In this document: positions 1-59,321 of the stretch, piece after piece
How positions within the stretch are numbered: position 1 is the first letter of the stretch
How the letters are laid out: each line of letters begins with the position of its first letter
DNA from: a virus
Taxonomy: Duplodnaviria; Caudoviricetes
DNA length: 59,321 nucleotides
IMG/VR virus record: IMGVR_UViG_3300037882_001894
Span: 1 to 59,321 of that record
Direction: 5' to 3' (one strand)
Position numbers and translations under genes: made by a program
Notes under the pieces: generated by a model
Seen by the model: the letters and a program-made list of their open reading frames with translations, nothing else
What the model was told of the DNA's origin: nothing
The model's database searches: none

Positions 1-1
1 T

Positions 2-316
2 GGTGATTATAAGCAAACATTTGGTCGGCTGCGAAAAGACGATTGCTTTTGTGTAATAGGTGTACTGTGTGATGTAGCCAAAGAGGATTTGGGACTAGAT
101 TGGGAGCATTTTAGTAACTACGGATATTCTTTTTGTGGTCTTACTATGGCATTACCACAAAAAGTATCTAATTTTTTAGAATTCAAATATTCCGATCATA
201 CATTAAATGTCAACACCGATAACGGTACTACTATGGCTGTATCAATCTGGGCAATTAACGATAATTTAAAATATGATTTCAATCAACTAGCAGATTTAAT
301 CGATGCTCAATTATGA
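2..316 (+). CDS. Phage hypothetical protein, 5'-truncated by the window edge
   Basis: Frame is open from base 2 (GDYKQTFGRLRKDDCFCVIGVLCDVAKED...) into the 89..316 ORF; YKQ..G.L....FC..GVLCD is a recurrent phage motif. Confidence 0.6.
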   Translation, partial: GDYKQTFGRLRKDDCFCVIGVLCDVAKEDLGLDWEHFSNYGYSFCGLTMALPQKVSNFLEFKYSDHTLNVNTDNGTTMAVSIWAINDNLKYDFNQLADLIDAQL

Positions 317-380
317 TTTACAAATCACTGGTACATTTGTCCCATTACAACAAAATATCAAATTTAATAACCAATCTTCA

Positions 381-677
381 ATGATATATAAGTATTCTGA
401 AAAACAAATTATTGATGATGTGTTAGTATACATCGACAGCACTTATCAACAACACTATCAATCCAAAAATATTCAATTAATTGATCTCTTTGATAGTGAA
501 GATATGATTGTGGAATATCTTAAAACATCTATCATGCGATATGTGCTAAGATATGGAAAAAAAGATGGTTTTAATACCAGGGATTTGTATAAAGCTATCC
601 ATTGTATTATTTTATTGATCCACTTCACCAAGAAGAAAACCACAGATAGTCCTGAATTATTATTGGAGCAAATTTAG
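381..677 (+). CDS. Conserved T4-like phage protein (DUF3310-like)
   Basis: YKYSE..IIDD...YIDSTYQQHY and RYVLRYGKKDG...DLYKAIH motifs; ATG 381 preferred over 303. Confidence 0.65.
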   Translation: MIYKYSEKQIIDDVLVYIDSTYQQHYQSKNIQLIDLFDSEDMIVEYLKTSIMRYVLRYGKKDGFNTRDLYKAIHCIILLIHFTKKKTTDSPELLLEQI

Positions 678-1360
678 TGAAAATTTCAAAAGACACGTTA
701 AAGATCCTAAAAAACTACAAAAATATTAATCTATCGTATATATCAAAATCAGGAAATATTATCAGAACATTATCTGATGCCAAAAACATATATGCGGTAG
801 CTAATGTAGATGAAGAATTTCCTGATTTTGCTATATATGATTTGAAAAAATTCTTGGGAATTGTAGATTTATTTGAAGAACCAGATTTTACATTCCATGA
901 TAAATATTTGACTGTATCCACAGGTAGACAAAAAACTAAATATTTTTTCTCTGATCCTACCGTATTAACAGTCAAATTGCCAGACAAAGAAATTAACATT
1001 TCCGATGTTTTGGTGGAATTTATGCTCACTGTTGATGATATTTCTATTATAAATTCGGTTGCTGATAAACTATCATTACCAGATCTTACTGTACAGATTA
1101 TTAATGATGTTGTCGTTGCCGTGGTTTGTGATAAATCCACTAGCGCAAGCAATAATCACATCATTACACTGGATAGTGCTAATCTGTTTCCTGATGTTAT
1201 CGGTGATATCGATATATCACTGAACTTTAAAATCGAAAATCTGAAACTATTATCCGGCGATTATTGGGTTGAACTTAGTAAAAAGAAAATCTCTAAATTT
1301 ACTAATCAACATTTAGACCTTACTTATTACATAGCAATGGAGGCTACATCTGTAACATGA
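677..1360 (+). CDS. gp45: DNA polymerase sliding clamp
   Basis: MKISKDTLKILKNY..IN, FAIYDL..FL, FKIENLKLL.GDY.V, LTYYIA.E. Confidence 0.92.
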   Translation: MKISKDTLKILKNYKNINLSYISKSGNIIRTLSDAKNIYAVANVDEEFPDFAIYDLKKFLGIVDLFEEPDFTFHDKYLTVSTGRQKTKYFFSDPTVLTVKLPDKEINISDVLVEFMLTVDDISIINSVADKLSLPDLTVQIINDVVVAVVCDKSTSASNNHIITLDSANLFPDVIGDIDISLNFKIENLKLLSGDYWVELSKKKISKFTNQHLDLTYYIAMEATSVT

Positions 1361-2367
1361 AAACTACAAAAGAATTAATTAAAGCGATTGGGAATAAGAA
1401 TGCAAATTACATTCCAGATTCAGAATTTTACGGACAGAGAACACTAATTAAAACTAGTATTCCGATTGTAAACATAGCATTATCTGGATCTATTAATGGT
1501 GGTTTGAGCAGTGGTTTAACAGTGATTGCTGGTGCTTCCAAAAGTTACAAAACCGTATTATCTCTGACTTGTGCAAAAGCATATTTAGATTTATATCCTG
1601 AATCAGTTTTATTTTTCTTTGATGCTGAATATGGTGCCAGTCTCAGTTATTTTAATTCGGTAGGGATTGATATTAATAGAGTAGTACATATTCCAGTCAC
1701 CAGCGTAGAAGAATTCAAAATTCAATCTTTTGCACTATTGAATACGCTTGAGCGTGGTTACAAATGCTTTATGCTGCTGGATAGTTTGGGTGCATTAGCA
1801 TCAGAAAAAACTATTTTGGATACTACCGAAAGTAAAAATACCACTGATCTCACTAGACCAAAAGCTATTAATCTAGTAGCAAGATTGATCACACCATTAC
1901 TGAATAGTAAGGATATTCCATGTATCTTTATTAATCATTTATATGATAGTATGGATAAGTATACACCACAAAAAATGGGTGGTGGTAATGGGATACTCTA
2001 TGCATCTAATACAGTTCTGTACATTTCTAAGACCAAAATCAAAGATGGTTCAGAATTAGAAGGATACACATTTAATATCAAGATCGAAAAATCTAGATAT
2101 ATCAAAGAAGGTATGGGTTTATCTTTTGATGTGTTGTATGATGATGGTGTCCAGCCATTAAGTGGTGTTGCAGAACTAGCCATAGAATATGGTGTGCTGA
2201 CGCAAGGTGGTGGTTGGTATACCCAAAAAGATCCAACTACTGGTGAAGTAATTGGTGAGAAAATGAGAGCATCTGCACCAAGATTTACTAAAATATTGGA
2301 GGATCTATTATTAGATCAATCCTTTGATAACTTCGTCCAGAAAAAATTCAAGTTAGTTTTCGATTAA
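1357..2367 (+). CDS. uvsX: RecA-like recombinase UvsX
   Basis: NIALSG...GGL, Walker A AGASKSYKT, DSLGALAS, INH.Y, MGGG.G..Y, KSRYIKE. Confidence 0.93.
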   Translation: MKTTKELIKAIGNKNANYIPDSEFYGQRTLIKTSIPIVNIALSGSINGGLSSGLTVIAGASKSYKTVLSLTCAKAYLDLYPESVLFFFDAEYGASLSYFNSVGIDINRVVHIPVTSVEEFKIQSFALLNTLERGYKCFMLLDSLGALASEKTILDTTESKNTTDLTRPKAINLVARLITPLLNSKDIPCIFINHLYDSMDKYTPQKMGGGNGILYASNTVLYISKTKIKDGSELEGYTFNIKIEKSRYIKEGMGLSFDVLYDDGVQPLSGVAELAIEYGVLTQGGGWYTQKDPTTGEVIGEKMRASAPRFTKILEDLLLDQSFDNFVQKKFKLVFD

Positions 2368-2370
2368 ATC

Positions 2371-4755
2371 ATGCAACTAGAACATATAATTTTATCAGCT
2401 TTAATTCACGACGAAACATTTACTAGAAAAGTATTACCATTTTTAAAAGATGAATATTTTTCTAGTGCCGCTGATAAAAATGTATTTTTGATTATAAGTA
2501 AACACTTTAATACATATAATTGTTCCCCTACCACTGAAGCTATCGCAATTGATGCTGTTAATCTGGAAGGGTTGACAGCACCTTTAGCGAAAGAAATAGA
2601 ATCTACTATTAATAAATTAGTAGAGGTTGACTATAATCTTGATTGGCTTATTGATTCTTCGGAAAAATTTTGTAAGGAACGAGCGGTATATCTCGCAATT
2701 GTAGAAGCTATTGAAATACAAGATGGTAACACTAAAAAAACTGTTTCTGCGATCCCAGATATTTTATCTAAAGCATTATCTGTGTCTTTTGACTCTAATG
2801 TCGGTCTAGATTATATTTTATCTGCTGAACAACGGTATGATGATTTCAACAAGACTGAATTAGATAAAATACCTTTTGGTCTGCATTATCTGGATAAAAT
2901 TACTAAAAATGGTTTTGGTAAGAAAACACTTAACCTGATCGTTGCCGCAGCCTCGACTGGTAAAGAACAGCCAATATCAGAACCAGTATTAACACCCAAT
3001 GGGTGGTCTACTATGGGTCAACTGCGTCCTGGTGACTATGTGATTGGTTCTGCTGGACTACCTATTGAAGTATTATCTATCCATCCGCAAGGAATAAAAG
3101 ATGTATATACAGTAGAAACGCAGGATGGGGTGAAGATCCGATGTGGTAAAGATCATTTATGGTCTGTTTATAGTTCATCTAGGATAAATGGAAAAAATGG
3201 TCAAAAATTATTTACTAAAACTACACAGGAACTTATAGATGGTGGTGTACGAAAACTAGATACCACACCAAGATTTACTTTACCAGAATTTGGTGGTGTA
3301 CAATATGGGATAAGTATTGGTTATGCTTATGCACTAGGATATTGCTTAGGTAATGGTTGTTTTAGTAGCAGTCAATTACTAGTTTCATATCATACTAAAG
3401 ATACATCTCAGATTTTGTCTTTATTGTGTAAATCATTGGGTACACCTACTCGCAATAGTATTGTTGGTGAGTTTGGTGGTCAATCTGCCTATAGTTGGGG
3501 AAAACTAGATCCAGAAATTGCTAAATATCGAAATAGTGGATTATCTCATGAAAAATCTTTACACCAAGATCATAAAAACTGGTTGTCTTGGGATTATGAT
3601 TCTAGATTAGAATTATTAAAGGGTTTATTAGATAGTGATGGTTGTATAAGTACATATAAAACTAAAAATTCTTTTAGTTCTACTTCTACCAATCTTTTGA
3701 TTTTAGTAAGAGATTTGATTAGGTCTTTAGGTGGGCGATCTGGAGAAATTCATCAAACGTCTCTTAGTGATAATTGTAAGTTTGATTATTTTGGCGCACT
3801 TTATTTTAGGATGCCCTTATGTCCATTTGAATTGAAGCAGGAACGATGGAAAAAATCTTGCTATAACATGCGTTCATCAATAAGTAGCATCACCAAAGAA
3901 GTTTACCAAGAGGAACAAGTATGTATTACAGTAGATGCACCAGATCACTTATATGTTACTACTGGGTTTAAACTTACCCACAACAGTATACTATTATGTC
4001 ATCATGCAGCACATTCTTTATCTATAGGTAAAAATGTGTTGTTCATCACCTTAGAAATGTCTGCTAATGCCATTAGTGAACGTATTGATGCTAATTTATT
4101 AGATGTAAACATTGATGATCTTTATACTAATGGTAAAGAGCATTATATGAGTAGATTTAAGAAGTTGCAAGCAAAAACTTATGGTAAATTGTATATAAAA
4201 GAGTATCCAATTAGTACAGCACATGTGGGCAATTTCACTGCCTTATTAGATGAGTTGAAAGCCAAAAAGCAGTTTGTTCCTGATATTATTGTGATTGATT
4301 ATTTGAATATTTGTGCTAGCGCAACCAACAGTACAAACAGTAATTCTTATGAGCGAGTAAAACAGATTGGTGAGCAATTGAGATCATTAGCACAAATCAA
4401 TGATGTACCGATTTTATCAGCGATCCAATTGAATAGGTCTGGGGTGGGCAATAACGATCCTGATATGTCTAATTTGGCTGATAGCTACGCACTAGGGATG
4501 GTAGCAGACTTTATTATGGCATTGGTGTCCAATGAGGCATTAGCTAGCTTAGAGCAGATTCTCTGCGTACAGATTAAAAATAGATACAGTAATATCTCAG
4601 TCAATAACAAATTTGTGTTAGGATTAGATAAGTCGCGTATGAAATTCTATGATGTAGAAGATAATTACACAGATGAGAAAAATATTACTAATGAATCTAC
4701 TGTGACATTAGTAACCAAAAAAAGACCACAACTATCATCATTCCTAACAGATTAA
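2371..4755 (+). CDS. gp41: Replicative DnaB-like helicase with intein
   Basis: RKVLPFLKDEYF, Walker A STGK/S, ITLEMS...I.ERIDANL, IDYLNICAS, QLNRSG, KNRY. Confidence 0.95.
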   Translation: MQLEHIILSALIHDETFTRKVLPFLKDEYFSSAADKNVFLIISKHFNTYNCSPTTEAIAIDAVNLEGLTAPLAKEIESTINKLVEVDYNLDWLIDSSEKFCKERAVYLAIVEAIEIQDGNTKKTVSAIPDILSKALSVSFDSNVGLDYILSAEQRYDDFNKTELDKIPFGLHYLDKITKNGFGKKTLNLIVAAASTGKEQPISEPVLTPNGWSTMGQLRPGDYVIGSAGLPIEVLSIHPQGIKDVYTVETQDGVKIRCGKDHLWSVYSSSRINGKNGQKLFTKTTQELIDGGVRKLDTTPRFTLPEFGGVQYGISIGYAYALGYCLGNGCFSSSQLLVSYHTKDTSQILSLLCKSLGTPTRNSIVGEFGGQSAYSWGKLDPEIAKYRNSGLSHEKSLHQDHKNWLSWDYDSRLELLKGLLDSDGCISTYKTKNSFSSTSTNLLILVRDLIRSLGGRSGEIHQTSLSDNCKFDYFGALYFRMPLCPFELKQERWKKSCYNMRSSISSITKEVYQEEQVCITVDAPDHLYVTTGFKLTHNSILLCHHAAHSLSIGKNVLFITLEMSANAISERIDANLLDVNIDDLYTNGKEHYMSRFKKLQAKTYGKLYIKEYPISTAHVGNFTALLDELKAKKQFVPDIIVIDYLNICASATNSTNSNSYERVKQIGEQLRSLAQINDVPILSAIQLNRSGVGNNDPDMSNLADSYALGMVADFIMALVSNEALASLEQILCVQIKNRYSNISVNNKFVLGLDKSRMKFYDVEDNYTDEKNITNESTVTLVTKKRPQLSSFLTD
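2965..3984 (+). mobile_element. Class-3-type intein (340 aa) with LAGLIDADG domain in the helicase P-loop
   Basis: GK|EQPISEPVLTPNGW ... DHLW ... LGYCLGNG ... LKGLLDSDG ... VCITVD...THN|S. Confidence 0.9.
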
Positions 4756-4756
4756 T

Positions 4757-5341
4757 ATGCAAAATATTTTAGAATCATACAGTGAATTCGTAAACGTAGA
4801 AAAACTATCCGAAGATGGATATAGTGTAGTTAAATTGCTTCAGACCATCAATAAACATGATCTTGCTGGAGTTGATTTTACAAGACTATTGTGTGGTGCC
4901 ATCGGACAATCAGCAGAATCAGGTGAACTATTAGTAGAAATGCTAAAACCCATGTCACCAAAAGTTATAGATGAACTAGGTGATGTCATATTCTATACAA
5001 TGGTATCAGCCAGAGCGTTGAATGTAAAATTATCTCATTTTTACTACAACGAATCTTTTGATGATATCCAAACAAAAAATCCAGTAGAGATCACACAATT
5101 GATAATCTCACTCACTGCCGAATATTTAGATATCATCAAAAAAATACTATTCCAGAGTAAGGATATCGATTCAAAATTGTACAAACAATTGATTGATAAA
5201 ATCTGGATGCAGTATGGATTAATTCAGTTATTGTCTGAAAAATTAGAAGTATCGATAGAATATGTGATATTAGTGAACAAAAATAAATTAAACAAGCGGT
5301 TTAAAACAACATTTACTAAACAAGAATCCGAAAACCGATAG
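4757..5341 (+). CDS. mazG: MazG-like nucleotide pyrophosphohydrolase
   Basis: AIGQSAESGE, DELGDVIFY, IIKKILFQ, NKNKLNKRF...ESENR; follows gp41 as in T4-like cyanophages. Confidence 0.8.
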   Translation: MQNILESYSEFVNVEKLSEDGYSVVKLLQTINKHDLAGVDFTRLLCGAIGQSAESGELLVEMLKPMSPKVIDELGDVIFYTMVSARALNVKLSHFYYNESFDDIQTKNPVEITQLIISLTAEYLDIIKKILFQSKDIDSKLYKQLIDKIWMQYGLIQLLSEKLEVSIEYVILVNKNKLNKRFKTTFTKQESENR

Positions 5342-5345
5342 TATT

Positions 5346-5375
5346 AAAAGCTGATGTACACACATCAGCTTTTTT
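5346..5375 (+). terminator. Rho-independent terminator
   Basis: aaaagctgatgt-acac-acatcagctttt followed by a T tract. Confidence 0.85.
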
Positions 5376-5377
5376 GA

Positions 5378-5383
5378 TAAATA
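5378..5383 (+). promoter_or_regulatory. T4-type late promoter (TAAATA core)
   Basis: gaTAAATA 30 nt upstream of ATG 5408; the same core at similar spacing recurs before many genes (see findings). Confidence 0.6.
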
Positions 5384-5407
5384 TGGATGTAAGTGATAGT
5401 GTATATT

Positions 5408-5881
5408 ATGTCCTATTTAAAAGAATCAAACAGTGCTATTGCGTTAGCAAAAGATATGGAGTTGACACATGTTGGTGGAGGATTTTATAGTAATAAATCT
5501 GGAGTAGTTACACACAAAAGTAGTGATGGTGTAACATTAAAAAGTGTATCTAAATCTCAGTTAAATAAAACAAAGACGGTTGCTAATAAAATAGCAGTCC
5601 AAAAAGACGAAACTATGCCAGATCCATTAGGTAAACCGAGTGGTATATCTAATAATAAAATATTACCTAAGAAAAAAAAGAAATCATTAGTAGAGTTTTT
5701 GTCGGAGAATAAACAACCTACTTGGTTAGTAAAATATCAAATCCATAGTACTGGTTCTAGAATTCATGAATTCTACATAGATGCACTTAATCAAAAGGAA
5801 GCATTGGCTAAAGCTAATACTTTTTTACACGATGCCAAATTTATATTCTCACCAATACGCACGAATAAAAATCATAAATAA
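5408..5881 (+). CDS. Hypothetical late protein, possible internal head protein
   Basis: Late promoter; basic; MSYLKES and KSLVEFLSE segments. Confidence 0.55.
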   Translation: MSYLKESNSAIALAKDMELTHVGGGFYSNKSGVVTHKSSDGVTLKSVSKSQLNKTKTVANKIAVQKDETMPDPLGKPSGISNNKILPKKKKKSLVEFLSENKQPTWLVKYQIHSTGSRIHEFYIDALNQKEALAKANTFLHDAKFIFSPIRTNKNHK

Positions 5882-5908
5882 TTACATATAATAAATAATC
5901 TATAAATT

Positions 5909-8623
5909 ATGGATCAGGTTCAGTTTACCGCTATGTGCTTGGATTATAGCACACATACACTACATAAAGTAAAAAAGGTAGTAGAATTGGCAGAAAGTAT
6001 GTTTCAACATGGTTCTGACGAATATTATGATTATGTCAATAAGTACACAGACTTGTCAGAAAAGAAATTAGCAGATCTCATGATCTCTAATACTATTGTC
6101 GAAAATACTGGTCGTGAATATATGGGAGTTACTATTTTCAGAAATGAAGATGGTACCTATAATGTACCAGAATTAGGGTTGTATAATATAGATGATGCAA
6201 AAAGTGTCAAAAATAGTGTTAAACTAAAGTTGTCACAAACATCTAGACAATCATTTAAAGAAAATTGTGATCAGGTTATTGATAATATTTTTAATTTAGT
6301 GGACATTGATGAATCAGAATTTTTTAATTTTGTTTTGTCTGAGATGAGTGAAAATGATTATGTTTCTTTAGGTGGTGAAAGCTTTAAAGACTTTGTATTG
6401 TTGATGTCAGAAGTGGTTAATGAAGATTATGGTGTTCCTGAATCTTTGATTAATGAAAGTTATATATTTGATGAAGGTATTGGTGATTTTGTCAAGAAAG
6501 TAAAATCTGGTGTAAGTGATGCTCATGTGAACTTGTCCTATGCTGCACCAGGATTGGCAGCATCTTTGGGTAATGCATATCAGCGTCATACTGATGCAGT
6601 TAGTGGAGCAAAAGATAAATTAGCTAATCTATCTGGTAGCAGTAAAGAATCTGCTGCTAATGCTAAATCTAAGATTAGTAATGCTGTAAGCAACACATTT
6701 AATAAAAATAACTTACAAATGGGTGCCAGAATTGCTGGTGCTACAGTCAAAGCAGCTTCTAGTGGATTTAATAAATCTGTAGCTGCTGTAGCTGATAACG
6801 CCACTGCTGGAGTAAAAGCTGCTGCTAGTCTTACCGATAAGGAATTGAGAAGCAGAAGCAAAAATAATAAATTTGATAGCAGTGACGAAAGACAAAAAAG
6901 TGCTGCTGCTAATGATGTATTAGATAAACTGCGTACTGATGGAGATGCTGAACGTGTAGAAGGCAAACGTAGTGGTAAAAAACTAACGTCTGCTGAGAAA
7001 GGTGCTATGTATGACAAAATGCATAAATCCGGTGAATTGTATAAAGAAGATTTAGATTACCAATTAGATTCTATCAAGAATTGGTTGTATGAAAATGATA
7101 TATTTGATAATTTAGAAGACATAGATCAATATATATTGGACGAAATGACTAAAGACGATTACACCCATATATTATCGGAAATATTTGGTGCTGATAATGT
7201 TAAACAAGCGGCAAAATTGGTAACACCAAAATATAAAGGTAAAGGTGAGACTAGCAAAGAGAGAAATTTAAGAGGTGCTGTAACTAGGGATTTGGCTGAT
7301 GCTACTAAATCTTATGATAGATTTGGTAACAATCACTACGATAATAGTGGCGTTCGTAGTAAAAATTATAATTTAGATAAATCTATTCAAAAATTAGCGG
7401 ATACTAATACTGATCGTATGCGTAAAGATTATGATAGTATGAATAGTAAGTTTTCTTTCCAAAAACCTGGAACTGCTGCTTCTACCCCACCAGCACGTAC
7501 TTCCAAACCACCAGCTAATTATGATGATTTGAAGAGTGGTGTTGTTTCAAAAAATCAACCACCAGCAAGACCATATAATCCAAATACGGGATTAGTATTG
7601 CGTGGCAAAGATTCTACTGCTGTTTCTACTACTGATTCTCCATCTTATTCTATTCCATCATTGAGAGGTGGTGGTGCGCCACGCCCACCAATAAGACCAC
7701 TTGGTAAAGCTATTGATAATCCCCACAGTTTGGCATACAAACAAGCTATATTGAATTTACACGAACCTGCTGGTAAGCAGAGTGTATATAGTAGTGATGG
7801 ATCTAGTCTTGGTAGAAAATCAGCACCAAAACCACTGGGTAAAGCTATTGGTGCCCCACAGAGTATGCAAAAGTCCAGTAGTGAATCGCCAAAACAAAAA
7901 ATGCCATCTTCTTGGAAATCATTGGATGATTATGGTAAATCCGAACCAGAATCACCAACATCCCCATTAGTAGGTAAAGCATCTGGTTCTGGCATACCTC
8001 AATCTTTTAAAGACCGTTATCCAGCACAAGCAAATGTTGATAAAGGTGTATTAAAAGTGCGTGATGATTTTGCTGATAGTCTAAAAAATGTATTCGGTAA
8101 TAATAAAACCAAGCCTTCTTCTATTATTTCCACAGTAGGCAACAAAGCAAGAAAACTAGCTGGTTATGCTGTTGATAGTTTAAAACGTAAAGTTTATGCA
8201 GAGGGCATAAGTGAATCTGATATTACAAATTGGTTAACAGAAGATGAATATATTTCTATTGCTGAATATTTGATTGAGAATGATGTATTTGAAGATGATG
8301 AAGATCTATTAATTTATCTTAGTGAAGGATTGACCTGGGAAGATTTGAGTATTATTAATGATAATATCGAAGCTGATGCGCTAGCACTAATAGTAGAAAT
8401 GTTGTGTGATGAAGAAACATATAATGATACTTGCATAGTGTTAGAATCTGTACTGGGATCGGATTTTTTAATCTTACTAGAAACTTGTGCTAACAATAGC
8501 GATTCTGATTTTTACGAACCAATGCCAGTAAAAGTAGTTGATTGTAGTTGTGGTAAATCTGGATGCAAACCTTGCTCCCAGAAATCATGGAAAAACAAAG
8601 TTTATAATAAAATGGTAAAATAA
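5909..8623 (+). CDS. Large low-complexity late protein, probable internal head protein
   Basis: 904-aa ORF alternating acidic modules with basic Ala/Ser/Pro/Lys tracts; TAAATA upstream. Confidence 0.6.
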   Translation: MDQVQFTAMCLDYSTHTLHKVKKVVELAESMFQHGSDEYYDYVNKYTDLSEKKLADLMISNTIVENTGREYMGVTIFRNEDGTYNVPELGLYNIDDAKSVKNSVKLKLSQTSRQSFKENCDQVIDNIFNLVDIDESEFFNFVLSEMSENDYVSLGGESFKDFVLLMSEVVNEDYGVPESLINESYIFDEGIGDFVKKVKSGVSDAHVNLSYAAPGLAASLGNAYQRHTDAVSGAKDKLANLSGSSKESAANAKSKISNAVSNTFNKNNLQMGARIAGATVKAASSGFNKSVAAVADNATAGVKAAASLTDKELRSRSKNNKFDSSDERQKSAAANDVLDKLRTDGDAERVEGKRSGKKLTSAEKGAMYDKMHKSGELYKEDLDYQLDSIKNWLYENDIFDNLEDIDQYILDEMTKDDYTHILSEIFGADNVKQAAKLVTPKYKGKGETSKERNLRGAVTRDLADATKSYDRFGNNHYDNSGVRSKNYNLDKSIQKLADTNTDRMRKDYDSMNSKFSFQKPGTAASTPPARTSKPPANYDDLKSGVVSKNQPPARPYNPNTGLVLRGKDSTAVSTTDSPSYSIPSLRGGGAPRPPIRPLGKAIDNPHSLAYKQAILNLHEPAGKQSVYSSDGSSLGRKSAPKPLGKAIGAPQSMQKSSSESPKQKMPSSWKSLDDYGKSEPESPTSPLVGKASGSGIPQSFKDRYPAQANVDKGVLKVRDDFADSLKNVFGNNKTKPSSIISTVGNKARKLAGYAVDSLKRKVYAEGISESDITNWLTEDEYISIAEYLIENDVFEDDEDLLIYLSEGLTWEDLSIINDNIEADALALIVEMLCDEETYNDTCIVLESVLGSDFLILLETCANNSDSDFYEPMPVKVVDCSCGKSGCKPCSQKSWKNKVYNKMVK

Positions 8624-8624
8624 T

Positions 8625-9485
<861 letters not shown>

Positions 9486-9516
9486 ATAAATATAACACAA
9501 ACTAACACTTAAATTT

Positions 9517-9684
9517 ATGTCATTAGCAGCTTTACTCGCATTTTGGAACGGCAATAGTGTAATTATACTATCTACTTTGCTTATTATTAGCGAAAGTCTT
9601 GCGGCAATACCATCTATTAAGTCTAATGCAATCTATCAATTGCTACTTAATATTTTAATTACAATCACTAAGAAAAATAAATAA
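9517..9684 (+). CDS. Small membrane protein, holin-like (55 aa, not in ORF track)
   Basis: MSLAALLAFWNGNSVIILSTLLIISESLAAIPSIKSNAIYQLLLNILITITKKNK; TAAATA 30 nt upstream; basic C-terminus. Confidence 0.7.
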   Translation: MSLAALLAFWNGNSVIILSTLLIISESLAAIPSIKSNAIYQLLLNILITITKKNK

Positions 9685-9686
9685 TC

Positions 9687-10193
9687 ATGGGATTAACAGT
9701 ATATCCAATAACTTCAATCAAATTAGAAGACGGTTCTAATTTAGTTGATAAATTTGAATGCTTGGAAACTGCATCTGTTGGTGATATCATAAACTTATTA
9801 GATGTAGATTACCAAATAAAAAATATTGTAGATGATACAATCATCCTCAATAAAAAATATATACATGCTGGTAAACTAACACCAGATAAAATGGTATTGA
9901 AAAAACTACCATCTTATATCAAATCTCAAGTATCTTTGATTGGTGAGTTAGTATTGATCACGGTTGAAGATTCCTTATTAGAATCTAATAGACTAAATGG
10001 TTTAACAATTCCTGGGTGGTATAATATCATCACCACTAAAAATGCTGATGGAACAACTAGAATTAGATCCGAACTACTAAAAGCAATTAGGATCTATGAT
10101 GAGGTCATTGTACCACCTATCCCAGTTAAACCTGAACCAGCGACTAAAACTAAAACTGTAATCAAACCTGATGTAGCAAAAACTGGTGATTAA
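9687..10193 (+). CDS. Probable virion protein
   Basis: PGWY......DG.TR.RSE.L motif resembles T4-like cyanophage structural proteins. Confidence 0.5.
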   Translation: MGLTVYPITSIKLEDGSNLVDKFECLETASVGDIINLLDVDYQIKNIVDDTIILNKKYIHAGKLTPDKMVLKKLPSYIKSQVSLIGELVLITVEDSLLESNRLNGLTIPGWYNIITTKNADGTTRIRSELLKAIRIYDEVIVPPIPVKPEPATKTKTVIKPDVAKTGD

Positions 10194-10461
10194 CTTAGAC
10201 AAAAATAATATATTATCTTATGCCTTAGATAATTACTTAAATAAACAATCTACCACAAGAATAATTTTTATGGCAGATTACCGATTAATTTGTAATTTTC
10301 ATAATTACTATAATAAAAATAAGCACAAACCACTGTTGGTCAAAAACCAAATTAATATCATAATTAATTTGTTTAATTATACTGCTGTTGTAAATATGCT
10401 TCGGTTTTTTATAGGCGAAACTGATGATTTTTATGATATATTGGAGTATGTTTATGTTTAA
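10186..10461 (+). CDS. Conserved T4-like phage hypothetical protein
   Basis: L...N...YA...Y.N...L..N.I.II.NLF pattern; GTG start overlaps upstream gene. Confidence 0.55.
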   Translation: MINLDKNNILSYALDNYLNKQSTTRIIFMADYRLICNFHNYYNKNKHKPLLVKNQINIIINLFNYTAVVNMLRFFIGETDDFYDILEYVYV

Positions 10462-10888
10462 AAATACTACCAAAGTAGATGTAGTCGAACAAAAATTAAT
10501 CTACTTTGAAGGTCTTTCTCGCGACATGTCATCAGAATTTCGCAGAATTCTAGACAAACTCACAGACAGCAACAGTAACATTTTATTGTTGTTGTCTAAA
10601 CAAGATCTACATATCAACACATTAACTATCCAAAATAACAACACAGTAGATGAAATAAAAAAGATCTATTCTGAGATAGAAGCACAAAATCACAAATTAG
10701 AACAGCTATCAACTGATATGTATGCTATCACCACTACTAACACTAATAAATTGATAGAATTTGGCAATTTTAAAAATATTTTTATTTGGTCGTTAACTGC
10801 TGTAGTCACTGTGACTGGTATAGCTGCATCGGCGGGTTGGTTGTCACCAAACATTGTCACTAATAATAAACAAATTATATCTAAATAA
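10454..10888 (+). CDS. Coiled-coil protein with C-terminal transmembrane helix
   Basis: Heptad-rich body then IFIWSLTAVVTVTGIAASAGWL; lies upstream of primase. Confidence 0.6.
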   Translation: MFKNTTKVDVVEQKLIYFEGLSRDMSSEFRRILDKLTDSNSNILLLLSKQDLHINTLTIQNNNTVDEIKKIYSEIEAQNHKLEQLSTDMYAITTTNTNKLIEFGNFKNIFIWSLTAVVTVTGIAASAGWLSPNIVTNNKQIISK

Positions 10889-10918
10889 TTGACAAATTAT
10901 TATTAGTGGTGGTATAAT
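10889..10918 (+). promoter_or_regulatory. Sigma70-type promoter for primase
   Basis: TTGACA-18nt-TATAAT with TG extension. Confidence 0.7.
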
Positions 10919-10924
10919 TATTGA

Positions 10925-11893
10925 ATGGACTATACAGCATCAATAATTCAATTATCAGACCAATTAGATAAGTTTAAAAAATCAGGAGATTATTATACAT
11001 TTAGATGTCCAATTTGTGGTGACTCGTCGATCAATTCTTACAAAACTAGGGGATATTTATTTAAAACCAAAAACGACAATTACGCCTACAAATGTCACAA
11101 TTGCGGAGTGAGTAAATCTTATAAAAACTTTCTCAAAGATCATTTTCCCCACAACCACCAACAATTGATTTACAGCAAGTATAAACAACAGGATATAACC
11201 ATAACAAAATCGCGTCCTGTTGTTTATAAACCAGTACTGTTTGACAATGTTCCTACTATTAAGGAATTACACAAAAACCACACAGCAAAGTTATACCTTG
11301 CTGAACGTAAAGCACCGCCATTTTGTTATAGTGAGTTTTTTTATGTGAAAAATTTTAAAGCATTTACAAACTCTCATAAACATACATATAACAACCTCGA
11401 TGTCGAAGAAGAAAGAATTGTATTCCCATTAATTATTGATGGCGTAATTGTAGGATATCAAGGTAGGTTAATATCCGGTAATGGATTACGTTATATTACA
11501 ATCATGCTCGATCCATATGCACCAAAAATATTTGGTATTGATGACCTAGATTTCCACCAGCCTATATACATTACTGAAGGGATTTTCGACTCTGTTTTTG
11601 TGCATAATTCTATCGCTATGTTGGGTAGTGATCTGAATGTAGATTTTCTGGATAAACATAAAAACAGCAAATTTGTATTTCTTTTTGACAATGAAAAATA
11701 TAGCGAGGTAATTATTAAAAAAATGAAAAAGGTGGTAAAGTTGGGTCACAGCATTGCTCTGTTTCCATCACACATAGAACAAAAAGACATTAATGATTGT
11801 GTACTGGCTGGTATTGATACCACACAAATTACTAATAATGTATATTCTGGTTTGAGGGCGTTAGTCGAAATTAAAAATTGGATTAAAATTTAG
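10925..11893 (+). CDS. gp61: DNA primase
   Basis: FRCPICGDS...RGY, CHNCG zinc finger, YQGR, TOPRIM ITEGIFDS, FDNE, KDIND. Confidence 0.95.
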   Translation: MDYTASIIQLSDQLDKFKKSGDYYTFRCPICGDSSINSYKTRGYLFKTKNDNYAYKCHNCGVSKSYKNFLKDHFPHNHQQLIYSKYKQQDITITKSRPVVYKPVLFDNVPTIKELHKNHTAKLYLAERKAPPFCYSEFFYVKNFKAFTNSHKHTYNNLDVEEERIVFPLIIDGVIVGYQGRLISGNGLRYITIMLDPYAPKIFGIDDLDFHQPIYITEGIFDSVFVHNSIAMLGSDLNVDFLDKHKNSKFVFLFDNEKYSEVIIKKMKKVVKLGHSIALFPSHIEQKDINDCVLAGIDTTQITNNVYSGLRALVEIKNWIKI

Positions 11894-11932
11894 TTTTTGT
11901 GCTATAATAAAAACCTATTAATTTGTAACTAC

Positions 11933-12634
11933 ATGTTCCATTGTAACGACAGTACCAATACATATTCCTTTGATCTACCTAACCACAATATTGATAAAAA
12001 TAGCAAGAAAAAACTAACACACAATCAATTATTCGTAGATAATAAACTACACGTATTAAACGTCATCACTGGTGAACTATATACCAATACCATTGATCTC
12101 TCTGCTGTACCACTACTAAAACAATATAATTTTGGTGTAGATAATAATGGTAGATTTGAAACAAGATCAAATGACAAAACTACATTTATACATGAACTAA
12201 TATGCAATCTCAAAACTAATAAGAATTGGGTGATTAATCATATAGATGGTGATCCCACAAACAACCAAAGATCAAATCTAGAATTAGTAACACAATGGTT
12301 CAACATTGCATTAATGAAAACTACTAATTCTTTGCCATTTGGTATAAAACATCATAATAATGGTAGTAGTTTTGTAACAGCAATTAATTTACCAACAATA
12401 AATCAAAAGATAACTTTTTGTTCGCTATTAACAGATTATCTCCAAAATATCCATTATCAGTTTGGGACTAAATCTGGTTTGGTGTCTCCACAAAGATATT
12501 TGAAAGAGACACCAAATTGGTTGCCAGACAACACTATAATCTTTACAGAAGCACATCAAGAAAAGCTAGATATGCTGATAGCAGAACATCTAGAGAATCA
12601 AGCAAAGTGGGATAAACCAGAATCAATATATTAG
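11933..12634 (+). mobile_element. HNH homing-endonuclease family, copy 1
   Basis: WVINHIDGDPTNNQRSNLELVT..FN; ATG 11933 aligns with the other copies. Confidence 0.85.
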
Positions 12635-12635
12635 C

Positions 12636-12664
12636 TTGACTTTAATATTTGTGTATGATATAAT
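12636..12664 (+). promoter_or_regulatory. Sigma70-type promoter directly after HNH copy 1
   Basis: TTGACT-17nt-TATAAT with TG. Confidence 0.75.
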
Positions 12665-12690
12665 TGATAAACAAGCAATGCACAATTAAA

Positions 12691-13347
12691 ATGTCCAAAG
12701 TAGCGTTCGTAGTAACTGATTTAGAAACTTTATCAACTCATGTAGCAATCGCACCTATTTTATCGATTGGTGCAGCAGTATTGGGGGTAGTTAATACTGA
12801 GGAAGGAAACTGGGTTGATGAATTACATTATAAAGGTTTCCATGAGATTGTAAATTATCCAGAACAATTGAAATTTGACAAATTTGTTAGTAAAACTACA
12901 TTAGATTGGTGGGAGAACCAAAATGATGATGCTAAGAAGTTGTTAGAAACATCTAGAACCACCAGCAATAATTTAGTACAATCTCTAATTTCTCTCTGTG
13001 GTTGGATCAACTCTATCAAAGCTGATCATGTAGTAGTATTGGGATATGGATCTAATTTTGATAACGCGATATTAGAAATAAACTATCAGGAGTATGGAAT
13101 TCCAATCCCTTGGGAATACAGGAATTCTTTATGCTTGAGAACTATTTTGAATCTATATACTCCTGTGGAAGAAGAAAATTCTATTGAAGCTGTAAAAAAA
13201 GAAGCAGCAATTTATACTAAATTCATTTTACAAGAAGAATTTTGTAAACACAATGCACTACATGATGCTGTGTACGAATCAGCCAAAGCAAGAATCATGT
13301 TTCCTTTACCATTTTGGTTAACAATCGCTAGACACATTATCAAATAA
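12691..13347 (+). CDS. DEDDh 3'-5' exonuclease (DexA / exonuclease VIII-like)
   Basis: TDLETLS, ILSIGA, TLDWW..Q, GSNFDNAIL, HNALHDA. Confidence 0.85.
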   Translation: MSKVAFVVTDLETLSTHVAIAPILSIGAAVLGVVNTEEGNWVDELHYKGFHEIVNYPEQLKFDKFVSKTTLDWWENQNDDAKKLLETSRTTSNNLVQSLISLCGWINSIKADHVVVLGYGSNFDNAILEINYQEYGIPIPWEYRNSLCLRTILNLYTPVEEENSIEAVKKEAAIYTKFILQEEFCKHNALHDAVYESAKARIMFPLPFWLTIARHIIK

Positions 13348-13350
13348 AAT

Positions 13351-15210
13351 ATGTTAGTACAAAAACGGGACGGATCTAAAGAACCATTAAATATCGATAA
13401 AATCCATCGGATGCTTGAATTAGCTTGTGATGGACTAGATGTATCCATGTCTTTAATTGAGACAACCAGCAAACTACAATTTTATGATGGTGTTACTACA
13501 AAATACATTCAAAATGTATTAATCGGTGCCACGAATAAACTTATTGATCTCGATACACCGGATTATCAATATGTGGCAGCAAGATTGTTGTTATTCGGAT
13601 TGTATAAAGATTTATACCCAAATTGGCAGACATATGGGTTGGGTTCCTTGTATCAACATCTCACTAGATTTAAAGACAAGTACGATGATGTTCTATATAA
13701 TGCTTACACCAAAGAAGAATGGGATGTCTTAGATACAGTAATAAATCATTACAAAGACTACAAATTTACTTATGTATCGTTACAGCAATTATTAGATAAA
13801 TATCTCATTCAAGATCGTGCTACTGGATTTATTTACGAAACTCCACAGTATGCTTACATGAATATTGCTGCTATGGTGTTTAGTAGTTATCCACCAGACA
13901 TCAGATTAGATAAAGTTATTGATTACTATCATGCTATTTCCAATCATGAGATTAATCTACCAACTCCGATTATGGCTGGTGTGAGAACTAAGCAAAAATC
14001 CTACGCTTCATGCGCCTTGTTGGATTTACAAGATAATATACAAAGTATTGGTGCTACTAATGCTGCTATTGGGATGCTTACTGCTGCCTCATCTGGTATT
14101 GGTTTAAATGTTGGCAGAATGCGTAGTATTGGTTCTAGTATTAGAAATGGTACTGTAATCCATCCTGGTATTGTACCATTCCTGAAAATATTTGAAGCTA
14201 CTGGTAAAGCCTTCAGCCAAGCAAATCGTGGTGGGAAAGTTACAGTATATGTTCCAATTTGGAATTACGAAATTGAGGACATTATCAGATTAAAAAATAA
14301 TCGGGGTACAGAAGAAAGTTCGGTAAGACATTTAGATTATTGTATTCAATTGTCTGGGATATTCTATAAACGGTTTTTGAATAACGAACCTATTACGTTA
14401 TTCTCCACTGATGATGTACCTGGATTATATGAGGCATTTGGTACAGATAAATTTGATGAATTGTATATGCATTATGAGAAACAAGACATCCGTAAGAAGA
14501 GTGTCTTAATGCAAAAATTATTCTTGGATTTGGTGGAAGAACGGTCTGGTACAGCAAGAATCTATATCATGAATATAGATCACGCTAATACGCACTCACC
14601 ATATGAAGAAACCGTTTGTATGTCAAATCTTTGTGTTGCACCAGAGACATTATTGCTCACTGATAAAGGATACATCCCTATTGGTGAACTACAGGATAAA
14701 CCAGTTACCATTTGGAATGGTGAAGAGTGGTCTAATACAATTGTACGAAAAACTGGTGTTAATCAAAAACTGATAAAAATTAGCTTTAAAGATCAAAACG
14801 CAAATGTTCACATAATTGAATGCACACCATACCACAAATTTAAAGTTCAATTAGAAAGATTTGTAGTAGAAGTACGTGCGGCATATTTGAAACGGGGTGA
14901 TAAAATACAAAATTATTGTCATCCAGAATTTGAACTTAAAGTCAAGAATCATCAAGACTGGTTAGTATATGATGTAGAGGATAATAATAGATATGATAAT
15001 ACATATTGTTTGACAGAACCAAAAAGAAATACGATGGTGTTGAATGGTGTACTCGCTGGTAACTGTGTCGAAATTATCCAACCTTCTCGACCTCTGAATG
15101 ATATAAATGATACTGGTGTGTATCAATACAAGGTAGCAGTCAAAAAAGACCGAATACATGAATTTGTGTCATTAAAAAACAATAATAAATTTTTGGAGTT
15201 CAAACCTTAA
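13351..15210 (+). CDS. nrdA: Class Ia ribonucleotide reductase alpha, N-terminal fragment (NrdA-a), with mini-intein
   Basis: ATP cone VQKRDG, YETPQ, PTPIMAG.RT, ASC (C225 equivalent), SNL[intein]CVEI (N437/C439/E441 equivalents); stops before the C462 equivalent. Confidence 0.93.
   Translation: MLVQKRDGSKEPLNIDKIHRMLELACDGLDVSMSLIETTSKLQFYDGVTTKYIQNVLIGATNKLIDLDTPDYQYVAARLLLFGLYKDLYPNWQTYGLGSLYQHLTRFKDKYDDVLYNAYTKEEWDVLDTVINHYKDYKFTYVSLQQLLDKYLIQDRATGFIYETPQYAYMNIAAMVFSSYPPDIRLDKVIDYYHAISNHEINLPTPIMAGVRTKQKSYASCALLDLQDNIQSIGATNAAIGMLTAASSGIGLNVGRMRSIGSSIRNGTVIHPGIVPFLKIFEATGKAFSQANRGGKVTVYVPIWNYEIEDIIRLKNNRGTEESSVRHLDYCIQLSGIFYKRFLNNEPITLFSTDDVPGLYEAFGTDKFDELYMHYEKQDIRKKSVLMQKLFLDLVEERSGTARIYIMNIDHANTHSPYEETVCMSNLCVAPETLLLTDKGYIPIGELQDKPVTIWNGEEWSNTIVRKTGVNQKLIKISFKDQNANVHIIECTPYHKFKVQLERFVVEVRAAYLKRGDKIQNYCHPEFELKVKNHQDWLVYDVEDNNRYDNTYCLTEPKRNTMVLNGVLAGNCVEIIQPSRPLNDINDTGVYQYKVAVKKDRIHEFVSLKNNNKFLEFKP
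14632..15063 (+). mobile_element. Mini-intein (144 aa, no endonuclease) at the thiyl-radical cysteine of NrdA
   Basis: SNL|CVAPETLLLTDKG ... ECTPYHKF ... TYCLTEP...VLNGVLAGN|CVEI. Confidence 0.92.
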
Positions 15211-15211
15211 T

Positions 15212-16183
15212 ATGTACGATCAACTTTTTAGAATTTTACAAGACGGCGATGCAGTATTAGACAATGAAATATTAGTAGAGAATGTTTCAATCATTGATCG
15301 CGAACCGCCTAATATTAGTAGCTGTATCTTAGGTGCCATCTCCTGGGATAAATTATCTGGTGATATGGACAAAAACTTTATTATCTTGAAACGATTATGT
15401 ATGTTAGAGATTGAATCTTTGAATAATATAATTGATCTCCAAGAATATAAAATTCCGTCTACGGAGATTGCTACCAGATGTGGCAGATATTTGGGAGTAG
15501 GGATTAATGGATTTGCTACATTTGCGGCTAGATTGGGGTTGACCTATAATGATCCAGAATTGTGGCAGATCACACATGATATTGCTGAGATGCAGATGTT
15601 TTTGTTGATGTCTGCTTCAAACAAATTAGCAAAAGATGTTGGTGAGTGCCAGTGGTTTTATAAGACAAAATATGCTAATGGTATTTTGCCAATCGATACT
15701 TATAAAAAGGCAGTTGATGAAATAGTTCCCAATGCCCTCAAAATGGACTGGGAAGGCTTGAGAAAATCAATTTATATGTATGGACTCAGAAACAGTGCTT
15801 TCGCGGCTGTAATGCCCGTACAGAGTTCATCTGTGATTAGTAACAGCACCAATGGGATTGAACTACCTCGCTCACCATTAACCATCATCAAATCTAAAAA
15901 TGGATTACTGAGACAGATTGTAAAAGATTTTGATAAATTGGAAGATAATTATACATATGCATGGGAGAAACCAACCAACAAAGGATACATCAATATCTGT
16001 GCAGTCATTCAGAAATTTTTCGATCAAAGTATATCAGCAAATGCATATTATGATCCATCATGGTATGGTGGTACTGTACCAATTTCCGTGATGACAGAGG
16101 ATATTTTGTATGCTTACAAAATGGGACTGAAGACACTATATTATTGCAATACTAACGATAATAGAGACGATATGGAGACTTGA
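15212..16183 (+). CDS. nrdA: Ribonucleotide reductase alpha, second fragment (NrdA-b)
   Basis: ISSCILGAI (C462 equivalent), LGVGING.A, GLRNS...A.MP..SSS.ISNSTNGIE, QKFFDQSISAN, GLKTLYY; no C-terminal CxxC. Confidence 0.93.
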   Translation: MYDQLFRILQDGDAVLDNEILVENVSIIDREPPNISSCILGAISWDKLSGDMDKNFIILKRLCMLEIESLNNIIDLQEYKIPSTEIATRCGRYLGVGINGFATFAARLGLTYNDPELWQITHDIAEMQMFLLMSASNKLAKDVGECQWFYKTKYANGILPIDTYKKAVDEIVPNALKMDWEGLRKSIYMYGLRNSAFAAVMPVQSSSVISNSTNGIELPRSPLTIIKSKNGLLRQIVKDFDKLEDNYTYAWEKPTNKGYINICAVIQKFFDQSISANAYYDPSWYGGTVPISVMTEDILYAYKMGLKTLYYCNTNDNRDDMET

Positions 16184-16208
16184 CAATTAGTTAGTGGTGA
16201 ACTATAAT
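16180..16208 (+). promoter_or_regulatory. Consensus sigma70 promoter overlapping the nrdA-b stop, with a late TAAATA at 16208-16213
   Basis: TTGACA-17nt-TATAAT; inverted repeat ttagtggtgaa (16191) / ttcaccactaa (16216). Confidence 0.8.
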
Positions 16209-16236
16209 AAATACATTCACCACTAATATAAAATAT

Positions 16237-16410
16237 ATGCAAGAATTGCTAACTGAAATTTTGCCAGATAAAGTAGAACCGCCACAGCCACAACTATTGA
16301 CTGAAGTTCTCCCTGTAACAGAATTTGAACTGAAAACAAAACCAAAACGAACACGAACATATAATTTAGAAATTGTCAATGATGGCGGTTGCTCTGCTTG
16401 CTCTTGTTAG
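16237..16410 (+). CDS. 57-aa peptide, putative stand-alone NrdA C-terminal CxxC tail (NrdA-c); not in ORF track
   Basis: MQELLTEILPDKVEPPQPQLLTEVLPVTEFELKTKPKRTRTYNLEIVNDGGCSACSC; own promoter and terminator. Confidence 0.75.
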   Translation: MQELLTEILPDKVEPPQPQLLTEVLPVTEFELKTKPKRTRTYNLEIVNDGGCSACSC

Positions 16411-16421
16411 CATAAAACCAT

Positions 16422-16455
16422 AAAACAATGCTCTCAGTCAGAGAGCATTGTTTTT
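16422..16455 (+). terminator. Rho-independent terminator
   Basis: aaaacaatgctctc-agtca-gagagcattgtttt. Confidence 0.85.
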
Positions 16456-16477
16456 CAACAGAATAATATAATAAATA

Positions 16478-18547
16478 ATGTCAGTAATAAACACAAATTC
16501 AAATATAGATTTTACAAAAGAACCGCAATTTTTTGGCGAAACTTTGGGAATTCAGCGATATGACCAGTATAAATATCCAGCATTACATCAGTTATACAAA
16601 ACACAAAAAAATTATTATTGGTCGCCTTCTGAAATATCCCTACAGAAAGACAGAGGCGATTATTCAACATTAACTGCTAATGAAAAGTTTATCTATACTT
16701 CTAATTTAAAATATCAAATTTTATTAGATAGTATTCAATCTCGATCTACAAGTTTAGCATTTTTGCCATTTGTATCTTTACCAGAACTGGAAAAGAACAT
16801 CATCGTTTGGAGTTTCTTTGAAACTATCCATAGTGAATCCTATACTCATATTATTGAAAATGTATATAGTGAACCATCCACTGTGTTTGATCACATATTA
16901 AACGATGTGGAAATTATTAAACGTTCCAATAGTGTTACAAAATATTACGATGAATTTATTAAACTTTCCTCAGCTTATTATAACAATGATATTGTTAAAG
17001 AATTAGTAAATGATAATAATCTCACTGCCAGATCTCTATTATTAGATTTGAAGCGGTCATTGTACCTATCAATGGTGAATGTTAATATTTTAGAAGGTAT
17101 TAGATTTTATACTTCTTTTGCTTGTTCATTCGCATTTGCTGAAAATAGTAAAATGATCGGTTCAGCAGACATTATATCATTGATTGCTAGAGATGAAGCT
17201 TGTTACACACCAGCACACGAATGTTTAACACAATCTGGATGGAAATATATTAAAAATGTAACATTAGATGATAAAGTATTGCAATTTAATAGTAACAATA
17301 CTGTGGAATTTGTAAACCCCACAGACATAATAACTAAAAAATACCAAGATGAACTATATCATTTTTATGATGATCATGATACTTTTGAGCAGATAGTCAC
17401 TAAAGATCATCGAATGATTTGGCGAGATCTTACTAATGGTAGGTTGCGAGAATCCACCGCCGAAAATACAGCTTTTACAACTAGTTATAAAGCTGTAATT
17501 TTGAGTGGGTTGTTATTGGAAGGGGAAATCGAGATTTCCCCAATTGAAATATTAAACATATTTTTTGAATATTGTGGTAGAGTAATGGCGGTATCTGGTG
17601 ATAATCTTGATCTACAAATGACATTAAAAAATGTTGATTGGTGGCGGATACTTGGTGCAGCTTTGACTAAATTAGGGATCTCCTATGATTATAAAGTTAA
17701 CTATAAAACTAGTGTATACACAGTAACATTAACTGTACCAACTATTACACTAAAGAAATATTTTGGTTGGGTAGATATTAAAGGCAAATCCACTATATGG
17801 GCACAGAATGTAATAAAACTTTGTCGCATACTAAGCAACAATATTAATTATACTACACATACCGAACCAAAGTTTAAATTTTATGTTAATAATGCAGCAT
17901 CATTATTAAAAATTCAGGAATTGTTTGCTATTTCTTATTGGAAGATACGTGCTTCAAAACACTACAAGATCAATCATGGACATACTATCACTGTAGATAC
18001 TAGCAGAAATCATGTCAAAACAAATAATATCCAAATTAAAAAAATACAATATTCTGGATTAGTGCATTGTTTGACAGTACCATCTGGTGCATTTTTAGTC
18101 CGACATAATGGTAAAGTATCAGTTGGTGGTAATTGTCATCGTAGACTGAGCGAAACTGTTATAAAAAATTGGCAGAATGGCGACGATCCTGATTTTACTG
18201 ATATCATTAAAGAAGAAGAATTGACCGTCTATGATATGTTTAGAACTGCTGTAGATGAAGAAATTGCTTGGGCGAATCATTTATTCAAGGACGGTAGTGT
18301 ATTAGGATTGAATGCAGAAATTTTGACTCAATATATCAAATTTACTGCTAATCAAAGATTAAAATCTCTTAATCTTAAACCATTGTTTCCTGATATTAGT
18401 AAGAAAAATCCAATCCCCTGGATCGATAATTATCTAAAATCTTCAAATATATCTGTTGCCCCAATGGAGACTGAGATCATATCGTATATGATTGGTAACG
18501 TTGTTCGTGACGTAGCGGAAAATCAATTTGCTAATTTTGAATTATGA
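16478..18547 (+). CDS. nrdB: Class Ia ribonucleotide reductase beta subunit with intein
   Basis: WSPSEISL, LLDSIQ, ETIHSESY, LEGIRFYTSFAC, RDEA/CH, APMETEI.SY. Confidence 0.95.
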   Translation: MSVINTNSNIDFTKEPQFFGETLGIQRYDQYKYPALHQLYKTQKNYYWSPSEISLQKDRGDYSTLTANEKFIYTSNLKYQILLDSIQSRSTSLAFLPFVSLPELEKNIIVWSFFETIHSESYTHIIENVYSEPSTVFDHILNDVEIIKRSNSVTKYYDEFIKLSSAYYNNDIVKELVNDNNLTARSLLLDLKRSLYLSMVNVNILEGIRFYTSFACSFAFAENSKMIGSADIISLIARDEACYTPAHECLTQSGWKYIKNVTLDDKVLQFNSNNTVEFVNPTDIITKKYQDELYHFYDDHDTFEQIVTKDHRMIWRDLTNGRLRESTAENTAFTTSYKAVILSGLLLEGEIEISPIEILNIFFEYCGRVMAVSGDNLDLQMTLKNVDWWRILGAALTKLGISYDYKVNYKTSVYTVTLTVPTITLKKYFGWVDIKGKSTIWAQNVIKLCRILSNNINYTTHTEPKFKFYVNNAASLLKIQELFAISYWKIRASKHYKINHGHTITVDTSRNHVKTNNIQIKKIQYSGLVHCLTVPSGAFLVRHNGKVSVGGNCHRRLSETVIKNWQNGDDPDFTDIIKEEELTVYDMFRTAVDEEIAWANHLFKDGSVLGLNAEILTQYIKFTANQRLKSLNLKPLFPDISKKNPIPWIDNYLKSSNISVAPMETEIISYMIGNVVRDVAENQFANFEL
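17201..18133 (+). mobile_element. Intein (311 aa) in NrdB, endonuclease apparently degenerate
   Basis: RDEA|CYTPAHECLTQSGW ... VTKDHRM ... VHCLTVPSGAFLVRHNGKVSVGGN|CH. Confidence 0.9.
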
Positions 18548-19239
18548 TCCATTATAACGACAGCACCAATCTACATTCTTTCGATCTCCCCAATCACAAT
18601 GTTACTAAATCCACTAATACTATAAAAACATATAATCAATTATTCGTAGATAATAAACTACACGTACTAAACACCATCACTGGTCATTTCTATACCAGCA
18701 CTATCGATATTTCTGCTGTACCACTACTAAAACAATATAATTTTGGTGTAGATAGTGCTGGTAGATTTAAAACATGGATAAATAGAAAAACTACATACAT
18801 ATACGAACTAATATGCAATATTAAAACTAATAAGAATTGGGTGATCAATCATATAGATGGTGATTCTAACAACAACCAAAGAGCAAATCTAGAATTAGTA
18901 ACAAATTGGTTCAATACTGCATTGAAGAAAACTACTAATTCTTTACCATTAGGTATGACCCATCATGGTACTAGTTTTAAAACACAAATTTGTCTACCAA
19001 CTACCACACAAAAGATAACTTTTTGTTCGCTATCAACAGATTATCTCCAAAATATCCATTATCAATTTGGTACTAAATCTGGATTAGTATCTCCAGCAAG
19101 ATATTTACAATCCACACCAAATTGTTTGCCTGACAACAGCATAATATTTAAACCAGCACATCAAGAAAAGTTAGATGTGCTGGTGAGAGAGCATCTAGAG
19201 AATCAAGCAAAATGGAATAAACCTACTCCAATATATTGA
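18544..19239 (+). mobile_element. HNH homing-endonuclease family, copy 2
   Basis: MIHYNDSTN... WVINHIDGDSNNNQRANLELVTNWFN; ATGA overlap with nrdB stop. Confidence 0.85.
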
Positions 19240-19268
19240 TTGACTCTAGCATTAATATATGATATAAT
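19240..19268 (+). promoter_or_regulatory. Sigma70-type promoter directly after HNH copy 2
   Basis: TTGACT-17nt-TATAAT. Confidence 0.75.
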
Positions 19269-19315
19269 TAGTAGTAACAAACTTAAAATCGGATAAAAAA
19301 ATATCTACCATCATT

Positions 19316-19474
19316 ATGATATTAGCTGCATCTGATGTATCATCATATCAATATGCTGCATTAGACTTGTTGGAATGCAGACCGGATAAGATTGAATTAA
19401 TCTCAGTAGTTTGTGGTATTTTGTATAATAAAGAACTTGATCAGTACATAAAGGATAGATTATTAGTGTTATAG
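19316..19474 (+). CDS. Small hypothetical protein (52 aa, not in ORF track)
   Basis: MILAASDVSSYQYAALDLLECRPDKIELISVVCGILYNKELDQYIKDRLLVL downstream of the promoter. Confidence 0.4.
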   Translation: MILAASDVSSYQYAALDLLECRPDKIELISVVCGILYNKELDQYIKDRLLVL

Positions 19475-19504
19475 CTAAATATTTAATATACTTTATGGAA
19501 GAAA

Positions 19505-20419
19505 ATGAGAGATTTATACGAAGAGATTCAAGAATATTATTTGTTACAAGAAGCATTATCCAAAGAACCATCTACACCAATCGAGGATTATGAAGATGGT
19601 AGAACAAGAACTACCAGATTAACTAAGTACAAAAATGTATCTGGGTTCCAACCAGGAAATAAGTATCATCCTGATTATTCTGGTGTGCGCCATGATGTTT
19701 CATGGAACAATAACATCGATTCAGATCGAATGGATCACAAACAAAAAAAAGATTCTTTGCACGATGCTATGCACTTGCATAATCATTTTATTAAACACGG
19801 CACCAAACCAGGGGATATTGTGTCTAATATGCCTATTCCTGATACTAGCGATGAGCATAGTAGCAATAAAAGATCCAGAATATATTCTAAAATGGCTGGA
19901 TTTGGACAAGTTGGTGATGATGGTGAACAACACGGTATAGTGAAACAGCATCCCCATGACCATGAGGATGAGTCTAAACGTGGACAGCACTATCTACATC
20001 CATTAGAGCATCATGAGATAGAAGCACATGGTGATAAGCCATCTAGAGGCAGTACAGACAACACCACCAGACATCTAAGACAGAAATATGGTGATAACAC
20101 ATTCACACACACTAAACACAATAATGCTGTACATAAGCTGAAATCTACAGGTAACAATCACGAAGTAGATGAAAATAAATATGATGGTGAAAATAGTTAT
20201 AGTGGTGCTGATTATGATAAAGCACACAAAGCTAGTATAGCTAATCATACAAAACCAGGAGATAGTGTATCTCGTACTACTTTTCGTGATGATAAAAATC
20301 TTTCTAGTGTGTCTCGCGGTCATCAAATGGGATTTGGCGCACCAAAAACAAAATTCGATACATATACACAACACGCTAAAATTGGTAAGGATGGTAAACT
20401 AATTCCACACAATACGTGA
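19505..20419 (+). CDS. His/Asp/Lys-rich late protein
   Basis: TAAATA at 19476; internal repeat HGTKPGD / NHTKPGD...GFG. Confidence 0.6.
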   Translation: MRDLYEEIQEYYLLQEALSKEPSTPIEDYEDGRTRTTRLTKYKNVSGFQPGNKYHPDYSGVRHDVSWNNNIDSDRMDHKQKKDSLHDAMHLHNHFIKHGTKPGDIVSNMPIPDTSDEHSSNKRSRIYSKMAGFGQVGDDGEQHGIVKQHPHDHEDESKRGQHYLHPLEHHEIEAHGDKPSRGSTDNTTRHLRQKYGDNTFTHTKHNNAVHKLKSTGNNHEVDENKYDGENSYSGADYDKAHKASIANHTKPGDSVSRTTFRDDKNLSSVSRGHQMGFGAPKTKFDTYTQHAKIGKDGKLIPHNT

Positions 20420-20449
20420 TATAATATAGTTAACTATACAGGACATTAT

Positions 20450-20878
20450 ATGTTTGAACAAAAAATTGTCAAAAAAGTATTTCCTATAAAAACCTACGAA
20501 TCTTCATTAAATTTTGATCACGATTTTCCTCATCAATATAGAAAACAAACAATAATTAATTCTTGGCAATTTATTTTTGGTGAATCTACTGAAGTAGAAC
20601 ATACCACTACCAATAAACATATTAGTTATACTAATTTGCCATTGACTGCTTTTGATATTGTTAAACATGCTATTGTATCATTTACTCCCACCTTAAACTT
20701 TGGCTGGCTTAAACCAGAATACTCAATTCATGAAGTGCCTCAAACCATTGTTCATCACAAAACTTATGTTAATGTAATTCCATTAGAAACATATGATAAT
20801 CACCGAGAACGTGTTTATTTTTTGATGTCAGAACCAGAAGTAATTTCTTACAAACATAGACACAAATTACAAAAATAA
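20450..20878 (+). CDS. Hypothetical protein
   Basis: ORF with AGGA RBS and upstream TGnTATAAT. Confidence 0.55.
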   Translation: MFEQKIVKKVFPIKTYESSLNFDHDFPHQYRKQTIINSWQFIFGESTEVEHTTTNKHISYTNLPLTAFDIVKHAIVSFTPTLNFGWLKPEYSIHEVPQTIVHHKTYVNVIPLETYDNHRERVYFLMSEPEVISYKHRHKLQK

Positions 20879-20879
20879 C

Positions 20880-21170
20880 ATGTTTGAAGTAGTAAGAAAT
20901 AAAATATTTAAAGATACACTATTGAAATGTGTAGATCATTATTATTCGTATAATGGTGATTATTGTTTGGAAGTAGAGGTGATTGATGGTTGTTACAAAA
21001 AACCTATTTATTTTGGTTTTACTGGTAAAATTCCTTATCATATATTCATGTCTTGTGTAGATAAGCTTAATAGAAAAGAATCATTTTACTTGGCAGTTAA
21101 AATGTATGCCCCACCAGATGCTATGCATTCAGAACTAGATTTTATGGATTTTGAAATTTTAAATATATAA
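20880..21170 (+). CDS. Hypothetical protein
   Basis: Tightly coupled to the previous ORF. Confidence 0.5.
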   Translation: MFEVVRNKIFKDTLLKCVDHYYSYNGDYCLEVEVIDGCYKKPIYFGFTGKIPYHIFMSCVDKLNRKESFYLAVKMYAPPDAMHSELDFMDFEILNI

Positions 21171-21215
21171 AATCTCGATAAATACTATAGTATATCAATA
21201 TTATAGTATTTTTTT

Positions 21216-21734
21216 ATGAGTAAATATTTATTAAAGTTTGCCCTTAACACTAATAAATCTTCATCACTAATTGTGGGTTCTCTACAGTTAATCAAAGATG
21301 ATGTTTTGATTAATGAGTATAGAGCAACATCATCTTATAAAGGGTTTCAATATGACGGTTCTTGGAATGAAAAAGGTGGGTTGATACCGCCCACAGAAGT
21401 TTTAAAACAACGTAGAGGTGCCAATTCTTTTTATGAAGTCAAGACTTCACCAATAAAAATGCCCAATGTTAAGGGTGTAAATGGCGACTTTTTCCAAATA
21501 TTGCCATTTTCTACTGTTATGAGTAATGGTGTTGAACGTGGTGATTTTGGTTGCCACGCCGACAAATATAATGAACTACAAGGATACGATCCTGATATGC
21601 CCAAGTCTGGTGAGGGAACATTGGGTTGTATTGGTTTCCGTACTGGTAAAGGATATGCTGCATTCAGACGTGATATGAAAACTATCAAAGCAGAAGGTGT
21701 TACATCTATAGAATTATTAGTCAAATATACTTAA
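21216..21734 (+). CDS. L,D-transpeptidase-fold (Tlde1/DUF2778-like) peptidoglycan enzyme
   Basis: GGLIPP, RGDFGCHAD, GTLGCIG (His...Cys pattern); late promoter at 21179. Confidence 0.65.
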   Translation: MSKYLLKFALNTNKSSSLIVGSLQLIKDDVLINEYRATSSYKGFQYDGSWNEKGGLIPPTEVLKQRRGANSFYEVKTSPIKMPNVKGVNGDFFQILPFSTVMSNGVERGDFGCHADKYNELQGYDPDMPKSGEGTLGCIGFRTGKGYAAFRRDMKTIKAEGVTSIELLVKYT

Positions 21735-21737
21735 TAA

Positions 21738-21896
21738 ATGAAAACTTTACGAAAATACCCGAAAGGATGCTGGTACGATTTTACTTGGGATGGTGCGTAT
21801 GAGTATCCTATTGTACCGAAAGATCTTAAACGGTATTTTCGTAAAAAACTTAATAGAAAAAACTTAAAAGAACATATGCTAATGGAGAAAGAATAG
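21738..21896 (+). CDS. Small basic hypothetical protein (52 aa, not in ORF track)
   Basis: MKTLRKYPKGCWYDFTWDGAYEYPIVPKDLKRYFRKKLNRKNLKEHMLMEKE. Confidence 0.5.
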   Translation: MKTLRKYPKGCWYDFTWDGAYEYPIVPKDLKRYFRKKLNRKNLKEHMLMEKE

Positions 21897-22028
21897 TGTG
21901 GTGTATCATAAACCACCAAGACCAGATCTCCTGATAGGCGCATTAGGAGATTCTGTACATATATCTATAGCTAAATATAGAGTAGCAAAGAGCATAAAAG
22001 TACATATGGTAGCAAATAAATTAAAAAA

Positions 22029-22409
22029 ATGAAAACCTCTAGTTTAAAAAGTAAAGGGCGTTCATTTCAGCAAGATATTAGAGATCTTATTTTAGCAACA
22101 TTTCCTATATTGGAACCAGATGATGTAAAATCTACAGGAATGGGACAATCCGGCGAGGACATACAACTCTCACCCCATGCTAGAAAAATATTTCCATATT
22201 CTATCGAAGCAAAACGGCAAGAAAAACTATCAATTCCCGCATGGTGGCGACAAACAATTACCAACATAAAAGAAAATACTAATCCAGTATTAATTTTTCG
22301 ACAATCTAGACAAAAAGCATTAGTCGTAATCACGCTAGAACATTTTATGGAATTAGTAAAAGAGAATAGTGAAATGAAAATCATCATAAATAATAGTAGA
22401 CCGGATTGA
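22029..22409 (+). CDS. PD-(D/E)XK nuclease, putative Holliday junction resolvase
   Basis: SLKSKGRSFQQ, MGQSGEDI, YSIEAKRQEKLSI. Confidence 0.75.
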   Translation: MKTSSLKSKGRSFQQDIRDLILATFPILEPDDVKSTGMGQSGEDIQLSPHARKIFPYSIEAKRQEKLSIPAWWRQTITNIKENTNPVLIFRQSRQKALVVITLEHFMELVKENSEMKIIINNSRPD

Positions 22410-22412
22410 TAT

Positions 22413-22856
22413 ATGAACACAGATTTTATAAAGTTATTAGTATCACTAAACATAATTAGTATGTCCCAAGCAAAAAAAATTACACAAATCGTAGAATATT
22501 ACAAACAAGAAGCTGCTAAACCAAAAAGTGATGCAGAAATTCTATTAAAAGTTGAAGAACTACAATCTAAAGTAGATGAATTGGTAGCGGTTTCTGCTGA
22601 AGTAGATGCTGTTGTCGATGCCTATATTAAAGAACTTCCTGTAGTTGAAGCACCAGTTGAAGCACCAGTTGAAGAACCAGTTGAAGAACCAGTTGAAGCA
22701 GTTGAAGCTGTTGAAGCTGTTGAAGTTGTTGAAGCAGTTGAAGTTGTTGAAGCAGTTGAAGTTGTTGAAGCAGTTGAAGCAGTTGAAGCAGTTGAAGCAG
22801 TCGAAGCAGTTGAAGCTGTTGAAGAACCAAAATATATTATTCAATACCCCGAATAA
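22413..22856 (+). CDS. Acidic repeat protein with (VEA/VEE/VEV)n tail
   Basis: Coiled-coil N-terminus followed by a long VE(A/V/E/P) tract. Confidence 0.65.
   Translation: MNTDFIKLLVSLNIISMSQAKKITQIVEYYKQEAAKPKSDAEILLKVEELQSKVDELVAVSAEVDAVVDAYIKELPVVEAPVEAPVEEPVEEPVEAVEAVEAVEVVEAVEVVEAVEVVEAVEAVEAVEAVEAVEAVEEPKYIIQYPE
22644..22826 (+). repeat. 9/12-bp tandem repeat array (GTTGAAGCA variants)
   Basis: Repeated gttgaagca / gttgaagtt / gttgaagaacca units. Confidence 0.9.
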
Positions 22857-22862
22857 TATCTA

Positions 22863-22891
22863 TTGACAATATCAATTTTTAATGATATACT
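22863..22891 (+). promoter_or_regulatory. Sigma70-type promoter
   Basis: TTGACA-17nt-TATACT with TG. Confidence 0.75.
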
Positions 22892-22919
22892 GATATTAGT
22901 AAACTTAAATAAATAACGC

Positions 22920-23387
22920 ATGAAATTAAAATCAATTCTAGCATCTGTAATTTTGGCATTGGGTGTTGTATCATTAGCACCAAAAGCTAATGCCAACTAC
23001 ACTTGTTTGAACTCAGTATACTCTAGTCAAGGCATTGCTGTTTCTGGCACACAAACTAATACACTAGGCGGTAAATTAAACTTAGTTTGTGGCGAAAACT
23101 CTGCGTTTAGTTTTCGCCCATCAGTAACTATCAAAGATAATAGACTAGGGGTATCTGGTAGCGTCACCGTAGATAAGTATATTATTGATGTTGATGCTTA
23201 TGCTGGATTAGGATTAGCCACTAATCTTTTAGTTAATGATGATAAAGTAAAAGCATTTTTTGTAGTTGGTGGTGAACGGTTCATTAGTAGCAATTACACT
23301 TTATTCGGTGAAGTTAAATTCCCCTTTGAAACAGTAAAGTCCACCTACTCACCCACCATCAATGTTGGATTAGGTTACAAGTTCTAA
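22920..23387 (+). CDS. Secreted small outer-membrane beta-barrel protein
   Basis: Signal peptide MKLKSILASVILALGVVSLAPKANA; amphipathic strands; C-terminal beta-signal NVGLGYKF. Confidence 0.7.
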   Translation: MKLKSILASVILALGVVSLAPKANANYTCLNSVYSSQGIAVSGTQTNTLGGKLNLVCGENSAFSFRPSVTIKDNRLGVSGSVTVDKYIIDVDAYAGLGLATNLLVNDDKVKAFFVVGGERFISSNYTLFGEVKFPFETVKSTYSPTINVGLGYKF

Positions 23388-23408
23388 GCCAACATTAAAA
23401 AATAATAT

Positions 23409-23441
23409 AAAATCCTAGATTAACACTAATCTAGGATTTTT
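23409..23441 (+). terminator. Rho-independent terminator
   Basis: aaaatcctagatta-acac-taatctaggatttt. Confidence 0.85.
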
Positions 23442-23462
23442 AACTAACCTACCAAATTTCTG

Positions 23463-24104
23463 ATGACATACACCATTGCTAATGTATTTGATGATATACT
23501 AGATGATTTTGTCACTAGTAGAGTATATAGAAAAATAAATATCAAAAATATACTGAAATTATACAGTAGCACAGAAGTATTACAATATTACAATTCCAGT
23601 AATTATAAGATGATTCAGCAAAGTTGCGAGGATCTGCTTAGTGATGATGAATACATGCTATCAGCTTATAATTTATTTAATACTAATGATAAAAGAAACT
23701 ATATAAAAATCATCATTGATATAATTAATAATGTAAACTCTGCAACTAAAGAGATACAAACTGAAAAATATAAAAGCATAAGGTACTTAAAAAACTGCAC
23801 ATATTCTGGTAACACATTCACTTCACTACAACCAGTAGATTTAATTGATGCAAAATTATCTATGTTTTTTGATACCAACACTAACACATTGTTTATAGTA
23901 TCTGGAGCAAGTTTGTCCTGTGATAAAAATGGATCTCTTACTGGTATAGATGACATCCATTATAAAAAGACAAAAGTGCCATATATCATCTTGAATGATA
24001 TCCAAGAAAATAATTATGCTTCTATTTTGGATAGTGCTATTAAATCAGAAGACAATAAATTCAAAATAAATAAATACACAATTATTGTAAAAATTGTTTA
24101 CTAA
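23463..24104 (+). CDS. Conserved T4-like phage hypothetical protein
   Basis: SLQPVDLIDA...FDTNT..L and C-terminal INKYTIIVK pattern; precedes rnh. Confidence 0.55.
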   Translation: MTYTIANVFDDILDDFVTSRVYRKINIKNILKLYSSTEVLQYYNSSNYKMIQQSCEDLLSDDEYMLSAYNLFNTNDKRNYIKIIIDIINNVNSATKEIQTEKYKSIRYLKNCTYSGNTFTSLQPVDLIDAKLSMFFDTNTNTLFIVSGASLSCDKNGSLTGIDDIHYKKTKVPYIILNDIQENNYASILDSAIKSEDNKFKINKYTIIVKIVY

Positions 24105-24131
24105 ATATTCGTGTAAAGTTCAAATTAATAT

Positions 24132-24647
24132 ATGTCTATACTATATGATTGTAATCAATTTTTGATTGGTTCTATGCTAGTGTGTGAGAATTTGGGACAA
24201 GACGTGGACTTGGAACTAATACGAAAATTATTTGTCAAACAGATAAATCAATATGCTATTAGATTTTCACAATATGGCAGTCCAATACTATGTTTTGATA
24301 ATCAAGTGTATTGGAGAAAACAAAAATTCCCACACTATAAACACAACAGAAAAAATGATCGAAAAAAATCTAAAACTGATTGGAGTAAAATTTTTACCGA
24401 TATAAACTCCATCAAGGACAAACTAATAGATGGTGTGTATCCTGTATTAGATGTTCATGGGGCAGAAGCGGATGACTTGATAGCCTGTATAGCCAAACAT
24501 GAGAATAGTATAAATCAGAATACTATGATCATATCAGGGGATAAAGACTTCATTCAGTTATTGATCTATGATAATGTGTCAATATACAATCACCAGAAAA
24601 AAATTTTATTAGTGGGAGAAACTGGTTATGAACGCCGTATGCTATAA
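24132..24647 (+). CDS. rnh: T4-type RNase H (5'-3' exonuclease), N-terminal fragment
   Basis: D.NQ, CFDN..YWRK..FPHYK.NRK, AEADDLIA, IISGDKDFIQL. Confidence 0.85.
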   Translation: MSILYDCNQFLIGSMLVCENLGQDVDLELIRKLFVKQINQYAIRFSQYGSPILCFDNQVYWRKQKFPHYKHNRKNDRKKSKTDWSKIFTDINSIKDKLIDGVYPVLDVHGAEADDLIACIAKHENSINQNTMIISGDKDFIQLLIYDNVSIYNHQKKILLVGETGYERRML

Positions 24648-24951
24648 AAAAGAAGAGTTGACTGCACTATTATTAGAGCATATCATTAGAGGTGATCGTA
24701 GCGATGGTATCCCGAATATACACTCCGATGATAATTGTTTTGTCATTAATAAAAGACAAACGCCTATCACTAGCAAGACTATGACCAAAGTGTTCGACAA
24801 CCCAGCAGAATATTGTGATAGTAATGGTATTGCTGATAACTATAAAAGAAATCAGGTATTAATCGATTTTCAACATATTCCTGACGAATTGTATGAACGC
24901 ATAATCGATGCATATAAATATAGAAAACAATATAATCTACTAAAGAGATAA
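24628..24951 (+). CDS. rnh: T4-type RNase H, C-terminal fragment
   Basis: EHIIRGDRSDGIPNI.SDD..F...RQTPI, NYKRNQ.LIDF..IP; GGAG 9 nt before its ATG. Confidence 0.8.
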   Translation: MNAVCYKKEELTALLLEHIIRGDRSDGIPNIHSDDNCFVINKRQTPITSKTMTKVFDNPAEYCDSNGIADNYKRNQVLIDFQHIPDELYERIIDAYKYRKQYNLLKR

Positions 24952-24963
24952 CCAAAATAAACA

Positions 24964-25488
24964 ATGAAAATAAACAATCCTAATGTAAATAGTATGTTGT
25001 TCCCTGAAATATTCTTGAGTATTTCTAACATGGTGGGGAATACTAACAAAGCTAATCTAATAAAAGAATATAGAAGTAGTGTTCATGGTAATGCACTAAC
25101 CACCTTGATTTTCTTGATCTACAATAGTAAATTAGAATATAGATTACCCGAAGGCGAACCACCTTATAAGATCAATGATGTACCAATTGGCACCACACAT
25201 ACTATATTAACTGTCGAGCATAAACATCTATACAGATTTGTCAAAGGTGGACATGACGCATTACCACAACGAAAAGTTGAAGATCTCTATATTCAATTGT
25301 TAGAATCTCTACATCCTTCTGAAGCTGATCTATTGATTCGTATTTTTAATCGTAGTTTTGAAACTATTTGGAAGGGTGCAAGAAAATACAATATTCCCTT
25401 TGATGCTATTAAATTAGCTTATCCAGAGATTTTATGGAGTGAAAGAAAATCTGATATTGTTGTCCCAAAAATAAAAACTTCTCGCTAA
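24964..25488 (+). CDS. Conserved T4-like phage hypothetical protein
   Basis: LPEGEPPYK.ND.P.GT.HT.L, LYRFVKGG, IQLLESLHPSEA. Confidence 0.7.
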   Translation: MKINNPNVNSMLFPEIFLSISNMVGNTNKANLIKEYRSSVHGNALTTLIFLIYNSKLEYRLPEGEPPYKINDVPIGTTHTILTVEHKHLYRFVKGGHDALPQRKVEDLYIQLLESLHPSEADLLIRIFNRSFETIWKGARKYNIPFDAIKLAYPEILWSERKSDIVVPKIKTSR

Positions 25489-25516
25489 TTTTCAAATATT
25501 GTGTTATAATAATAAT

Positions 25517-25894
25517 ATGAAAATATTAAATTGCACAAAGAAAGACGTTAAGATTTTTGACAAAACATGTCTTACCAAAGATTATGATGATTGGATGGTC
25601 GATCAAGATAAAATTCCGATGTTCAAATTATATCCAACATCGGAAGAAGATTATTCGGTATTGCATATTCCTGATACCGAATCTATACACCCGATTATTA
25701 AATTATTTAAGGCTGCTTCACCAAATATTCCATCAGACGGGTATGACTATTACATAGTAAATTACAATCAATTAATTTACTATGTAGCCAATAATATCCA
25801 TGTTGGTAAACTGGTGCTGCCGCATGACTATGTACTTGGTGATTATTTTGAAATCTCTGGGTACACTTCACTAAAATTAGTAACATATGATTAA
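25517..25894 (+). CDS. Hypothetical protein
   Basis: ATG just after TGTGTTATAAT (25500-25510). Confidence 0.5.
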   Translation: MKILNCTKKDVKIFDKTCLTKDYDDWMVDQDKIPMFKLYPTSEEDYSVLHIPDTESIHPIIKLFKAASPNIPSDGYDYYIVNYNQLIYYVANNIHVGKLVLPHDYVLGDYFEISGYTSLKLVTYD

Positions 25895-26711
25895 CACGCT
25901 AAACAGAATCACAGAACACAATAAAGAACTTGGAATTGTAGATGTCACTGTATCTGCGGATTCTATCAATGAATTAGGAAATAGAATTACTACATTTATA
26001 CTACATAGATTTCCTAAAGGTGCCTGTCAAGCCGAATTAAATAAGCACAGAACCATTGCTAATAATAGTTTTAGTTCTCGCGCTGTTAATAAAAGCAAAT
26101 ATATCGAAAATATAAAAAATGATCCATACATACCAATATGGACATACAACAAACCAGGAATGATTGGTGATGTAGTGGAAGATGTCAAATATATCAAACA
26201 TCTCACCAATCAATATTTGAAAAAGATGGAGTATGATGTTGCGTATGTGCATAACAATTATGATGATATACATAAACAAGATACTAATACACAATTAGAT
26301 CATTATGCTCGAATCCCTATTATTGTTACTTCTACAAATTGGGAATACTTTTTTAATTTGCGTACTGCTGATGGGGTAAAACCAGAATTTAGACGTATTG
26401 CTATGATTGCACAAGAATTGTATAACAACAATACTCCAACAGAAACTAATTGGCACATTCCGTGGATAAAACCAGATGAACAGCATTTATCGGTAGAAGA
26501 TAAGTGTATTATGTGTGCTGCAAGAAGTGCGTGGTTATCATATGCTAATCATTTGGGTGAACAATCATTAGAACGTGCCCAAAAATTAGTATCAAGATTG
26601 ATAGCTGATAAGCACTATTCCACGCTAGATCATGCTGCTATTAGCGAACCTAATAGAGTTGGTGGTATATATACTGGGTGGACAGAACACCGACAATTAA
26701 TCCTAACTTAA
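25887..26711 (+). CDS. thyX: Flavin-dependent thymidylate synthase
   Basis: ADS....NRITTF...FP, AELNKHR....SFSSRA, NWEYFFNLR....KPEFR, H.S..DH.A. Confidence 0.8.
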   Translation: MINTLNRITEHNKELGIVDVTVSADSINELGNRITTFILHRFPKGACQAELNKHRTIANNSFSSRAVNKSKYIENIKNDPYIPIWTYNKPGMIGDVVEDVKYIKHLTNQYLKKMEYDVAYVHNNYDDIHKQDTNTQLDHYARIPIIVTSTNWEYFFNLRTADGVKPEFRRIAMIAQELYNNNTPTETNWHIPWIKPDEQHLSVEDKCIMCAARSAWLSYANHLGEQSLERAQKLVSRLIADKHYSTLDHAAISEPNRVGGIYTGWTEHRQLILT

Positions 26712-26713
26712 TT

Positions 26714-26902
26714 ATGCAAGAAAAAACTGATAATCTTACTCTTGAACAGTTGTTTGCCTGTACTAAATTTAAAGCATTAGTTGAGAAAATGTCTCTAGAT
26801 CAATCTAAAATGATGTTGTTGGAAATGCATCGACAAATGATGATTCAGAGTAATCATTATCAGCAAATATTGAAGCATCATTGGTTCTCTGATCTTAAAT
26901 AA
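26714..26902 (+). CDS. nblA: Phycobilisome degradation protein NblA
   Basis: LTLEQLF...KF...VEKMS.DQ...ML....RQMM...N.YQQILKH.W. Confidence 0.88.
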   Translation: MQEKTDNLTLEQLFACTKFKALVEKMSLDQSKMMLLEMHRQMMIQSNHYQQILKHHWFSDLK

Positions 26903-26923
26903 TTTTATCATAATAAACTAAAA

Positions 26924-27151
26924 ATGCCGACTTATATTTTTAAAGACACCCGAACTAATGTCAAATTCGAGAAATATTTGGGAATGTCTGAACTAGACGA
27001 TTTTAAACTACAAAACAAACACTTACAGCAGGTACCCACTGGGTTAAATGTTGTAGGCGGAGTTGGTGATATTAAAATTGATGATGGTTTTAAATCTATT
27101 CTCAACAATATTCGCGAAAATAATCCTGGTTCCACTATGAGAAAATATTAA
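26924..27151 (+). CDS. Conserved T4-like small protein (MPTY.F, FmdB-like)
   Basis: MPTYIFKD..T...FE....MSELD...GFK.IL..I...NPGS. Confidence 0.7.
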   Translation: MPTYIFKDTRTNVKFEKYLGMSELDDFKLQNKHLQQVPTGLNVVGGVGDIKIDDGFKSILNNIRENNPGSTMRKY

Positions 27152-27152
27152 A

Positions 27153-27809
27153 ATGACCATAGAATTGAATTTTTGGGAAAACAAAGAATATAATCGAGTA
27201 GTGGTAGATGGTGTGCGACATTACGACATCGAAGGAAACTACTATCCATCTGTCACTAGTGTAACATCAGCTTATGGTAAGGCTGGGATTGATAAATGGA
27301 GAAAAAAAGTTGGTGAAGAGGAAGCCAATAGGATCTGCAATACTGCGTCCGCTAATGGCACGTATATACACCATTTAGCAGAGCAATATATCTTGGGTAA
27401 TACTATAGATCATAGTAGATCTACATATTTACAAAAAATGATATTTGGTAATCTCAAAACCAATATCAATAAAATATCTGAGGTAAATTTATTAGAGAAT
27501 ACTTTGTTCTCCCATAAGCTTAAATTAGCTGGTACAGTCGATTGTGTTGGTGTCTATGATGGTAAATTGTCTATCATAGATTTCAAGACAGCAAAGGCAG
27601 AAAAGAAAGAGTCTTGGGTAGAATCATATATAGTACAGACAACTATATATTCGATGATGGTCTACGAAATGTATGGAATAAAGATCAGACAGATTGTGTT
27701 GCTGTTCGCTTGTAGTGATCTAACAACACCGATTATTGTAAAAACTATAGATAAAGACTTATTAGAATTAGTAAAAAAATACATAGAATTTTATCGCAAT
27801 GCTAAATAA
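27153..27809 (+). CDS. PD-(D/E)XK exonuclease
   Basis: GVRHY....YPSVTSV, WRKKVGEEEAN, LAGTVDCV..YDG.LSIIDFKT. Confidence 0.85.
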   Translation: MTIELNFWENKEYNRVVVDGVRHYDIEGNYYPSVTSVTSAYGKAGIDKWRKKVGEEEANRICNTASANGTYIHHLAEQYILGNTIDHSRSTYLQKMIFGNLKTNINKISEVNLLENTLFSHKLKLAGTVDCVGVYDGKLSIIDFKTAKAEKKESWVESYIVQTTIYSMMVYEMYGIKIRQIVLLFACSDLTTPIIVKTIDKDLLELVKKYIEFYRNAK

Positions 27810-28053
27810 AAAGCAACAATCATTTTTAGACGAACACTTATTAACCTCGGAAAAGTTCAATGATCTGATTGAACAACACCGAATAAACTTCGATACTTAT
27901 CTAGACACTATATCAGATTATGTCCAAAACAATAATATGGAGATAGCCGTAGTGAAAAAGTTATTAAATCCCCAAATCTTATCAAAATTAAGAGCAGAAT
28001 GTGAATTTGTGAATTTGATCAGTAAACAATCAAACACCAATCCTTTATTTTAG
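27799..28053 (+). CDS. gp33: Late-transcription co-activator
   Basis: KF...IE......YLD.I..Y...N..E...VKKL....L.KL.AE...NL; gp33-gp59-gp32 synteny. Confidence 0.8.
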   Translation: MLNKKQQSFLDEHLLTSEKFNDLIEQHRINFDTYLDTISDYVQNNNMEIAVVKKLLNPQILSKLRAECEFVNLISKQSNTNPLF

Positions 28054-28054
28054 T

Positions 28055-28642
28055 ATGAGTAGTTTAGGTTATAATGCATATACTACATATGTAGCAGTAA
28101 AAATGCACTTTACCAGTAAAAAGTACAATTATTTCAGACACAAGGGTAGTAAAATTTCTGAAGGTGCGTTAAGAAAAAATAATGATCGATACTGGTTTAT
28201 GAAACTACAGGATAAATATTCGGAAGATGATTTGTTATCTTTTTTCCTAGCACAATACACTGCTAACCATATGCATAATTATTGGGTTGGTGATTCTTTT
28301 GGTGATAAATGTCAAGAATTGTACCATGATTATCAGAAAAGAATGGGTCAATTCACGCGATTTGTAAATCAAGATATTGCTGATCTATACAATACATATA
28401 ATCACGATGAAATATATAAGGTATCTTCTGGATATCCAAAGATCATAACATCATATTTGGCTGGTAAAATCTCACTAGAAACGCTGATTGTATTGGACGA
28501 ATTAAATGGCTGGGTGGGAGAATCTGAGGCATTAGTTGGTTTGGTGGGGGAACCATTGTTAAATAAGATAGAAAAATACCGACCATTCCTTAATTACAAT
28601 ATAGTACCAATTCGGAAAAAATATAATCAAATATTCACTTGA
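28055..28642 (+). CDS. gp59: Helicase loader
   Basis: Y..YVAVKMHF....YNYF..KG, DRYWF.KL, YL.GKISLETL. Confidence 0.88.
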   Translation: MSSLGYNAYTTYVAVKMHFTSKKYNYFRHKGSKISEGALRKNNDRYWFMKLQDKYSEDDLLSFFLAQYTANHMHNYWVGDSFGDKCQELYHDYQKRMGQFTRFVNQDIADLYNTYNHDEIYKVSSGYPKIITSYLAGKISLETLIVLDELNGWVGESEALVGLVGEPLLNKIEKYRPFLNYNIVPIRKKYNQIFT

Positions 28643-28647
28643 AAGTA

Positions 28648-28676
28648 TTGACTTATACATAATTACATGGTATTCT
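28648..28676 (+). promoter_or_regulatory. Sigma70-type promoter
   Basis: TTGACT-17nt-TATTCT with TG. Confidence 0.55.
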
Positions 28677-28702
28677 AATTAAGAACATTAAATACAGAGT
28701 AA

Positions 28703-28900
28703 ATGATCTTTACGTTTTGGCTGGTGTCTGGGGTGTTTTTAAATCTAGTTATGATCAACAGCATAACAGAAGAAGAAGATTTTGATACATTGGTAATTTT
28801 GTTATCGTTTGTTGCAAATTTTCTTTTTTCCCCTATTTTGATTGTAGCCAACTCTGCAAAAATGCTCAATGTCTTGCTTGAGGAAAACGAAATAAATTGA
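28703..28900 (+). CDS. Small membrane protein
   Basis: Two hydrophobic segments. Confidence 0.55.
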   Translation: MIFTFWLVSGVFLNLVMINSITEEEDFDTLVILLSFVANFLFSPILIVANSAKMLNVLLEENEIN

Positions 28901-28925
28901 CCTTTTCTGTATACAATGGTATAAT
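28897..28925 (+). promoter_or_regulatory. Sigma70-type promoter for gp32
   Basis: TTGACC-17nt-TATAAT with TG. Confidence 0.75.
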
Positions 28926-28992
28926 ATTATAAGGTAAGAAAACAAAAACATCTACACGATGTAAAGTGTGTAATTAAACAACAACAAAACGC

Positions 28993-29907
28993 ATGATAGA
29001 TCTTAAAGCTTTCAAACAACGACAACGTGCTACATCTTTGACAGAAATTACTGAATCCTATCAATACAAAGGATCAAACTACGTCGATTCCCGTTACTGG
29101 AAACTACCAACTCCTGACAAAAAAGATGGTGCGTATAGTGGAGCAATCATTCGGTTTTTGCCTTCACACAACCCCGAAAAACCTTTTATTACAACCTATT
29201 CCTACAGTTTTAATGGAATCAATGGACAGTACATCGAAGAGTCGTTAGAAACGCTTGGGAAGCCAGATCCAGTTCAACAATACAACTCTAAACTTTGGAG
29301 TACTGGTGATGAGGACAAAAGAGCAGATACTAAAAAACGCAGCCGAAAACTGCATTATATTGGTAATATTTTAGTAGTTAAAGATCCTACTCGTCCTGAT
29401 AATGAGGGTAAAGTATTTTTGTTTAAGTTTGGTGTTAAAATTTACGAAAAGCTGTTGGCAGCTATGCAAGGTGATGAAATGGCGATGGAAGCACCAATCG
29501 ACATTTTTGATCTAGACGAGGGTGCTAATTTTTCCCTCAACATGACGTATAGTGGTAAAACTGGATTTTTTGTGTACGATAAATCCAAATTCTTGCGTTG
29601 CTCCAGTATTGGTGACGAAGATTATCAAGAAATAGTAGTTGGTACTATTTATGATTTGGATGCTTGTGAACCAGTCAAATACAAGACATTTGAGTCATTG
29701 AAAGAGCGATTTGATGCAGTCATGACTAAAGGTACTGTCGCCGCTGATGAATCCCAACCAGACGATGAACTAGAACTACCACAAGAACCCGCAATTCCCG
29801 TTGAGAAAAAAGCAGCTAAAGTTAAAGTCAGCCTACCAAAACCTCCTACTATGGATGATGAATTTGCTGAGTTTGATTCTTTAGTGGATGATGATATTCC
29901 TTTCTAA
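28993..29907 (+). CDS. gp32: Single-stranded DNA-binding protein
   Basis: D.RYWK, IRFLP, RKLHYI.NILVVKDP..PDNEGKVFLFKFG.KI, GANF, YDKSKF, acidic DDDIPF tail. Confidence 0.95.
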   Translation: MIDLKAFKQRQRATSLTEITESYQYKGSNYVDSRYWKLPTPDKKDGAYSGAIIRFLPSHNPEKPFITTYSYSFNGINGQYIEESLETLGKPDPVQQYNSKLWSTGDEDKRADTKKRSRKLHYIGNILVVKDPTRPDNEGKVFLFKFGVKIYEKLLAAMQGDEMAMEAPIDIFDLDEGANFSLNMTYSGKTGFFVYDKSKFLRCSSIGDEDYQEIVVGTIYDLDACEPVKYKTFESLKERFDAVMTKGTVAADESQPDDELELPQEPAIPVEKKAAKVKVSLPKPPTMDDEFAEFDSLVDDDIPF

Positions 29908-29911
29908 AATC

Positions 29912-30514
29912 TTATATTTCTTCAAATTTATTACCACCAGCATTTAGTATGTTGGTCTGGTATTTTATCAACTTAATAAAATCATCTTCAAATCTTGCTA
30001 CAACCAATGGGTTCAACAGCAAGATTTTTCTTTTGTTTTCATTTTTTTCGATTATGTCTTCTCTCGCTGTCACTGGTACTCTTGCACTATTACCACTAAT
30101 GGTTATATTATCTATTTTTTTACTAAAATATTGACCTACTATCAAACCATATGGCACCACTATATATCCATTACTATTCTTCAATTCTATTGTTCTATAA
30201 AATAATATATCATTTTTGTCTAGCCGATCATATACTATCTGCTCGATCTCACTATTGGATAATGCCCACTCATCGTAATGGATATTATTGACCAATAATA
30301 TTAACCAATAATATTTTATATCTCCGTAATAATTGTTTGCTATCTGTTCTGGGCGTTCTCCATCTTTTATATAATACTCTTCGTACAAAGTATTATTTGT
30401 CTGGATATCTCCATTCAATTTTAATCTTCTGAACATATCTACTACATCTACAGCACCACCATCTACTGGATCGGTTATTGTTATTTTTGGGTATGATTTA
30501 AAATATGATGACAT
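29912..30514 (-). CDS. gp53: Baseplate wedge subunit
   Basis: YF..YP, IKDGERPEQIA..YYG...YYWLILLVNNI....W, NE.KR.I. Confidence 0.9.
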   Translation of the reverse strand: MSSYFKSYPKITITDPVDGGAVDVVDMFRRLKLNGDIQTNNTLYEEYYIKDGERPEQIANNYYGDIKYYWLILLVNNIHYDEWALSNSEIEQIVYDRLDKNDILFYRTIELKNSNGYIVVPYGLIVGQYFSKKIDNITISGNSARVPVTAREDIIEKNENKRKILLLNPLVVARFEDDFIKLIKYQTNILNAGGNKFEEI

Positions 30515-30515
30515 T

Positions 30516-31517
30516 CTAGTATCCTTCCACTTCCACTTCTTTTGCTGTAATTATTTCCGTCTCGTAAAAAGACAACGTTAATTCCATTGCCACTGGACTT
30601 ACTTCTCCATCCTCATTTATATGCGTACTCCATACACTATCTGGTGTGTAGTTGGTACTAACACTCACCAACACCAATGGCTTTAGTTTTGGTAGATTGC
30701 TCATCTCCCCATTACTGGATTTGAATTTCAGATCGAAAATATTTGGCACAGTTAGCCATCTATCCCCTAATCCCAATAATTGATTGTTTACTGTTGGATC
30801 GGCATCAGTCAATAATCCAGAACGAGAATAATCCGGTAGCGCATTGATCCGCAAAGCTTTTATTATATTTTTTATTTGTGTCTGCTCCTTTTCATTTCTT
30901 GGTAATAGCTTGTATCTACAATTAAAGGATCTTGGTTCATTGCCCTTGAAGATCTGCTCATAATATGGGTTCAGTATTTTGCCGTTGAATCCCTGCGTAA
31001 TAGCTTGTCCAGAACTGAAAAATCCTAGACTCTCTACTATACCCAATATTGTTTCTGGGATACCTGCTTTAGCCATCGTCGCCAGCGTTTCTGCTGTATT
31101 TTGTTGATTACCTCCCTGAACAAACTGCTGTGCTACCGTTGGAGCAAATCTACCGATTGTACGTGTGTCCTCAAGGTTCCATACAGGATTGTCATCAAAT
31201 TGAATTTGATCTGGCATCGGTAGTTTGAATGTATTAATAATATCGCCTTGGATGAAGCGTTCTACGGCGGTGCCTCTACCACCTATATCTTCACCGAATA
31301 ATTTAGGTGCATTAACCAATCCATTACTGGAAGCTAGTGTAGTGATTGGTATTACATTCTGTGTGACAAAGTATTCTGATAGACTAATATATTTGTATGT
31401 TTTGATCTCAACGAAATCCACATAATCTGAGATCAAATTCTCAGGATATTGGTAAGACTCTCCTTTTATACTTTTTTTGTTTTTTGGATTGATGTATTGT
31501 GCGAGGTTGGTGGGCAT
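30516..31517 (-). CDS. gp48: Baseplate tail-tube cap
   Basis: YP, LPMP, NPY.EQIFKG...RSF...Y.L.PRNE.E, NYTP, LSF.E.EI.T. Confidence 0.85.
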   Translation of the reverse strand: MPTNLAQYINPKNKKSIKGESYQYPENLISDYVDFVEIKTYKYISLSEYFVTQNVIPITTLASSNGLVNAPKLFGEDIGGRGTAVERFIQGDIINTFKLPMPDQIQFDDNPVWNLEDTRTIGRFAPTVAQQFVQGGNQQNTAETLATMAKAGIPETILGIVESLGFFSSGQAITQGFNGKILNPYYEQIFKGNEPRSFNCRYKLLPRNEKEQTQIKNIIKALRINALPDYSRSGLLTDADPTVNNQLLGLGDRWLTVPNIFDLKFKSSNGEMSNLPKLKPLVLVSVSTNYTPDSVWSTHINEDGEVSPVAMELTLSFYETEIITAKEVEVEGY

Positions 31518-31518
31518 A

Positions 31519-31944
31519 TTATATATTCTCTTCAGTGAGGATCTTGAATTCTATTTCTTTGTCTTTGCACCATTCTGAAGCAGCATTCCATTTTGCCAGA
31601 TTTTTGTGGTATATTTTTAGTGCTTCTATATATGGTTTAGTGGGTTTGGTGGGTTTTTTGGGTTCAAGCGTCTCTTTTTTTGGCTTGATTTCTACCATTA
31701 TTTTTTTGCAGTCTATTGTTTCTATCAAAAAGTCTGGATAGTATTTGTGTAGTTTGTTGTCTTCTTCTAGAAAATATGGGATCGCGATTCCTTCTGAATT
31801 CCAGTGTAAAATATTAGGATTTGTGTCACAGTATGTCATGAATTTATGCTCCCAACTGGATCGATAAGTGATCTGCCCTTTTCCAATATATTTCTCTGGA
31901 TTTTTTGGTGTAAATGTGCCCTGATGATAATGTTTTCTGCTCAT
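31519..31944 (-). CDS. gp4: Head completion nuclease (TnsA-like)
   Basis: G.F.PKNPEKYIG...I.YRSSWE..FM..CD, W.SE...IPY, YYPDF, VEIKP, AKW.AA. Confidence 0.93.
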   Translation of the reverse strand: MSRKHYHQGTFTPKNPEKYIGKGQITYRSSWEHKFMTYCDTNPNILHWNSEGIAIPYFLEEDNKLHKYYPDFLIETIDCKKIMVEIKPKKETLEPKKPTKPTKPYIEALKIYHKNLAKWNAASEWCKDKEIEFKILTEENI

Positions 31945-32016
31945 ACGCTATCTTCTTGTTGATACATTAATATTTAGTTTATTGTGTTATAATAGATATA
32001 CAATTATTTGATGATC

Positions 32017-32712
32017 ATGATCCATTATAACGACAGCACTAATACATATTCTTTCGATCTACCTAACCACAATACCAACAAAAATCATAAATTAACATAT
32101 AATCAATTGTTTGTAGACAATAAACTACACGTATTAAACATCATCACTGGCAATCTCTATACCACTATTATTGATATCTCTTCAATACCACTACTGAAAC
32201 AATATAATTTTAATGTAGATATTGGTGGTAGATTTCGTACAGGATTAAATGACAAAACTATAAAAATACATGAAATAATATACGATATCAAAACTAATAA
32301 CAACTGGGTGATTAATCATATAGATGGTGATCCCACAAACAACCAAAGAGCAAATCTAGAATTGGTTACAAATTGGTTCAATACTGCACTACGCAAAACT
32401 ACTAATTCCTTACCATTAGGTGTAAAATATGCTAATAATGGTAATAGTTTTAGGACAGTAATTAAGCTACCAACTAGTAATCAAGCTACAACTTTTGGTT
32501 CACTTTCAATAGATTATCTCCAAAATATGCATTATCAGTTTGGCACCAAATCCAAATTAGTATCTCCGCAAAGATATTTGGAATCCACACCAAATTGGTT
32601 GCCTGATAACAGCATAATCTTCACACCAGAACACCAGCAAAAATTAGATATGCTGGTGAAAAAGCATCTGGAGAACCAAGCAAAGTGGGACAAACCAGAA
32701 TCAATATACTAA
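32017..32712 (+). mobile_element. HNH homing-endonuclease family, copy 3
   Basis: MIHYNDSTNTYSFDLPNHN... NHIDGDPTNNQRANL; on + strand within a minus-strand cluster. Confidence 0.85.
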
Positions 32713-32791
32713 TGTCTCTCCAGATGCCTCTAGAATGCCCTACAACAGACGATAACTACGAAAACATATACAACTATCAAATTTAATAAAT
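32709..32791. repeat. ~83-bp dispersed non-coding repeat, copy A
   Basis: ctaatgtctctccagatgcctctagaatgccc...tatacaactatcaaatttaataaat; matches 53486..53568. Confidence 0.85.
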
Positions 32792-32815
32792 CATCAGTTA
32801 CAGAGCATTCTTGCA

Positions 32816-33745
32816 CTATTTTAAATACCACGCGACTAATGGTAATAAAATTGCAGTTCGTATCTCATCAGGATCAATTTGCCATAATGGTGATAACAAA
32901 TGATTTGGGTGTTTCAAATAAGTGTGAAATAATTCATCTCTGTAATTCGGTTGATTGCCATTTTCGATATCAGCAACGATATCGAATGCTTCGGAATTGC
33001 TGTTGCACCAATGGAAGTTTATACCAAGGAAATGAACTTCGCTGTTGTCTAGACAATATATTAATGGACTTCTATCAAACTTAGGTAAAGTATCGTAGCC
33101 TTTTGCCCAATAGCGAAACGAGTAAAAACTACCAATTTCTGGTTCACGCCCTGAATTGCGTCTAGTATCCTCTATATAGCCTCTTGTGCTGTTTATGGCA
33201 GAGTATCTATTTAATACTTTTCGATAGCTGTGGATGTCATTTGGGGGGCGATACAGCTTAATATAATCAAATACATTACTGGGGATACCTACTGCTGCTA
33301 CTGCATCCCGATCTATAGCTTCCCGTTCTTCTCGTTTCTTTTGTTCTTGTTTTTTCTCACGATTATAAAATCTTTTAAGATTATCCACTTCGATCCCTTT
33401 TTGTTTTTGGGATAAATCTGGACGCACAGTTGGAGTAGTATCAGTTTTTCTGATATATTTCTCACCATCTTTGTCTACTTGTTTTCGTTCTTCTGCTCTT
33501 TTTTCATCACGTAGGGCATTAATAATATCTTCAGCAGCCTTTTTCTTTTCAGCAGTGGTTGCGTTGTCTTTCCAGTTTTTAAATTCGTCTGCTGGTAGAG
33601 ATTTTATATACTCATCATATTCTCTAGCTAGATCCACAAATGATCTTCTTGGTGTTCCATTAGCATTAGCTTCTACTAATTCGTCTACTTGTAGTTTTGC
33701 CAATACTCTTGCTCTGTTTTCGGCTGTGTATTTGTTACTAGGCAT
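32816..33745 (-). CDS. gp2: DNA end protector-like protein with charged N-terminal extension
   Basis: G.FYSF.Y.AK...TLP.FDR.PLI, FLGINFHW; adjacent to gp4 and gp54. Confidence 0.75.
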   Translation of the reverse strand: MPSNKYTAENRARVLAKLQVDELVEANANGTPRRSFVDLAREYDEYIKSLPADEFKNWKDNATTAEKKKAAEDIINALRDEKRAEERKQVDKDGEKYIRKTDTTPTVRPDLSQKQKGIEVDNLKRFYNREKKQEQKKREEREAIDRDAVAAVGIPSNVFDYIKLYRPPNDIHSYRKVLNRYSAINSTRGYIEDTRRNSGREPEIGSFYSFRYWAKGYDTLPKFDRSPLIYCLDNSEVHFLGINFHWCNSNSEAFDIVADIENGNQPNYRDELFHTYLKHPNHLLSPLWQIDPDEIRTAILLPLVAWYLK

Positions 33746-33834
33746 TATATTTAATATACTATATACACCAATATTTAGATACTGGTGGAAACTGGAATAA
33801 TTCTAAATACAATAGTAATGTATTATATATTTTA

Positions 33835-34560
33835 ATGGCAGCACCTACGCTCAGAGAATTTGAAAGATTGATATCAAAATATGGTATATCATCATCTAAC
33901 TTATATGATATTAGTTTTGGTGCCAAGATATCCAGCAATAGTAGTGATTCTAAATTATTACAATCACTGAAACGACAATATTCTAATGATATTGGAACTA
34001 ATTATAATGCAGCAGAACAATTAAGATTTTATACAGATGATGTGAATCTTCCTGGTTTGCAATTAGTGACTGGTAGTTATAAAATTAATAATTCTCCAGC
34101 ATATTCTTATGCAGTAGATGCGATATATCCAGAAATGAGTATAACATTCATACTGGATGCATATATGAATCAAAAGAAATTATTTGAAAAATGGATCGAT
34201 TTTATTAAACCTATGTCGGTAGATTCTAAAGGTTTGATGATGAGAATGCGTTATCGAGATGAGTATGTTACAAATATTACAATTGATAAGTACGAAAGAT
34301 ATGGGAATGCCTATAAGCCAAATGATATAAAACTACCAATAAAAATAAATAAGGGTAGTGAAACAGCAACATCCAACAATTCATTACTGAAATATTCAGT
34401 GAGATTGCATAATGCTTATCCCACTAGTATTAGTAGTGTGCAACTTAATAGTGGTAGTAGTCAACTAAATCGAGTGACTGTGGGTTTTAAGTATGAGTAT
34501 TTAATCCAATCTAGTAATAATAATATAGGTGTTGCGGCAACCCTAGAAAATGTGGTTTAA
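33835..34560 (+). CDS. gp54: Baseplate tail-tube initiator / tail-tube-like protein
   Basis: N.Y.I.F, VNLPG, ITFILD.....KK.FE.W, L.NAYPTSI....L, VTVGF.Y. Confidence 0.75.
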   Translation: MAAPTLREFERLISKYGISSSNLYDISFGAKISSNSSDSKLLQSLKRQYSNDIGTNYNAAEQLRFYTDDVNLPGLQLVTGSYKINNSPAYSYAVDAIYPEMSITFILDAYMNQKKLFEKWIDFIKPMSVDSKGLMMRMRYRDEYVTNITIDKYERYGNAYKPNDIKLPIKINKGSETATSNNSLLKYSVRLHNAYPTSISSVQLNSGSSQLNRVTVGFKYEYLIQSSNNNIGVAATLENVV

Positions 34561-34592
34561 GATAAATATATATTTAATAAAATTTAAGGTTT

Positions 34593-35336
34593 ATGAGAGA
34601 ATTAGTAGAAAGTGTGAAATCGTTGTATGAGATTAAATTAGGATTGAATGACATCAAAAATGATATTCCGATAGAACAGGTGAAACACGAAAAGAAAAAA
34701 GCCTATGAGGTAGATGGTGGTGATGGTAAAAAATATCATGATGGTGGTGATGAAGATATAGAATATAGTACTTCACACGGAAAATATACAGGAACCAGAA
34801 CTGCTGGTGGGAATCATACAGTCACTTACACACCAAGCGAAGAGAATAGTCCACATGATTGGGGTTCTGGTATTCGGGGTGGGGAACCAAGTATGATGTA
34901 TAATACTAACGATAGATTAAGAAATACTCAGCACTTGAGACACATGAATGCATTGCATAATCATTATGTAAAAAATCATGTGCTGCCAAATGACACACTA
35001 AGTATAGCAAAAAATAATGATGATAGTAAATTTGAAACTTCCACAAAAGTAAATAGAAGAGAGAAACTTTATGGATTGCTGAAAAAACACAAAGATTTTC
35101 ATGCACCAGATGAATCAGAAAAAGATAATGACGATCAATTGAGAACTACATACATTAGACACCCATCATCAGGAAAGCCAGTGGGTACATCAGATTCTAA
35201 TGAATATGCTATAAATAGAAAAGGCAATATAAAAGCATCGCAATTAGTGAACAAAGATACCGTAGACAGCCAAAAAGAATATAAGCCTAGCCTGACTAAT
35301 AGAGTGAAACGATTAATGAATACTAAAATATTTTAG
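34593..35336 (+). CDS. Hydrophilic late hypothetical protein
   Basis: TAAATA at 34563; MNALHNHYVKNH.LPND resembles AMHLHNHFIKHGTKPGD of 19505..20419. Confidence 0.55.
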   Translation: MRELVESVKSLYEIKLGLNDIKNDIPIEQVKHEKKKAYEVDGGDGKKYHDGGDEDIEYSTSHGKYTGTRTAGGNHTVTYTPSEENSPHDWGSGIRGGEPSMMYNTNDRLRNTQHLRHMNALHNHYVKNHVLPNDTLSIAKNNDDSKFETSTKVNRREKLYGLLKKHKDFHAPDESEKDNDDQLRTTYIRHPSSGKPVGTSDSNEYAINRKGNIKASQLVNKDTVDSQKEYKPSLTNRVKRLMNTKIF

Positions 35337-35382
35337 ACCATTTTGCTAAGTATAAATATACATACAAATTAAATATTTATGC

Positions 35383-36108
35383 ATGAAATTACCATCAATT
35401 GCTTATCCTACATACGAAATAACTGGTGCTATAACCAAAACCAAGATCCAGTATCGACCATTTCTCACTGGTGAAGAAAAGATATTATATCTAGCGATGA
35501 GAAGTGAAGATAATGAACAAATTAAAAATGCGGTACTGAAAGTATTGAATGCTTGTATTATCACACCAGGAATCAAAGCAGAGACATTGCCAGTATTTGA
35601 TCTCGAAAAACTCTTTTTGTCTGTTCGAGCAAAAGCAATTGGTGAAGTAATCGATCTGAAGATTCCTTGTGATGTAGAGAAACCTGAAGATGAGATTATG
35701 TATGTTGATGTGAAACTACTTATAGATGATGTAGAAGTGAAAATCCCAGATGGACATACTAATGTTATCAAAGTAACTGACAACGTGACGATAATTATGA
35801 ATTATCCAGGTTTGCAAGATTTCTTAGAAGCCAATTTCATCGACACCACCACCGAAAAAAATATGTTTGATATTACTAAATCTTGTATAGGACAGTTGAT
35901 AGTAGAAGATCAAGTATATAATTTTGCTGATGTTAGTGATGTAGAAAAAGAAGAGTTTATTAATACACTACCAACAAAGATATTTGAGAAAATTTCTAAT
36001 TTCTTTAGTAATCTACCAACATTATACTTTGACGTGGTAGTACAACATCCGGTTACTGGGAAAGAAACTACACGTAGATTAGAAGGCATAACCGATTTTT
36101 TTTCATAG
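35383..36108 (+). CDS. gp26: Baseplate hub assembly protein
   Basis: LP.I..PTYE, YRPFL..EEKIL..A, FDLE.LFL..RAK.IGE, M.YP, LEGITDFF. Confidence 0.88.
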   Translation: MKLPSIAYPTYEITGAITKTKIQYRPFLTGEEKILYLAMRSEDNEQIKNAVLKVLNACIITPGIKAETLPVFDLEKLFLSVRAKAIGEVIDLKIPCDVEKPEDEIMYVDVKLLIDDVEVKIPDGHTNVIKVTDNVTIIMNYPGLQDFLEANFIDTTTEKNMFDITKSCIGQLIVEDQVYNFADVSDVEKEEFINTLPTKIFEKISNFFSNLPTLYFDVVVQHPVTGKETTRRLEGITDFFS

Positions 36109-36284
36109 CACTCGGTTATACTAGTTTGGAGAATATCTATTCTAAATATTTTGAATTCATACATATACATCACTGGGATATGACATTTGTAGAAAACTGT
36201 ATCCCTTGGGAATTGGATGTATATGTACAAAAATTAAATCAATATACTGAGGAAAAAAATCAAGCACAAGCGCAACCAAGTTAG
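36102..36284 (+). CDS. gp51: gp51-like baseplate hub assembly catalyst, in -1 frame to gp26 (not in ORF track)
   Basis: FIALGYTSLENIYSKYFEFIHIHHWDMTFVENCIPWELDVYVQKLNQYTEEKN; no ATG before the conserved region (TTG at 36126). Confidence 0.75.
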   Translation, partial: FIALGYTSLENIYSKYFEFIHIHHWDMTFVENCIPWELDVYVQKLNQYTEEKNQAQAQPS

Positions 36285-38677
36285 ACAAATATGGGTTCTG
36301 TTACGATTCCATTCATACTAGCGAGTGCTGTAAATCTATTAGCATCGCTACTATAATTGAATCCAGCAGAACTACTAATTTGTTTATCAGCTATATTAAC
36401 TTTATTACCAGAAGACAACAGATTTCTATTGACATCTGTTTTTTTGGTTTTTGTTTTTTGTTTAATTTTTTGTACAGTTGGTAATGGTGTTACTGCTGGT
36501 ACTGGATTAGCACTATTTTTATTGGTTGGTAATGGTGTTACTGCGGGTACTGGATTAGCATTATTAGTTGTTACTGGTGGTGTTGTGGTATTTGCGCTTG
36601 TGTCATTATTTTTAGGTGTTATACCCAACATTTGTGTCAAACTACTAATTGCTTTATTGATCATACCAAAATCTGGCATCATAGATGTAGAATTGGCAGT
36701 TTGATTTTGGGTTTGTTGTCCGGTTTCTGTTGGATTAGTGCTTGCTATATTGCTATCAATTGTATTTGTAAAAGATAAATTTTTGATTTTTTTTGGTATA
36801 ACAGTAGATCTAAATTTATCTAAATCTACTTGGTTAGAAAATACTAAACATCCAGCCGATCCTGGTGATCTGGTTCGGTTGGCATCTAAATGTATCCCTA
36901 CCGCTTGTCGTTTACTACTAAATTTTGGATTTAATGGCATGAATGTACTACCTACTGTCTCTTGTGGATTACCCGCGACGGTATTGCCAATATTATAATC
37001 CCCATATTCCATTGGCATCAACGAACCAGATTCACTTTGTCCACCAGCCACAAATGTTTGTTTGCTAGATACACCAGAATTAGCTATTAATTTTAATAAT
37101 GAGTTTCCTTCGGTATCTAACACATTTACGTTTAACTTTTCCAAACCTCTTTCATCTTTCATACCAGAGCGATTCACCATTACCTTACCACCATCAGCCA
37201 TTTTCTGTACATTAGATGGTAGTTCATAACCACCTTTGATCGCTTCATTTATTCTTCTTTTCGTCAATCCTTTGTCTTGTTTTGTTGCTGGTGTTTCAAA
37301 TGGTATTACAAAATTATCACTATTTGTCTTGTGTTTAGCTACATATTCTTTACCATGCCCAATAAAACTAGTATTTTTACCATCTAATGATACTGGATAC
37401 CCATCATTACTACCATCAATCCAGCCACTACTTTTTCCATTTATCACACCACCTATGCTCATTTGTGGTACTGCCTTTTTATCAGACAAGATAGACAAAA
37501 TATCTGATAAAATATCTTTGGTGTCGGTATCATCCTTTGTAGCAGCAGTATCATCTTTACTGGTTTTCGTCACCCCACTATCTTCTTTTTCTTCATTTAT
37601 CTCATTAATTGGTACATCGAAAGATTTGCCAATGTTGGTGAGCATGGGCATCAATACATTTTCATCCTTGATCGAAGATCTTAGTGCTGATAATATACCT
37701 TTACCAATTACCTCAAATGGTAGTTTTAATAGTTGTTCAAAATCTGGTGTAATTTTTTTGATATCATTATTAAATTTCTCATTATTAGTATTACCTGTCA
37801 GTAATGTTGACAACGGCTTGATATTATTAACTTTATTGTTGCTGACTACACCACCTTTAGCAAGTTTTGGTAGTGCTGATACCGTTGGTACTTTTTTTGG
37901 TTCGGCTGCTGCTGGTTTATCTTCTACCTTTACTTTTGGCAACTGATCCGGTTTTATTATTGGCGTTGCGGATTCTGGTGCTGGTGTTATATCTTTTTTT
38001 TCTTCTGTCTTTTCTGGTGCTAATGATTTCACACCATCTTTGATCTCTGATTCTGCTTCTTTAGTAGCAACTTCTGCGGATTTTGTTAATATTCCCTCTA
38101 CACCTTTTAGTAGATTATTAAAGCCATCCCCAATAACTTTAGGAGTTTCTTTGATCACATTAGTCATAGTTTCAACTGGGTTTAATAATGCATTGGCAAA
38201 TTTTCCAGCATTATTAAAAAATTCAGAAAAAGATTTACCTAATTTTTTTGCATTAGATAGTGTTCCGATAATCCCCCATATCGTACCATCTACCAAATCC
38301 ATCAGAAATTTACAAACTGCATATGCACCTTTCAATACTTTTGCTAATTTTTTGGTGTTTTCTGGTTTTCCAATCCATTCTGCTACCTTATACGCAATCA
38401 CCAATGCAGCCATCTTTGCAAACCAACCCAGTAGATCAGATAAGAATCCTTGTGATTTTTTCAGATCTTTTTGGTGTTGTGCATATTTTCTTCTTTCTTG
38501 TTCCTTGTATTTCTCTTTTTCTTTGACTTCCTTACTATTATTTTTTGCAGTCATATATTTTTCGTCTGCTTGCATTAATTTATTAGTCTTTTTCTCGATA
38601 TCCAATATTTGATCTAGCTTTAATCCTATGTCTTTCATGTCAAAATCTGGACTAGCTTGTACTTTATTCTTAGCCAT
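36281..38677 (-). CDS. gp29-like tape-measure/hub protein with L,D-transpeptidase-like domain
   Basis: Start MAKNK at 38677 with minus-strand TAAATA 32 nt upstream; LAKGGVV / MADGGKV repeats; GIHLDAN...PGSAGCLVF. Confidence 0.65.
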   Translation of the reverse strand: MAKNKVQASPDFDMKDIGLKLDQILDIEKKTNKLMQADEKYMTAKNNSKEVKEKEKYKEQERRKYAQHQKDLKKSQGFLSDLLGWFAKMAALVIAYKVAEWIGKPENTKKLAKVLKGAYAVCKFLMDLVDGTIWGIIGTLSNAKKLGKSFSEFFNNAGKFANALLNPVETMTNVIKETPKVIGDGFNNLLKGVEGILTKSAEVATKEAESEIKDGVKSLAPEKTEEKKDITPAPESATPIIKPDQLPKVKVEDKPAAAEPKKVPTVSALPKLAKGGVVSNNKVNNIKPLSTLLTGNTNNEKFNNDIKKITPDFEQLLKLPFEVIGKGILSALRSSIKDENVLMPMLTNIGKSFDVPINEINEEKEDSGVTKTSKDDTAATKDDTDTKDILSDILSILSDKKAVPQMSIGGVINGKSSGWIDGSNDGYPVSLDGKNTSFIGHGKEYVAKHKTNSDNFVIPFETPATKQDKGLTKRRINEAIKGGYELPSNVQKMADGGKVMVNRSGMKDERGLEKLNVNVLDTEGNSLLKLIANSGVSSKQTFVAGGQSESGSLMPMEYGDYNIGNTVAGNPQETVGSTFMPLNPKFSSKRQAVGIHLDANRTRSPGSAGCLVFSNQVDLDKFRSTVIPKKIKNLSFTNTIDSNIASTNPTETGQQTQNQTANSTSMMPDFGMINKAISSLTQMLGITPKNNDTSANTTTPPVTTNNANPVPAVTPLPTNKNSANPVPAVTPLPTVQKIKQKTKTKKTDVNRNLLSSGNKVNIADKQISSSAGFNYSSDANRFTALASMNGIVTEPIFV

Positions 38678-38767
38678 AATATTATATTTTATATATACAT
38701 CAATATTTAGTTTTGTGGTATAATATAGAAGGAATTCTAAATATACTAGTAATAGATAATTATTAGT

Positions 38768-41551
38768 ATGGCAGTTTCTATCAGTGATATAAATAAAAAA
38801 TTTGATAATATTATTAATATTAAAGGTCGAACACTGTCTGCTTTGTCTAGACATGATCGATATATGCGATATAAACGATCACAAGAAGAATATCAAAACA
38901 AATATGCTATAAACCAACGCAACAGAAAATCTCCATCATTTGGTGCGGATTTAATTGGTACCGCTATTAAGATGGGATTGATGTTCGGGTTATTAAAAGT
39001 TTCGCAATTTGTAGCAGATCCAAAGAATAAAAAAGTAGTAACATCTTTATTACAACTGGGCAAAGGATTATTCGATATTGCCACTAAAGTAGCTGGATTT
39101 GGTGCAGATAAACTATTAGATGGAGTGTCACAAACTGCTGGTAATAAATCTATATTAGGTAAATTAAAAGGGATACTAATTGCAACAGTGGGTTTTGTAT
39201 CATTACGTTGGTTAGTAAACCCATTAAAGATAATTACTGATATAAAAGGTTTACCCAAAACATTAGGTAAACTATACAAAGGCATAAAGCTATTAAATGG
39301 TAGTTTATCAGATTTAGCAAAATGGACTAAATTTGGAGTAACCAGTATATTCAAGGGAATAGATAAATTTTTTAGTAGATTGGTATTGAAAGTGTTTGGC
39401 AAAGGCATCTGGAGTTTTTTAAGAAAAGCCGTAGACGGACTTTATCGAGGGATAGGTAGTGTGGCATCAAAACTTGGTGGTGGTATAGCAAAAGGAATAG
39501 GTAAAATGATTCCATCACCAGCAATTAGAGCATTTGGTAAAGCAATATCCAAAGTGCCTATTGTGGGTGCTTTGATGGGATTCGGAATAAATTTATTATT
39601 GGGTGATCCGATCCAGAAAGCATCAGTAAAATTGGTGACGGGTGGTATTGGTGCCTGGGTAGGTGGTGCTGTAGGTGCTATATTCCCACCAGCGATACCT
39701 GTAACAGCCGTTATCGGGGGTGTAATTGGGGATTGGATAGGAGATACCATTTATGATAAATTCGTGCCTCCGCTAGCACTTGGGGGCGTAGTAGAGCATA
39801 TATCTACAGAAGGAACCCATGTGATCGTAGCTGAGAAAGAAGATGAAGTGGTGATACCACTATCGATGCTGACATTTACTAGTGAACTGGGTGCTAAATT
39901 ATTTGAACCGATGTTGATGATGGGTTCTAGTATAGTAGGTTCGATACAATCAGTCATAAATAGTAAAGATAGTGTTTTTGCTAATATCAAATCTGATGTA
40001 TCACCAAAACTGTTACCATTGGTAAAAACCTTTGGTAGCAGAACTATAATCAGTAAAACGATCAAACGGGGATATACCGGATCTCCTAGTAAAAACGCAT
40101 CATTGACTAATGTGAAGAATAGTGATAAACTATTAAGAACTAATAACAACATTTCCAATATAGGGAATACCACTAATACCAGTGTTCTACAATTATTACA
40201 ATCTATTAAAGATGTATTATTGGAAGACACGATAAAAGCAGGAAAAACCAATATGTTTACAACAACAAATATCCCACCAGCAATTGTAGGAGAAGTACAA
40301 CAAAGCACAACAGCAGACAAACCAGGAACATTTATCGCAAGAGGACGAGCAACATATTATGATCCTAATGATCCTAATGACACAACAGCAGGTGGGCACA
40401 AGCTATCAACCGGAGAAAGATATGATTCTAATACTTTCACTGGTGCTGTATTTCCAAATGTTATCCTAAAACTACCAGAAAGATACACAGCAAAAACTAA
40501 CGAAAGACCAGCATATTTTAAAGGCAAGACAATTAAAAAACCATTTATGCTAAAAATGGTGGACGAAAAGAGTGGAAAACAAGCATATATCAGAATTAAT
40601 GATGTTGGTATCGGTGTAATGGGTGATACCACGCGATTAGTAGATATGAGTGCTGCCACAAAACGGTACTTTGGTGGAGATAGTAAAAATATTAGAGTGT
40701 ATCTCGCACCAGATGATGCGATACCAGGAGCATTACCCAATTTACCAGGATTCGCTGAAGGTGGTGAATATAAATTTAATTCCGCACCACATAAGCGTTG
40801 GTTAGGCAAACGACGTGGACGCAAACATGCTGGCGAAGATTTTGATATGAATGCGGCTGGTACTTTCCAATCCTTTATTGGTGGGCGTGTAATGTATCGT
40901 GGATTTCAGCCAGGACGATTCATGTATGGTCATTATATTGATATTCATAATGATAAACTGAAGGTAACAGAACGAATTGCCGAAGCAGCTAATATCTCTG
41001 TTAATGTTGGCGATGTAGTACAACCAGGACAGTATGTATCATCTGGTACTAGTACTGGCATGATCCATTATGAGATTCGCAAACAAGATAAATATTATAC
41101 TAAATTTGGAGAAGCTGGCACAAGTGATCCTATTAAATTTTTAGCATCAATTGGTGCTGGTAATATATCTGGTAATATTATCAAAAATGCTGCGTTAGCG
41201 TCTTTGATGGATGGTTCTACAGCACCTTCTGTGGCTGATAGTGATGGTGCTACTCCTAGTGATCCTAATAATGCGAATATGCAACCGATTATCGCTAGTG
41301 CTGCACAACCAGATTTTAATATTATTAATAAAGCATTGGTTGATCTTACCCAAATGCTAGGTGTATCCAAAGAAAAAATCAAACCTAATATTAGCAGCAG
41401 CAATATCATGCCTAGTATCGATATGAATCCAGACACCAGCACTAACACAAATATGATCAAAATAGGCGATACAACTAACATCACTAACACAATTCAGTCC
41501 ATCCTACCTAATCACAGCGTTGTGTCTTTCACCAGATTAAGAATGGTGTGA
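38768..41551 (+). CDS. gp29-like tape-measure/hub protein with RlpA-like and M23 peptidase domains
   Basis: Gly/Ala helical region KVPIVGALMG; RATYY...INDVG...RLVDMSAA; HAGEDF...YGHYI...IHYEIR. Confidence 0.7.
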   Translation: MAVSISDINKKFDNIINIKGRTLSALSRHDRYMRYKRSQEEYQNKYAINQRNRKSPSFGADLIGTAIKMGLMFGLLKVSQFVADPKNKKVVTSLLQLGKGLFDIATKVAGFGADKLLDGVSQTAGNKSILGKLKGILIATVGFVSLRWLVNPLKIITDIKGLPKTLGKLYKGIKLLNGSLSDLAKWTKFGVTSIFKGIDKFFSRLVLKVFGKGIWSFLRKAVDGLYRGIGSVASKLGGGIAKGIGKMIPSPAIRAFGKAISKVPIVGALMGFGINLLLGDPIQKASVKLVTGGIGAWVGGAVGAIFPPAIPVTAVIGGVIGDWIGDTIYDKFVPPLALGGVVEHISTEGTHVIVAEKEDEVVIPLSMLTFTSELGAKLFEPMLMMGSSIVGSIQSVINSKDSVFANIKSDVSPKLLPLVKTFGSRTIISKTIKRGYTGSPSKNASLTNVKNSDKLLRTNNNISNIGNTTNTSVLQLLQSIKDVLLEDTIKAGKTNMFTTTNIPPAIVGEVQQSTTADKPGTFIARGRATYYDPNDPNDTTAGGHKLSTGERYDSNTFTGAVFPNVILKLPERYTAKTNERPAYFKGKTIKKPFMLKMVDEKSGKQAYIRINDVGIGVMGDTTRLVDMSAATKRYFGGDSKNIRVYLAPDDAIPGALPNLPGFAEGGEYKFNSAPHKRWLGKRRGRKHAGEDFDMNAAGTFQSFIGGRVMYRGFQPGRFMYGHYIDIHNDKLKVTERIAEAANISVNVGDVVQPGQYVSSGTSTGMIHYEIRKQDKYYTKFGEAGTSDPIKFLASIGAGNISGNIIKNAALASLMDGSTAPSVADSDGATPSDPNNANMQPIIASAAQPDFNIINKALVDLTQMLGVSKEKIKPNISSSNIMPSIDMNPDTSTNTNMIKIGDTTNITNTIQSILPNHSVVSFTRLRMV

Positions 41552-41590
41552 TTCTAAATATTGTTGTAAGCTTAATATACAACAACAATA

Positions 41591-42889
41591 ATGTCAGTAG
41601 AATTTGTAGGTGATTATTCGTTAAAGAGTGTCGTACTTCGTAAAAATAAACAAGATACCGACATTAAAGATTTAGTAACTGAGATCAATATATATTCTTC
41701 CGTTAATTCAGTTGCTATATCTGCTGATATGGTGATCTCTGATAATAAAGATCTTCTTTCTTCACTACCAATCGTAGGTGGTGAGGAAATTTTTATTGAA
41801 ATTGGTACTAATGACACTAAATATACAATACCATTTGTATTATATAAGATCGATGCTAAAGTCCAACAAGAAAAGTCTCAAGTATATATCATGCGACTAT
41901 GTACTGCTGATACTCTGAAAAATGAGACATCTCGGTATTCGGTTAGACACAACAATCAATATTCGGAGAATATAGTAAAAGATCTGCTGGTTAATAGATT
42001 AAAAACTGATAAACCAATTGAAGTTGATAAAACCATTTACCCATTCAACTTTGTTAATCCAAACTGGCGTATATTTGATACATGCCAGTGGCTTGCTAGA
42101 AAGTCAGCACCGAGACAAAACGTAGAAAGTGCTGGATTTTTGTTTTATGAGACATTGAGAGGCTATCATTTCAAGAGTATTGATAATTTATTTTCGCGCC
42201 GTAGTGAGAATGAGAACAAACCATTCACATACGTTGCAGCAAAAACTAATACTAAATCAGATAAGAATTATAGGATCTTTAAATATGTCTCTGGTGAGAA
42301 ATATTTTGATGTGCTGGAAGAAATTAGAATAGGTTCTTTAGCACATTACACACAGAAAATTGATCTTACGCAAAGAAAGATGTCTTTGAATAAATCCAGC
42401 ATCAGTAGTGTATGGAATAATATGTCACATCTAGGTGGTGGTAGTATTCCAATTGATATTAGCAATGATTTGATTAACAGACCATCAAGAATCATTTACT
42501 CACCAATAATTAATAATTTATTTGGTGATAGTACTGTATATGATGAAGATGCTGATAAAATTAATAAACTAGTTGATCGGTCTTCGTATCGATATAATTC
42601 TATGGATTATTATACGATTGATTGTGAAATCGCTGGCAATTTAGCTGTGGAAGTTGGTAAAATATATACTTTATTATTCCCTTCACAAAATTCTGATAGT
42701 AGCAATGATCGAAACCGAATTAAAAATGACAACTTATCTGGAAATTGGATGGCACACTCGTTGAAAACTACTATCAATAGAACTAATGCTACTACGATTG
42801 TGCGATTCTGTCGCGATTCTAATGGCGTATCTACAAAAAATACTATAATATCTGCTGAGATCGAAACGCCGCTATTTAACATTGGATAA
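41591..42889 (+). CDS. Baseplate hub / tail protein (gp27-like)
   Basis: EINIY.S, LPIVGGE, PNW..FD...WL, FLFYETL.GYHFKSID.L, GN....G, LSG.W. Confidence 0.7.
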   Translation: MSVEFVGDYSLKSVVLRKNKQDTDIKDLVTEINIYSSVNSVAISADMVISDNKDLLSSLPIVGGEEIFIEIGTNDTKYTIPFVLYKIDAKVQQEKSQVYIMRLCTADTLKNETSRYSVRHNNQYSENIVKDLLVNRLKTDKPIEVDKTIYPFNFVNPNWRIFDTCQWLARKSAPRQNVESAGFLFYETLRGYHFKSIDNLFSRRSENENKPFTYVAAKTNTKSDKNYRIFKYVSGEKYFDVLEEIRIGSLAHYTQKIDLTQRKMSLNKSSISSVWNNMSHLGGGSIPIDISNDLINRPSRIIYSPIINNLFGDSTVYDEDADKINKLVDRSSYRYNSMDYYTIDCEIAGNLAVEVGKIYTLLFPSQNSDSSNDRNRIKNDNLSGNWMAHSLKTTINRTNATTIVRFCRDSNGVSTKNTIISAEIETPLFNIG

Positions 42890-42924
42890 ATGTGTTATAA
42901 TGGATCATAATTTACAAATATTGT

Positions 42925-43620
42925 ATGATCCATTATAACGACAGCACTAATACATATTCCTTCTATCTTCCTAACCACAATGTTAGTAAACCTCATGCTA
43001 GAAAATTAACATACAATCAATTATTTGTAGATAATAAACTACACGTACTAAACATCATCACTGGTGATTTCTACACCATCACTACTGAACTCTCTGACAT
43101 ACCACTACTAAAACAATATAATTTTGGTGTAGATAATGATGGTAGATTTAAAACAACAACAAATGGAAAAACTACATACATACACGAACTAATATATGGT
43201 ATCAAAACTAATACAAATTGGGTAATCAATCATATAGATGGCGATCCTAGTAACAACCAAAGATCAAATCTAGAATTAGTAACAAATTGGTTCAATTCTG
43301 CATTACGCAAAACTACTAATTCTTTGCCATTAGGTATACAACATCATGGTACTAGTTTTAGAACACAAATTAGATTACCAACTAGTAATCAAGCTATAAC
43401 TTTTGGTTCGCTTTCAATAGATTATCTTCAAAATCTGCATTATCAATTCGGTACTAAATCCAAATTAGTATCTCCAGCAAGATATCTACAATCTATGCCA
43501 AATTGGTTGCCAGATAACAGCATAATCTTTACACCAAAGCATCAAGAAAAGCTAGATATGCTGATAACAGAGCATATAGAGAATCAAGGAAAATGGGATA
43601 AACCAGGATCAATATACTAA
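42925..43620 (+). mobile_element. HNH homing-endonuclease family, copy 4
   Basis: MIHYNDSTN... NHIDGDPSNNQRSNL; TGTGTTATAAT at 42891. Confidence 0.85.
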
Positions 43621-43623
43621 ATA

Positions 43624-46077
43624 ATGGTAGTAAAGATGCTACTGCTACTGATGATCAATCCTAATTTTTCCACCACCAACAACCTAAACGAAAATAACTA
43701 TTATTTTGGAGTAATTGAATCTGTAAATGATCCGTTGGGTTTGCATCGGGTAAAGTGTAGAATCATTGGTGTCCACAACGACAATAGAAAGTTATTAACT
43801 ACTAATGATTTGCCTTGGTCATTGGTGGCCAACCCAACTGATGGCACTGGTAAGCATACTTTGAAACCAGGGAATTTTGTAGTGTGCGTATTTGTCGATC
43901 AGGATCTACAACAGCCTGTAGTTCTTTATACTCTATTCAGCAAGATAAAAACCAACAATATTAAATTTAATAGTATCGACGATGTTAGATCTCCTGGTAC
44001 AGTATTCTTAACCAACAACACCAGCAAAATTCCAGACCAAATCATATATGATGGTAAATTAGCAAATGAGATAGTGGCAAAATCCCAATTAATTGCTGAT
44101 ATTGGTAATCCATATGGGCGGAATACCAACACACCGACAGCAAATGGTAAATCTGGTGGAGTAGGTATATTTGAGGATATTCAGCGTGAGATTGTATCGT
44201 TAGCGAATATCTTTAAGTATGTAGAATTGTATGATACTGATGATATTACATTGTCTGAGGATATTGATGAAGGTGTTGGGTTTATACCATTATCCAGAGT
44301 AGAGAGTATACCTAGATCTGGTATTATTAAAATTGATAATGAATTTATCACATATAATGGGATAGCTGACACAGGATTGTCTGGACAAATCATGCGTGGA
44401 TCTCCAGATCGCGGTGAAATAGTACCATCATTTAATGCTACACATACTAAGGGAACATCAGTACAATGGATCTATCCAATCGTTAAGAATGATAATGCAC
44501 CGTTATTTTATAGTAAACTGACTGGACAAGCAATTAATTTTGGCAAAGAGATCAAAAAAAAAATGTCAGTCATTTCTGGATACATTACCTGGATTACCTC
44601 ACAAATATCAGCGCAAATCACAAAATTATTAAGTGAACTAATATCCAACATCACACTAGTATTAAAATCACCAATAGCAATAACTGGTAAACTGATAGTA
44701 GATGCTTTATTGCTAATTTTGTCTCAAGTATTGTGTGCGTTTAATAAATCTACTGTTGACAGCTTAGTAGATGTGATTGAGAATTATATTACAGAGCAAT
44801 TGATGGGTGTGGTGAAGATGTTTTATGCTGCTGGGGGTGCTGTAACAGATTTTATAACTAATTGTAGTAATAAAATATTTGATGCTATCTTACAATTTTC
44901 CAGCATTATACAATCGGTTGGTACCATTATCAATGCTGTGACCGCTACAAAATTTCCTACAGCATCCTCTTTCAATATATCTGATGGTGATGGTGGGTTG
45001 TCAATGGAATCTATTACATCAGCAGCACCGATTGTTGGTAATTTATTAAATTTATTAGGTTTGGGTTGTCGGACAGATGTTGGTGAGAATAAGATCACTT
45101 ATACTGATAACAATGGTACTACTTGTACTACTAATGGTTACTTCCCTGATGCTATATTATGTGCGCCAAATCCAGATATAATTGGTGAATTGAACAATCT
45201 GTATCGACCGTTACCAGCATTTATTACATCTTATGATTTCGGTGGTGGATTGAAGATAGAGCAAGATAACACGCCTGGTACAGAGCGTACACTAATCCAG
45301 TCACCAGCAGGTACATATACTGAAGTTTTTAATGATGGCACCAGCAAGACTGTTATCACGAAAGATAATTATACACTCATTCTAAATGATAATTTTGTAG
45401 AAATTAAAGGTGCTGCTTATTTCAAGGTAGATGGTGATTTTGGGTTAAAAGTGTCAGGTAACATGGATATTGAAGTAGGCAAAGAATTGAGAATGAATAT
45501 TGGCGGAGCATCAAAGATCACTTACGGAGGTTCGCATAATACTAATTATAATAATGATGCTATTATTAATGCCACTAATAAATTGTCGATCACTGGTGCC
45601 CAAATAGGTTTATCGGGTAGTGGATCAGTAGATATCGCTGGTGGCGTATTTACTACTGTAGTAAATGAAGCAAATATCACTTCACTTGGATCGTTATCAT
45701 TGTTGTCGTTATACAGCAATCATGTTAGTACGTTATCACACAAAGAGATCCACAGCGGATCTGTTGACAAATTAGTATTAGGTACTGAGAAAACTATTAA
45801 TTTGTCCACACATACAGCAGATTATATTGGTGCTAGAACAGAGAATCATAGTAGTATACTGACCACCAATGTCTCTGGTATACACAACGTAACTAATAAC
45901 AGCGTATACAATGTTTCTTCAAAGTTAAAAGTAGAAAATGTATCAGAATTATTACAATTGACTACAAAACTCACTGTGAATAACAGTCAAACTACGACAA
46001 ATAATGTTAGTGGTAGTTATTTTACTTATGCTGGTGGGATCAATGTTCGTTCTTCTTCTGCAAACTTTGACAGTTGA
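43624..46077 (+). CDS. gp5: Baseplate central spike / hub protein (no lysozyme domain seen)
   Basis: OB fold GVIESVNDPLGLHRVKCRIIGVH..LPW; EQDNTPGTER...AGTYTE; beta-helix repeats; start may be 43651. Confidence 0.85.
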   Translation: MVVKMLLLLMINPNFSTTNNLNENNYYFGVIESVNDPLGLHRVKCRIIGVHNDNRKLLTTNDLPWSLVANPTDGTGKHTLKPGNFVVCVFVDQDLQQPVVLYTLFSKIKTNNIKFNSIDDVRSPGTVFLTNNTSKIPDQIIYDGKLANEIVAKSQLIADIGNPYGRNTNTPTANGKSGGVGIFEDIQREIVSLANIFKYVELYDTDDITLSEDIDEGVGFIPLSRVESIPRSGIIKIDNEFITYNGIADTGLSGQIMRGSPDRGEIVPSFNATHTKGTSVQWIYPIVKNDNAPLFYSKLTGQAINFGKEIKKKMSVISGYITWITSQISAQITKLLSELISNITLVLKSPIAITGKLIVDALLLILSQVLCAFNKSTVDSLVDVIENYITEQLMGVVKMFYAAGGAVTDFITNCSNKIFDAILQFSSIIQSVGTIINAVTATKFPTASSFNISDGDGGLSMESITSAAPIVGNLLNLLGLGCRTDVGENKITYTDNNGTTCTTNGYFPDAILCAPNPDIIGELNNLYRPLPAFITSYDFGGGLKIEQDNTPGTERTLIQSPAGTYTEVFNDGTSKTVITKDNYTLILNDNFVEIKGAAYFKVDGDFGLKVSGNMDIEVGKELRMNIGGASKITYGGSHNTNYNNDAIINATNKLSITGAQIGLSGSGSVDIAGGVFTTVVNEANITSLGSLSLLSLYSNHVSTLSHKEIHSGSVDKLVLGTEKTINLSTHTADYIGARTENHSSILTTNVSGIHNVTNNSVYNVSSKLKVENVSELLQLTTKLTVNNSQTTTNNVSGSYFTYAGGINVRSSSANFDS

Positions 46078-46095
46078 TGATATGTGTGTTATACT
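46067..46095 (+). promoter_or_regulatory. Sigma70-type promoter for HNH copy 5
   Basis: TTGACA-17nt-TATACT with TG. Confidence 0.7.
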
Positions 46096-46118
46096 GGATA
46101 TATAATATTTGTTGCATT

Positions 46119-46808
46119 ATGATCCACTATAACGACAGCACTAATACATATTTCTTCGATCTACCTAATCATAATGTAGACAACAGTAGAAAATTAACAT
46201 ACAATCAGTTATTTGTAGACAATAAACTACACGTACTAAACACCATCACTGGTGATCTTTATACCAACACTATTGATCTCTCTGCTGTATCACTACTAAA
46301 ACAATATAATTTTGGTGTAGATGATAATGGTAGATTTCGTACCCAGCTAAATAGAAAAACTATATTCATATATGAACTGGTGTGTAATACCAAAACCAAC
46401 AGGAATTGGGTAATTAATCATATAGATGGCGATCCTAGTAACAACCAAAGATCAAATCTAGAATTAGTAACACATTGGTTCAATACGGTATTACAAAAAA
46501 CTACCAACTCTCTGCCATTGGGTATAAAACATAATGATAATAGTTTTCTAACACAAATTTGTTTACCTACTATCGACCAAAAGATAAATTTTTGCTCACT
46601 TTCAATAGATTATTTACAAAACATCCATTATCAGTTTGGTATCAAATCCAAATTAGTATCTTCAGCAAGATATTTGGAAGCTACACCAAATTGGTTGCCA
46701 GACAACAGCATAATATTTAAACCAGATCATCAAGAAAAGCTAGATATGCTGATCTCAGAGCATCTAACAAATCAAGCAAAGTGGAATAAACCTGAACCAA
46801 TATATTGA
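46119..46808 (+). mobile_element. HNH homing-endonuclease family, copy 5
   Basis: MIHYNDSTN... NHIDGDPSNNQRSNL. Confidence 0.85.
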
Positions 46809-46837
46809 TTGACTTTAACATCTGTGTATGCTATAAT
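46809..46837 (+). promoter_or_regulatory. Sigma70-type promoter directly after HNH copy 5
   Basis: TTGACT-17nt-TATAAT with TG. Confidence 0.75.
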
Positions 46838-46895
46838 CAATTATGAATCGAACCAAAAGATATTAAAATTATGAACTACAACTATATCAACCAAA

Positions 46896-47099
46896 ATGAA
46901 AATAAAAACCAATGCAGTCTTAGACGTTTGCATCATCGATATTTCTAAAAGAAAATTGATAATGATTTCAGATAAAAACGATCCAATTCATATCACATGG
47001 ACTTCTACTGAAAACTTCATGTATTTGTGGAATCTGTTAGAAACTATCAAGCACTGTACTAATATTAGTTATGTTTATTCTACAACAGCAGCAGACTAA
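46896..47099 (+). CDS. Small hypothetical protein
   Basis: ORF downstream of an early-type promoter. Confidence 0.5.
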   Translation: MKIKTNAVLDVCIIDISKRKLIMISDKNDPIHITWTSTENFMYLWNLLETIKHCTNISYVYSTTAAD

Positions 47100-47129
47100 A
47101 TAATTAAAGTATAGTATAGTATAATAGAT

Positions 47130-47288
47130 ATGGCACAAATTATTGTAAATTTGAAATATTATAAAATTTATGTAAAAAATCCTGATGGCAAGCTAGGTCA
47201 ATACAAAACAGCCAAATTTTCCGACTTTGTTGAACTAAAATCGAAATTAGAAAAAGACAAAACTAATGAAATCGAATATACAAGATAG
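47130..47288 (+). CDS. Small hypothetical protein (52 aa, not in ORF track)
   Basis: MAQIIVNLKYYKIYVKNPDGKLGQYKTAKFSDFVELKSKLEKDKTNEIEYTR. Confidence 0.45.
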   Translation: MAQIIVNLKYYKIYVKNPDGKLGQYKTAKFSDFVELKSKLEKDKTNEIEYTR

Positions 47289-47451
47289 TCTTGGTGATAT
47301 AATTTTAACAGAATCTATGTTTTGGGAGGAAATACAAGAAGCAAGAGAAGTATCATGTACTATCAATGATTTTTATTTTATTGTTGAGAATATATTAGTT
47401 TATTATGAGAGTATAGTAGAGGTAGATATAGAAGACATAAACTATTGGTAA
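47266..47451 (+). CDS. Small acidic hypothetical protein
   Basis: ORF ends just before a terminator. Confidence 0.5.
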   Translation: MKSNIQDSLGDIILTESMFWEEIQEAREVSCTINDFYFIVENILVYYESIVEVDIEDINYW

Positions 47452-47452
47452 T

Positions 47453-47484
47453 AAAAAAGGAGCGGTTATATCCACTCCTTTTTT
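47453..47484 (+). terminator. Rho-independent terminator
   Basis: aaaaaaggagcgg-ttatat-ccactcctttttt (one mismatch). Confidence 0.75.
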
Positions 47485-47514
47485 GATAAATATATATACT
47501 AAAGAAGAGTATAT

Positions 47515-50500
47515 ATGATCAATAAAATACCAGCAGCCGGATTAGAACAAGGCAACAAAATTAATCTGGCTATTGCGAATGGAACCACGCCAAATTTAAC
47601 ACCACCAATTAATTTTTTAAATGATTTAGGAACTGGTATATTTTCACCGTCTCCTGGTGTCACTGCTATTGCATCTAGTGGGGTGGAGGTATTGAGATTT
47701 ACCCCCAATGGTATTGAAACTGAGAATGGTATATACGGGGGTCAGAATCCTGATTTTACCGCAACTAATGTAGTATTGTATGTTAATAGAGGTGATCTTA
47801 ATAGTACTGATTCTGTTTTGAATAGTGGGGGTAATCTAAACACACCATTTAAAACTATAGAAAGAGCGTTATTAGAGGTAGGTAGACGCAGTTTTGTATC
47901 TGGTATTAATAATGATACTATTAATGGTTATACTGTGATGGTTTATCCAGGTGAATATTTGGTAGACAACCGACCAGGATTAAAAACAGCAGCACAGATC
48001 CCTAATATTACTCAGTTAGAAAATGAGTTGTATAAATTTAATCCATCGTTTAGTGGTGGTATAGTTGTACCTAGAGGTACCTCTATAATCGCCATAGACC
48101 CACGTAAAACCACAATTAGACCCAAATATGTACCAGACCCAACTTTGACCATTCCTGGGGTCATGTATGATGGTGCTGCGATGATAAACAAGAACTTCGG
48201 ATATATTGTAGAGCAGACATATCTCAAACTTATACAAGATTATCCTACTATAACTAATATAAATGCCACTTGTAAACGCGACATTGGGTTGGTATTAGAA
48301 TCGGTGGTATTAGATTTACAAAATGGTGGTAATAGTAATAGTTATGTTGCTGGCGAAGCATATATCTCTGGTACAAACTTACAATATATTACTGGTTTAG
48401 AAATAACTGCTGCGATATCAGCATACAACCGATTAAAGGTATTAGCTATTGCTACAGTATTAAATAATTGGACTGGTTATACCGAACTAACCGTAAACAA
48501 AACAATTGATAGATATGTTCCAGTAGTGGTGGTAGATTATGCGGCTAATGGTGATTGTTCATCAGTGTCCTCAGCAATTACTACATTATTAGATATAGTA
48601 ATTGGAATTATATCTAATCCCACTGGTTACAGCAGCACCTTTTACAAAATTAATGAAACTACAGCAGAAACCCCGATTTTGAAAGTGACAGGTAGTTGTT
48701 ATATATCTAATATTACATTTGCTGATGCTAAAGAAACTCCATACAAACTGACTACATATAGTGGTGATGTTCCCGCATTTTCTATCGCTACTAATGCTCA
48801 ATATTCACATCACAAATTAGTAGCATTTGGGTTTGTAGATCAACGCAATTCCTATGGTGAATTGACTGAGTATTATAAAAAGATTGATGCTTGGGATTTG
48901 ACTATTGATGGTGGTGGTCAGCGAGAAACTGTAGTGGATGAATATACTATCGTTAGTACGTTATCTAATCCTAATAGCGTTAAAGGTGCCTCGCCTTATA
49001 TATTTGGTTGTGCTGTTCGTTCTGTTTATGGTCTAAATGGTTTGTTGGTAGATGGTAAGAAAGTATCTAGCAACAGTCTCAAATCTTTTGTGTTGGCACA
49101 ATTTACTACTATATCTCTCCAATTAGATCCAAATGCATATGTTACGGATTTAACAGATGTAATTGATAGTACTGCTTATAACTATATAAATTATGGATAC
49201 AAGGTGATAAATGATGCCTATGCACAGATCGTAAGTTGTTTTGCTATAGGACAAGCGAGACAGTTTATCACACAAACTGGTGGAGAAGTGAGTATTAATA
49301 ATAGTACTAGTAATTTTGGTGGGGTGTCTTTATATTCATCTGGCAACAGTAAAGCAGCAGTAAATCAAGATACGAATTACAATATTTTGGGAATAATCCC
49401 ACCAAAATTAATTGGATTAGATTATCGAGAATTGAATATTGGTACCATCAACACTAACACTGTTACCACCACAAGCATTACTGTTAATAACCTTAATACA
49501 AATGGTGGAACATTAATATTTCCGATAGATTCTTATATCTACATTAATATTGTTGATCCTACTAACATAGCTAATATAGTAAGATTACAAGCAAAAATGC
49601 AAACTACTAATATTAACAGTTCTGCATTTTCTGTAGTCAATGGTTCTGGTACATCAGAAAACAGCATATATTTGTATCTGAATTGTTTAGGTGCTTATCG
49701 ATATGAATCCACATGGTACACCACAGGTAGTTTACCTGCTGCTGAAGCCATAGAAATTGCTGCACGTAAAGCAGCTTTAGCTACAGCTAATCTGTTTATC
49801 CAAAGATTAGTAGACAATCGTACACCAGAAGAAAAAAATTATCAGGTTGTGGTAGCATCACCCACTACAAAAAGATTACCAACTAATAATTATGTAATCT
49901 CACAAGCCAGTATATTTACACCAATCAATAAATATTTTGTTACTAATATAGTAGATATTACTGCTGCTGAATTGAATAGTAGTTACAATAATCAAGGTGA
50001 TATTGTAAAAGTGAAAATACTTCGCGCTAATCGTAATAGTACAATTGGTGTTGGTGGTGATTATCCAGATAATATAGATGATTTAGTACCAACACCAGCA
50101 TATATAACAACCACTAATAATTTAGATCCTAGATTATTTGTTAACACTATTGTACCATCAGTGGATCAAACTGCTGTTTCTTATTTGGCAATCAGACAGT
50201 TTCTATTGGATTTTGGTTATAGTAATATTCAGGCGGATACTATTTTAACGCCCAATGCTGGTGCATCATTGCTGAGTAGCATAAACAGTTTAATTACTAT
50301 AACTAATAAAACTAATAGTACTAGCACTGGTGCTGCTATTAAATTTAATTTGTTAAAACCTTCGATCATTCGTTGTAGTAATCATACTTGGGAATATGTT
50401 GGTTATAAAAACTATAGTACAGCATTACCAAGATTACAAATAAAAACTTTATCTAAAGAGATTAAGTATAAAGCGATACAATCCTCACTCAATGGTGGGG

Positions 50501-51375
50501 TGGTGTACGCTACTGGTATGGATGAAGTTGGTAATCTATATCAAGGTAATAATGTGATAGATTTGACTGATAATACTAGTTCTAGTATTAGATTTGATGG
50601 ATTAACATCAAATAATGGCAACAACGGTAATAATTATTTCACTGATATCACGGTTTCTAATCTTAGTAGATTAAATATAGCTAACATTAATAGATTAGCT
50701 GCGACTACATTAGAGTTTTCTGCTAGTTCTGCTTTAAAAATGAATTTAGGTAATATATTATCTGATATAGTAGATAGTAATATTCCGGTTGGTTTAAAAT
50801 CTACTGCTGCTAAGTATGGATTGGTTCGCAAAGCAACTCCCACAGAAATCACAAATTATACTGGTGATGGTTATGTTACTCCCGTAGATTTAGAATTTTT
50901 TGGTCTAAACATTGCCAGTCTCACTACTTTTGTTAATGATAATACAGTTAAAACTACTGGTGATCAAACTGTAGCTGGTGTAAAAACATTCAGTAGTTCC
51001 CCTAAAGTGCCTAATGGTGCTACTGGACTGGATGCAGTCAATTATGCTCAATTAATTAGTGCTACTGGTGGTGTACCAATCACTAATAGTTTTAATAGAT
51101 TGTTGATTGATAATTTACAAATTGTAACTGGTACTTTAGCATTAACTGTCAATTGGAATGCTGGTGGCGTTGCTGCTGTAAATGTAACATTCACTACTGC
51201 TGCTGGTTTTGTTACTTATGCTGGCACACCAAAAGTGTTTATATCTATTGACAGATTGGTAATCTATCAGGTTGTGCCATTTAATACATATTTTGAATTT
51301 AGTGCAGATGCATTACCCCCCAATTATGCACCAAATGATGGAATTATTTCTTGGATGGCTATAGGATACATCTAA
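47515..51375 (+). CDS. Large virion structural / tail-fibre-type protein
   Basis: Late promoter; PFKTIERAL.E, PRGTSI...D.RKT.IRP.YVP, SPYIF, NSTSNFG, PSIIRCS.HTWEY.GY.NYS.ALP. Confidence 0.75.
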   Translation: MINKIPAAGLEQGNKINLAIANGTTPNLTPPINFLNDLGTGIFSPSPGVTAIASSGVEVLRFTPNGIETENGIYGGQNPDFTATNVVLYVNRGDLNSTDSVLNSGGNLNTPFKTIERALLEVGRRSFVSGINNDTINGYTVMVYPGEYLVDNRPGLKTAAQIPNITQLENELYKFNPSFSGGIVVPRGTSIIAIDPRKTTIRPKYVPDPTLTIPGVMYDGAAMINKNFGYIVEQTYLKLIQDYPTITNINATCKRDIGLVLESVVLDLQNGGNSNSYVAGEAYISGTNLQYITGLEITAAISAYNRLKVLAIATVLNNWTGYTELTVNKTIDRYVPVVVVDYAANGDCSSVSSAITTLLDIVIGIISNPTGYSSTFYKINETTAETPILKVTGSCYISNITFADAKETPYKLTTYSGDVPAFSIATNAQYSHHKLVAFGFVDQRNSYGELTEYYKKIDAWDLTIDGGGQRETVVDEYTIVSTLSNPNSVKGASPYIFGCAVRSVYGLNGLLVDGKKVSSNSLKSFVLAQFTTISLQLDPNAYVTDLTDVIDSTAYNYINYGYKVINDAYAQIVSCFAIGQARQFITQTGGEVSINNSTSNFGGVSLYSSGNSKAAVNQDTNYNILGIIPPKLIGLDYRELNIGTINTNTVTTTSITVNNLNTNGGTLIFPIDSYIYINIVDPTNIANIVRLQAKMQTTNINSSAFSVVNGSGTSENSIYLYLNCLGAYRYESTWYTTGSLPAAEAIEIAARKAALATANLFIQRLVDNRTPEEKNYQVVVASPTTKRLPTNNYVISQASIFTPINKYFVTNIVDITAAELNSSYNNQGDIVKVKILRANRNSTIGVGGDYPDNIDDLVPTPAYITTTNNLDPRLFVNTIVPSVDQTAVSYLAIRQFLLDFGYSNIQADTILTPNAGASLLSSINSLITITNKTNSTSTGAAIKFNLLKPSIIRCSNHTWEYVGYKNYSTALPRLQIKTLSKEIKYKAIQSSLNGGVVYATGMDEVGNLYQGNNVIDLTDNTSSSIRFDGLTSNNGNNGNNYFTDITVSNLSRLNIANINRLAATTLEFSASSALKMNLGNILSDIVDSNIPVGLKSTAAKYGLVRKATPTEITNYTGDGYVTPVDLEFFGLNIASLTTFVNDNTVKTTGDQTVAGVKTFSSSPKVPNGATGLDAVNYAQLISATGGVPITNSFNRLLIDNLQIVTGTLALTVNWNAGGVAAVNVTFTTAAGFVTYAGTPKVFISIDRLVIYQVVPFNTYFEFSADALPPNYAPNDGIISWMAIGYI

Positions 51376-51412
51376 GTTTTCATAAATAATAATATACATA
51401 AAAAATATATAA

Positions 51413-52735
51413 ATGGCTACTAATTTTAGATTTAAAATTCGCAGATCTACATCTTATGCTGGTACGGTATCAGCAATTCCCGCAGCAGTTGGTGAACTAG
51501 TTCACATTACTACCAATGCCAACAACTATACAACGGGTGCTGGACATAAAGTTTATGTTGGTGTTGGTACTGAAACCGCTGGACAAGCATCAGCGTTTGA
51601 GGCAATTGGTGGGCAATACTATACTCAACTATTAGATTCTGTAGCTGGTGTGCTATCTCCTTCTGCTGCAATTATTACTGATTCTAACAGCAGAATTACT
51701 GGTCTCAACATTGGTAATAACGGTACTTTAGTATTAAACAATACAGCCGATACTTTTAATACTAGTATTAAAGCCGCACCAGGACTAACTGCTTCTTACG
51801 CTCTTACTCTTCCTTCTGTAGTTGGTACTTCTGGACAAGTATTAAGTACTGATGGTACTGGTGTCTTGTCTTGGATTACCTCTGGTGGTAATACTGCACT
51901 AATTCCTACTAACACTGCTACTGCATATCGCGTATGGGATGGTACCGAAGATTATATTAAAATTGATACGGTTACTGGTGCTAGTGTACTACAATTGGGT
52001 AATACATTAACCACGCAGAATAATATTGTTAAAACCAATACTGCTGGTGCTTACAACATCACTGACGGTACTAACAATTTCTTTAAAATTGATACCACAT
52101 CTGGTTCTCAATTAACCACTATTGGTTTTGGTAATGCTGCTATTACTAATAACTTAGCTGTCAATGGTGGTACCATTAGCACTACTGCTACTACTGCTAA
52201 TTTACTTAATACTGGTGCAACTACTGTTAACTTCGCTGGTGCTGGCACAACTGTAGTTATTGGTGCTACTAGTGGTACTACTACGGTTCGCAATGATTTA
52301 GTTGTTACTGGTGCGCTAACCGTAAATGGTGGTTCTACGCTAATTAATGCCACGAACCTTTCCGTTCAAGATCCAATCATCGAATATGGTCGAATTAATG
52401 GTGCAGCACCTACATCTTCTACTACTTTTGATTTAGGTAACAAATTTAACTACTTTGACACTAGTGCTAGAATTTCCACCTTCTTCTATCAGAGATCTAG
52501 CGGCAACTTCGTATTGGCTAAAAATGCTACAGAGGCAGCAAATGTTCTTACTGTTGCTACTCCTACGACATCTGTAACAGATTATGGTACATTAGTGTTA
52601 GGATCTGTACTCGTTAATGATCAAGCCTGTAGCACTCTTGGTGTGGCTGAACAAGTAATAGCCTATCGCACCATTAACGGGACGACAGGAAGATTTATTG
52701 ATGGAGTAATCGCAGATGGCGGGATCTTCTCATAA
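51413..52735 (+). CDS. Tail fibre-like structural protein
   Basis: FKIRRS...P..VGEL N-terminus; Thr/Gly-rich; L.VTG.LTVNG..T.IN.TNL.VQD. Confidence 0.7.
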   Translation: MATNFRFKIRRSTSYAGTVSAIPAAVGELVHITTNANNYTTGAGHKVYVGVGTETAGQASAFEAIGGQYYTQLLDSVAGVLSPSAAIITDSNSRITGLNIGNNGTLVLNNTADTFNTSIKAAPGLTASYALTLPSVVGTSGQVLSTDGTGVLSWITSGGNTALIPTNTATAYRVWDGTEDYIKIDTVTGASVLQLGNTLTTQNNIVKTNTAGAYNITDGTNNFFKIDTTSGSQLTTIGFGNAAITNNLAVNGGTISTTATTANLLNTGATTVNFAGAGTTVVIGATSGTTTVRNDLVVTGALTVNGGSTLINATNLSVQDPIIEYGRINGAAPTSSTTFDLGNKFNYFDTSARISTFFYQRSSGNFVLAKNATEAANVLTVATPTTSVTDYGTLVLGSVLVNDQACSTLGVAEQVIAYRTINGTTGRFIDGVIADGGIFS

Positions 52736-52775
52736 TGATTTTGTAATATAGTTAAAAATTAATATTCATGATATA

Positions 52776-53489
52776 ATGGTTGTAGAAATACAGCCATTTT
52801 TTATGCCCAAATATAATCAAATTCACTACGTCTATATCACCACTCATAATATCACAGGAGAATACTATATTGGCAAAAGAACTACCAAAAAAGATATAAA
52901 ACAATCCCCAGAAACAGATAATTATTATGGATCTGGTACTTGGGTGAAGTCTATTTTGGATAAAACATTGCTGACTAAAACGGTAGTGGGTGTATATGAT
53001 TCTTTTGATGAATCTAGTGATGCAGAATACAATTTGATAAAAGAACATATAGAAAATCCATTGTGTACTAATATTAGGGTTTGTAGCAGTTCTGGGCATT
53101 TCGGTAAAATTCCATCAGAAGAAACTAAATTAAAAATATCAGTATCGTTATCTGGTGAAAACAATCACAATTTTGGTAAAACTCCATCAGATGAAACTAA
53201 ATTAAAAATATCGGTGAGGAATTCTGGTAAAATTCCATCAGAAGAAACTAGACAAAAATTATCAATAGCGGGAATGGGCAGAACACAAAAAGCTAGTACA
53301 AAGAAAAAAATAGCCTCGGCGCAATATGGCGAAAAAAATCATGCGGCAAAATTAACACAACTACAGGTAGAACAAATACGGATAATGCTATCAGATGGTT
53401 TAAAGCAAAAAGATATAGCTAGTAGATTTGGAGTGGCAGAGGGTACAATCAGTAAAATACATACTGGTGTAAGATGGAGTGCTGTCTAA
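52776..53489 (+). mobile_element. GIY-YIG homing endonuclease with NUMOD3 repeats and C-terminal HTH
   Basis: YVYITTHNITGEYYIGKR, YYGSG, three PS(E/D)ET..K.S repeats, GEKNHAAKLT...IA.RFGV....ISKI. Confidence 0.88.
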
Positions 53490-53568
53490 CGTCTCCCCAG
53501 ATGCCTCTAGAATGCCCCACAACGCATATAAACTATAAAGACGTATACAACTATCAAATTTAATAAAT
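53486..53568. repeat. ~83-bp dispersed non-coding repeat, copy B
   Basis: ctaacgtctccccagatgcctctagaatgccc...tatacaactatcaaatttaataaat; matches 32709..32791. Confidence 0.85.
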
Positions 53569-53570
53569 GA

Positions 53571-53942
53571 ATGGATTTCGCTCATACTAATATGGATTCA
53601 AAAGTTTGTCATCATTGCACAAATGGATTAAGATTAGAAAATAATTGTAATAGATCTGAATATTATTCTGCTTATTATAAAAACATCCAGCCACAATTGA
53701 AATATTACATATTGCCATGTGATCGGTGTTGGCATGGGAAATTTATTAAAGATTTCTACAACTTCCCAGAAACAGAGATTTTAGGTTATAGACAAGATTG
53801 CTATCGAAATATAATGGTTACTACGATAGATGGTAGTGAAATGTCACCAACAGAAATGTTGTACAATTGGATCAAATATAAATCTTTGACAAAACCAAAT
53901 AATCCATCAAAAAAATATGATCCACTACAACGACAGCACTAA
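53571..53942 (+). CDS. Hypothetical protein with CxxC pairs
   Basis: CHHC...CDRC; 3' end overlaps HNH copy 6 by 26 nt. Confidence 0.5.
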   Translation: MDFAHTNMDSKVCHHCTNGLRLENNCNRSEYYSAYYKNIQPQLKYYILPCDRCWHGKFIKDFYNFPETEILGYRQDCYRNIMVTTIDGSEMSPTEMLYNWIKYKSLTKPNNPSKKYDPLQRQH

Positions 53943-54615
53943 TACATATTCCTTTGATCTTCCTAATCATAATACATATAAAGGTAGTAAACTAACATAC
54001 AATCAATTATTTGTAGACCATAAACTACACATACTAAACACCATCACTGGTGATCTCTATACCAACACTATTGATCTCTCTTCTGCACCACTACTAAAAC
54101 AATATAATTTTGGTGTAGATAATGATGGTAGATTTCAAACAAAAGCAAATGGAAAGATGGTAAAAATATACGAATTGATATATGGTATCAAAACTAATTC
54201 AAATTGGGTCATCAATCATATAGATGGCGATCATACAAACAACCAAAGAGCAAATCTAGAATTAGTAACTTTATGGTTCAACACAGCATTAATGAAAACT
54301 ACTAATTCTTTACCATTAGGTATAAACCATGATAATGGTAATAGTTTTAGAACACAAATTAATTTACCAACTATACAACAAATTATAACTTTTGGTTCAA
54401 AATCAATAGATTATCTCCAAAATCTCCATTATCAGTTCGGCACCAAATCTGGCTTGGTGTCTCCACAAAGATATTTGAAAGAGACACCAAATTGGTTGCC
54501 TGATAACAGCATAATCTTCGCAACAAAACATCAAGAAAAGTTAGATCGATTAATAGTAGAGCATCTAGAGAATCAAGCTAACTGGGATAAACCAGAATCA
54601 ATATTTATTGATTGA
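53917..54615 (+). mobile_element. HNH homing-endonuclease family, copy 6
   Basis: MIHYNDSTNTYSFDLPNHN... NHIDGDHTNNQRANL. Confidence 0.85.
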
Positions 54616-54640
54616 CTTTAATGTCTGTGTATGGTATGAT
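54612..54640 (+). promoter_or_regulatory. Sigma70-type promoter overlapping the HNH copy 6 stop
   Basis: TTGACT-17nt-TATGAT with TG. Confidence 0.7.
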
Positions 54641-54663
54641 ATATAGATAAACAAGTAATATTA

Positions 54664-54846
54664 GTGAATATTATGTTGGACGGGGTAATAGATTTCGCAT
54701 ATAGCTTTGAACATTGGTTGATCATCATGACTAGGGAAAAAGATCAACATCATATATCGGTTTTCTTTGATTCTTTGTCTTGGTGGTGGTATTATGACAA
54801 TGCAGCACAAAACTTTTCCAATTGTTTCTCTCAAAAATTAGATTAA
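54664..54846 (+). CDS. Small hypothetical protein
   Basis: Fills the gap between the promoter and the RNA ligase gene. Confidence 0.4.
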   Translation: MNIMLDGVIDFAYSFEHWLIIMTREKDQHHISVFFDSLSWWWYYDNAAQNFSNCFSQKLD

Positions 54847-54851
54847 AAAAT

Positions 54852-56954
54852 ATGGCTGAACTAACCGTTAACGTTGTAAGAATTGAAACAGTAACAACAC
54901 ATCCAAATGCGGATAGATTGGATCTAATTACATTAGTAGATCTAGGATATCAAGTGATCAGTGGCAGGGGTAATTACGAAGCTGGGCAATTAGCATTTTA
55001 TTTTCCGATTGATGCAGTGATTCCCGAAAAATATGTATTGGAGTTTGGGATTAGTGCATATTATAATAACCGATTACGAGCAACTAAACTACGTGGTTTG
55101 TTCTCAGAAGGATTGTTGGTGCCAATTGATCCTTATTTCTACCAATTTGATCCAGAACTCAAACCAGGAGATGATTATACAGAATTTTTTGGAGTAACAA
55201 AATACCAACCCCCAGTAACCATAGGACAAGGCAAGAATCCAAATCCAATTGGTGAAGAACGATTCCCATCACCAGAACATTTGAAAAAGTATAAAGGAAT
55301 TTTTGAAGAGGGCGAAGAAGTAGTCATAACAGAAAAGATTCATGGTTGTTTTCCAAAAAATGCTAAAATAACTATGCATGACGGAACTACAAAAAATATT
55401 TGCGATATCAAAACTGGTGATATTGTACTGGGTGTCGATAAAGATTTAACTCCAATTCCCACGCCAGTGACTAATACATTCATAAATGGCATTACTGATA
55501 TTTGGGTAAAAATACAAACAAAACATACAGAATCTCCAGCAATAAATAAAAACATTGTATGTACACCAAATCACCAAGTTTATGTAATTGGTCGTGGTTA
55601 TGTTGAGGCACAACAACTTACTACTGGTGATAGACTATTGACAGTAACTAAATTCCTAGTGTTGAACAACATTGCTAAAAGTGTGTTAATAGGTAAAGCA
55701 TTAGGTGATGGATATATAAACAACAAAACTGGCAATACTAATATATCATTTGGTCATAAAATCTCTCACGAAGAATATTTAGATTATTGTTTGTCATTGT
55801 TGGGCAATTTAACATCAAGAACAAAACACTATAGAACTTCTGGGTACGGCAGTGCAATCGTCGCTAGTAGAAGCAAAAATGCTTTATGCATCACTAAAGA
55901 GTTTGAAAAATGGTTTGATGTTAATACTAATAAAAAAATAATTCCATCCGACTTGGTATTAGATAATCTATCATTGGCAATCTGGTATATGGATGATGGT
56001 AGTCTTTCTCACACAGAATTGCAACAAGATAGAGTAAATTTTGCTTCCTGTGCATATTCAGATGTCGAATGCAATTATTTAATTAATGCATTAATTAAAT
56101 ATGGGTTTAATGAACCAAAGTTATATAAAGATAATTTGGGATATAATAGAATTAGATTGAATTTCCGAGATGCAAAACTTTTATTTGAATCTATAAAAGA
56201 GTTAGTGCCTGAATGTATGCAATATAAATTACCTTTAGAATATCGAGGTAACTTCAAATCACCAATATTACCACCAGATCTTTATGATTATTCTACAACA
56301 TCTTCAATAATTACTGGCATTGAAACTATATCTTCATCAAATTATCCTTCAGATTTATCTAATAGTCCATATAATAAAAAGTATGACATAGAAACTGAAA
56401 CTCATAACTATTTTGTAAGTGGAAGCTTAGTACACAATTCAAACTTTTCTATTCATAAAGATGTTGATGGTAATATTAAAGTTGCCAGTCATAATTGTTT
56501 CTGGGATGACACTGAAGAAAACCAAAAAGTACCACAAATCGTATTATTTCATCAATCACCAGAATTTTTAGAATTGCCCAATAATGTTATTGTGTATGGT
56601 GAAGTTTATGGTAGCAAAATTCAAGATCTTACTTATGGTTTAACTGGTATAGATTATGTTTTATTTGCTGTGTCTAAAGAAGGTGTATTTTTAGATTATG
56701 ATGATTTTGTAGAATTTTGTAATTATTACAAATTGAAACGTACTCCAGAATTATATCGTGGTAAGTATAGTTATGATGTTGTGCAGCAATTTAATAATAT
56801 TGATAGCAAATTAGTAAAAAATGCTCAGATGTCTGAGGGCGTTTGTATTATTCCAGTTAAAGAGCGTTGGGATCGTTCTATCCAATCGCGAGTATGTATG
56901 AAATTTGTTTCCGACCGTTATTTGTTGCGAAAAAATGGAACCGAGAACAAATAA
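54852..56954 (+). CDS. RNA ligase (DRB0094/Rnl2-like) with intein
   Basis: HPNADRL, KLRG..SEGL, motif I TEKIHG/SN, YGEVYG..IQ, SEGV, K.VS..YL. Confidence 0.88.
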   Translation: MAELTVNVVRIETVTTHPNADRLDLITLVDLGYQVISGRGNYEAGQLAFYFPIDAVIPEKYVLEFGISAYYNNRLRATKLRGLFSEGLLVPIDPYFYQFDPELKPGDDYTEFFGVTKYQPPVTIGQGKNPNPIGEERFPSPEHLKKYKGIFEEGEEVVITEKIHGCFPKNAKITMHDGTTKNICDIKTGDIVLGVDKDLTPIPTPVTNTFINGITDIWVKIQTKHTESPAINKNIVCTPNHQVYVIGRGYVEAQQLTTGDRLLTVTKFLVLNNIAKSVLIGKALGDGYINNKTGNTNISFGHKISHEEYLDYCLSLLGNLTSRTKHYRTSGYGSAIVASRSKNALCITKEFEKWFDVNTNKKIIPSDLVLDNLSLAIWYMDDGSLSHTELQQDRVNFASCAYSDVECNYLINALIKYGFNEPKLYKDNLGYNRIRLNFRDAKLLFESIKELVPECMQYKLPLEYRGNFKSPILPPDLYDYSTTSSIITGIETISSSNYPSDLSNSPYNKKYDIETETHNYFVSGSLVHNSNFSIHKDVDGNIKVASHNCFWDDTEENQKVPQIVLFHQSPEFLELPNNVIVYGEVYGSKIQDLTYGLTGIDYVLFAVSKEGVFLDYDDFVEFCNYYKLKRTPELYRGKYSYDVVQQFNNIDSKLVKNAQMSEGVCIIPVKERWDRSIQSRVCMKFVSDRYLLRKNGTENK
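55347..56438 (+). mobile_element. Intein (364 aa) with LAGLIDADG endonuclease in ligase motif I
   Basis: KIHG|CFPKNAKI ... CTPNHQ ... IGKALGDG ... LAIWYMDDG ... YDIETETHNYF...VHN|S. Confidence 0.92.
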
Positions 56955-56993
56955 AACTTGCCGTATAAATATTAATATTAAACTTAATAGTAT

Positions 56994-58070
56994 ATGGCTA
57001 TAACACTGAAGTTAAAACGAACAGTCACACCGTCACTAGTGCCAACAACATCGCAACTAACTAATGGTGAATTGGCACTTAATGTATTTGATGGTAAACT
57101 ATTCTTTGAAAAGGACAATGGTACACAATCTATAGTTGAGGTGTGTAATACTACTGGTAGCACATTTAGTGGTATATTAAATGCTACATCGGGAAGTGTT
57201 GGATCAATACTATTAGGGCGTGGTGGGGGCAATTTAGCCTCAAACGTCGCTATAGGCAATATTTTGTTACCAGCAAACACTACTGGACAGCAAAATATTG
57301 CTTTGGGTACATCATGTTTATCATCAAATACTACTGGTGGTAGTAACCTAGCTATAGGTGCGGATGCTTTATTATCCAATACTAATGGTAGTTTTAATAT
57401 AGCAATCGGGGTTGGTACATTATTCAACAACATTACTGGTGGTGATAATATAGCAATTGGGAAGGCTGCGTTAAATAGTTCATCGGCTTCCAACAACCTA
57501 AGTATTGGTAACAGCAGCCTTCAGAACAATACTTCTGGGAATCTTAATGTAGCTATTGGTAATGAAGCATTGTTTTTTAATACTGGTAGTAATAATACTG
57601 CTGTTGGTTGGAGAGCGGGGTATTCGACCTCTAGTGGTGCTGGTAGTAATAACACACTAATGGGTGTTGGGGCGAATATTGGATCAGTAACAGACACCAA
57701 TTGTCTGGTTTTAGGTTTTGGTGCTGTAGGATTGGGTAGTAATACTAATGTAATTGGAAATAATTCAACATTATCGACCAGAATATTTGGTAAAATAACG
57801 CAAGTTAGTACTATTATTACTACTCCCGCGACCACATTTACCGCTAATACTCCCACTGGGATATTAACTTGTGGATTGAATGCCACCATTACCGTAAATA
57901 ATAGTTTAGTGACTGCTGGTAGTATAGTAATTGTAAATTTTCGTAGTGTACCGAGTCCAGCAACACTATATATTAGACGAGTACTACCTGCTGTTGGTTC
58001 ATTCGCTATTACATTCAGTGCTACTCCCACAACAACAAACCCAGTAATTTCCTTTGTGGTAATTAATTAA
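56994..58070 (+). CDS. Tail fibre / adhesin-like protein with N.A.G beta-roll repeats
   Basis: TATAAATA at 56964; LKLKR...VP....L..GELALN..DGKLF; 14-aa N.AIG..AL..NT.G repeats. Confidence 0.75.
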   Translation: MAITLKLKRTVTPSLVPTTSQLTNGELALNVFDGKLFFEKDNGTQSIVEVCNTTGSTFSGILNATSGSVGSILLGRGGGNLASNVAIGNILLPANTTGQQNIALGTSCLSSNTTGGSNLAIGADALLSNTNGSFNIAIGVGTLFNNITGGDNIAIGKAALNSSSASNNLSIGNSSLQNNTSGNLNVAIGNEALFFNTGSNNTAVGWRAGYSTSSGAGSNNTLMGVGANIGSVTDTNCLVLGFGAVGLGSNTNVIGNNSTLSTRIFGKITQVSTIITTPATTFTANTPTGILTCGLNATITVNNSLVTAGSIVIVNFRSVPSPATLYIRRVLPAVGSFAITFSATPTTTNPVISFVVIN

Positions 58071-58074
58071 AATT

Positions 58075-58569
58075 ATGTTAAACAATAAAATAACTTTAGC
58101 GGCTAAAGAATCAATCGAATCATATATTGAACAAAAACAAATACTAGAATCGATGTTGGATAATTTATCTAATATTTTGTCTAATATTGATTACAAAGCA
58201 ACAAAAGAATACGAAATATGTGAGATTGAATATGCACTTGATGTTCTAAATACTGGTGGGAAATTGATTGATAAATACTACAATACCGAACCACTACCGA
58301 TTCCAAAACCAGTATTATATAAATGCCAATTATATAAAACCGAAAATATTGCTTATGAAGTATGGATCAAAATTAAAAAACAATTGACTACCAAATTATC
58401 AAATTTCTTGATTTTTGCCGATTTTGCCGACAGTCTCAATGACTATTATGATTCGGTATTAACTCAGTCTTATTTGGATGTTATAATGACCATCGCTGTT
58501 ATTGATGAGATCGAACGAGAACTACTAAACCAATCATTCACCATTTACAACTTAGAACTTAAAGTATAA
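58075..58569 (+). CDS. Hypothetical protein
   Basis: ORF coupled to the fibre gene. Confidence 0.5.
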   Translation: MLNNKITLAAKESIESYIEQKQILESMLDNLSNILSNIDYKATKEYEICEIEYALDVLNTGGKLIDKYYNTEPLPIPKPVLYKCQLYKTENIAYEVWIKIKKQLTTKLSNFLIFADFADSLNDYYDSVLTQSYLDVIMTIAVIDEIERELLNQSFTIYNLELKV

Positions 58570-58573
58570 AACT

Positions 58574-58837
58574 ATGGATATCCAAGCAATTAAAGAAGAT
58601 TTTCAAGCACAACTGAAGCAAGAAGCAGAAACGATCACCGAATTGAATCAAAAACTACAACAAGCGCAACAACACGCTCTAAAATTACAAGGTGCTGTAG
58701 AGGCTTTAACATTGGTGATCGATAATACTGTGGCACCAGAAGAAATTGTTGATGATTTTGCCACTGGTGAGATTGTCGAAACTGCGGTAGTAAAGACACC
58801 TAACAGCAGAAAAAAGCAAAATCCTGAATTTAATTAA
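58574..58837 (+). CDS. Small coiled-coil protein
   Basis: Gln-rich heptads, LKLQGAVEAL. Confidence 0.55.
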   Translation: MDIQAIKEDFQAQLKQEAETITELNQKLQQAQQHALKLQGAVEALTLVIDNTVAPEEIVDDFATGEIVETAVVKTPNSRKKQNPEFN

Positions 58838-58838
58838 A

Positions 58839-59057
58839 ATGGATATAAATTCGCTATCTGACAAAATAGTTGCTGAAATTTCTGAAGCTTTTGATAATAT
58901 GGGCATTACAGACGTTGATAAAGCAAGCAAGCGCATATCTATTTGTAATAATTGCTCTAACTATCTGACTGCAACTAAACAATGTAAACTATGTGGTTGT
59001 TTTGTACCGATTAAGGCTAGATTAAAATCTGCTGTTTGTCCAAATAACTTATGGTAA
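58839..59057 (+). CDS. Small Cys-rich protein (DUF6171-like)
   Basis: R..IC..C.....QC..CGCF...K.......CP...W. Confidence 0.7.
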   Translation: MDINSLSDKIVAEISEAFDNMGITDVDKASKRISICNNCSNYLTATKQCKLCGCFVPIKARLKSAVCPNNLW

Positions 59058-59063
59058 ACTAGT

Positions 59064-59096
59064 AAAAAAACAGCATATTCAATATGCTGTTTTTTT
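59064..59096. terminator. Bidirectional Rho-independent terminator
   Basis: aaaaaaacagcatatt-c-aatatgctgttttttt. Confidence 0.85.
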
Positions 59097-59129
59097 GTGC
59101 TATAATGGATATACAATTATTTGTAACAC

Positions 59130-59226
59130 ATGATCCACTATAACGACAGCACTAATACATATTCTTTCGATCTTCCTAACCACAACATTAATAAAACTGG
59201 TAGTGGTGGTAATACTAAAAAATTAT
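59130..59226 (+). pseudogene. HNH family copy 7, interrupted after codon 32
   Basis: MIHYNDSTNTYSFDLPNHNINKTGSGGNTKKL then unrelated sequence; in-frame stop at 59271-59273. Confidence 0.85.
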
Positions 59227-59321
59227 CAGGAAGCTGGGTGAAAACCCCGTCCTTCAGGACGGCTTTCTCCTAATCTCTTCTTGACATTACTGTCTACATA
59301 TCCTATAATATAATTAATGAA
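59227..59321 (+). mobile_element. Probable IS200/IS605-family left end, continuing beyond the window
   Basis: TTAT|CAGGAAGCTGGGTGAAAACCCCGTCCT-TC-AGGACGGCTTT subterminal hairpin; TTGACA-17nt-TATAAT at 59281; ATG at 59317. Confidence 0.7.

Follow-up and report, generated by a model that had tools for sequence, protein, structure and literature searches.

A class of homing endonucleases that joins AP2 to HNH was reportedly described by Magnani et al. in 2004. The nearest described parallel to the family analysed here comes from the Xanthomonas oryzae phages Xp10, OP1 and Xop411, for which the accessible text of PMC2248197 likewise describes several dispersed HNH/HNN-AP2 copies (six to eight per genome), with positions that vary among related phages and with truncated or degenerate copies, interpreted there as having been gained and then decayed. 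Since the literature already contains HNN-AP2 families with multiple copies and turnover, we name the present family as an addition to a known type of expansion, seen here in unusually clear form. Those phages are siphoviruses with 44-kb genomes and a GC-rich host, whereas the phage considered here is uncultured, T4-like and about 33% GC, and carries more copies (12 loci in 118.6 kb). The same text describes no site-wise selection on DNA-contact residues. No sequence match to named phages exceeded 31%.

Among T4-like phages, RB43 and RB49 also carry the AP2-HNH pair in free-standing genes, and the accessible portions of PMC1524935 and PMC10448857 describe no large, closely similar co-resident family in them. 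In the ICP1-like phages, the latter source (again in its accessible portion) reports lineage-specific expansion of T5orf172 and IPA-HNH genes that are more alike within a lineage and lie near essential genes, frameshifted ones included; these nuclease families differ from the present one. The T4 mob (HNH) and seg (GIY-YIG) genes and the mob-like genes of vibriophage phi-pp2 stand free between T4-like core genes, some with their own promoter and some co-transcribed with the upstream gene, as appears to be the case here (accessible part of PMC3468402). The phi-pp2 paralogues share 27-37% similarity, whereas the present copies share 71-79% identity. An initial sequence-only reading of this DNA took strong divergence to be usual among homing endonucleases that share a genome, which agrees with phi-pp2 (PMC3468402, in part) but not with the similar multi-copy HNN-AP2 sets of PMC2248197 (in part).

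Cassettes and their genomic setting

The window, that is, the whole 59,321-nt stretch of DNA analysed, contains six intact ORFs of 229-233 aa, all on the plus strand. They lie where they were first placed and are similar at the DNA level, as had been claimed: the 15 pairwise matches among them reach 78.5-84.0% identity over about 700 nt. At the protein level the copies are 75-78% identical to copy 1 and 75-79% to copy 4, with a mean column identity of 83% in the alignment, and the scaffold strings and three sets of variable strings reported from the sequence agree with that alignment letter for letter. The cassettes, with candidate promoter elements, are as follows.

Cassette c1, 11898..12664, plus strand: HNH-AP2 ORF at 11933-12634, 233 aa
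c1, 11898-11908, plus strand: putative extended -10 box TGTGCTATAAT, 5' of the ORF
c1, 12636-12664, plus strand: 3' TTGACT-N17-TATAAT, directly after the ORF
Cassette c2, 18544..19268, plus strand: ORF at 18544-19239, 231 aa
c2, 19240-19268, plus strand: 3' TTGACT-N17-TATAAT
Cassette c3, 31983..32791, plus strand: 5' box at 31983-31993, ORF at 32017-32712
c3, 32709-32791: 3' repeated element of about 80 nt
Cassette c4, 42891..43620, plus strand: 5' box at 42891-42901, ORF at 42925-43620, 231 aa
Cassette c5, 46067..46837, plus strand: ORF at 46119-46808, 229 aa
c5, 46067-46095, plus strand: 5' TTGACA-N17-TATACT with TG
c5, 46809-46837, plus strand: 3' TTGACT-N17-TATAAT
Cassette c6, 53917..54640, plus strand: ORF at 53917-54615, 232 aa; no 5' box
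c6, 54612-54640, plus strand: 3' TTGACT-N17-TATGAT
Remnant c7, 59096..59309, plus strand: 5' box at 59096-59106, about the first 30 codons at 59130-59221
c7, 59247-59262: downstream terminator-like hairpin
c7, 59281-59309, plus strand: downstream TTGACA-N17-TATAAT

All six ORFs sit between other ORFs as free-standing genes, and an Rfam search of the window and contig ends gave no intron match. Cassette c1 has a primase and an exonuclease gene, one on each side; c2 lacks its own 5' box, and its ATG overlaps the nrdB stop codon (ATGA); c3 is flanked by two minus-strand genes, for a baseplate tail tube cap and a gp2-like protein; c4 lies between a tail protein gene and a gp5-type hub gene that starts 3 nt past the c4 stop; c5 lies between gp5 and a tail fibre gene; and c6 separates a second homing-endonuclease gene (phrog_314) from an RNA ligase gene with a LAGLIDADG insert. 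The neighbours named earlier (gp61, nrdB, gp4/gp2, gp27 and gp5) thus mostly stand, as primase, nrdB, tail protein and gp5-type hub/lysozyme, except for gp4: the genes at that place encode the tail tube cap and a gp2-like DNA end protector. The seventh copy had been called interrupted. Its protein match is limited to residues 1-24, its DNA likeness to another copy ends at 59221, and the hairpin stretch beyond is 90% identical to the backbone of a relative, G003; because the stub runs into ordinary backbone matching that relative, we regard c7 as a truncated remnant instead.

The count extends beyond the window. One contig, G002, overlaps it by 88 bp at 100% identity and is the only overlapping contig; a second, G001, is probably part of the same genome. 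Together with the window, these contigs, probably of one phage, carry 12 loci in 118,558 bp. Nine of them are intact and one is a stub; of the other two, one has a frameshift within an A-run and one, close to the end of a contig, breaks off at aa 97. Contigs of this phage terminate in or near repeated elements.

Such contig ends are what an assembly artefact or a collapsed repeat would lead one to expect, but the copies differ from each other by 16-21% in DNA, and each is present as a separate sequence in the protein database. Since no two copies have the same sequence or the same flanks, an artefact, which the sequence-only reading had named as a way in which it could fail, is extremely improbable. 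The results support the expansion of one nuclease family within the phage lineage. Its description as recent and transposon-like is not supported. Among the copies, dS averages 0.50 (range 0.35-0.69). DNA identity peaks at 86.6%, in the closest pair; with near-identical copies absent, nothing points to movement in the very recent past. Neither a transposon nor an insertion sequence fits, as no terminal inverted repeat brackets any of three cassettes (3/3; only short scattered pairs occur) and no Pfam transposase domain was found: HNH_3 is the only Pfam domain below E 0.01 in the copies, with LisH_2 in copy 1 (E 0.41) being noise. A diversity-generating retroelement is likewise unsupported, RVT_1 being found in 0/3 records of this phage, which cover part of its genome.

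Boxes of the form TGTGYTATRMT lie 34-36 nt upstream of an HNH ATG in six of nine cases across three contigs, and six of nine TTGACW-N17-TATRAT sites, in the same contigs, lie at HNH 3' ends. We infer that the 5' boxes are sigma-70-type extended -10 promoters present on most cassettes. The same box and spacing occur at four copies or remnants in G003, and boxes are also found away from any HNH copy or remnant (3/9 here, 7/12 in G003). Because this promoter type is not particular to the cassettes in either phage, the 5' box is possibly a landing site and not cargo. At several cassette ends, a putative promoter points outward, from which the core gene downstream may again be transcribed.

Predicted domains and catalytic residues

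Profile comparisons and a structure model indicate a protein in which an I-HmuI-like HNH nuclease is joined to a DNA-binding domain of AP2 type. Five of the six copies match Pfam HNH_3 (PF13392) at 26.4-29.8 bits, above the cut-off of 24.8, with copy 2 at 23.5, and copy 4 matches PHROG HNH families 99, 59 and 959. The family profile matches I-HmuI at E = 1.9e-8 and the AP2 domains of WRI1 (1.1e-11), TEM1 (4.8e-5), ERF96 (1.5e-4) and AtERF1 (5-8e-4); single window copies gave no match to Pfam AP2 at E <= 1. An AF2 model of copy 4 (pLDDT 93.7), with lower confidence in the loop after LPNHN, predicts four parts: an N-terminal beta domain, an I-HmuI-like beta-hairpin plus His-Me nuclease, the AP2 domain (strands 139-141, 144-150 and 157-162; helix 165-178) and C-terminal helices. 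The best Foldseek match of the model is I-HmuI (PDB 1u3e; E 8.6e-3, probability 0.96). VIA-align scores are low throughout: Z 4.4 to I-HmuI, low by the standards of the tool itself, for model residues 56-136 (rmsd 3.5, 77 aligned, 23% identity), Z 4.1 to AtERF1 for residues 133-190 (rmsd 3.1, 56 aligned of a 63-residue chain), and Z 3.2-4.0 to the AP2 domains of WRI1, ERF96, TEM1 and PfSIP2.

I-HmuI, an HNH nicking endonuclease of Bacillus phage SPO1, is the best match in structure and sequence for residues 56-136 and appears to share the arrangement of beta-sheet and His-Me finger there. It is intron-encoded, with a solved chain of 174 residues, whereas the present genes are free-standing, and its C-terminal end is a helix-turn-helix domain and not AP2. 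The catalytic H103 and helix N124 are present in 35/35 family members, N111, N115 and L116 are invariant too, and local pN around the catalytic residues is 0.017. Immediately before the catalytic His, 35/35 members have Asn, in contrast to I-HmuI, which has Asp, and to 41 distant homologues (35 Asp, 5 Asn, 1 His). In the accessible part of PMC5714182, D, E or H at this position often takes part in coordination, while the helix Asn is mostly the sole direct ligand. Since the position is often metal-binding, activity may be altered; since such residues occur there often and not universally, Asn is read as a variant and not as an exclusion.

Variable patches and probable diversifying selection

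The sequence-only reading placed the variation in three patches. Indeed, patch pN (0.34-0.40) is well above that of the rest of the gene (0.11; gene-wide pS 0.36), while spatial clustering is statistically modest (permutation p = 0.04-0.08 for the maximum windowed pN; autocorrelation of pN p = 0.019 at lag 1 and 0.011 at lag 2). In and beside the patches, pS falls to 0.03-0.2, in the window family and in a second paralogue set from another phage lineage.

Codon models, run with our own code and ignoring synonymous-rate variation, gave an omega of 0.33 (M0) and favoured M2a over M1a (2dlnL = 33.6, p = 5e-8), with about 7% of sites at omega 4.0 and 64% of codons under strong purifying selection (omega 0.08). 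M8 was preferred to M7 (44.5) and to M8a (30.6). The M2a signal held on a star tree (LRT 45.0) and on segment trees (columns 61-120, LRT 28.5; columns 121-180, LRT 9.9, p = 0.007), and the maximum LRT in nine null simulations under M1a was 5.7. Neutral variation, which had been put forward as a possible refutation, is therefore opposed by the rejection of M1a, repeated in the second set (LRT 16.6, p = 2.5e-4). Five of the 10 selected sites are also among the 13 of that set (231 columns, p = 5e-5), an overlap that could stem partly from shared relaxed constraint.

The selected sites occupy two places, the hairpin that precedes the HNH motif and the AP2 strands, where they fall on every other residue. 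Sites 146, 148 and 150 alternate along modelled strand 144-150, and the profile alignment pairs sites 148, 150 and 157 with AtERF1 E160, R162 and R170. Of these, E160 and R162 contact bases. The accessible part of PMC3602543 lists R170 among the residues that bind the GCC box. Mapping onto a predicted structure, as had been proposed, gives the strand positions of the AP2 sites; their AtERF1 counterparts come from the profile alignment. The suggested retargeting of DNA-contact residues fits two of the three patches, the hairpin after GRF and the strand after LP.G (beta-strand 2 of the AP2 domain), both with omega > 1 in two lineages, but not the loop after LPNHN, where positive selection is not significant (LRT 1.09, segment codon test) and which is relaxed only.

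The patches could instead be unconstrained, neutral surface loops, with omega > 1 arising from recombination and low local synonymous rates, either of which can inflate such tests. Patch-level pN/pS is just 1.0-2.1, patch pN approximates gene-wide pS, the fall in pS noted above is seen in both sets, and the LPNHN loop combines lower model confidence with no excess. The preference for M2a in two independent sets, on a star tree and on segment trees, at values beyond all null simulations, argues against neutrality, as do selected residues that alternate on beta-strands and recur in both sets. We consider the neutral explanation unlikely.

Site occupancy, turnover and the origin of the family

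Presence and absence were compared with one relative, G003 (core-protein identity 40-75%); searches found none closer. G003 has five intact copies, partial matches at six further places and one more 5' stub. At its c1 site there is a decayed copy, at the c3 site a 63-bp gap with no copy, and in the c2 and c5 intervals no copy match; in the c4 gap, between the tail protein and gp5, it has a copy in the opposite orientation. Conversely, one G003 copy stands where the present phage has a 35-bp gap, so that the empty sites sought in relatives exist in both directions. Both phages have a copy or remnant at three sites: after the primase, beside terminase-like genes, and between the tail protein and gp5. 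At one site, a copy in a third lineage is nearly full-length but contains a stop codon, and its G003 counterpart is an internally deleted remnant. Copies group by phage lineage and not by locus (support 1.0). A test of recombination, also among the proposed checks, detected it (PHI p = 0.002), with segment trees that disagree and mosaic copies. Copy g1a and the metagenome protein P0012, for example, share 85% identity; their AP2 strands are the same, but 5 of 10 hairpin positions differ.

Taken together, these genes are probably free-standing HNH(HNN)-AP2 homing-endonuclease cassettes. During mixed infection, each enzyme would nick or cut a cassette-free allele near its own locus, and recombinational repair would then copy the cassette into the cut allele. 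A duplicate with new specificity, acquired through changes in the hairpin and AP2 sheet, could colonise a new locus; these two modules may also be shuffled among copies by gene conversion, and old copies would decay. The analysis shows the domain architecture, the copy number, presence or absence relative to G003, the decay series, mosaicism and site-specific omega > 1; nuclease activity, homing, retargeting and promoter function are deduced.

Another account is that the copies are old and stable in position, homogenised by gene conversion, the insertions being older than the split from the relative; conversion would then give them the look of a lineage-specific expansion. The PHI result and discordant segment trees would suit it, as would the three sites occupied in both phages whose copies nevertheless cluster by genome. 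Against it are the opposite orientation of the tail protein/gp5 copy in the relative and the exact 63-bp and 35-bp gaps, and the pairwise dS range with a star-like tree indicates no recent homogenisation. This account is quite improbable.

A domesticated array beneficial to the phage has somewhat more in its favour and is still rather unlikely. The copies could be weapons against co-infecting relatives or satellites, host-DNA nucleases, or AP2-type regulators with weakened nuclease, in which case the diversifying selection would stem from an arms race whose targets lie outside the phage genome. The intact state of 9/12 loci, the extent of purifying selection, the uniform Asn for the usual Asp beside the catalytic His and the putative early-type promoters on the cassettes are consistent with this, and for ICP1 Odn and the satellite repressor CapR such domestication of homing-endonuclease domains is documented (accessible part of PMC10448857). 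Decayed copies at at least six places in G003, the different site occupancy, and the placement of single copies beside conserved core genes, typical of homing endonucleases, speak against it; so does the strict conservation of the catalytic His and helix Asn, needless for a purely DNA-binding role.

A bolder extension of the homing-cassette explanation, conceivable but on the doubtful side, is a self-diversifying endonuclease set, in which two DNA-reading modules on a rigid scaffold would be subject to diversifying selection and gene-conversion shuffling, and portable promoters at both ends would rewire adjoining core genes. If true, the phage genome would be a natural library continually yielding new homing specificities.

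Copies of the family and their neighbours

All six intact HNH-AP2 endonuclease ORFs were found on the + strand where the sequence-only reading had placed them, each 229-233 aa long. The neighbours of the first five are named by PHROG matches.

Intact copies in the window (start, + strand, neighbours)
c1, 11933: primase and exonuclease
c2, 18544: nrdB, whose stop is overlapped by the c2 ATG
c3, 32017: minus-strand genes for the baseplate tail tube cap and a gp2-like DNA end protector
c4, 42925: tail protein and gp5-type hub/lysozyme
c5, 46119: gp5 and tail fibre
c6, 53917: phrog_314 gene (a different homing endonuclease) and an RNA ligase carrying a LAGLIDADG insert

At the protein level the copies are 75-78% identical to copy 1 and 75-79% to copy 4, with 83% mean column identity across the six; all 15 pairs match at 78.5-84.0% over ~700 nt of DNA. 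The conserved and variable strings picked out earlier by eye agree with this alignment. Pfam HNH_3 is matched by all six copies, above the cut-off in five. Since the copies differ in sequence from one another and each has unique flanks, they are genuine and an assembly artefact is ruled out.

The IMG/VR virus record itself (59,321 bp, GC ~33%) is of the linear class and an estimated 31% complete. Its nearest named phages are remote (Vibrio phage YC, 32%; cyanophages, 47% over part of the helicase). At the DNA level a 5.2-kb stretch had no match among named phages, a protein search of named phages gave 31% matches only, in three records, and Rfam and tRNA scans of the window returned no matches. 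Two further contigs, G001 and G002, are probably from the same phage: the terminal 88 bp of reverse-complemented G002 are identical to the window start, and from the shared metagenome and the same GC content we infer that G001 is of the same genome. Over the three contigs (118,558 bp in total) the genome-wide count came to 12 loci, namely nine intact copies, a G002 copy with a frameshift within an A-run (g2a), a G002 copy that begins at aa 97 close to the contig end (g2c), and the locus at 59130 (c7).

This last locus had been described as an interrupted seventh copy. Its match is limited to residues 1-24; after ~30 codons the likeness gives way to a hairpin and a promoter-like site of consensus type. 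The hairpin stretch matches the backbone of G003, a contig of a relative phage, at 90% over 40 nt in the syntenic direction, so c7 is a truncated remnant and not a gene split by an insertion. A group I intron splitting this copy was likewise unsupported, an Rfam E-value scan of the three contig-end loci being empty. The c7 stub (window 59195-59215) and g2a (reverse-complemented G002, ~19240-19255) have the same unusual long loop, TGSGGNTKK, and the break in each falls at, or immediately downstream of, one shared stretch of six A. The ends of G002 and G001 have in common a structured element of ~100 nt, with a 37-nt core 97% identical and flanking hairpins that differ by compensatory changes. 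In G002 it adjoins the copy starting at aa 97. It had no Rfam match, and a search of viral contigs returned its source contig alone.

Structured contig-end element (both contigs reverse-complemented)
First 96 nt of G002 (end of locus L020)
First 140 nt of G001 (end of locus L018)

Fold of the protein and selection on its DNA-reading elements

A profile built from 76 sequences, family members and distant ones together, matched AP2 domains (WRI1 at E = 1.1e-11; TEM1, ERF96 and AtERF1 down to 8e-4) as well as I-HmuI (E = 1.9e-8). With the AlphaFold2 model of c4 (mean pLDDT 93.7), Foldseek placed I-HmuI first (probability 0.96), with zero PDB matches at E <= 0.001. The VIA-align Z values were low, at 4.4 for c4 residues 56-136 against I-HmuI, 4.1 for residues 133-190 against the AtERF1 GCC-box domain (rmsd 3.1, 56 residues on a 63-residue chain) and 3.2-4.0 for four more AP2 structures; it is therefore mostly the sequence profile that carries the AP2 assignment. 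H103, the catalytic His, and N124, the helix Asn, are unchanged in all 35 family members. The position before the catalytic His is Asn in all 35, and Asp in I-HmuI and in 35 of 41 distant homologues. Passages of a review (PMC5714182) describe the helix Asn as mostly the sole direct metal ligand, with D, E or H before the His often assisting. Judged from this substitution and that description, nuclease activity of the family would be plausible, though less than certain. Taken over its full length, the family is narrow: among 1.84 billion representatives searched, 666 proteins matched at E <= 0.001 and only six at E <= 1e-30.

Variation among the copies had been seen to cluster in three patches (the loop after LPNHN, the hairpin after GRF and the strand after LP.G), with retargeting of DNA-contact residues as one proposed cause. 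The hairpin precedes the HNH motif, and the strand belongs to the AP2 domain. A site-wise codon test, run with a self-written likelihood program whose models assume no synonymous-rate variation, gave omega 0.33 under M0 and favoured M2a over M1a (2dlnL 33.6, p = 5e-8), with 7% of sites at omega 4.0. The corresponding values for M8 were 44.5 against M7 and 30.6 against M8a. In nine null simulations under M1a the LRT stayed at 0-5.7, and a star tree gave 45.0. Recombination among copies can inflate omega tests; with each segment on its own tree, the LRT was 28.5 for columns 61-120 (sites 77, 79, 80 and 86), 9.9 for columns 121-180 (p = 0.007; sites 149, 151, 153 and 160), and not significant for columns 1-60 (1.09) or 181-236 (0.78). 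Positive selection is thus supported for the hairpin and AP2 patches, and the loop after LPNHN is only relaxed.

A second set of paralogues, five copies from G003 and one from another contig, showed the same signal (LRT 16.6, p = 2.5e-4). Five of the ten selected sites of the window phage lie within the 13 of this second set (231 shared columns; hypergeometric p = 5e-5), an overlap that may be due in part to shared relaxed constraint. In the c4 model, the selected AP2 sites 146, 148 and 150 occupy alternate positions on strand 144-150, and strand 157-162 begins at selected site 157 (c4 numbering). Profile alignment pairs Q148, R150 and A157 of c4 with E160, R162 and R170 of AtERF1, of which E160 and R162 presumably contact bases. 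Passages of PMC3602543 give R150, R152, R170 and W172 of AtERF1 as residues that bind the GCC box.

In both sets, synonymous divergence within and alongside the patches is as low as 0.03-0.2, compared with 0.36 for the whole gene (permutation p = 0.01-0.03), and patch pN, at 0.34-0.40, does no more than equal the gene-wide pS of 0.36. Local codon composition may account for part of the dip; conversion hot spots or nucleotide-level constraint could also produce it.

Low-synonymous stretches (alignment columns; example in c4)
Columns 55-75: window 43090-43150
Columns 136-148: window 43330-43365

Age and turnover of the copies

The expansion had been taken to be recent. Over 36 pairs, Nei-Gojobori estimates gave mean dN 0.16, dS 0.50 (range 0.35-0.69) and omega 0.34, and the closest pair of copies is only 86.6% identical in DNA; the expansion is therefore not recent. 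Internal supports in the copy tree are 50-73, and its shape is star-like. A PHI test indicated recombination (p = 0.002), and copies pair differently from segment to segment in segment trees. Between the G001 copy g1a and the metagenome protein P0012 (85% identity), AP2 strands are identical and the hairpin differs at 5 of 10 positions.

The one relative bearing on empty sites is distant. G003 (109 kb) keeps synteny largely, with core proteins 40-75% identical to those of the window phage, and holds five intact copies, partial matches at six other places and one additional 5' stub spotted by eye. With a gp5-type protein as probe, no close relative was found among viral contigs, and a metagenome scan gave relatives at 36-40% only; for a 6-kb stretch looked up against sequencing runs, there were no runs listed. 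Empty sites, which the sequence-only reading had suggested seeking, occur in both directions between window phage and G003.

Sites compared between the window phage and G003
c3 site in G003: 63-bp gap
c2 and c5 intervals in G003: no match
c1 site (after primase) in G003: copy with internal deletion and stop codon
c4 site (gap between tail protein and gp5) in G003: copy in opposite orientation
g2a site in G003: copy in same orientation
Site of one G003 copy: 35-bp gap in the window phage
Remaining sites: rearranged or ambiguous

At locus L032, from a third lineage, a near-full copy carries a stop codon, and G003 retains there residues 1-24 and 213-233 only. In a joint FastTree protein tree, all ten included copies of the window phage formed one clade with two metagenome proteins (support 1.0), and the G003 copies a separate one; not even the primase-site remnant of G003 groups with c1.

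Multi-copy HNH-AP2 families with gain and decay are already known, and the phenomenon is not new. According to passages of Lee et al. 2007 (PMC2248197), Xanthomonas oryzae phages each carry 6-8 dispersed genes for HNN-AP2 endonucleases, with varying positions and degenerate copies; other phages with multiple HNH genes are also listed there. Parts of other papers describe AP2-HNH genes in the T4-like phages RB43 and RB49 (PMC1524935), endonuclease families expanded within lineages of ICP1-like phages (PMC10448857), and mob-like paralogues of phi-pp2 with just 27-37% similarity (PMC3468402). Among the matches listed for positive selection in phage homing endonucleases, there was no paper on a phage paralogue family. 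What this family adds is diversification that is site-specific, falls in two DNA-reading elements and is replicated. With about a dozen paralogues sharing one well-modelled scaffold, and each copy presumably linked to a different genomic site, the locus is a clean natural experiment: differences centre on some ten residues of those two elements, and the pattern recurs in a second phage lineage. If the target of each copy could be mapped, a residue-to-base recognition table for HNH-AP2 enzymes would follow, useful in studying how new sites are colonised by homing endonucleases, in understanding AP2 DNA reading and in nickase engineering.

Cassette ends and other selfish elements

The expansion had also been called transposon-like, a description we reject: terminal inverted repeats bracket none of the three cassettes examined. 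A diversity-generating retroelement was rejected as well, with reverse transcriptase in none of the three phage records. The extended -10 box TGTGYTATRMT occurs seven times in the window (0.5 expected). Six of the nine on the three contigs sit 34-36 nt upstream of an HNH ATG, as do four of the 12 in G003, at 35-37 nt; a fifth G003 box (g3r 95460, a G003 coordinate) leads into the additional 5' stub. The box also stands at other genes and is thus a general promoter type of both phages; the leader from box to ATG is common to HNH copies only. At the other end, five of nine TTGACW-N17-TATRAT sites on the three contigs overlap an HNH stop or come no more than 2 nt from it, and another stands 60 nt past the c7 stub. 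Sigma-70-like sites in total showed no excess (106 vs 106.9 in shuffles), so that information lies only in specific motifs and their placement. The promoter-like cassette ends may be cargo or landing sites.

A repeated intergenic element of ~80 nt, which contains a small hairpin, follows c3, g2a, a phrog_314 gene and another ORF, and three G003 copies are followed by related sequence that also has a small hairpin; the element may be a shared cassette terminator.

Copies of the ~80-nt element
Window 32709-32791
Window 53486-53568
G002 (reverse complement) 11791-11851
G002 (reverse complement) 19915-19985

In nrdB (window 16478-18547, 689 aa), small-subunit ribonucleotide reductase models match residues 1-241 and 553-686, and the ~300-aa insert between them is probably an intein, to go by weak matches common to unrelated intein-bearing genes. 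A DnaB-like helicase (window 2371-4755, 794 aa) has a weak LAGLIDADG_3 match at residues 412-454, and the RNA ligase (window 54822-56954, 710 aa) matches a LAGLIDADG homing endonuclease over residues 286-471; each is probably an intein. The large ribonucleotide reductase subunit is seemingly split into adjacent ORFs (window 13351-15210 and 15212-16183), the first having the ATP cone, the N domain and barrel model positions 1-213 of 523 only, with no endonuclease gene between them (15210/15212).

An unrelated second homing-endonuclease family, phrog_314, with a C-terminal HTH, has two to three members in this phage; the two longest are 72% identical in DNA.

Copies of phrog_314
Window 52776-53489, directly upstream of c6
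G002 (reverse complement) 12062-12697
G002 (reverse complement) 2532-3050

This environmental T4-like phage is an example of a heavy load of selfish elements. A phrog_59 HNH endonuclease gene of 207 aa lies 18 nt downstream of the G001 copy g1b (reverse-complemented G001 25304-25927, equal to locus L017 3043-3666, minus strand), forming with it a small endonuclease island.

Follow-up and report, generated by a model that had tools for sequence, protein, structure and literature searches.

A small gene between nrdA-b and nrdB in a phage encodes a candidate detached redox tail for a class I ribonucleotide reductase

Introduction

Work on the C-terminal tail of the large subunit of class I ribonucleotide reductases (RNRs) has usually relied on mutants of the complete subunit alone, and in the yeast enzyme the tail of one subunit can serve its neighbour. 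The tail is flexible and is described as disordered (PMC9669993). Enzymes devoid of the cysteines at the C-terminus are reported to be active with dithiothreitol (DTT) and not with phosphines, which are said to act through those cysteines in the manner of thioredoxin or glutaredoxin (PMC4078304).

A redox module encoded apart from its catalytic subunit is described for split class II RNRs of the Pseudomonas aeruginosa type, in which the C-terminal module with its cysteine pair (NrdJb) is the product of a separate gene beside that for the catalytic protein (NrdJa); the detached module is described as a zinc-finger domain that is folded, rich in cysteines and 150-220 aa long (PMC5704485, PMC9669993). 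In Aeromonas phage Aeh1, it is the class I large subunit that is made in pieces: NrdA-a and NrdA-b, separated by a mobE insertion, are described as coming together again non-covalently, through short additional tails that date from the insertion (PMC3045599). In the record of Aeromonas phage Ah1, nrdA is unsplit. T4-like phages are also reported to carry PeSL cassettes, each an early-type promoter with a stem-loop, at places where the homology between relatives breaks (PMC4122927).

Here we describe an nrd locus within a 59,321-nt stretch of DNA from a virus of the Caudoviricetes (IMG/VR record IMGVR_UViG_3300037882_001894), referred to below as the window. An original prediction, made from the sequence alone, had proposed that the cysteine-bearing tail of NrdA is encoded here by a separate, independently transcribed gene of 57 codons. 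Our results support the conclusion that a small gene of its own encodes the cysteine-pair tail and that this arrangement is not an artefact.

The nrd genes of the window

Four features make up this part of the locus:

13351..15210, + strand: nrdA-a (619 aa), covering the ATP-cone, the all-alpha domain and the barrel's first half (Pfam PF03477, PF00317 and PF02867 positions 1-213)
14632-15063, + strand: mini-intein of 144 aa within nrdA-a (aa 428-571), directly preceding the catalytic Cys
15212..16183, + strand: nrdA-b (323 aa), with the second half of the barrel (Pfam PF02867 positions 223-522)
16478..18547, + strand: nrdB (689 aa), broken by an insert of intein size, with Pfam PF00268 in two stretches

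The enzyme is of the NrdA/NrdB type with an ATP-cone and finds its best match in E. coli NrdA; it is not of the class II NrdJa/NrdJb type. Its barrel is split between adjacent genes, with the nrdA-a stop ending at 15210 and the nrdA-b ATG at 15212, so that a single nucleotide, and no endonuclease gene, lies between them. HNH genes are found outside the nrd block (11897..12634 and 18544..19239). The intein junctions of NrdA-a read ...MSNL/CVAPETL... and ...LAGN/CVEIIQP, leaving aa 572-619 as the C-extein.

The catalytic residues are intact, and an alignment of 44 sequences shows C38, Y310 and Y311 of NrdA-b to be invariant. NrdA-b ends ...YYCNTNDNRDDMET, with a TGA stop at 16181-16183, just 12 residues past the YY pair and without a terminal cysteine pair. 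Its alignment covers only residues 452-741 of the 761 of E. coli NrdA, its end corresponding to about residue 743, and about the last 20 residues are therefore missing. The absence of the cysteine pair had been predicted and is borne out.

A small ORF, candidate for a detached tail

One further reading frame lies between nrdA-b and nrdB:

16237..16410, + strand: 57-aa ORF with two (E/Q)LLTE(I/V)LP motifs, a basic patch and then ...NLEIVNDGGCSACSC, read here as a detached NrdA C-terminal redox tail

This ORF begins 53 nt 3' of nrdA-b, in another frame, and its product ends ...EIVNDGGCSACSC. A TGA at 16198-16200 shuts its frame upstream, the open stop-to-stop segment being 16201..16407; position, frame and upstream stop are all as originally described. 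The chance of 69 stop-free codons at this base composition is 0.004. Lack of a Shine-Dalgarno site is normal in this phage, where just 4 of 51 long ORFs possess one.

The terminal cysteines (C-S-A-C-S-C, or C-x2-C-x-C) stand in the register of canonical tails, that is, as a pair spaced 2-4 residues apart and 1-2 residues from the C-terminus. What sets the protein apart from such tails is the lack of covalent continuity with the barrel past the YY pair, since a stop codon, a 53-nt spacer and a change of frame intervene; continuity is likewise broken in a second phage (L082, see below). Endings of the form C-x(2-4)-C-x(1-2) occur in only 9 of the 1464 stop-to-stop segments of the window. When these were scored with a profile of 185 unique fused tails, the small ORF ranked first of all 1464 (8.3 bits against 4.0 for the next), with an E-value of 0.36 that is not significant alone; the weight of the argument for tail-likeness lies in rank, position and conservation and not in the profile E-value. 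A further clue is the LLTE-like motif, which belongs to fused tails as well: 35 of the 185 have one, lying 4-8 residues ahead of the first Cys, and it is ~37-fold enriched there relative to protein bodies. The duplication of the (E/Q)LLTE(I/V)LP motif claimed at the outset is real: between the two copies, two of the seven codons are identical, four differ synonymously and one non-synonymously.

The small protein (57 aa, 3 Cys) belongs to no family in Pfam or PHROG. Its sequence had no match by tblastn in 50,697 phage records, only chance matches (E at least 3) in a PDB sequence search and no usable match in the ESM Atlas. A predicted complex of the NrdA-a N-extein and C-extein, NrdA-b and the peptide scored 0.11 against a mark of 0.32 and carries no weight either way.

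Fused tails and small ORFs in relatives

Almost all the other NrdA relatives covered here keep the cysteine pair attached. Among the library representatives a terminal cysteine pair was found in 146 of 150 (111 by regular expression, 3 as adjacent CC and 32 by eye), the remaining four being fragments that stop before the YY region or lack it. The pair is fused in 79/79 metagenome loci with a complete C-terminus, a count from which L076 was left out because it runs off its contig, and in 76 of 80 viral loci, where the four exceptions represent one phage carrying an equivalent small ORF. The two proteins nearest to the NrdA-b of the window, P0004 (86% identical) and P0002 (78%), also keep fused tails: both run on past ...DDMET, ending ...CRLENKEGCEACNV and ...CNLENKDCEACNL, respectively, and compared by eye these tails resemble the ...YNLEIVNDGGCSACSC of the small ORF. 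In the tree, a clade of four with 100/100 support has no internal resolution and does not order the fused and split forms.

The arrangement sought in relatives was found in a second phage, represented in four metagenomes (L082-L085), which shows the order tail-less nrdA-b, 57-aa ORF, hairpin and nrdB. Its hairpin occupies the equivalent position to that of the window with a different sequence, and the protein encoded by its ORF is present on 11 contigs. Synonymous sites are saturated between the nrdA-b genes of the window and L082 (pS 0.79); for the small ORFs, pS is 0.66 and pN 0.37. In all, four distinct homologues of the small ORF are known, of 55-64 aa, each bearing a pair of LLTE(I/V)L-type motifs and a C-x2-C at its end (C-termini CESCNV, CDGCNV and CSGCSC). 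Invariant among the homologues are M1, ELLTE, L9, P10, PQP, L21, E23, V24, I46, C52 and C55, so that these relatives keep both the ORF and its cysteines, whose absence would have spoken against the original prediction.

An independent 7,734-nt contig (run X4, from another study; depth 63, ~92% identical) is collinear with the window over 15701-16353. It has no listed indel at the end of nrdA-b and two listed substitutions within 16151-16236. The small ORF differs by four synonymous changes and by a net deletion of 3 nt that keeps the frame, and its last 19 codons are replaced by unlike sequence, which makes the redox end a mosaic.

A profile of the small ORF, run over the other ~155 fetched loci, whose tails are fused, gave no homologue, and searches for related loci in viral contigs with NrdA-b or P0002 found nothing. 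No fused form with a doubled LLTEILP tail scored among 4,441 candidates in a search of longer proteins, a result of little weight. In neither phage fragment was a thioredoxin or glutaredoxin gene found, the fragments being just 31% and 59% complete. P0002, an NrdA-b whose fused tail carries CEAC, and P0154, a homologue of the small ORF, both come from Logan/ENA; the longest contig measures 4,850 nt for each, and the two may lie on one contig. If they do, a relative has a fused and a free tail together, and replacing the tail might be only part of the small protein's role, or not its role at all.

Promoter and hairpins around the small ORF

Three elements flank the small ORF:

16180..16208, + strand: sigma-70-type promoter TTGACA-17-TATAAT, 12/12 matches
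16191-16201 / 16216-16226: 11-bp inverted repeat, 100% complementary, enclosing the -10 hexamer
16422..16454: palindromic terminator-like hairpin between the small ORF and nrdB (14-bp stem, 5-nt loop, -19.3 kcal/mol, z -8.0)

The -35 hexamer overlaps the last sense codon and TGA stop of nrdA-b, and the homology with P0004 stops exactly at its start. The window contains five TTGACW-N17-TATAAT sites, all on the + strand, where shuffled sequences lead one to expect 0.06. The RNA fold predicted for 16150-16260 has -16.6 kcal/mol (z -2.5). Of six promoter sites folded (10889, 12636, 16180, 19240, 46809 and 59281), that at 16180 has the strongest predicted fold, and the hairpin of 16191..16226 is possible only in transcripts that read through from nrdA-b.

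The signals originally proposed for this region fared unequally. The consensus promoter is a perfect match exactly where it had been placed, and the 11-bp inverted repeat (16191..16226) is equally secure. The supposed late TAAATA signal falls away, the word AATAAATA occurring at chance frequency (17 times against 17.7 expected). As to a terminator belonging to the ORF, the strong hairpin is present at 16422-16454, but a pattern scan calls it terminator-like on the - strand only. Independent transcription is likewise upheld in part: the consensus promoter is present in the window and, to judge by the listed differences, none of which lies within either hexamer, in the 92% relative, but there is none upstream of the ORF in L082.

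Alternative explanations

Several routes that would join the ORF to nrdA-b were considered and rejected. After stop-codon read-through the next codon to halt translation in the nrdA-b frame is a TAA at 16205, and a -1 or +1 frameshift meets the TGA at 16198. A group I or II intron is rejected because a search of Rfam (E <= 1, 13000-19500) returned no intron or known RNA, only two chance-level matches, and the 53-nt gap is far too small. A translational bypass like that of T4 gene 60 would take off from the ACT at 16178-16180, skip the hairpin and land on an in-frame ACT at 16222-16224 (or 16201-16203). The locus does offer matched codons, a stop immediately behind the take-off codon and an intervening hairpin, and bypass cassettes are reported to travel with Mob endonucleases in related phages (bioRxiv 10.1101/2022.08.31.505936). 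The pattern is not conserved, however: L082 has GAA as the sense codon before the stop, and GAA is missing from the stretch of open frame that precedes the ATG of its small ORF. Moreover, the hairpin begins 8 nt past the stop and leaves the take-off codon outside it, all four homologues start with Met, and one matched codon among ~12 upstream codons is not rare by chance. We consider bypass very improbable. That an assembly or sequencing error split the 3' end of a normal nrdA is scarcely credible. The window is, it is true, a single metagenomic contig, but because the nrdA-b stop (16181) precedes the TGA at 16198 no single indel can fuse the two frames, and the independent contig, at depth 63, bridges the junction collinearly without the frame-fusing indel or misassembly that might have undone the original prediction. 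The equivalent layout, moreover, recurs in four further metagenomes, and the L082-type protein on its 11 contigs.

Other explanations accept the ORF and differ as to what it does. It could be a decaying relic, in which a promoter cassette cut off the tail and the enzyme is now reduced in some other way or is defective. The break in homology with P0004 at the -35 hexamer is what insertion or replacement would be expected to leave, and the promoter and stem-loop resemble the PeSL cassettes reported from T4-like phages (PMC4122927). Decay is nevertheless improbable, given that the ORF is intact at 55-64 aa in four distinct versions whose cysteines and motifs are invariant across saturated synonymous divergence, that the indel in the 92% relative keeps the frame, and that so long an open segment has the low chance expectation (0.004) noted above. 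Rather less easily set aside, though still unlikely, is the idea that the small protein resembles a tail but acts as an accessory or regulator and not as the enzyme's own shuttle. It might be an extra free tail beside fused ones, or a decoy that tunes dNTP synthesis by competing for the redoxin or for the site, in the phage or the host enzyme, where the tail docks. The possible linkage of P0002 and P0154 on one 4,850-nt contig would fit such a role, the strong promoter and the hairpin after the ORF in the window would allow separate control, and the redox end, with its last 19 codons unlike in the 92% relative, is a mosaic. On the other side, NrdA-b lacks a cysteine pair of its own in both the window and L082, and the use of physiological redoxins would call for a tail from some source; the small ORF, too, holds the exact C-terminal register of real tails.

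A proposed three-piece large subunit

We favour, with a probability of about 0.6, the reading that the small ORF is a genuine, conserved gene encoding a separately translated tail that acts in trans as an electron shuttle. The large subunit would then be made as NrdA-a (after intein splicing), NrdA-b and the small tail protein, the last of these presumably translated on its own from its own ATG. Its mRNA would come from the gene's own early-type promoter in the window phage and probably from co-transcription in the second phage. The peptide would bind the body formed by NrdA-a and NrdA-b non-covalently, most likely via its duplicated LLTE(I/V)L motifs, and after each turnover its terminal C-x2-C would ferry electrons from thioredoxin or glutaredoxin to the active-site disulfide, the part that falls to the tethered tail of ordinary class I enzymes.

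More tentatively, a free, separately expressed micro-tail (a 55-64 aa CxxC protein with duplicated docking motifs) serving RNR in trans might be an innovation of a clade of large freshwater myoviruses. The tail would first have been duplicated, both forms still being present in relatives, and the tethered copy would then have been lost. In this phage an early promoter and a terminator of its own would allow re-reduction, and hence dNTP supply, to be timed separately; we regard this wider scheme as doubtful.

A natural separate tail peptide would allow the search for the active site, the docking residues and the choice of reducing redoxin to be measured with native components. For annotation, a tail-less nrdA in a phage contig need not mean a defective enzyme, and it is worth calling small ORFs in the interval from nrdA to nrdB.

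Comparison with known systems

The literature searched yielded no description of a separately encoded class I RNR tail, and the term 'NrdA-c' had 0 occurrences. The original statement that no RNR built this way had been described thus holds for class I within that literature, whereas the class II NrdJa/NrdJb enzymes are a precedent for a separately encoded redox module.

In its terminal C-x2-C, 1-2 residues from the end and preceded by an acidic or hydrophobic stretch, the small protein is like the fused tails of class I NrdA and eukaryotic R1 (where C-x4-C also occurs); unlike them it is unattached, and its duplicated LLTE(I/V)L motif and basic patch are absent from the P0002 and P0004 tails. 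The promoter at 16180 and its stem-loop, lying at a break in homology, recall a PeSL cassette, although no repeated family of this cassette is seen in the window and the hairpin here encloses the -10 hexamer. With Aeh1 the locus shares a phage class I nrdA fragmented inside the barrel into a and b pieces. The published passages covered here on Aeh1 describe two pieces and mention no detached redox tail (PMC3045599), whereas the third piece in the window is the putative redox tail; and mobE lies between the Aeh1 pieces, whereas no endonuclease gene separates any of the pieces here. The 'genes-in-pieces' idea would thereby extend from a two-piece to a three-piece phage enzyme. With NrdJa/NrdJb, finally, the likeness is one of principle, a separately encoded redox cysteine module for re-reduction of the active site. 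NrdJ is a B12-dependent class II enzyme, whereas the enzyme here is class I and its module a peptide of 55-64 aa with two or three cysteines and no Pfam match. A detached tail here would give the split class II system its parallel in class I.

Ribonucleotide reductase genes in the window

The window, a 59.3-kb fragment with an estimated completeness of 31% (CheckV), carries myovirus-type baseplate and tail-fibre genes as well as genes for a primase and a DnaB-like helicase. Within the helicase (2371..4755, 794 aa), residues ~175-544 match 'terminase large subunit' PHROGs and could represent a further intein or inserted domain. The ribonucleotide reductase (RNR) block is laid out as follows:

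13351..15210, nrdA-a: ATP-cone, all-alpha domain and barrel positions 1-213
14632..15063, mini-intein in nrdA-a: 144 aa, immediately N-terminal to the catalytic Cys
15212..16183, nrdA-b: barrel positions 223-522
16180..16208, + strand, promoter TTGACA-17-TATAAT: perfect match, -35 hexamer overlapping the nrdA-b stop
16237..16410, small ORF: 57 codons, in a frame different from that of nrdA-b
16478..18547, nrdB: holds an intein-sized insert

These nrd genes are heavily invaded, with a mini-intein in NrdA and the intein-sized insert in NrdB; nrdA-a of L082, a locus that serves here as the example of a second phage, has two such inserts (L082 1278..4418; 1046 aa). Only 1 nt separates the nrdA-a stop from the nrdA-b ATG in the window (15208..15214), with no endonuclease gene between them, and the corresponding gap in L082 is 51 nt. 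NrdA-a has ~30 extra C-terminal residues and ~27 N-terminal residues of NrdA-b are unaligned with E. coli NrdA. According to the available sections of PMC3045599, the RNR fragments of Aeromonas phage Aeh1 can be held together by short extra tails, and the additional residues seen here could be assembly tails of the same kind.

A tail-less NrdA-b and a conserved small ORF

The original prediction was that the CxxC tail of NrdA is encoded by a separate, independently transcribed 57-aa gene. On re-reading of the sequence every coordinate proved correct, and both an NrdA-b without a terminal cysteine pair and a small ORF downstream in another frame were confirmed. NrdA-b aligns with residues 452-741 of E. 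coli NrdA (761 residues) and terminates two residues further on; it retains the YY pair and the barrel cysteine, with C38, Y310 and Y311 invariant in a 44-sequence alignment.

Absence of the tail is unusual among relatives. A cysteine-pair ending is present in 146 of the 150 best NrdA-b matches among library representatives (111 found by regex, three with adjacent CC and 32 by visual inspection); four are fragments that end before or without the YY region. NrdA-b alignment retrieved 80 metagenome loci, one of which runs off its contig, and tails of the C-x2-C-x-[ILV] type are found in all 79 with a complete C-terminus. Fused tails are likewise present in 76 of 80 viral loci (70 plus six more) retrieved with P0004, a close protein relative of NrdA-b. 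The remaining four, L082-L085, represent one phage in four metagenomes, with the same layout as the window.

A profile search identified three further distinct homologues of the small ORF: P0152 (MPEQHPELLTEILPSHPLPIPQPELLTEVLSTSPHKRKYCTPMIINDDTESCESCNV), which is the L082 ORF and occurs on 11 contigs, P0153 (55 aa, C-terminus CDGCNV) and P0154 (64 aa, C-terminus CSGCSC, as in the window). Each carries the LLTE(I/V)L-type motif twice, together with a PQP linker and a basic patch, and each has the terminal pair, both cysteines of which are invariant. In L082, nrdA-a is followed by nrdA-b (323 aa, ending ...GRDDYE, without a cysteine pair); 63 nt separate the latter from the 57-aa ORF, beyond which come a strong hairpin (-21.6 kcal/mol, z -4.4) and then nrdB. 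The nrdA-b/small ORF/nrdB order, which recurs in L082-L085, and the invariant cysteines support the separate gene of the original prediction. Divergence of L082 from the window has saturated synonymous sites (nrdA-b pS 0.79; small ORF pN 0.37, pS 0.66), and the two motif blocks align whereas intergenic DNA does not. The two motif copies in the window have two identical codons, four synonymous differences and one non-synonymous; the probability of 69 stop-free codons, from base composition, is 0.004. These comparisons support a separate, conserved gene for a putative tail.

The small ORF product ends in ...NLEIVNDGGCSACSC. Only nine of the 1464 stop-to-stop segments of the window have a C-x(2-4)-C-x(1-2) ending, the small ORF having it in canonical register. 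Against a profile of 185 unique fused tails, it ranks first of the 1464 segments (8.3 bits, E 0.36; next segment 4.0 bits), a result that is weak as an E-value but telling as a rank, because the ORF directly follows the tail-less gene. The closest relatives of NrdA-b, P0004 (86% identical) and P0002 (78%), run on beyond ...DDMET / ...DEMEE into short fused tails, which end in ...NNCRLENKEGCEACNV (P0004) and ...LACNLENKDCEACNL (P0002) and resemble the ...TYNLEIVNDGGCSACSC of the small ORF, and homology to P0004 stops precisely at the start of the -35 hexamer. A related motif, with the loose pattern L-[LIV]-x-[EDQN]-[LIVM]-[LIVME], is found in 35 of the 185 fused tails, 4-8 residues N-terminal to the first Cys, and is ~37-fold enriched relative to protein bodies; it is therefore a native tail element, doubled in the small-ORF peptide and placed farther from the cysteines.

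Transcription of the small ORF

The consensus promoter and the perfect 11-bp inverted repeat surrounding its -10 hexamer (16191-16201/16216-16226) are present as first described. Five promoter sites of this type, all on the + strand, occur in the window against 0.06 expected. A hairpin 3' of the ORF (14-bp stem, -19.3 kcal/mol, z -8.0) is terminator-like on the - strand only in a pattern scan. The ORF has no Shine-Dalgarno site, which is uninformative since such a site is present at only 4 of 51 long ORFs in this phage. Promoter and hairpin make separate transcription plausible in the window phage; in L082, however, no consensus promoter is found at 5300-5850 on the + strand, so that this part of the original prediction is supported only for the window lineage and is not a conserved property. 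A 'late' TAAATA-type signal was also proposed, but the word AATAAATA is at chance frequency in the window (17 found, 17.7 expected).

That word is the core of an 11-nt word, TATAATAAATA, which occurs both in the promoter -10 region (16203..16213) and directly 5' of the nrdB ATG (16467..16477). Elsewhere, three similar HNH endonuclease genes (11897..12634, 18544..19239 and 46074..46808; 231-245 aa) are each followed after 1-2 nt by a TTGACT-17-TATAAT promoter (12636, 19240 and 46809), preceded by a similar ...CAATATATT(A/G) 3' end. The arrangement suggests that an endonuclease-plus-promoter cassette is repeated here.

Proposed function and alternatives

In class I enzymes the disulfide in the active site undergoes reduction by a C-terminal cysteine pair, itself reduced by thioredoxin or glutaredoxin (available sections of PMC4078304 and PMC5704485); DTT sustains the activity of RNR without this pair whereas phosphines do not, and phosphines are said to act via the tail, like redoxins (PMC4078304, in part). 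Since its catalytic residues are retained, the window enzyme would form an active-site disulfide at every turnover. Given both points, the 57-aa product is most likely an electron shuttle supplied in trans, and we infer docking through the duplicated motif, for which the tails joining RNR fragments in Aeh1 are a precedent. No recognisable thioredoxin or glutaredoxin gene is present in the window or the L082 fragment, both of which are incomplete.

That the layout is an artefact has a negligible probability. The small ORF frame is shut upstream by a TGA at 16198, which the nrdA-b stop precedes, so neither a single indel nor read-through nor a simple frameshift can unite the two frames. Logan contigs from four sequencing runs were compared over 15700-16900. 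A 7,734-nt contig from run X4 (depth 63, ~92% identical) is collinear with the window at 15701-16353 and 16422-16900, across the junction, and a 151-nt piece from run X1 covers 16202-16350 with two letters different and a 2-nt leader insertion 5' of the ATG; this independent DNA excludes misassembly. Among the X4 differences listed (55 more exist), no indel affects the nrdA-b end or fuses the frames, the two in 16151-16236 (16188 and 16214) lie outside the hexamers and repeat arms, and within the small ORF four are synonymous, amino acids change at three codon positions and there is a net in-frame loss of 3 nt. In the same contig, 66 dissimilar letters between similar flanks stand in place of 16354-16421, which holds the stop and the 19 codons before it; the redox end of the ORF is therefore mosaic.

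A gene-60-like bypass that rejoins the pieces is highly improbable: the ACT/ACT in the window that would suit it is not kept in L082, and every small-ORF homologue has a Met start. Conservation of the ORF likewise makes it doubtful that it is a relic. An accessory or regulatory protein, although unlikely, deserves more weight. P0002, with its fused tail, and the homologue P0154 both come from Logan/ENA, where the longest contig for each is 4,850 nt, and may lie on one contig; if so, one relative has both a free and a fused tail, which would agree with the tail having been duplicated and its tethered copy later lost, and would also allow for an accessory or regulatory function. In the tree, the window and L082, both with a split tail, group at 100/100 support with the fused-tail P0002 and P0004; the tree does not order the split and fused forms within this clade and is compatible with one split, two splits or a reversal.

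Comparison with known systems

A search of the literature outside subscription journals and supplements found neither a report of a separately encoded class I tail nor the name 'NrdA-c'. Among class I enzymes, the closest parallel for fragmentation is NrdA-a/NrdA-b of Aeh1, described as two pieces in the available sections of PMC3045599 and bioRxiv 10.1101/2022.08.31.505936. Closest overall is the split class II NrdJa/NrdJb, in which, from the parts available of PMC5704485 and PMC9669993, a separate gene encodes the cysteine-rich C-terminal electron-transfer domain; unlike the small ORF product, however, this domain is folded, measures 150-220 aa and belongs to a B12 enzyme.
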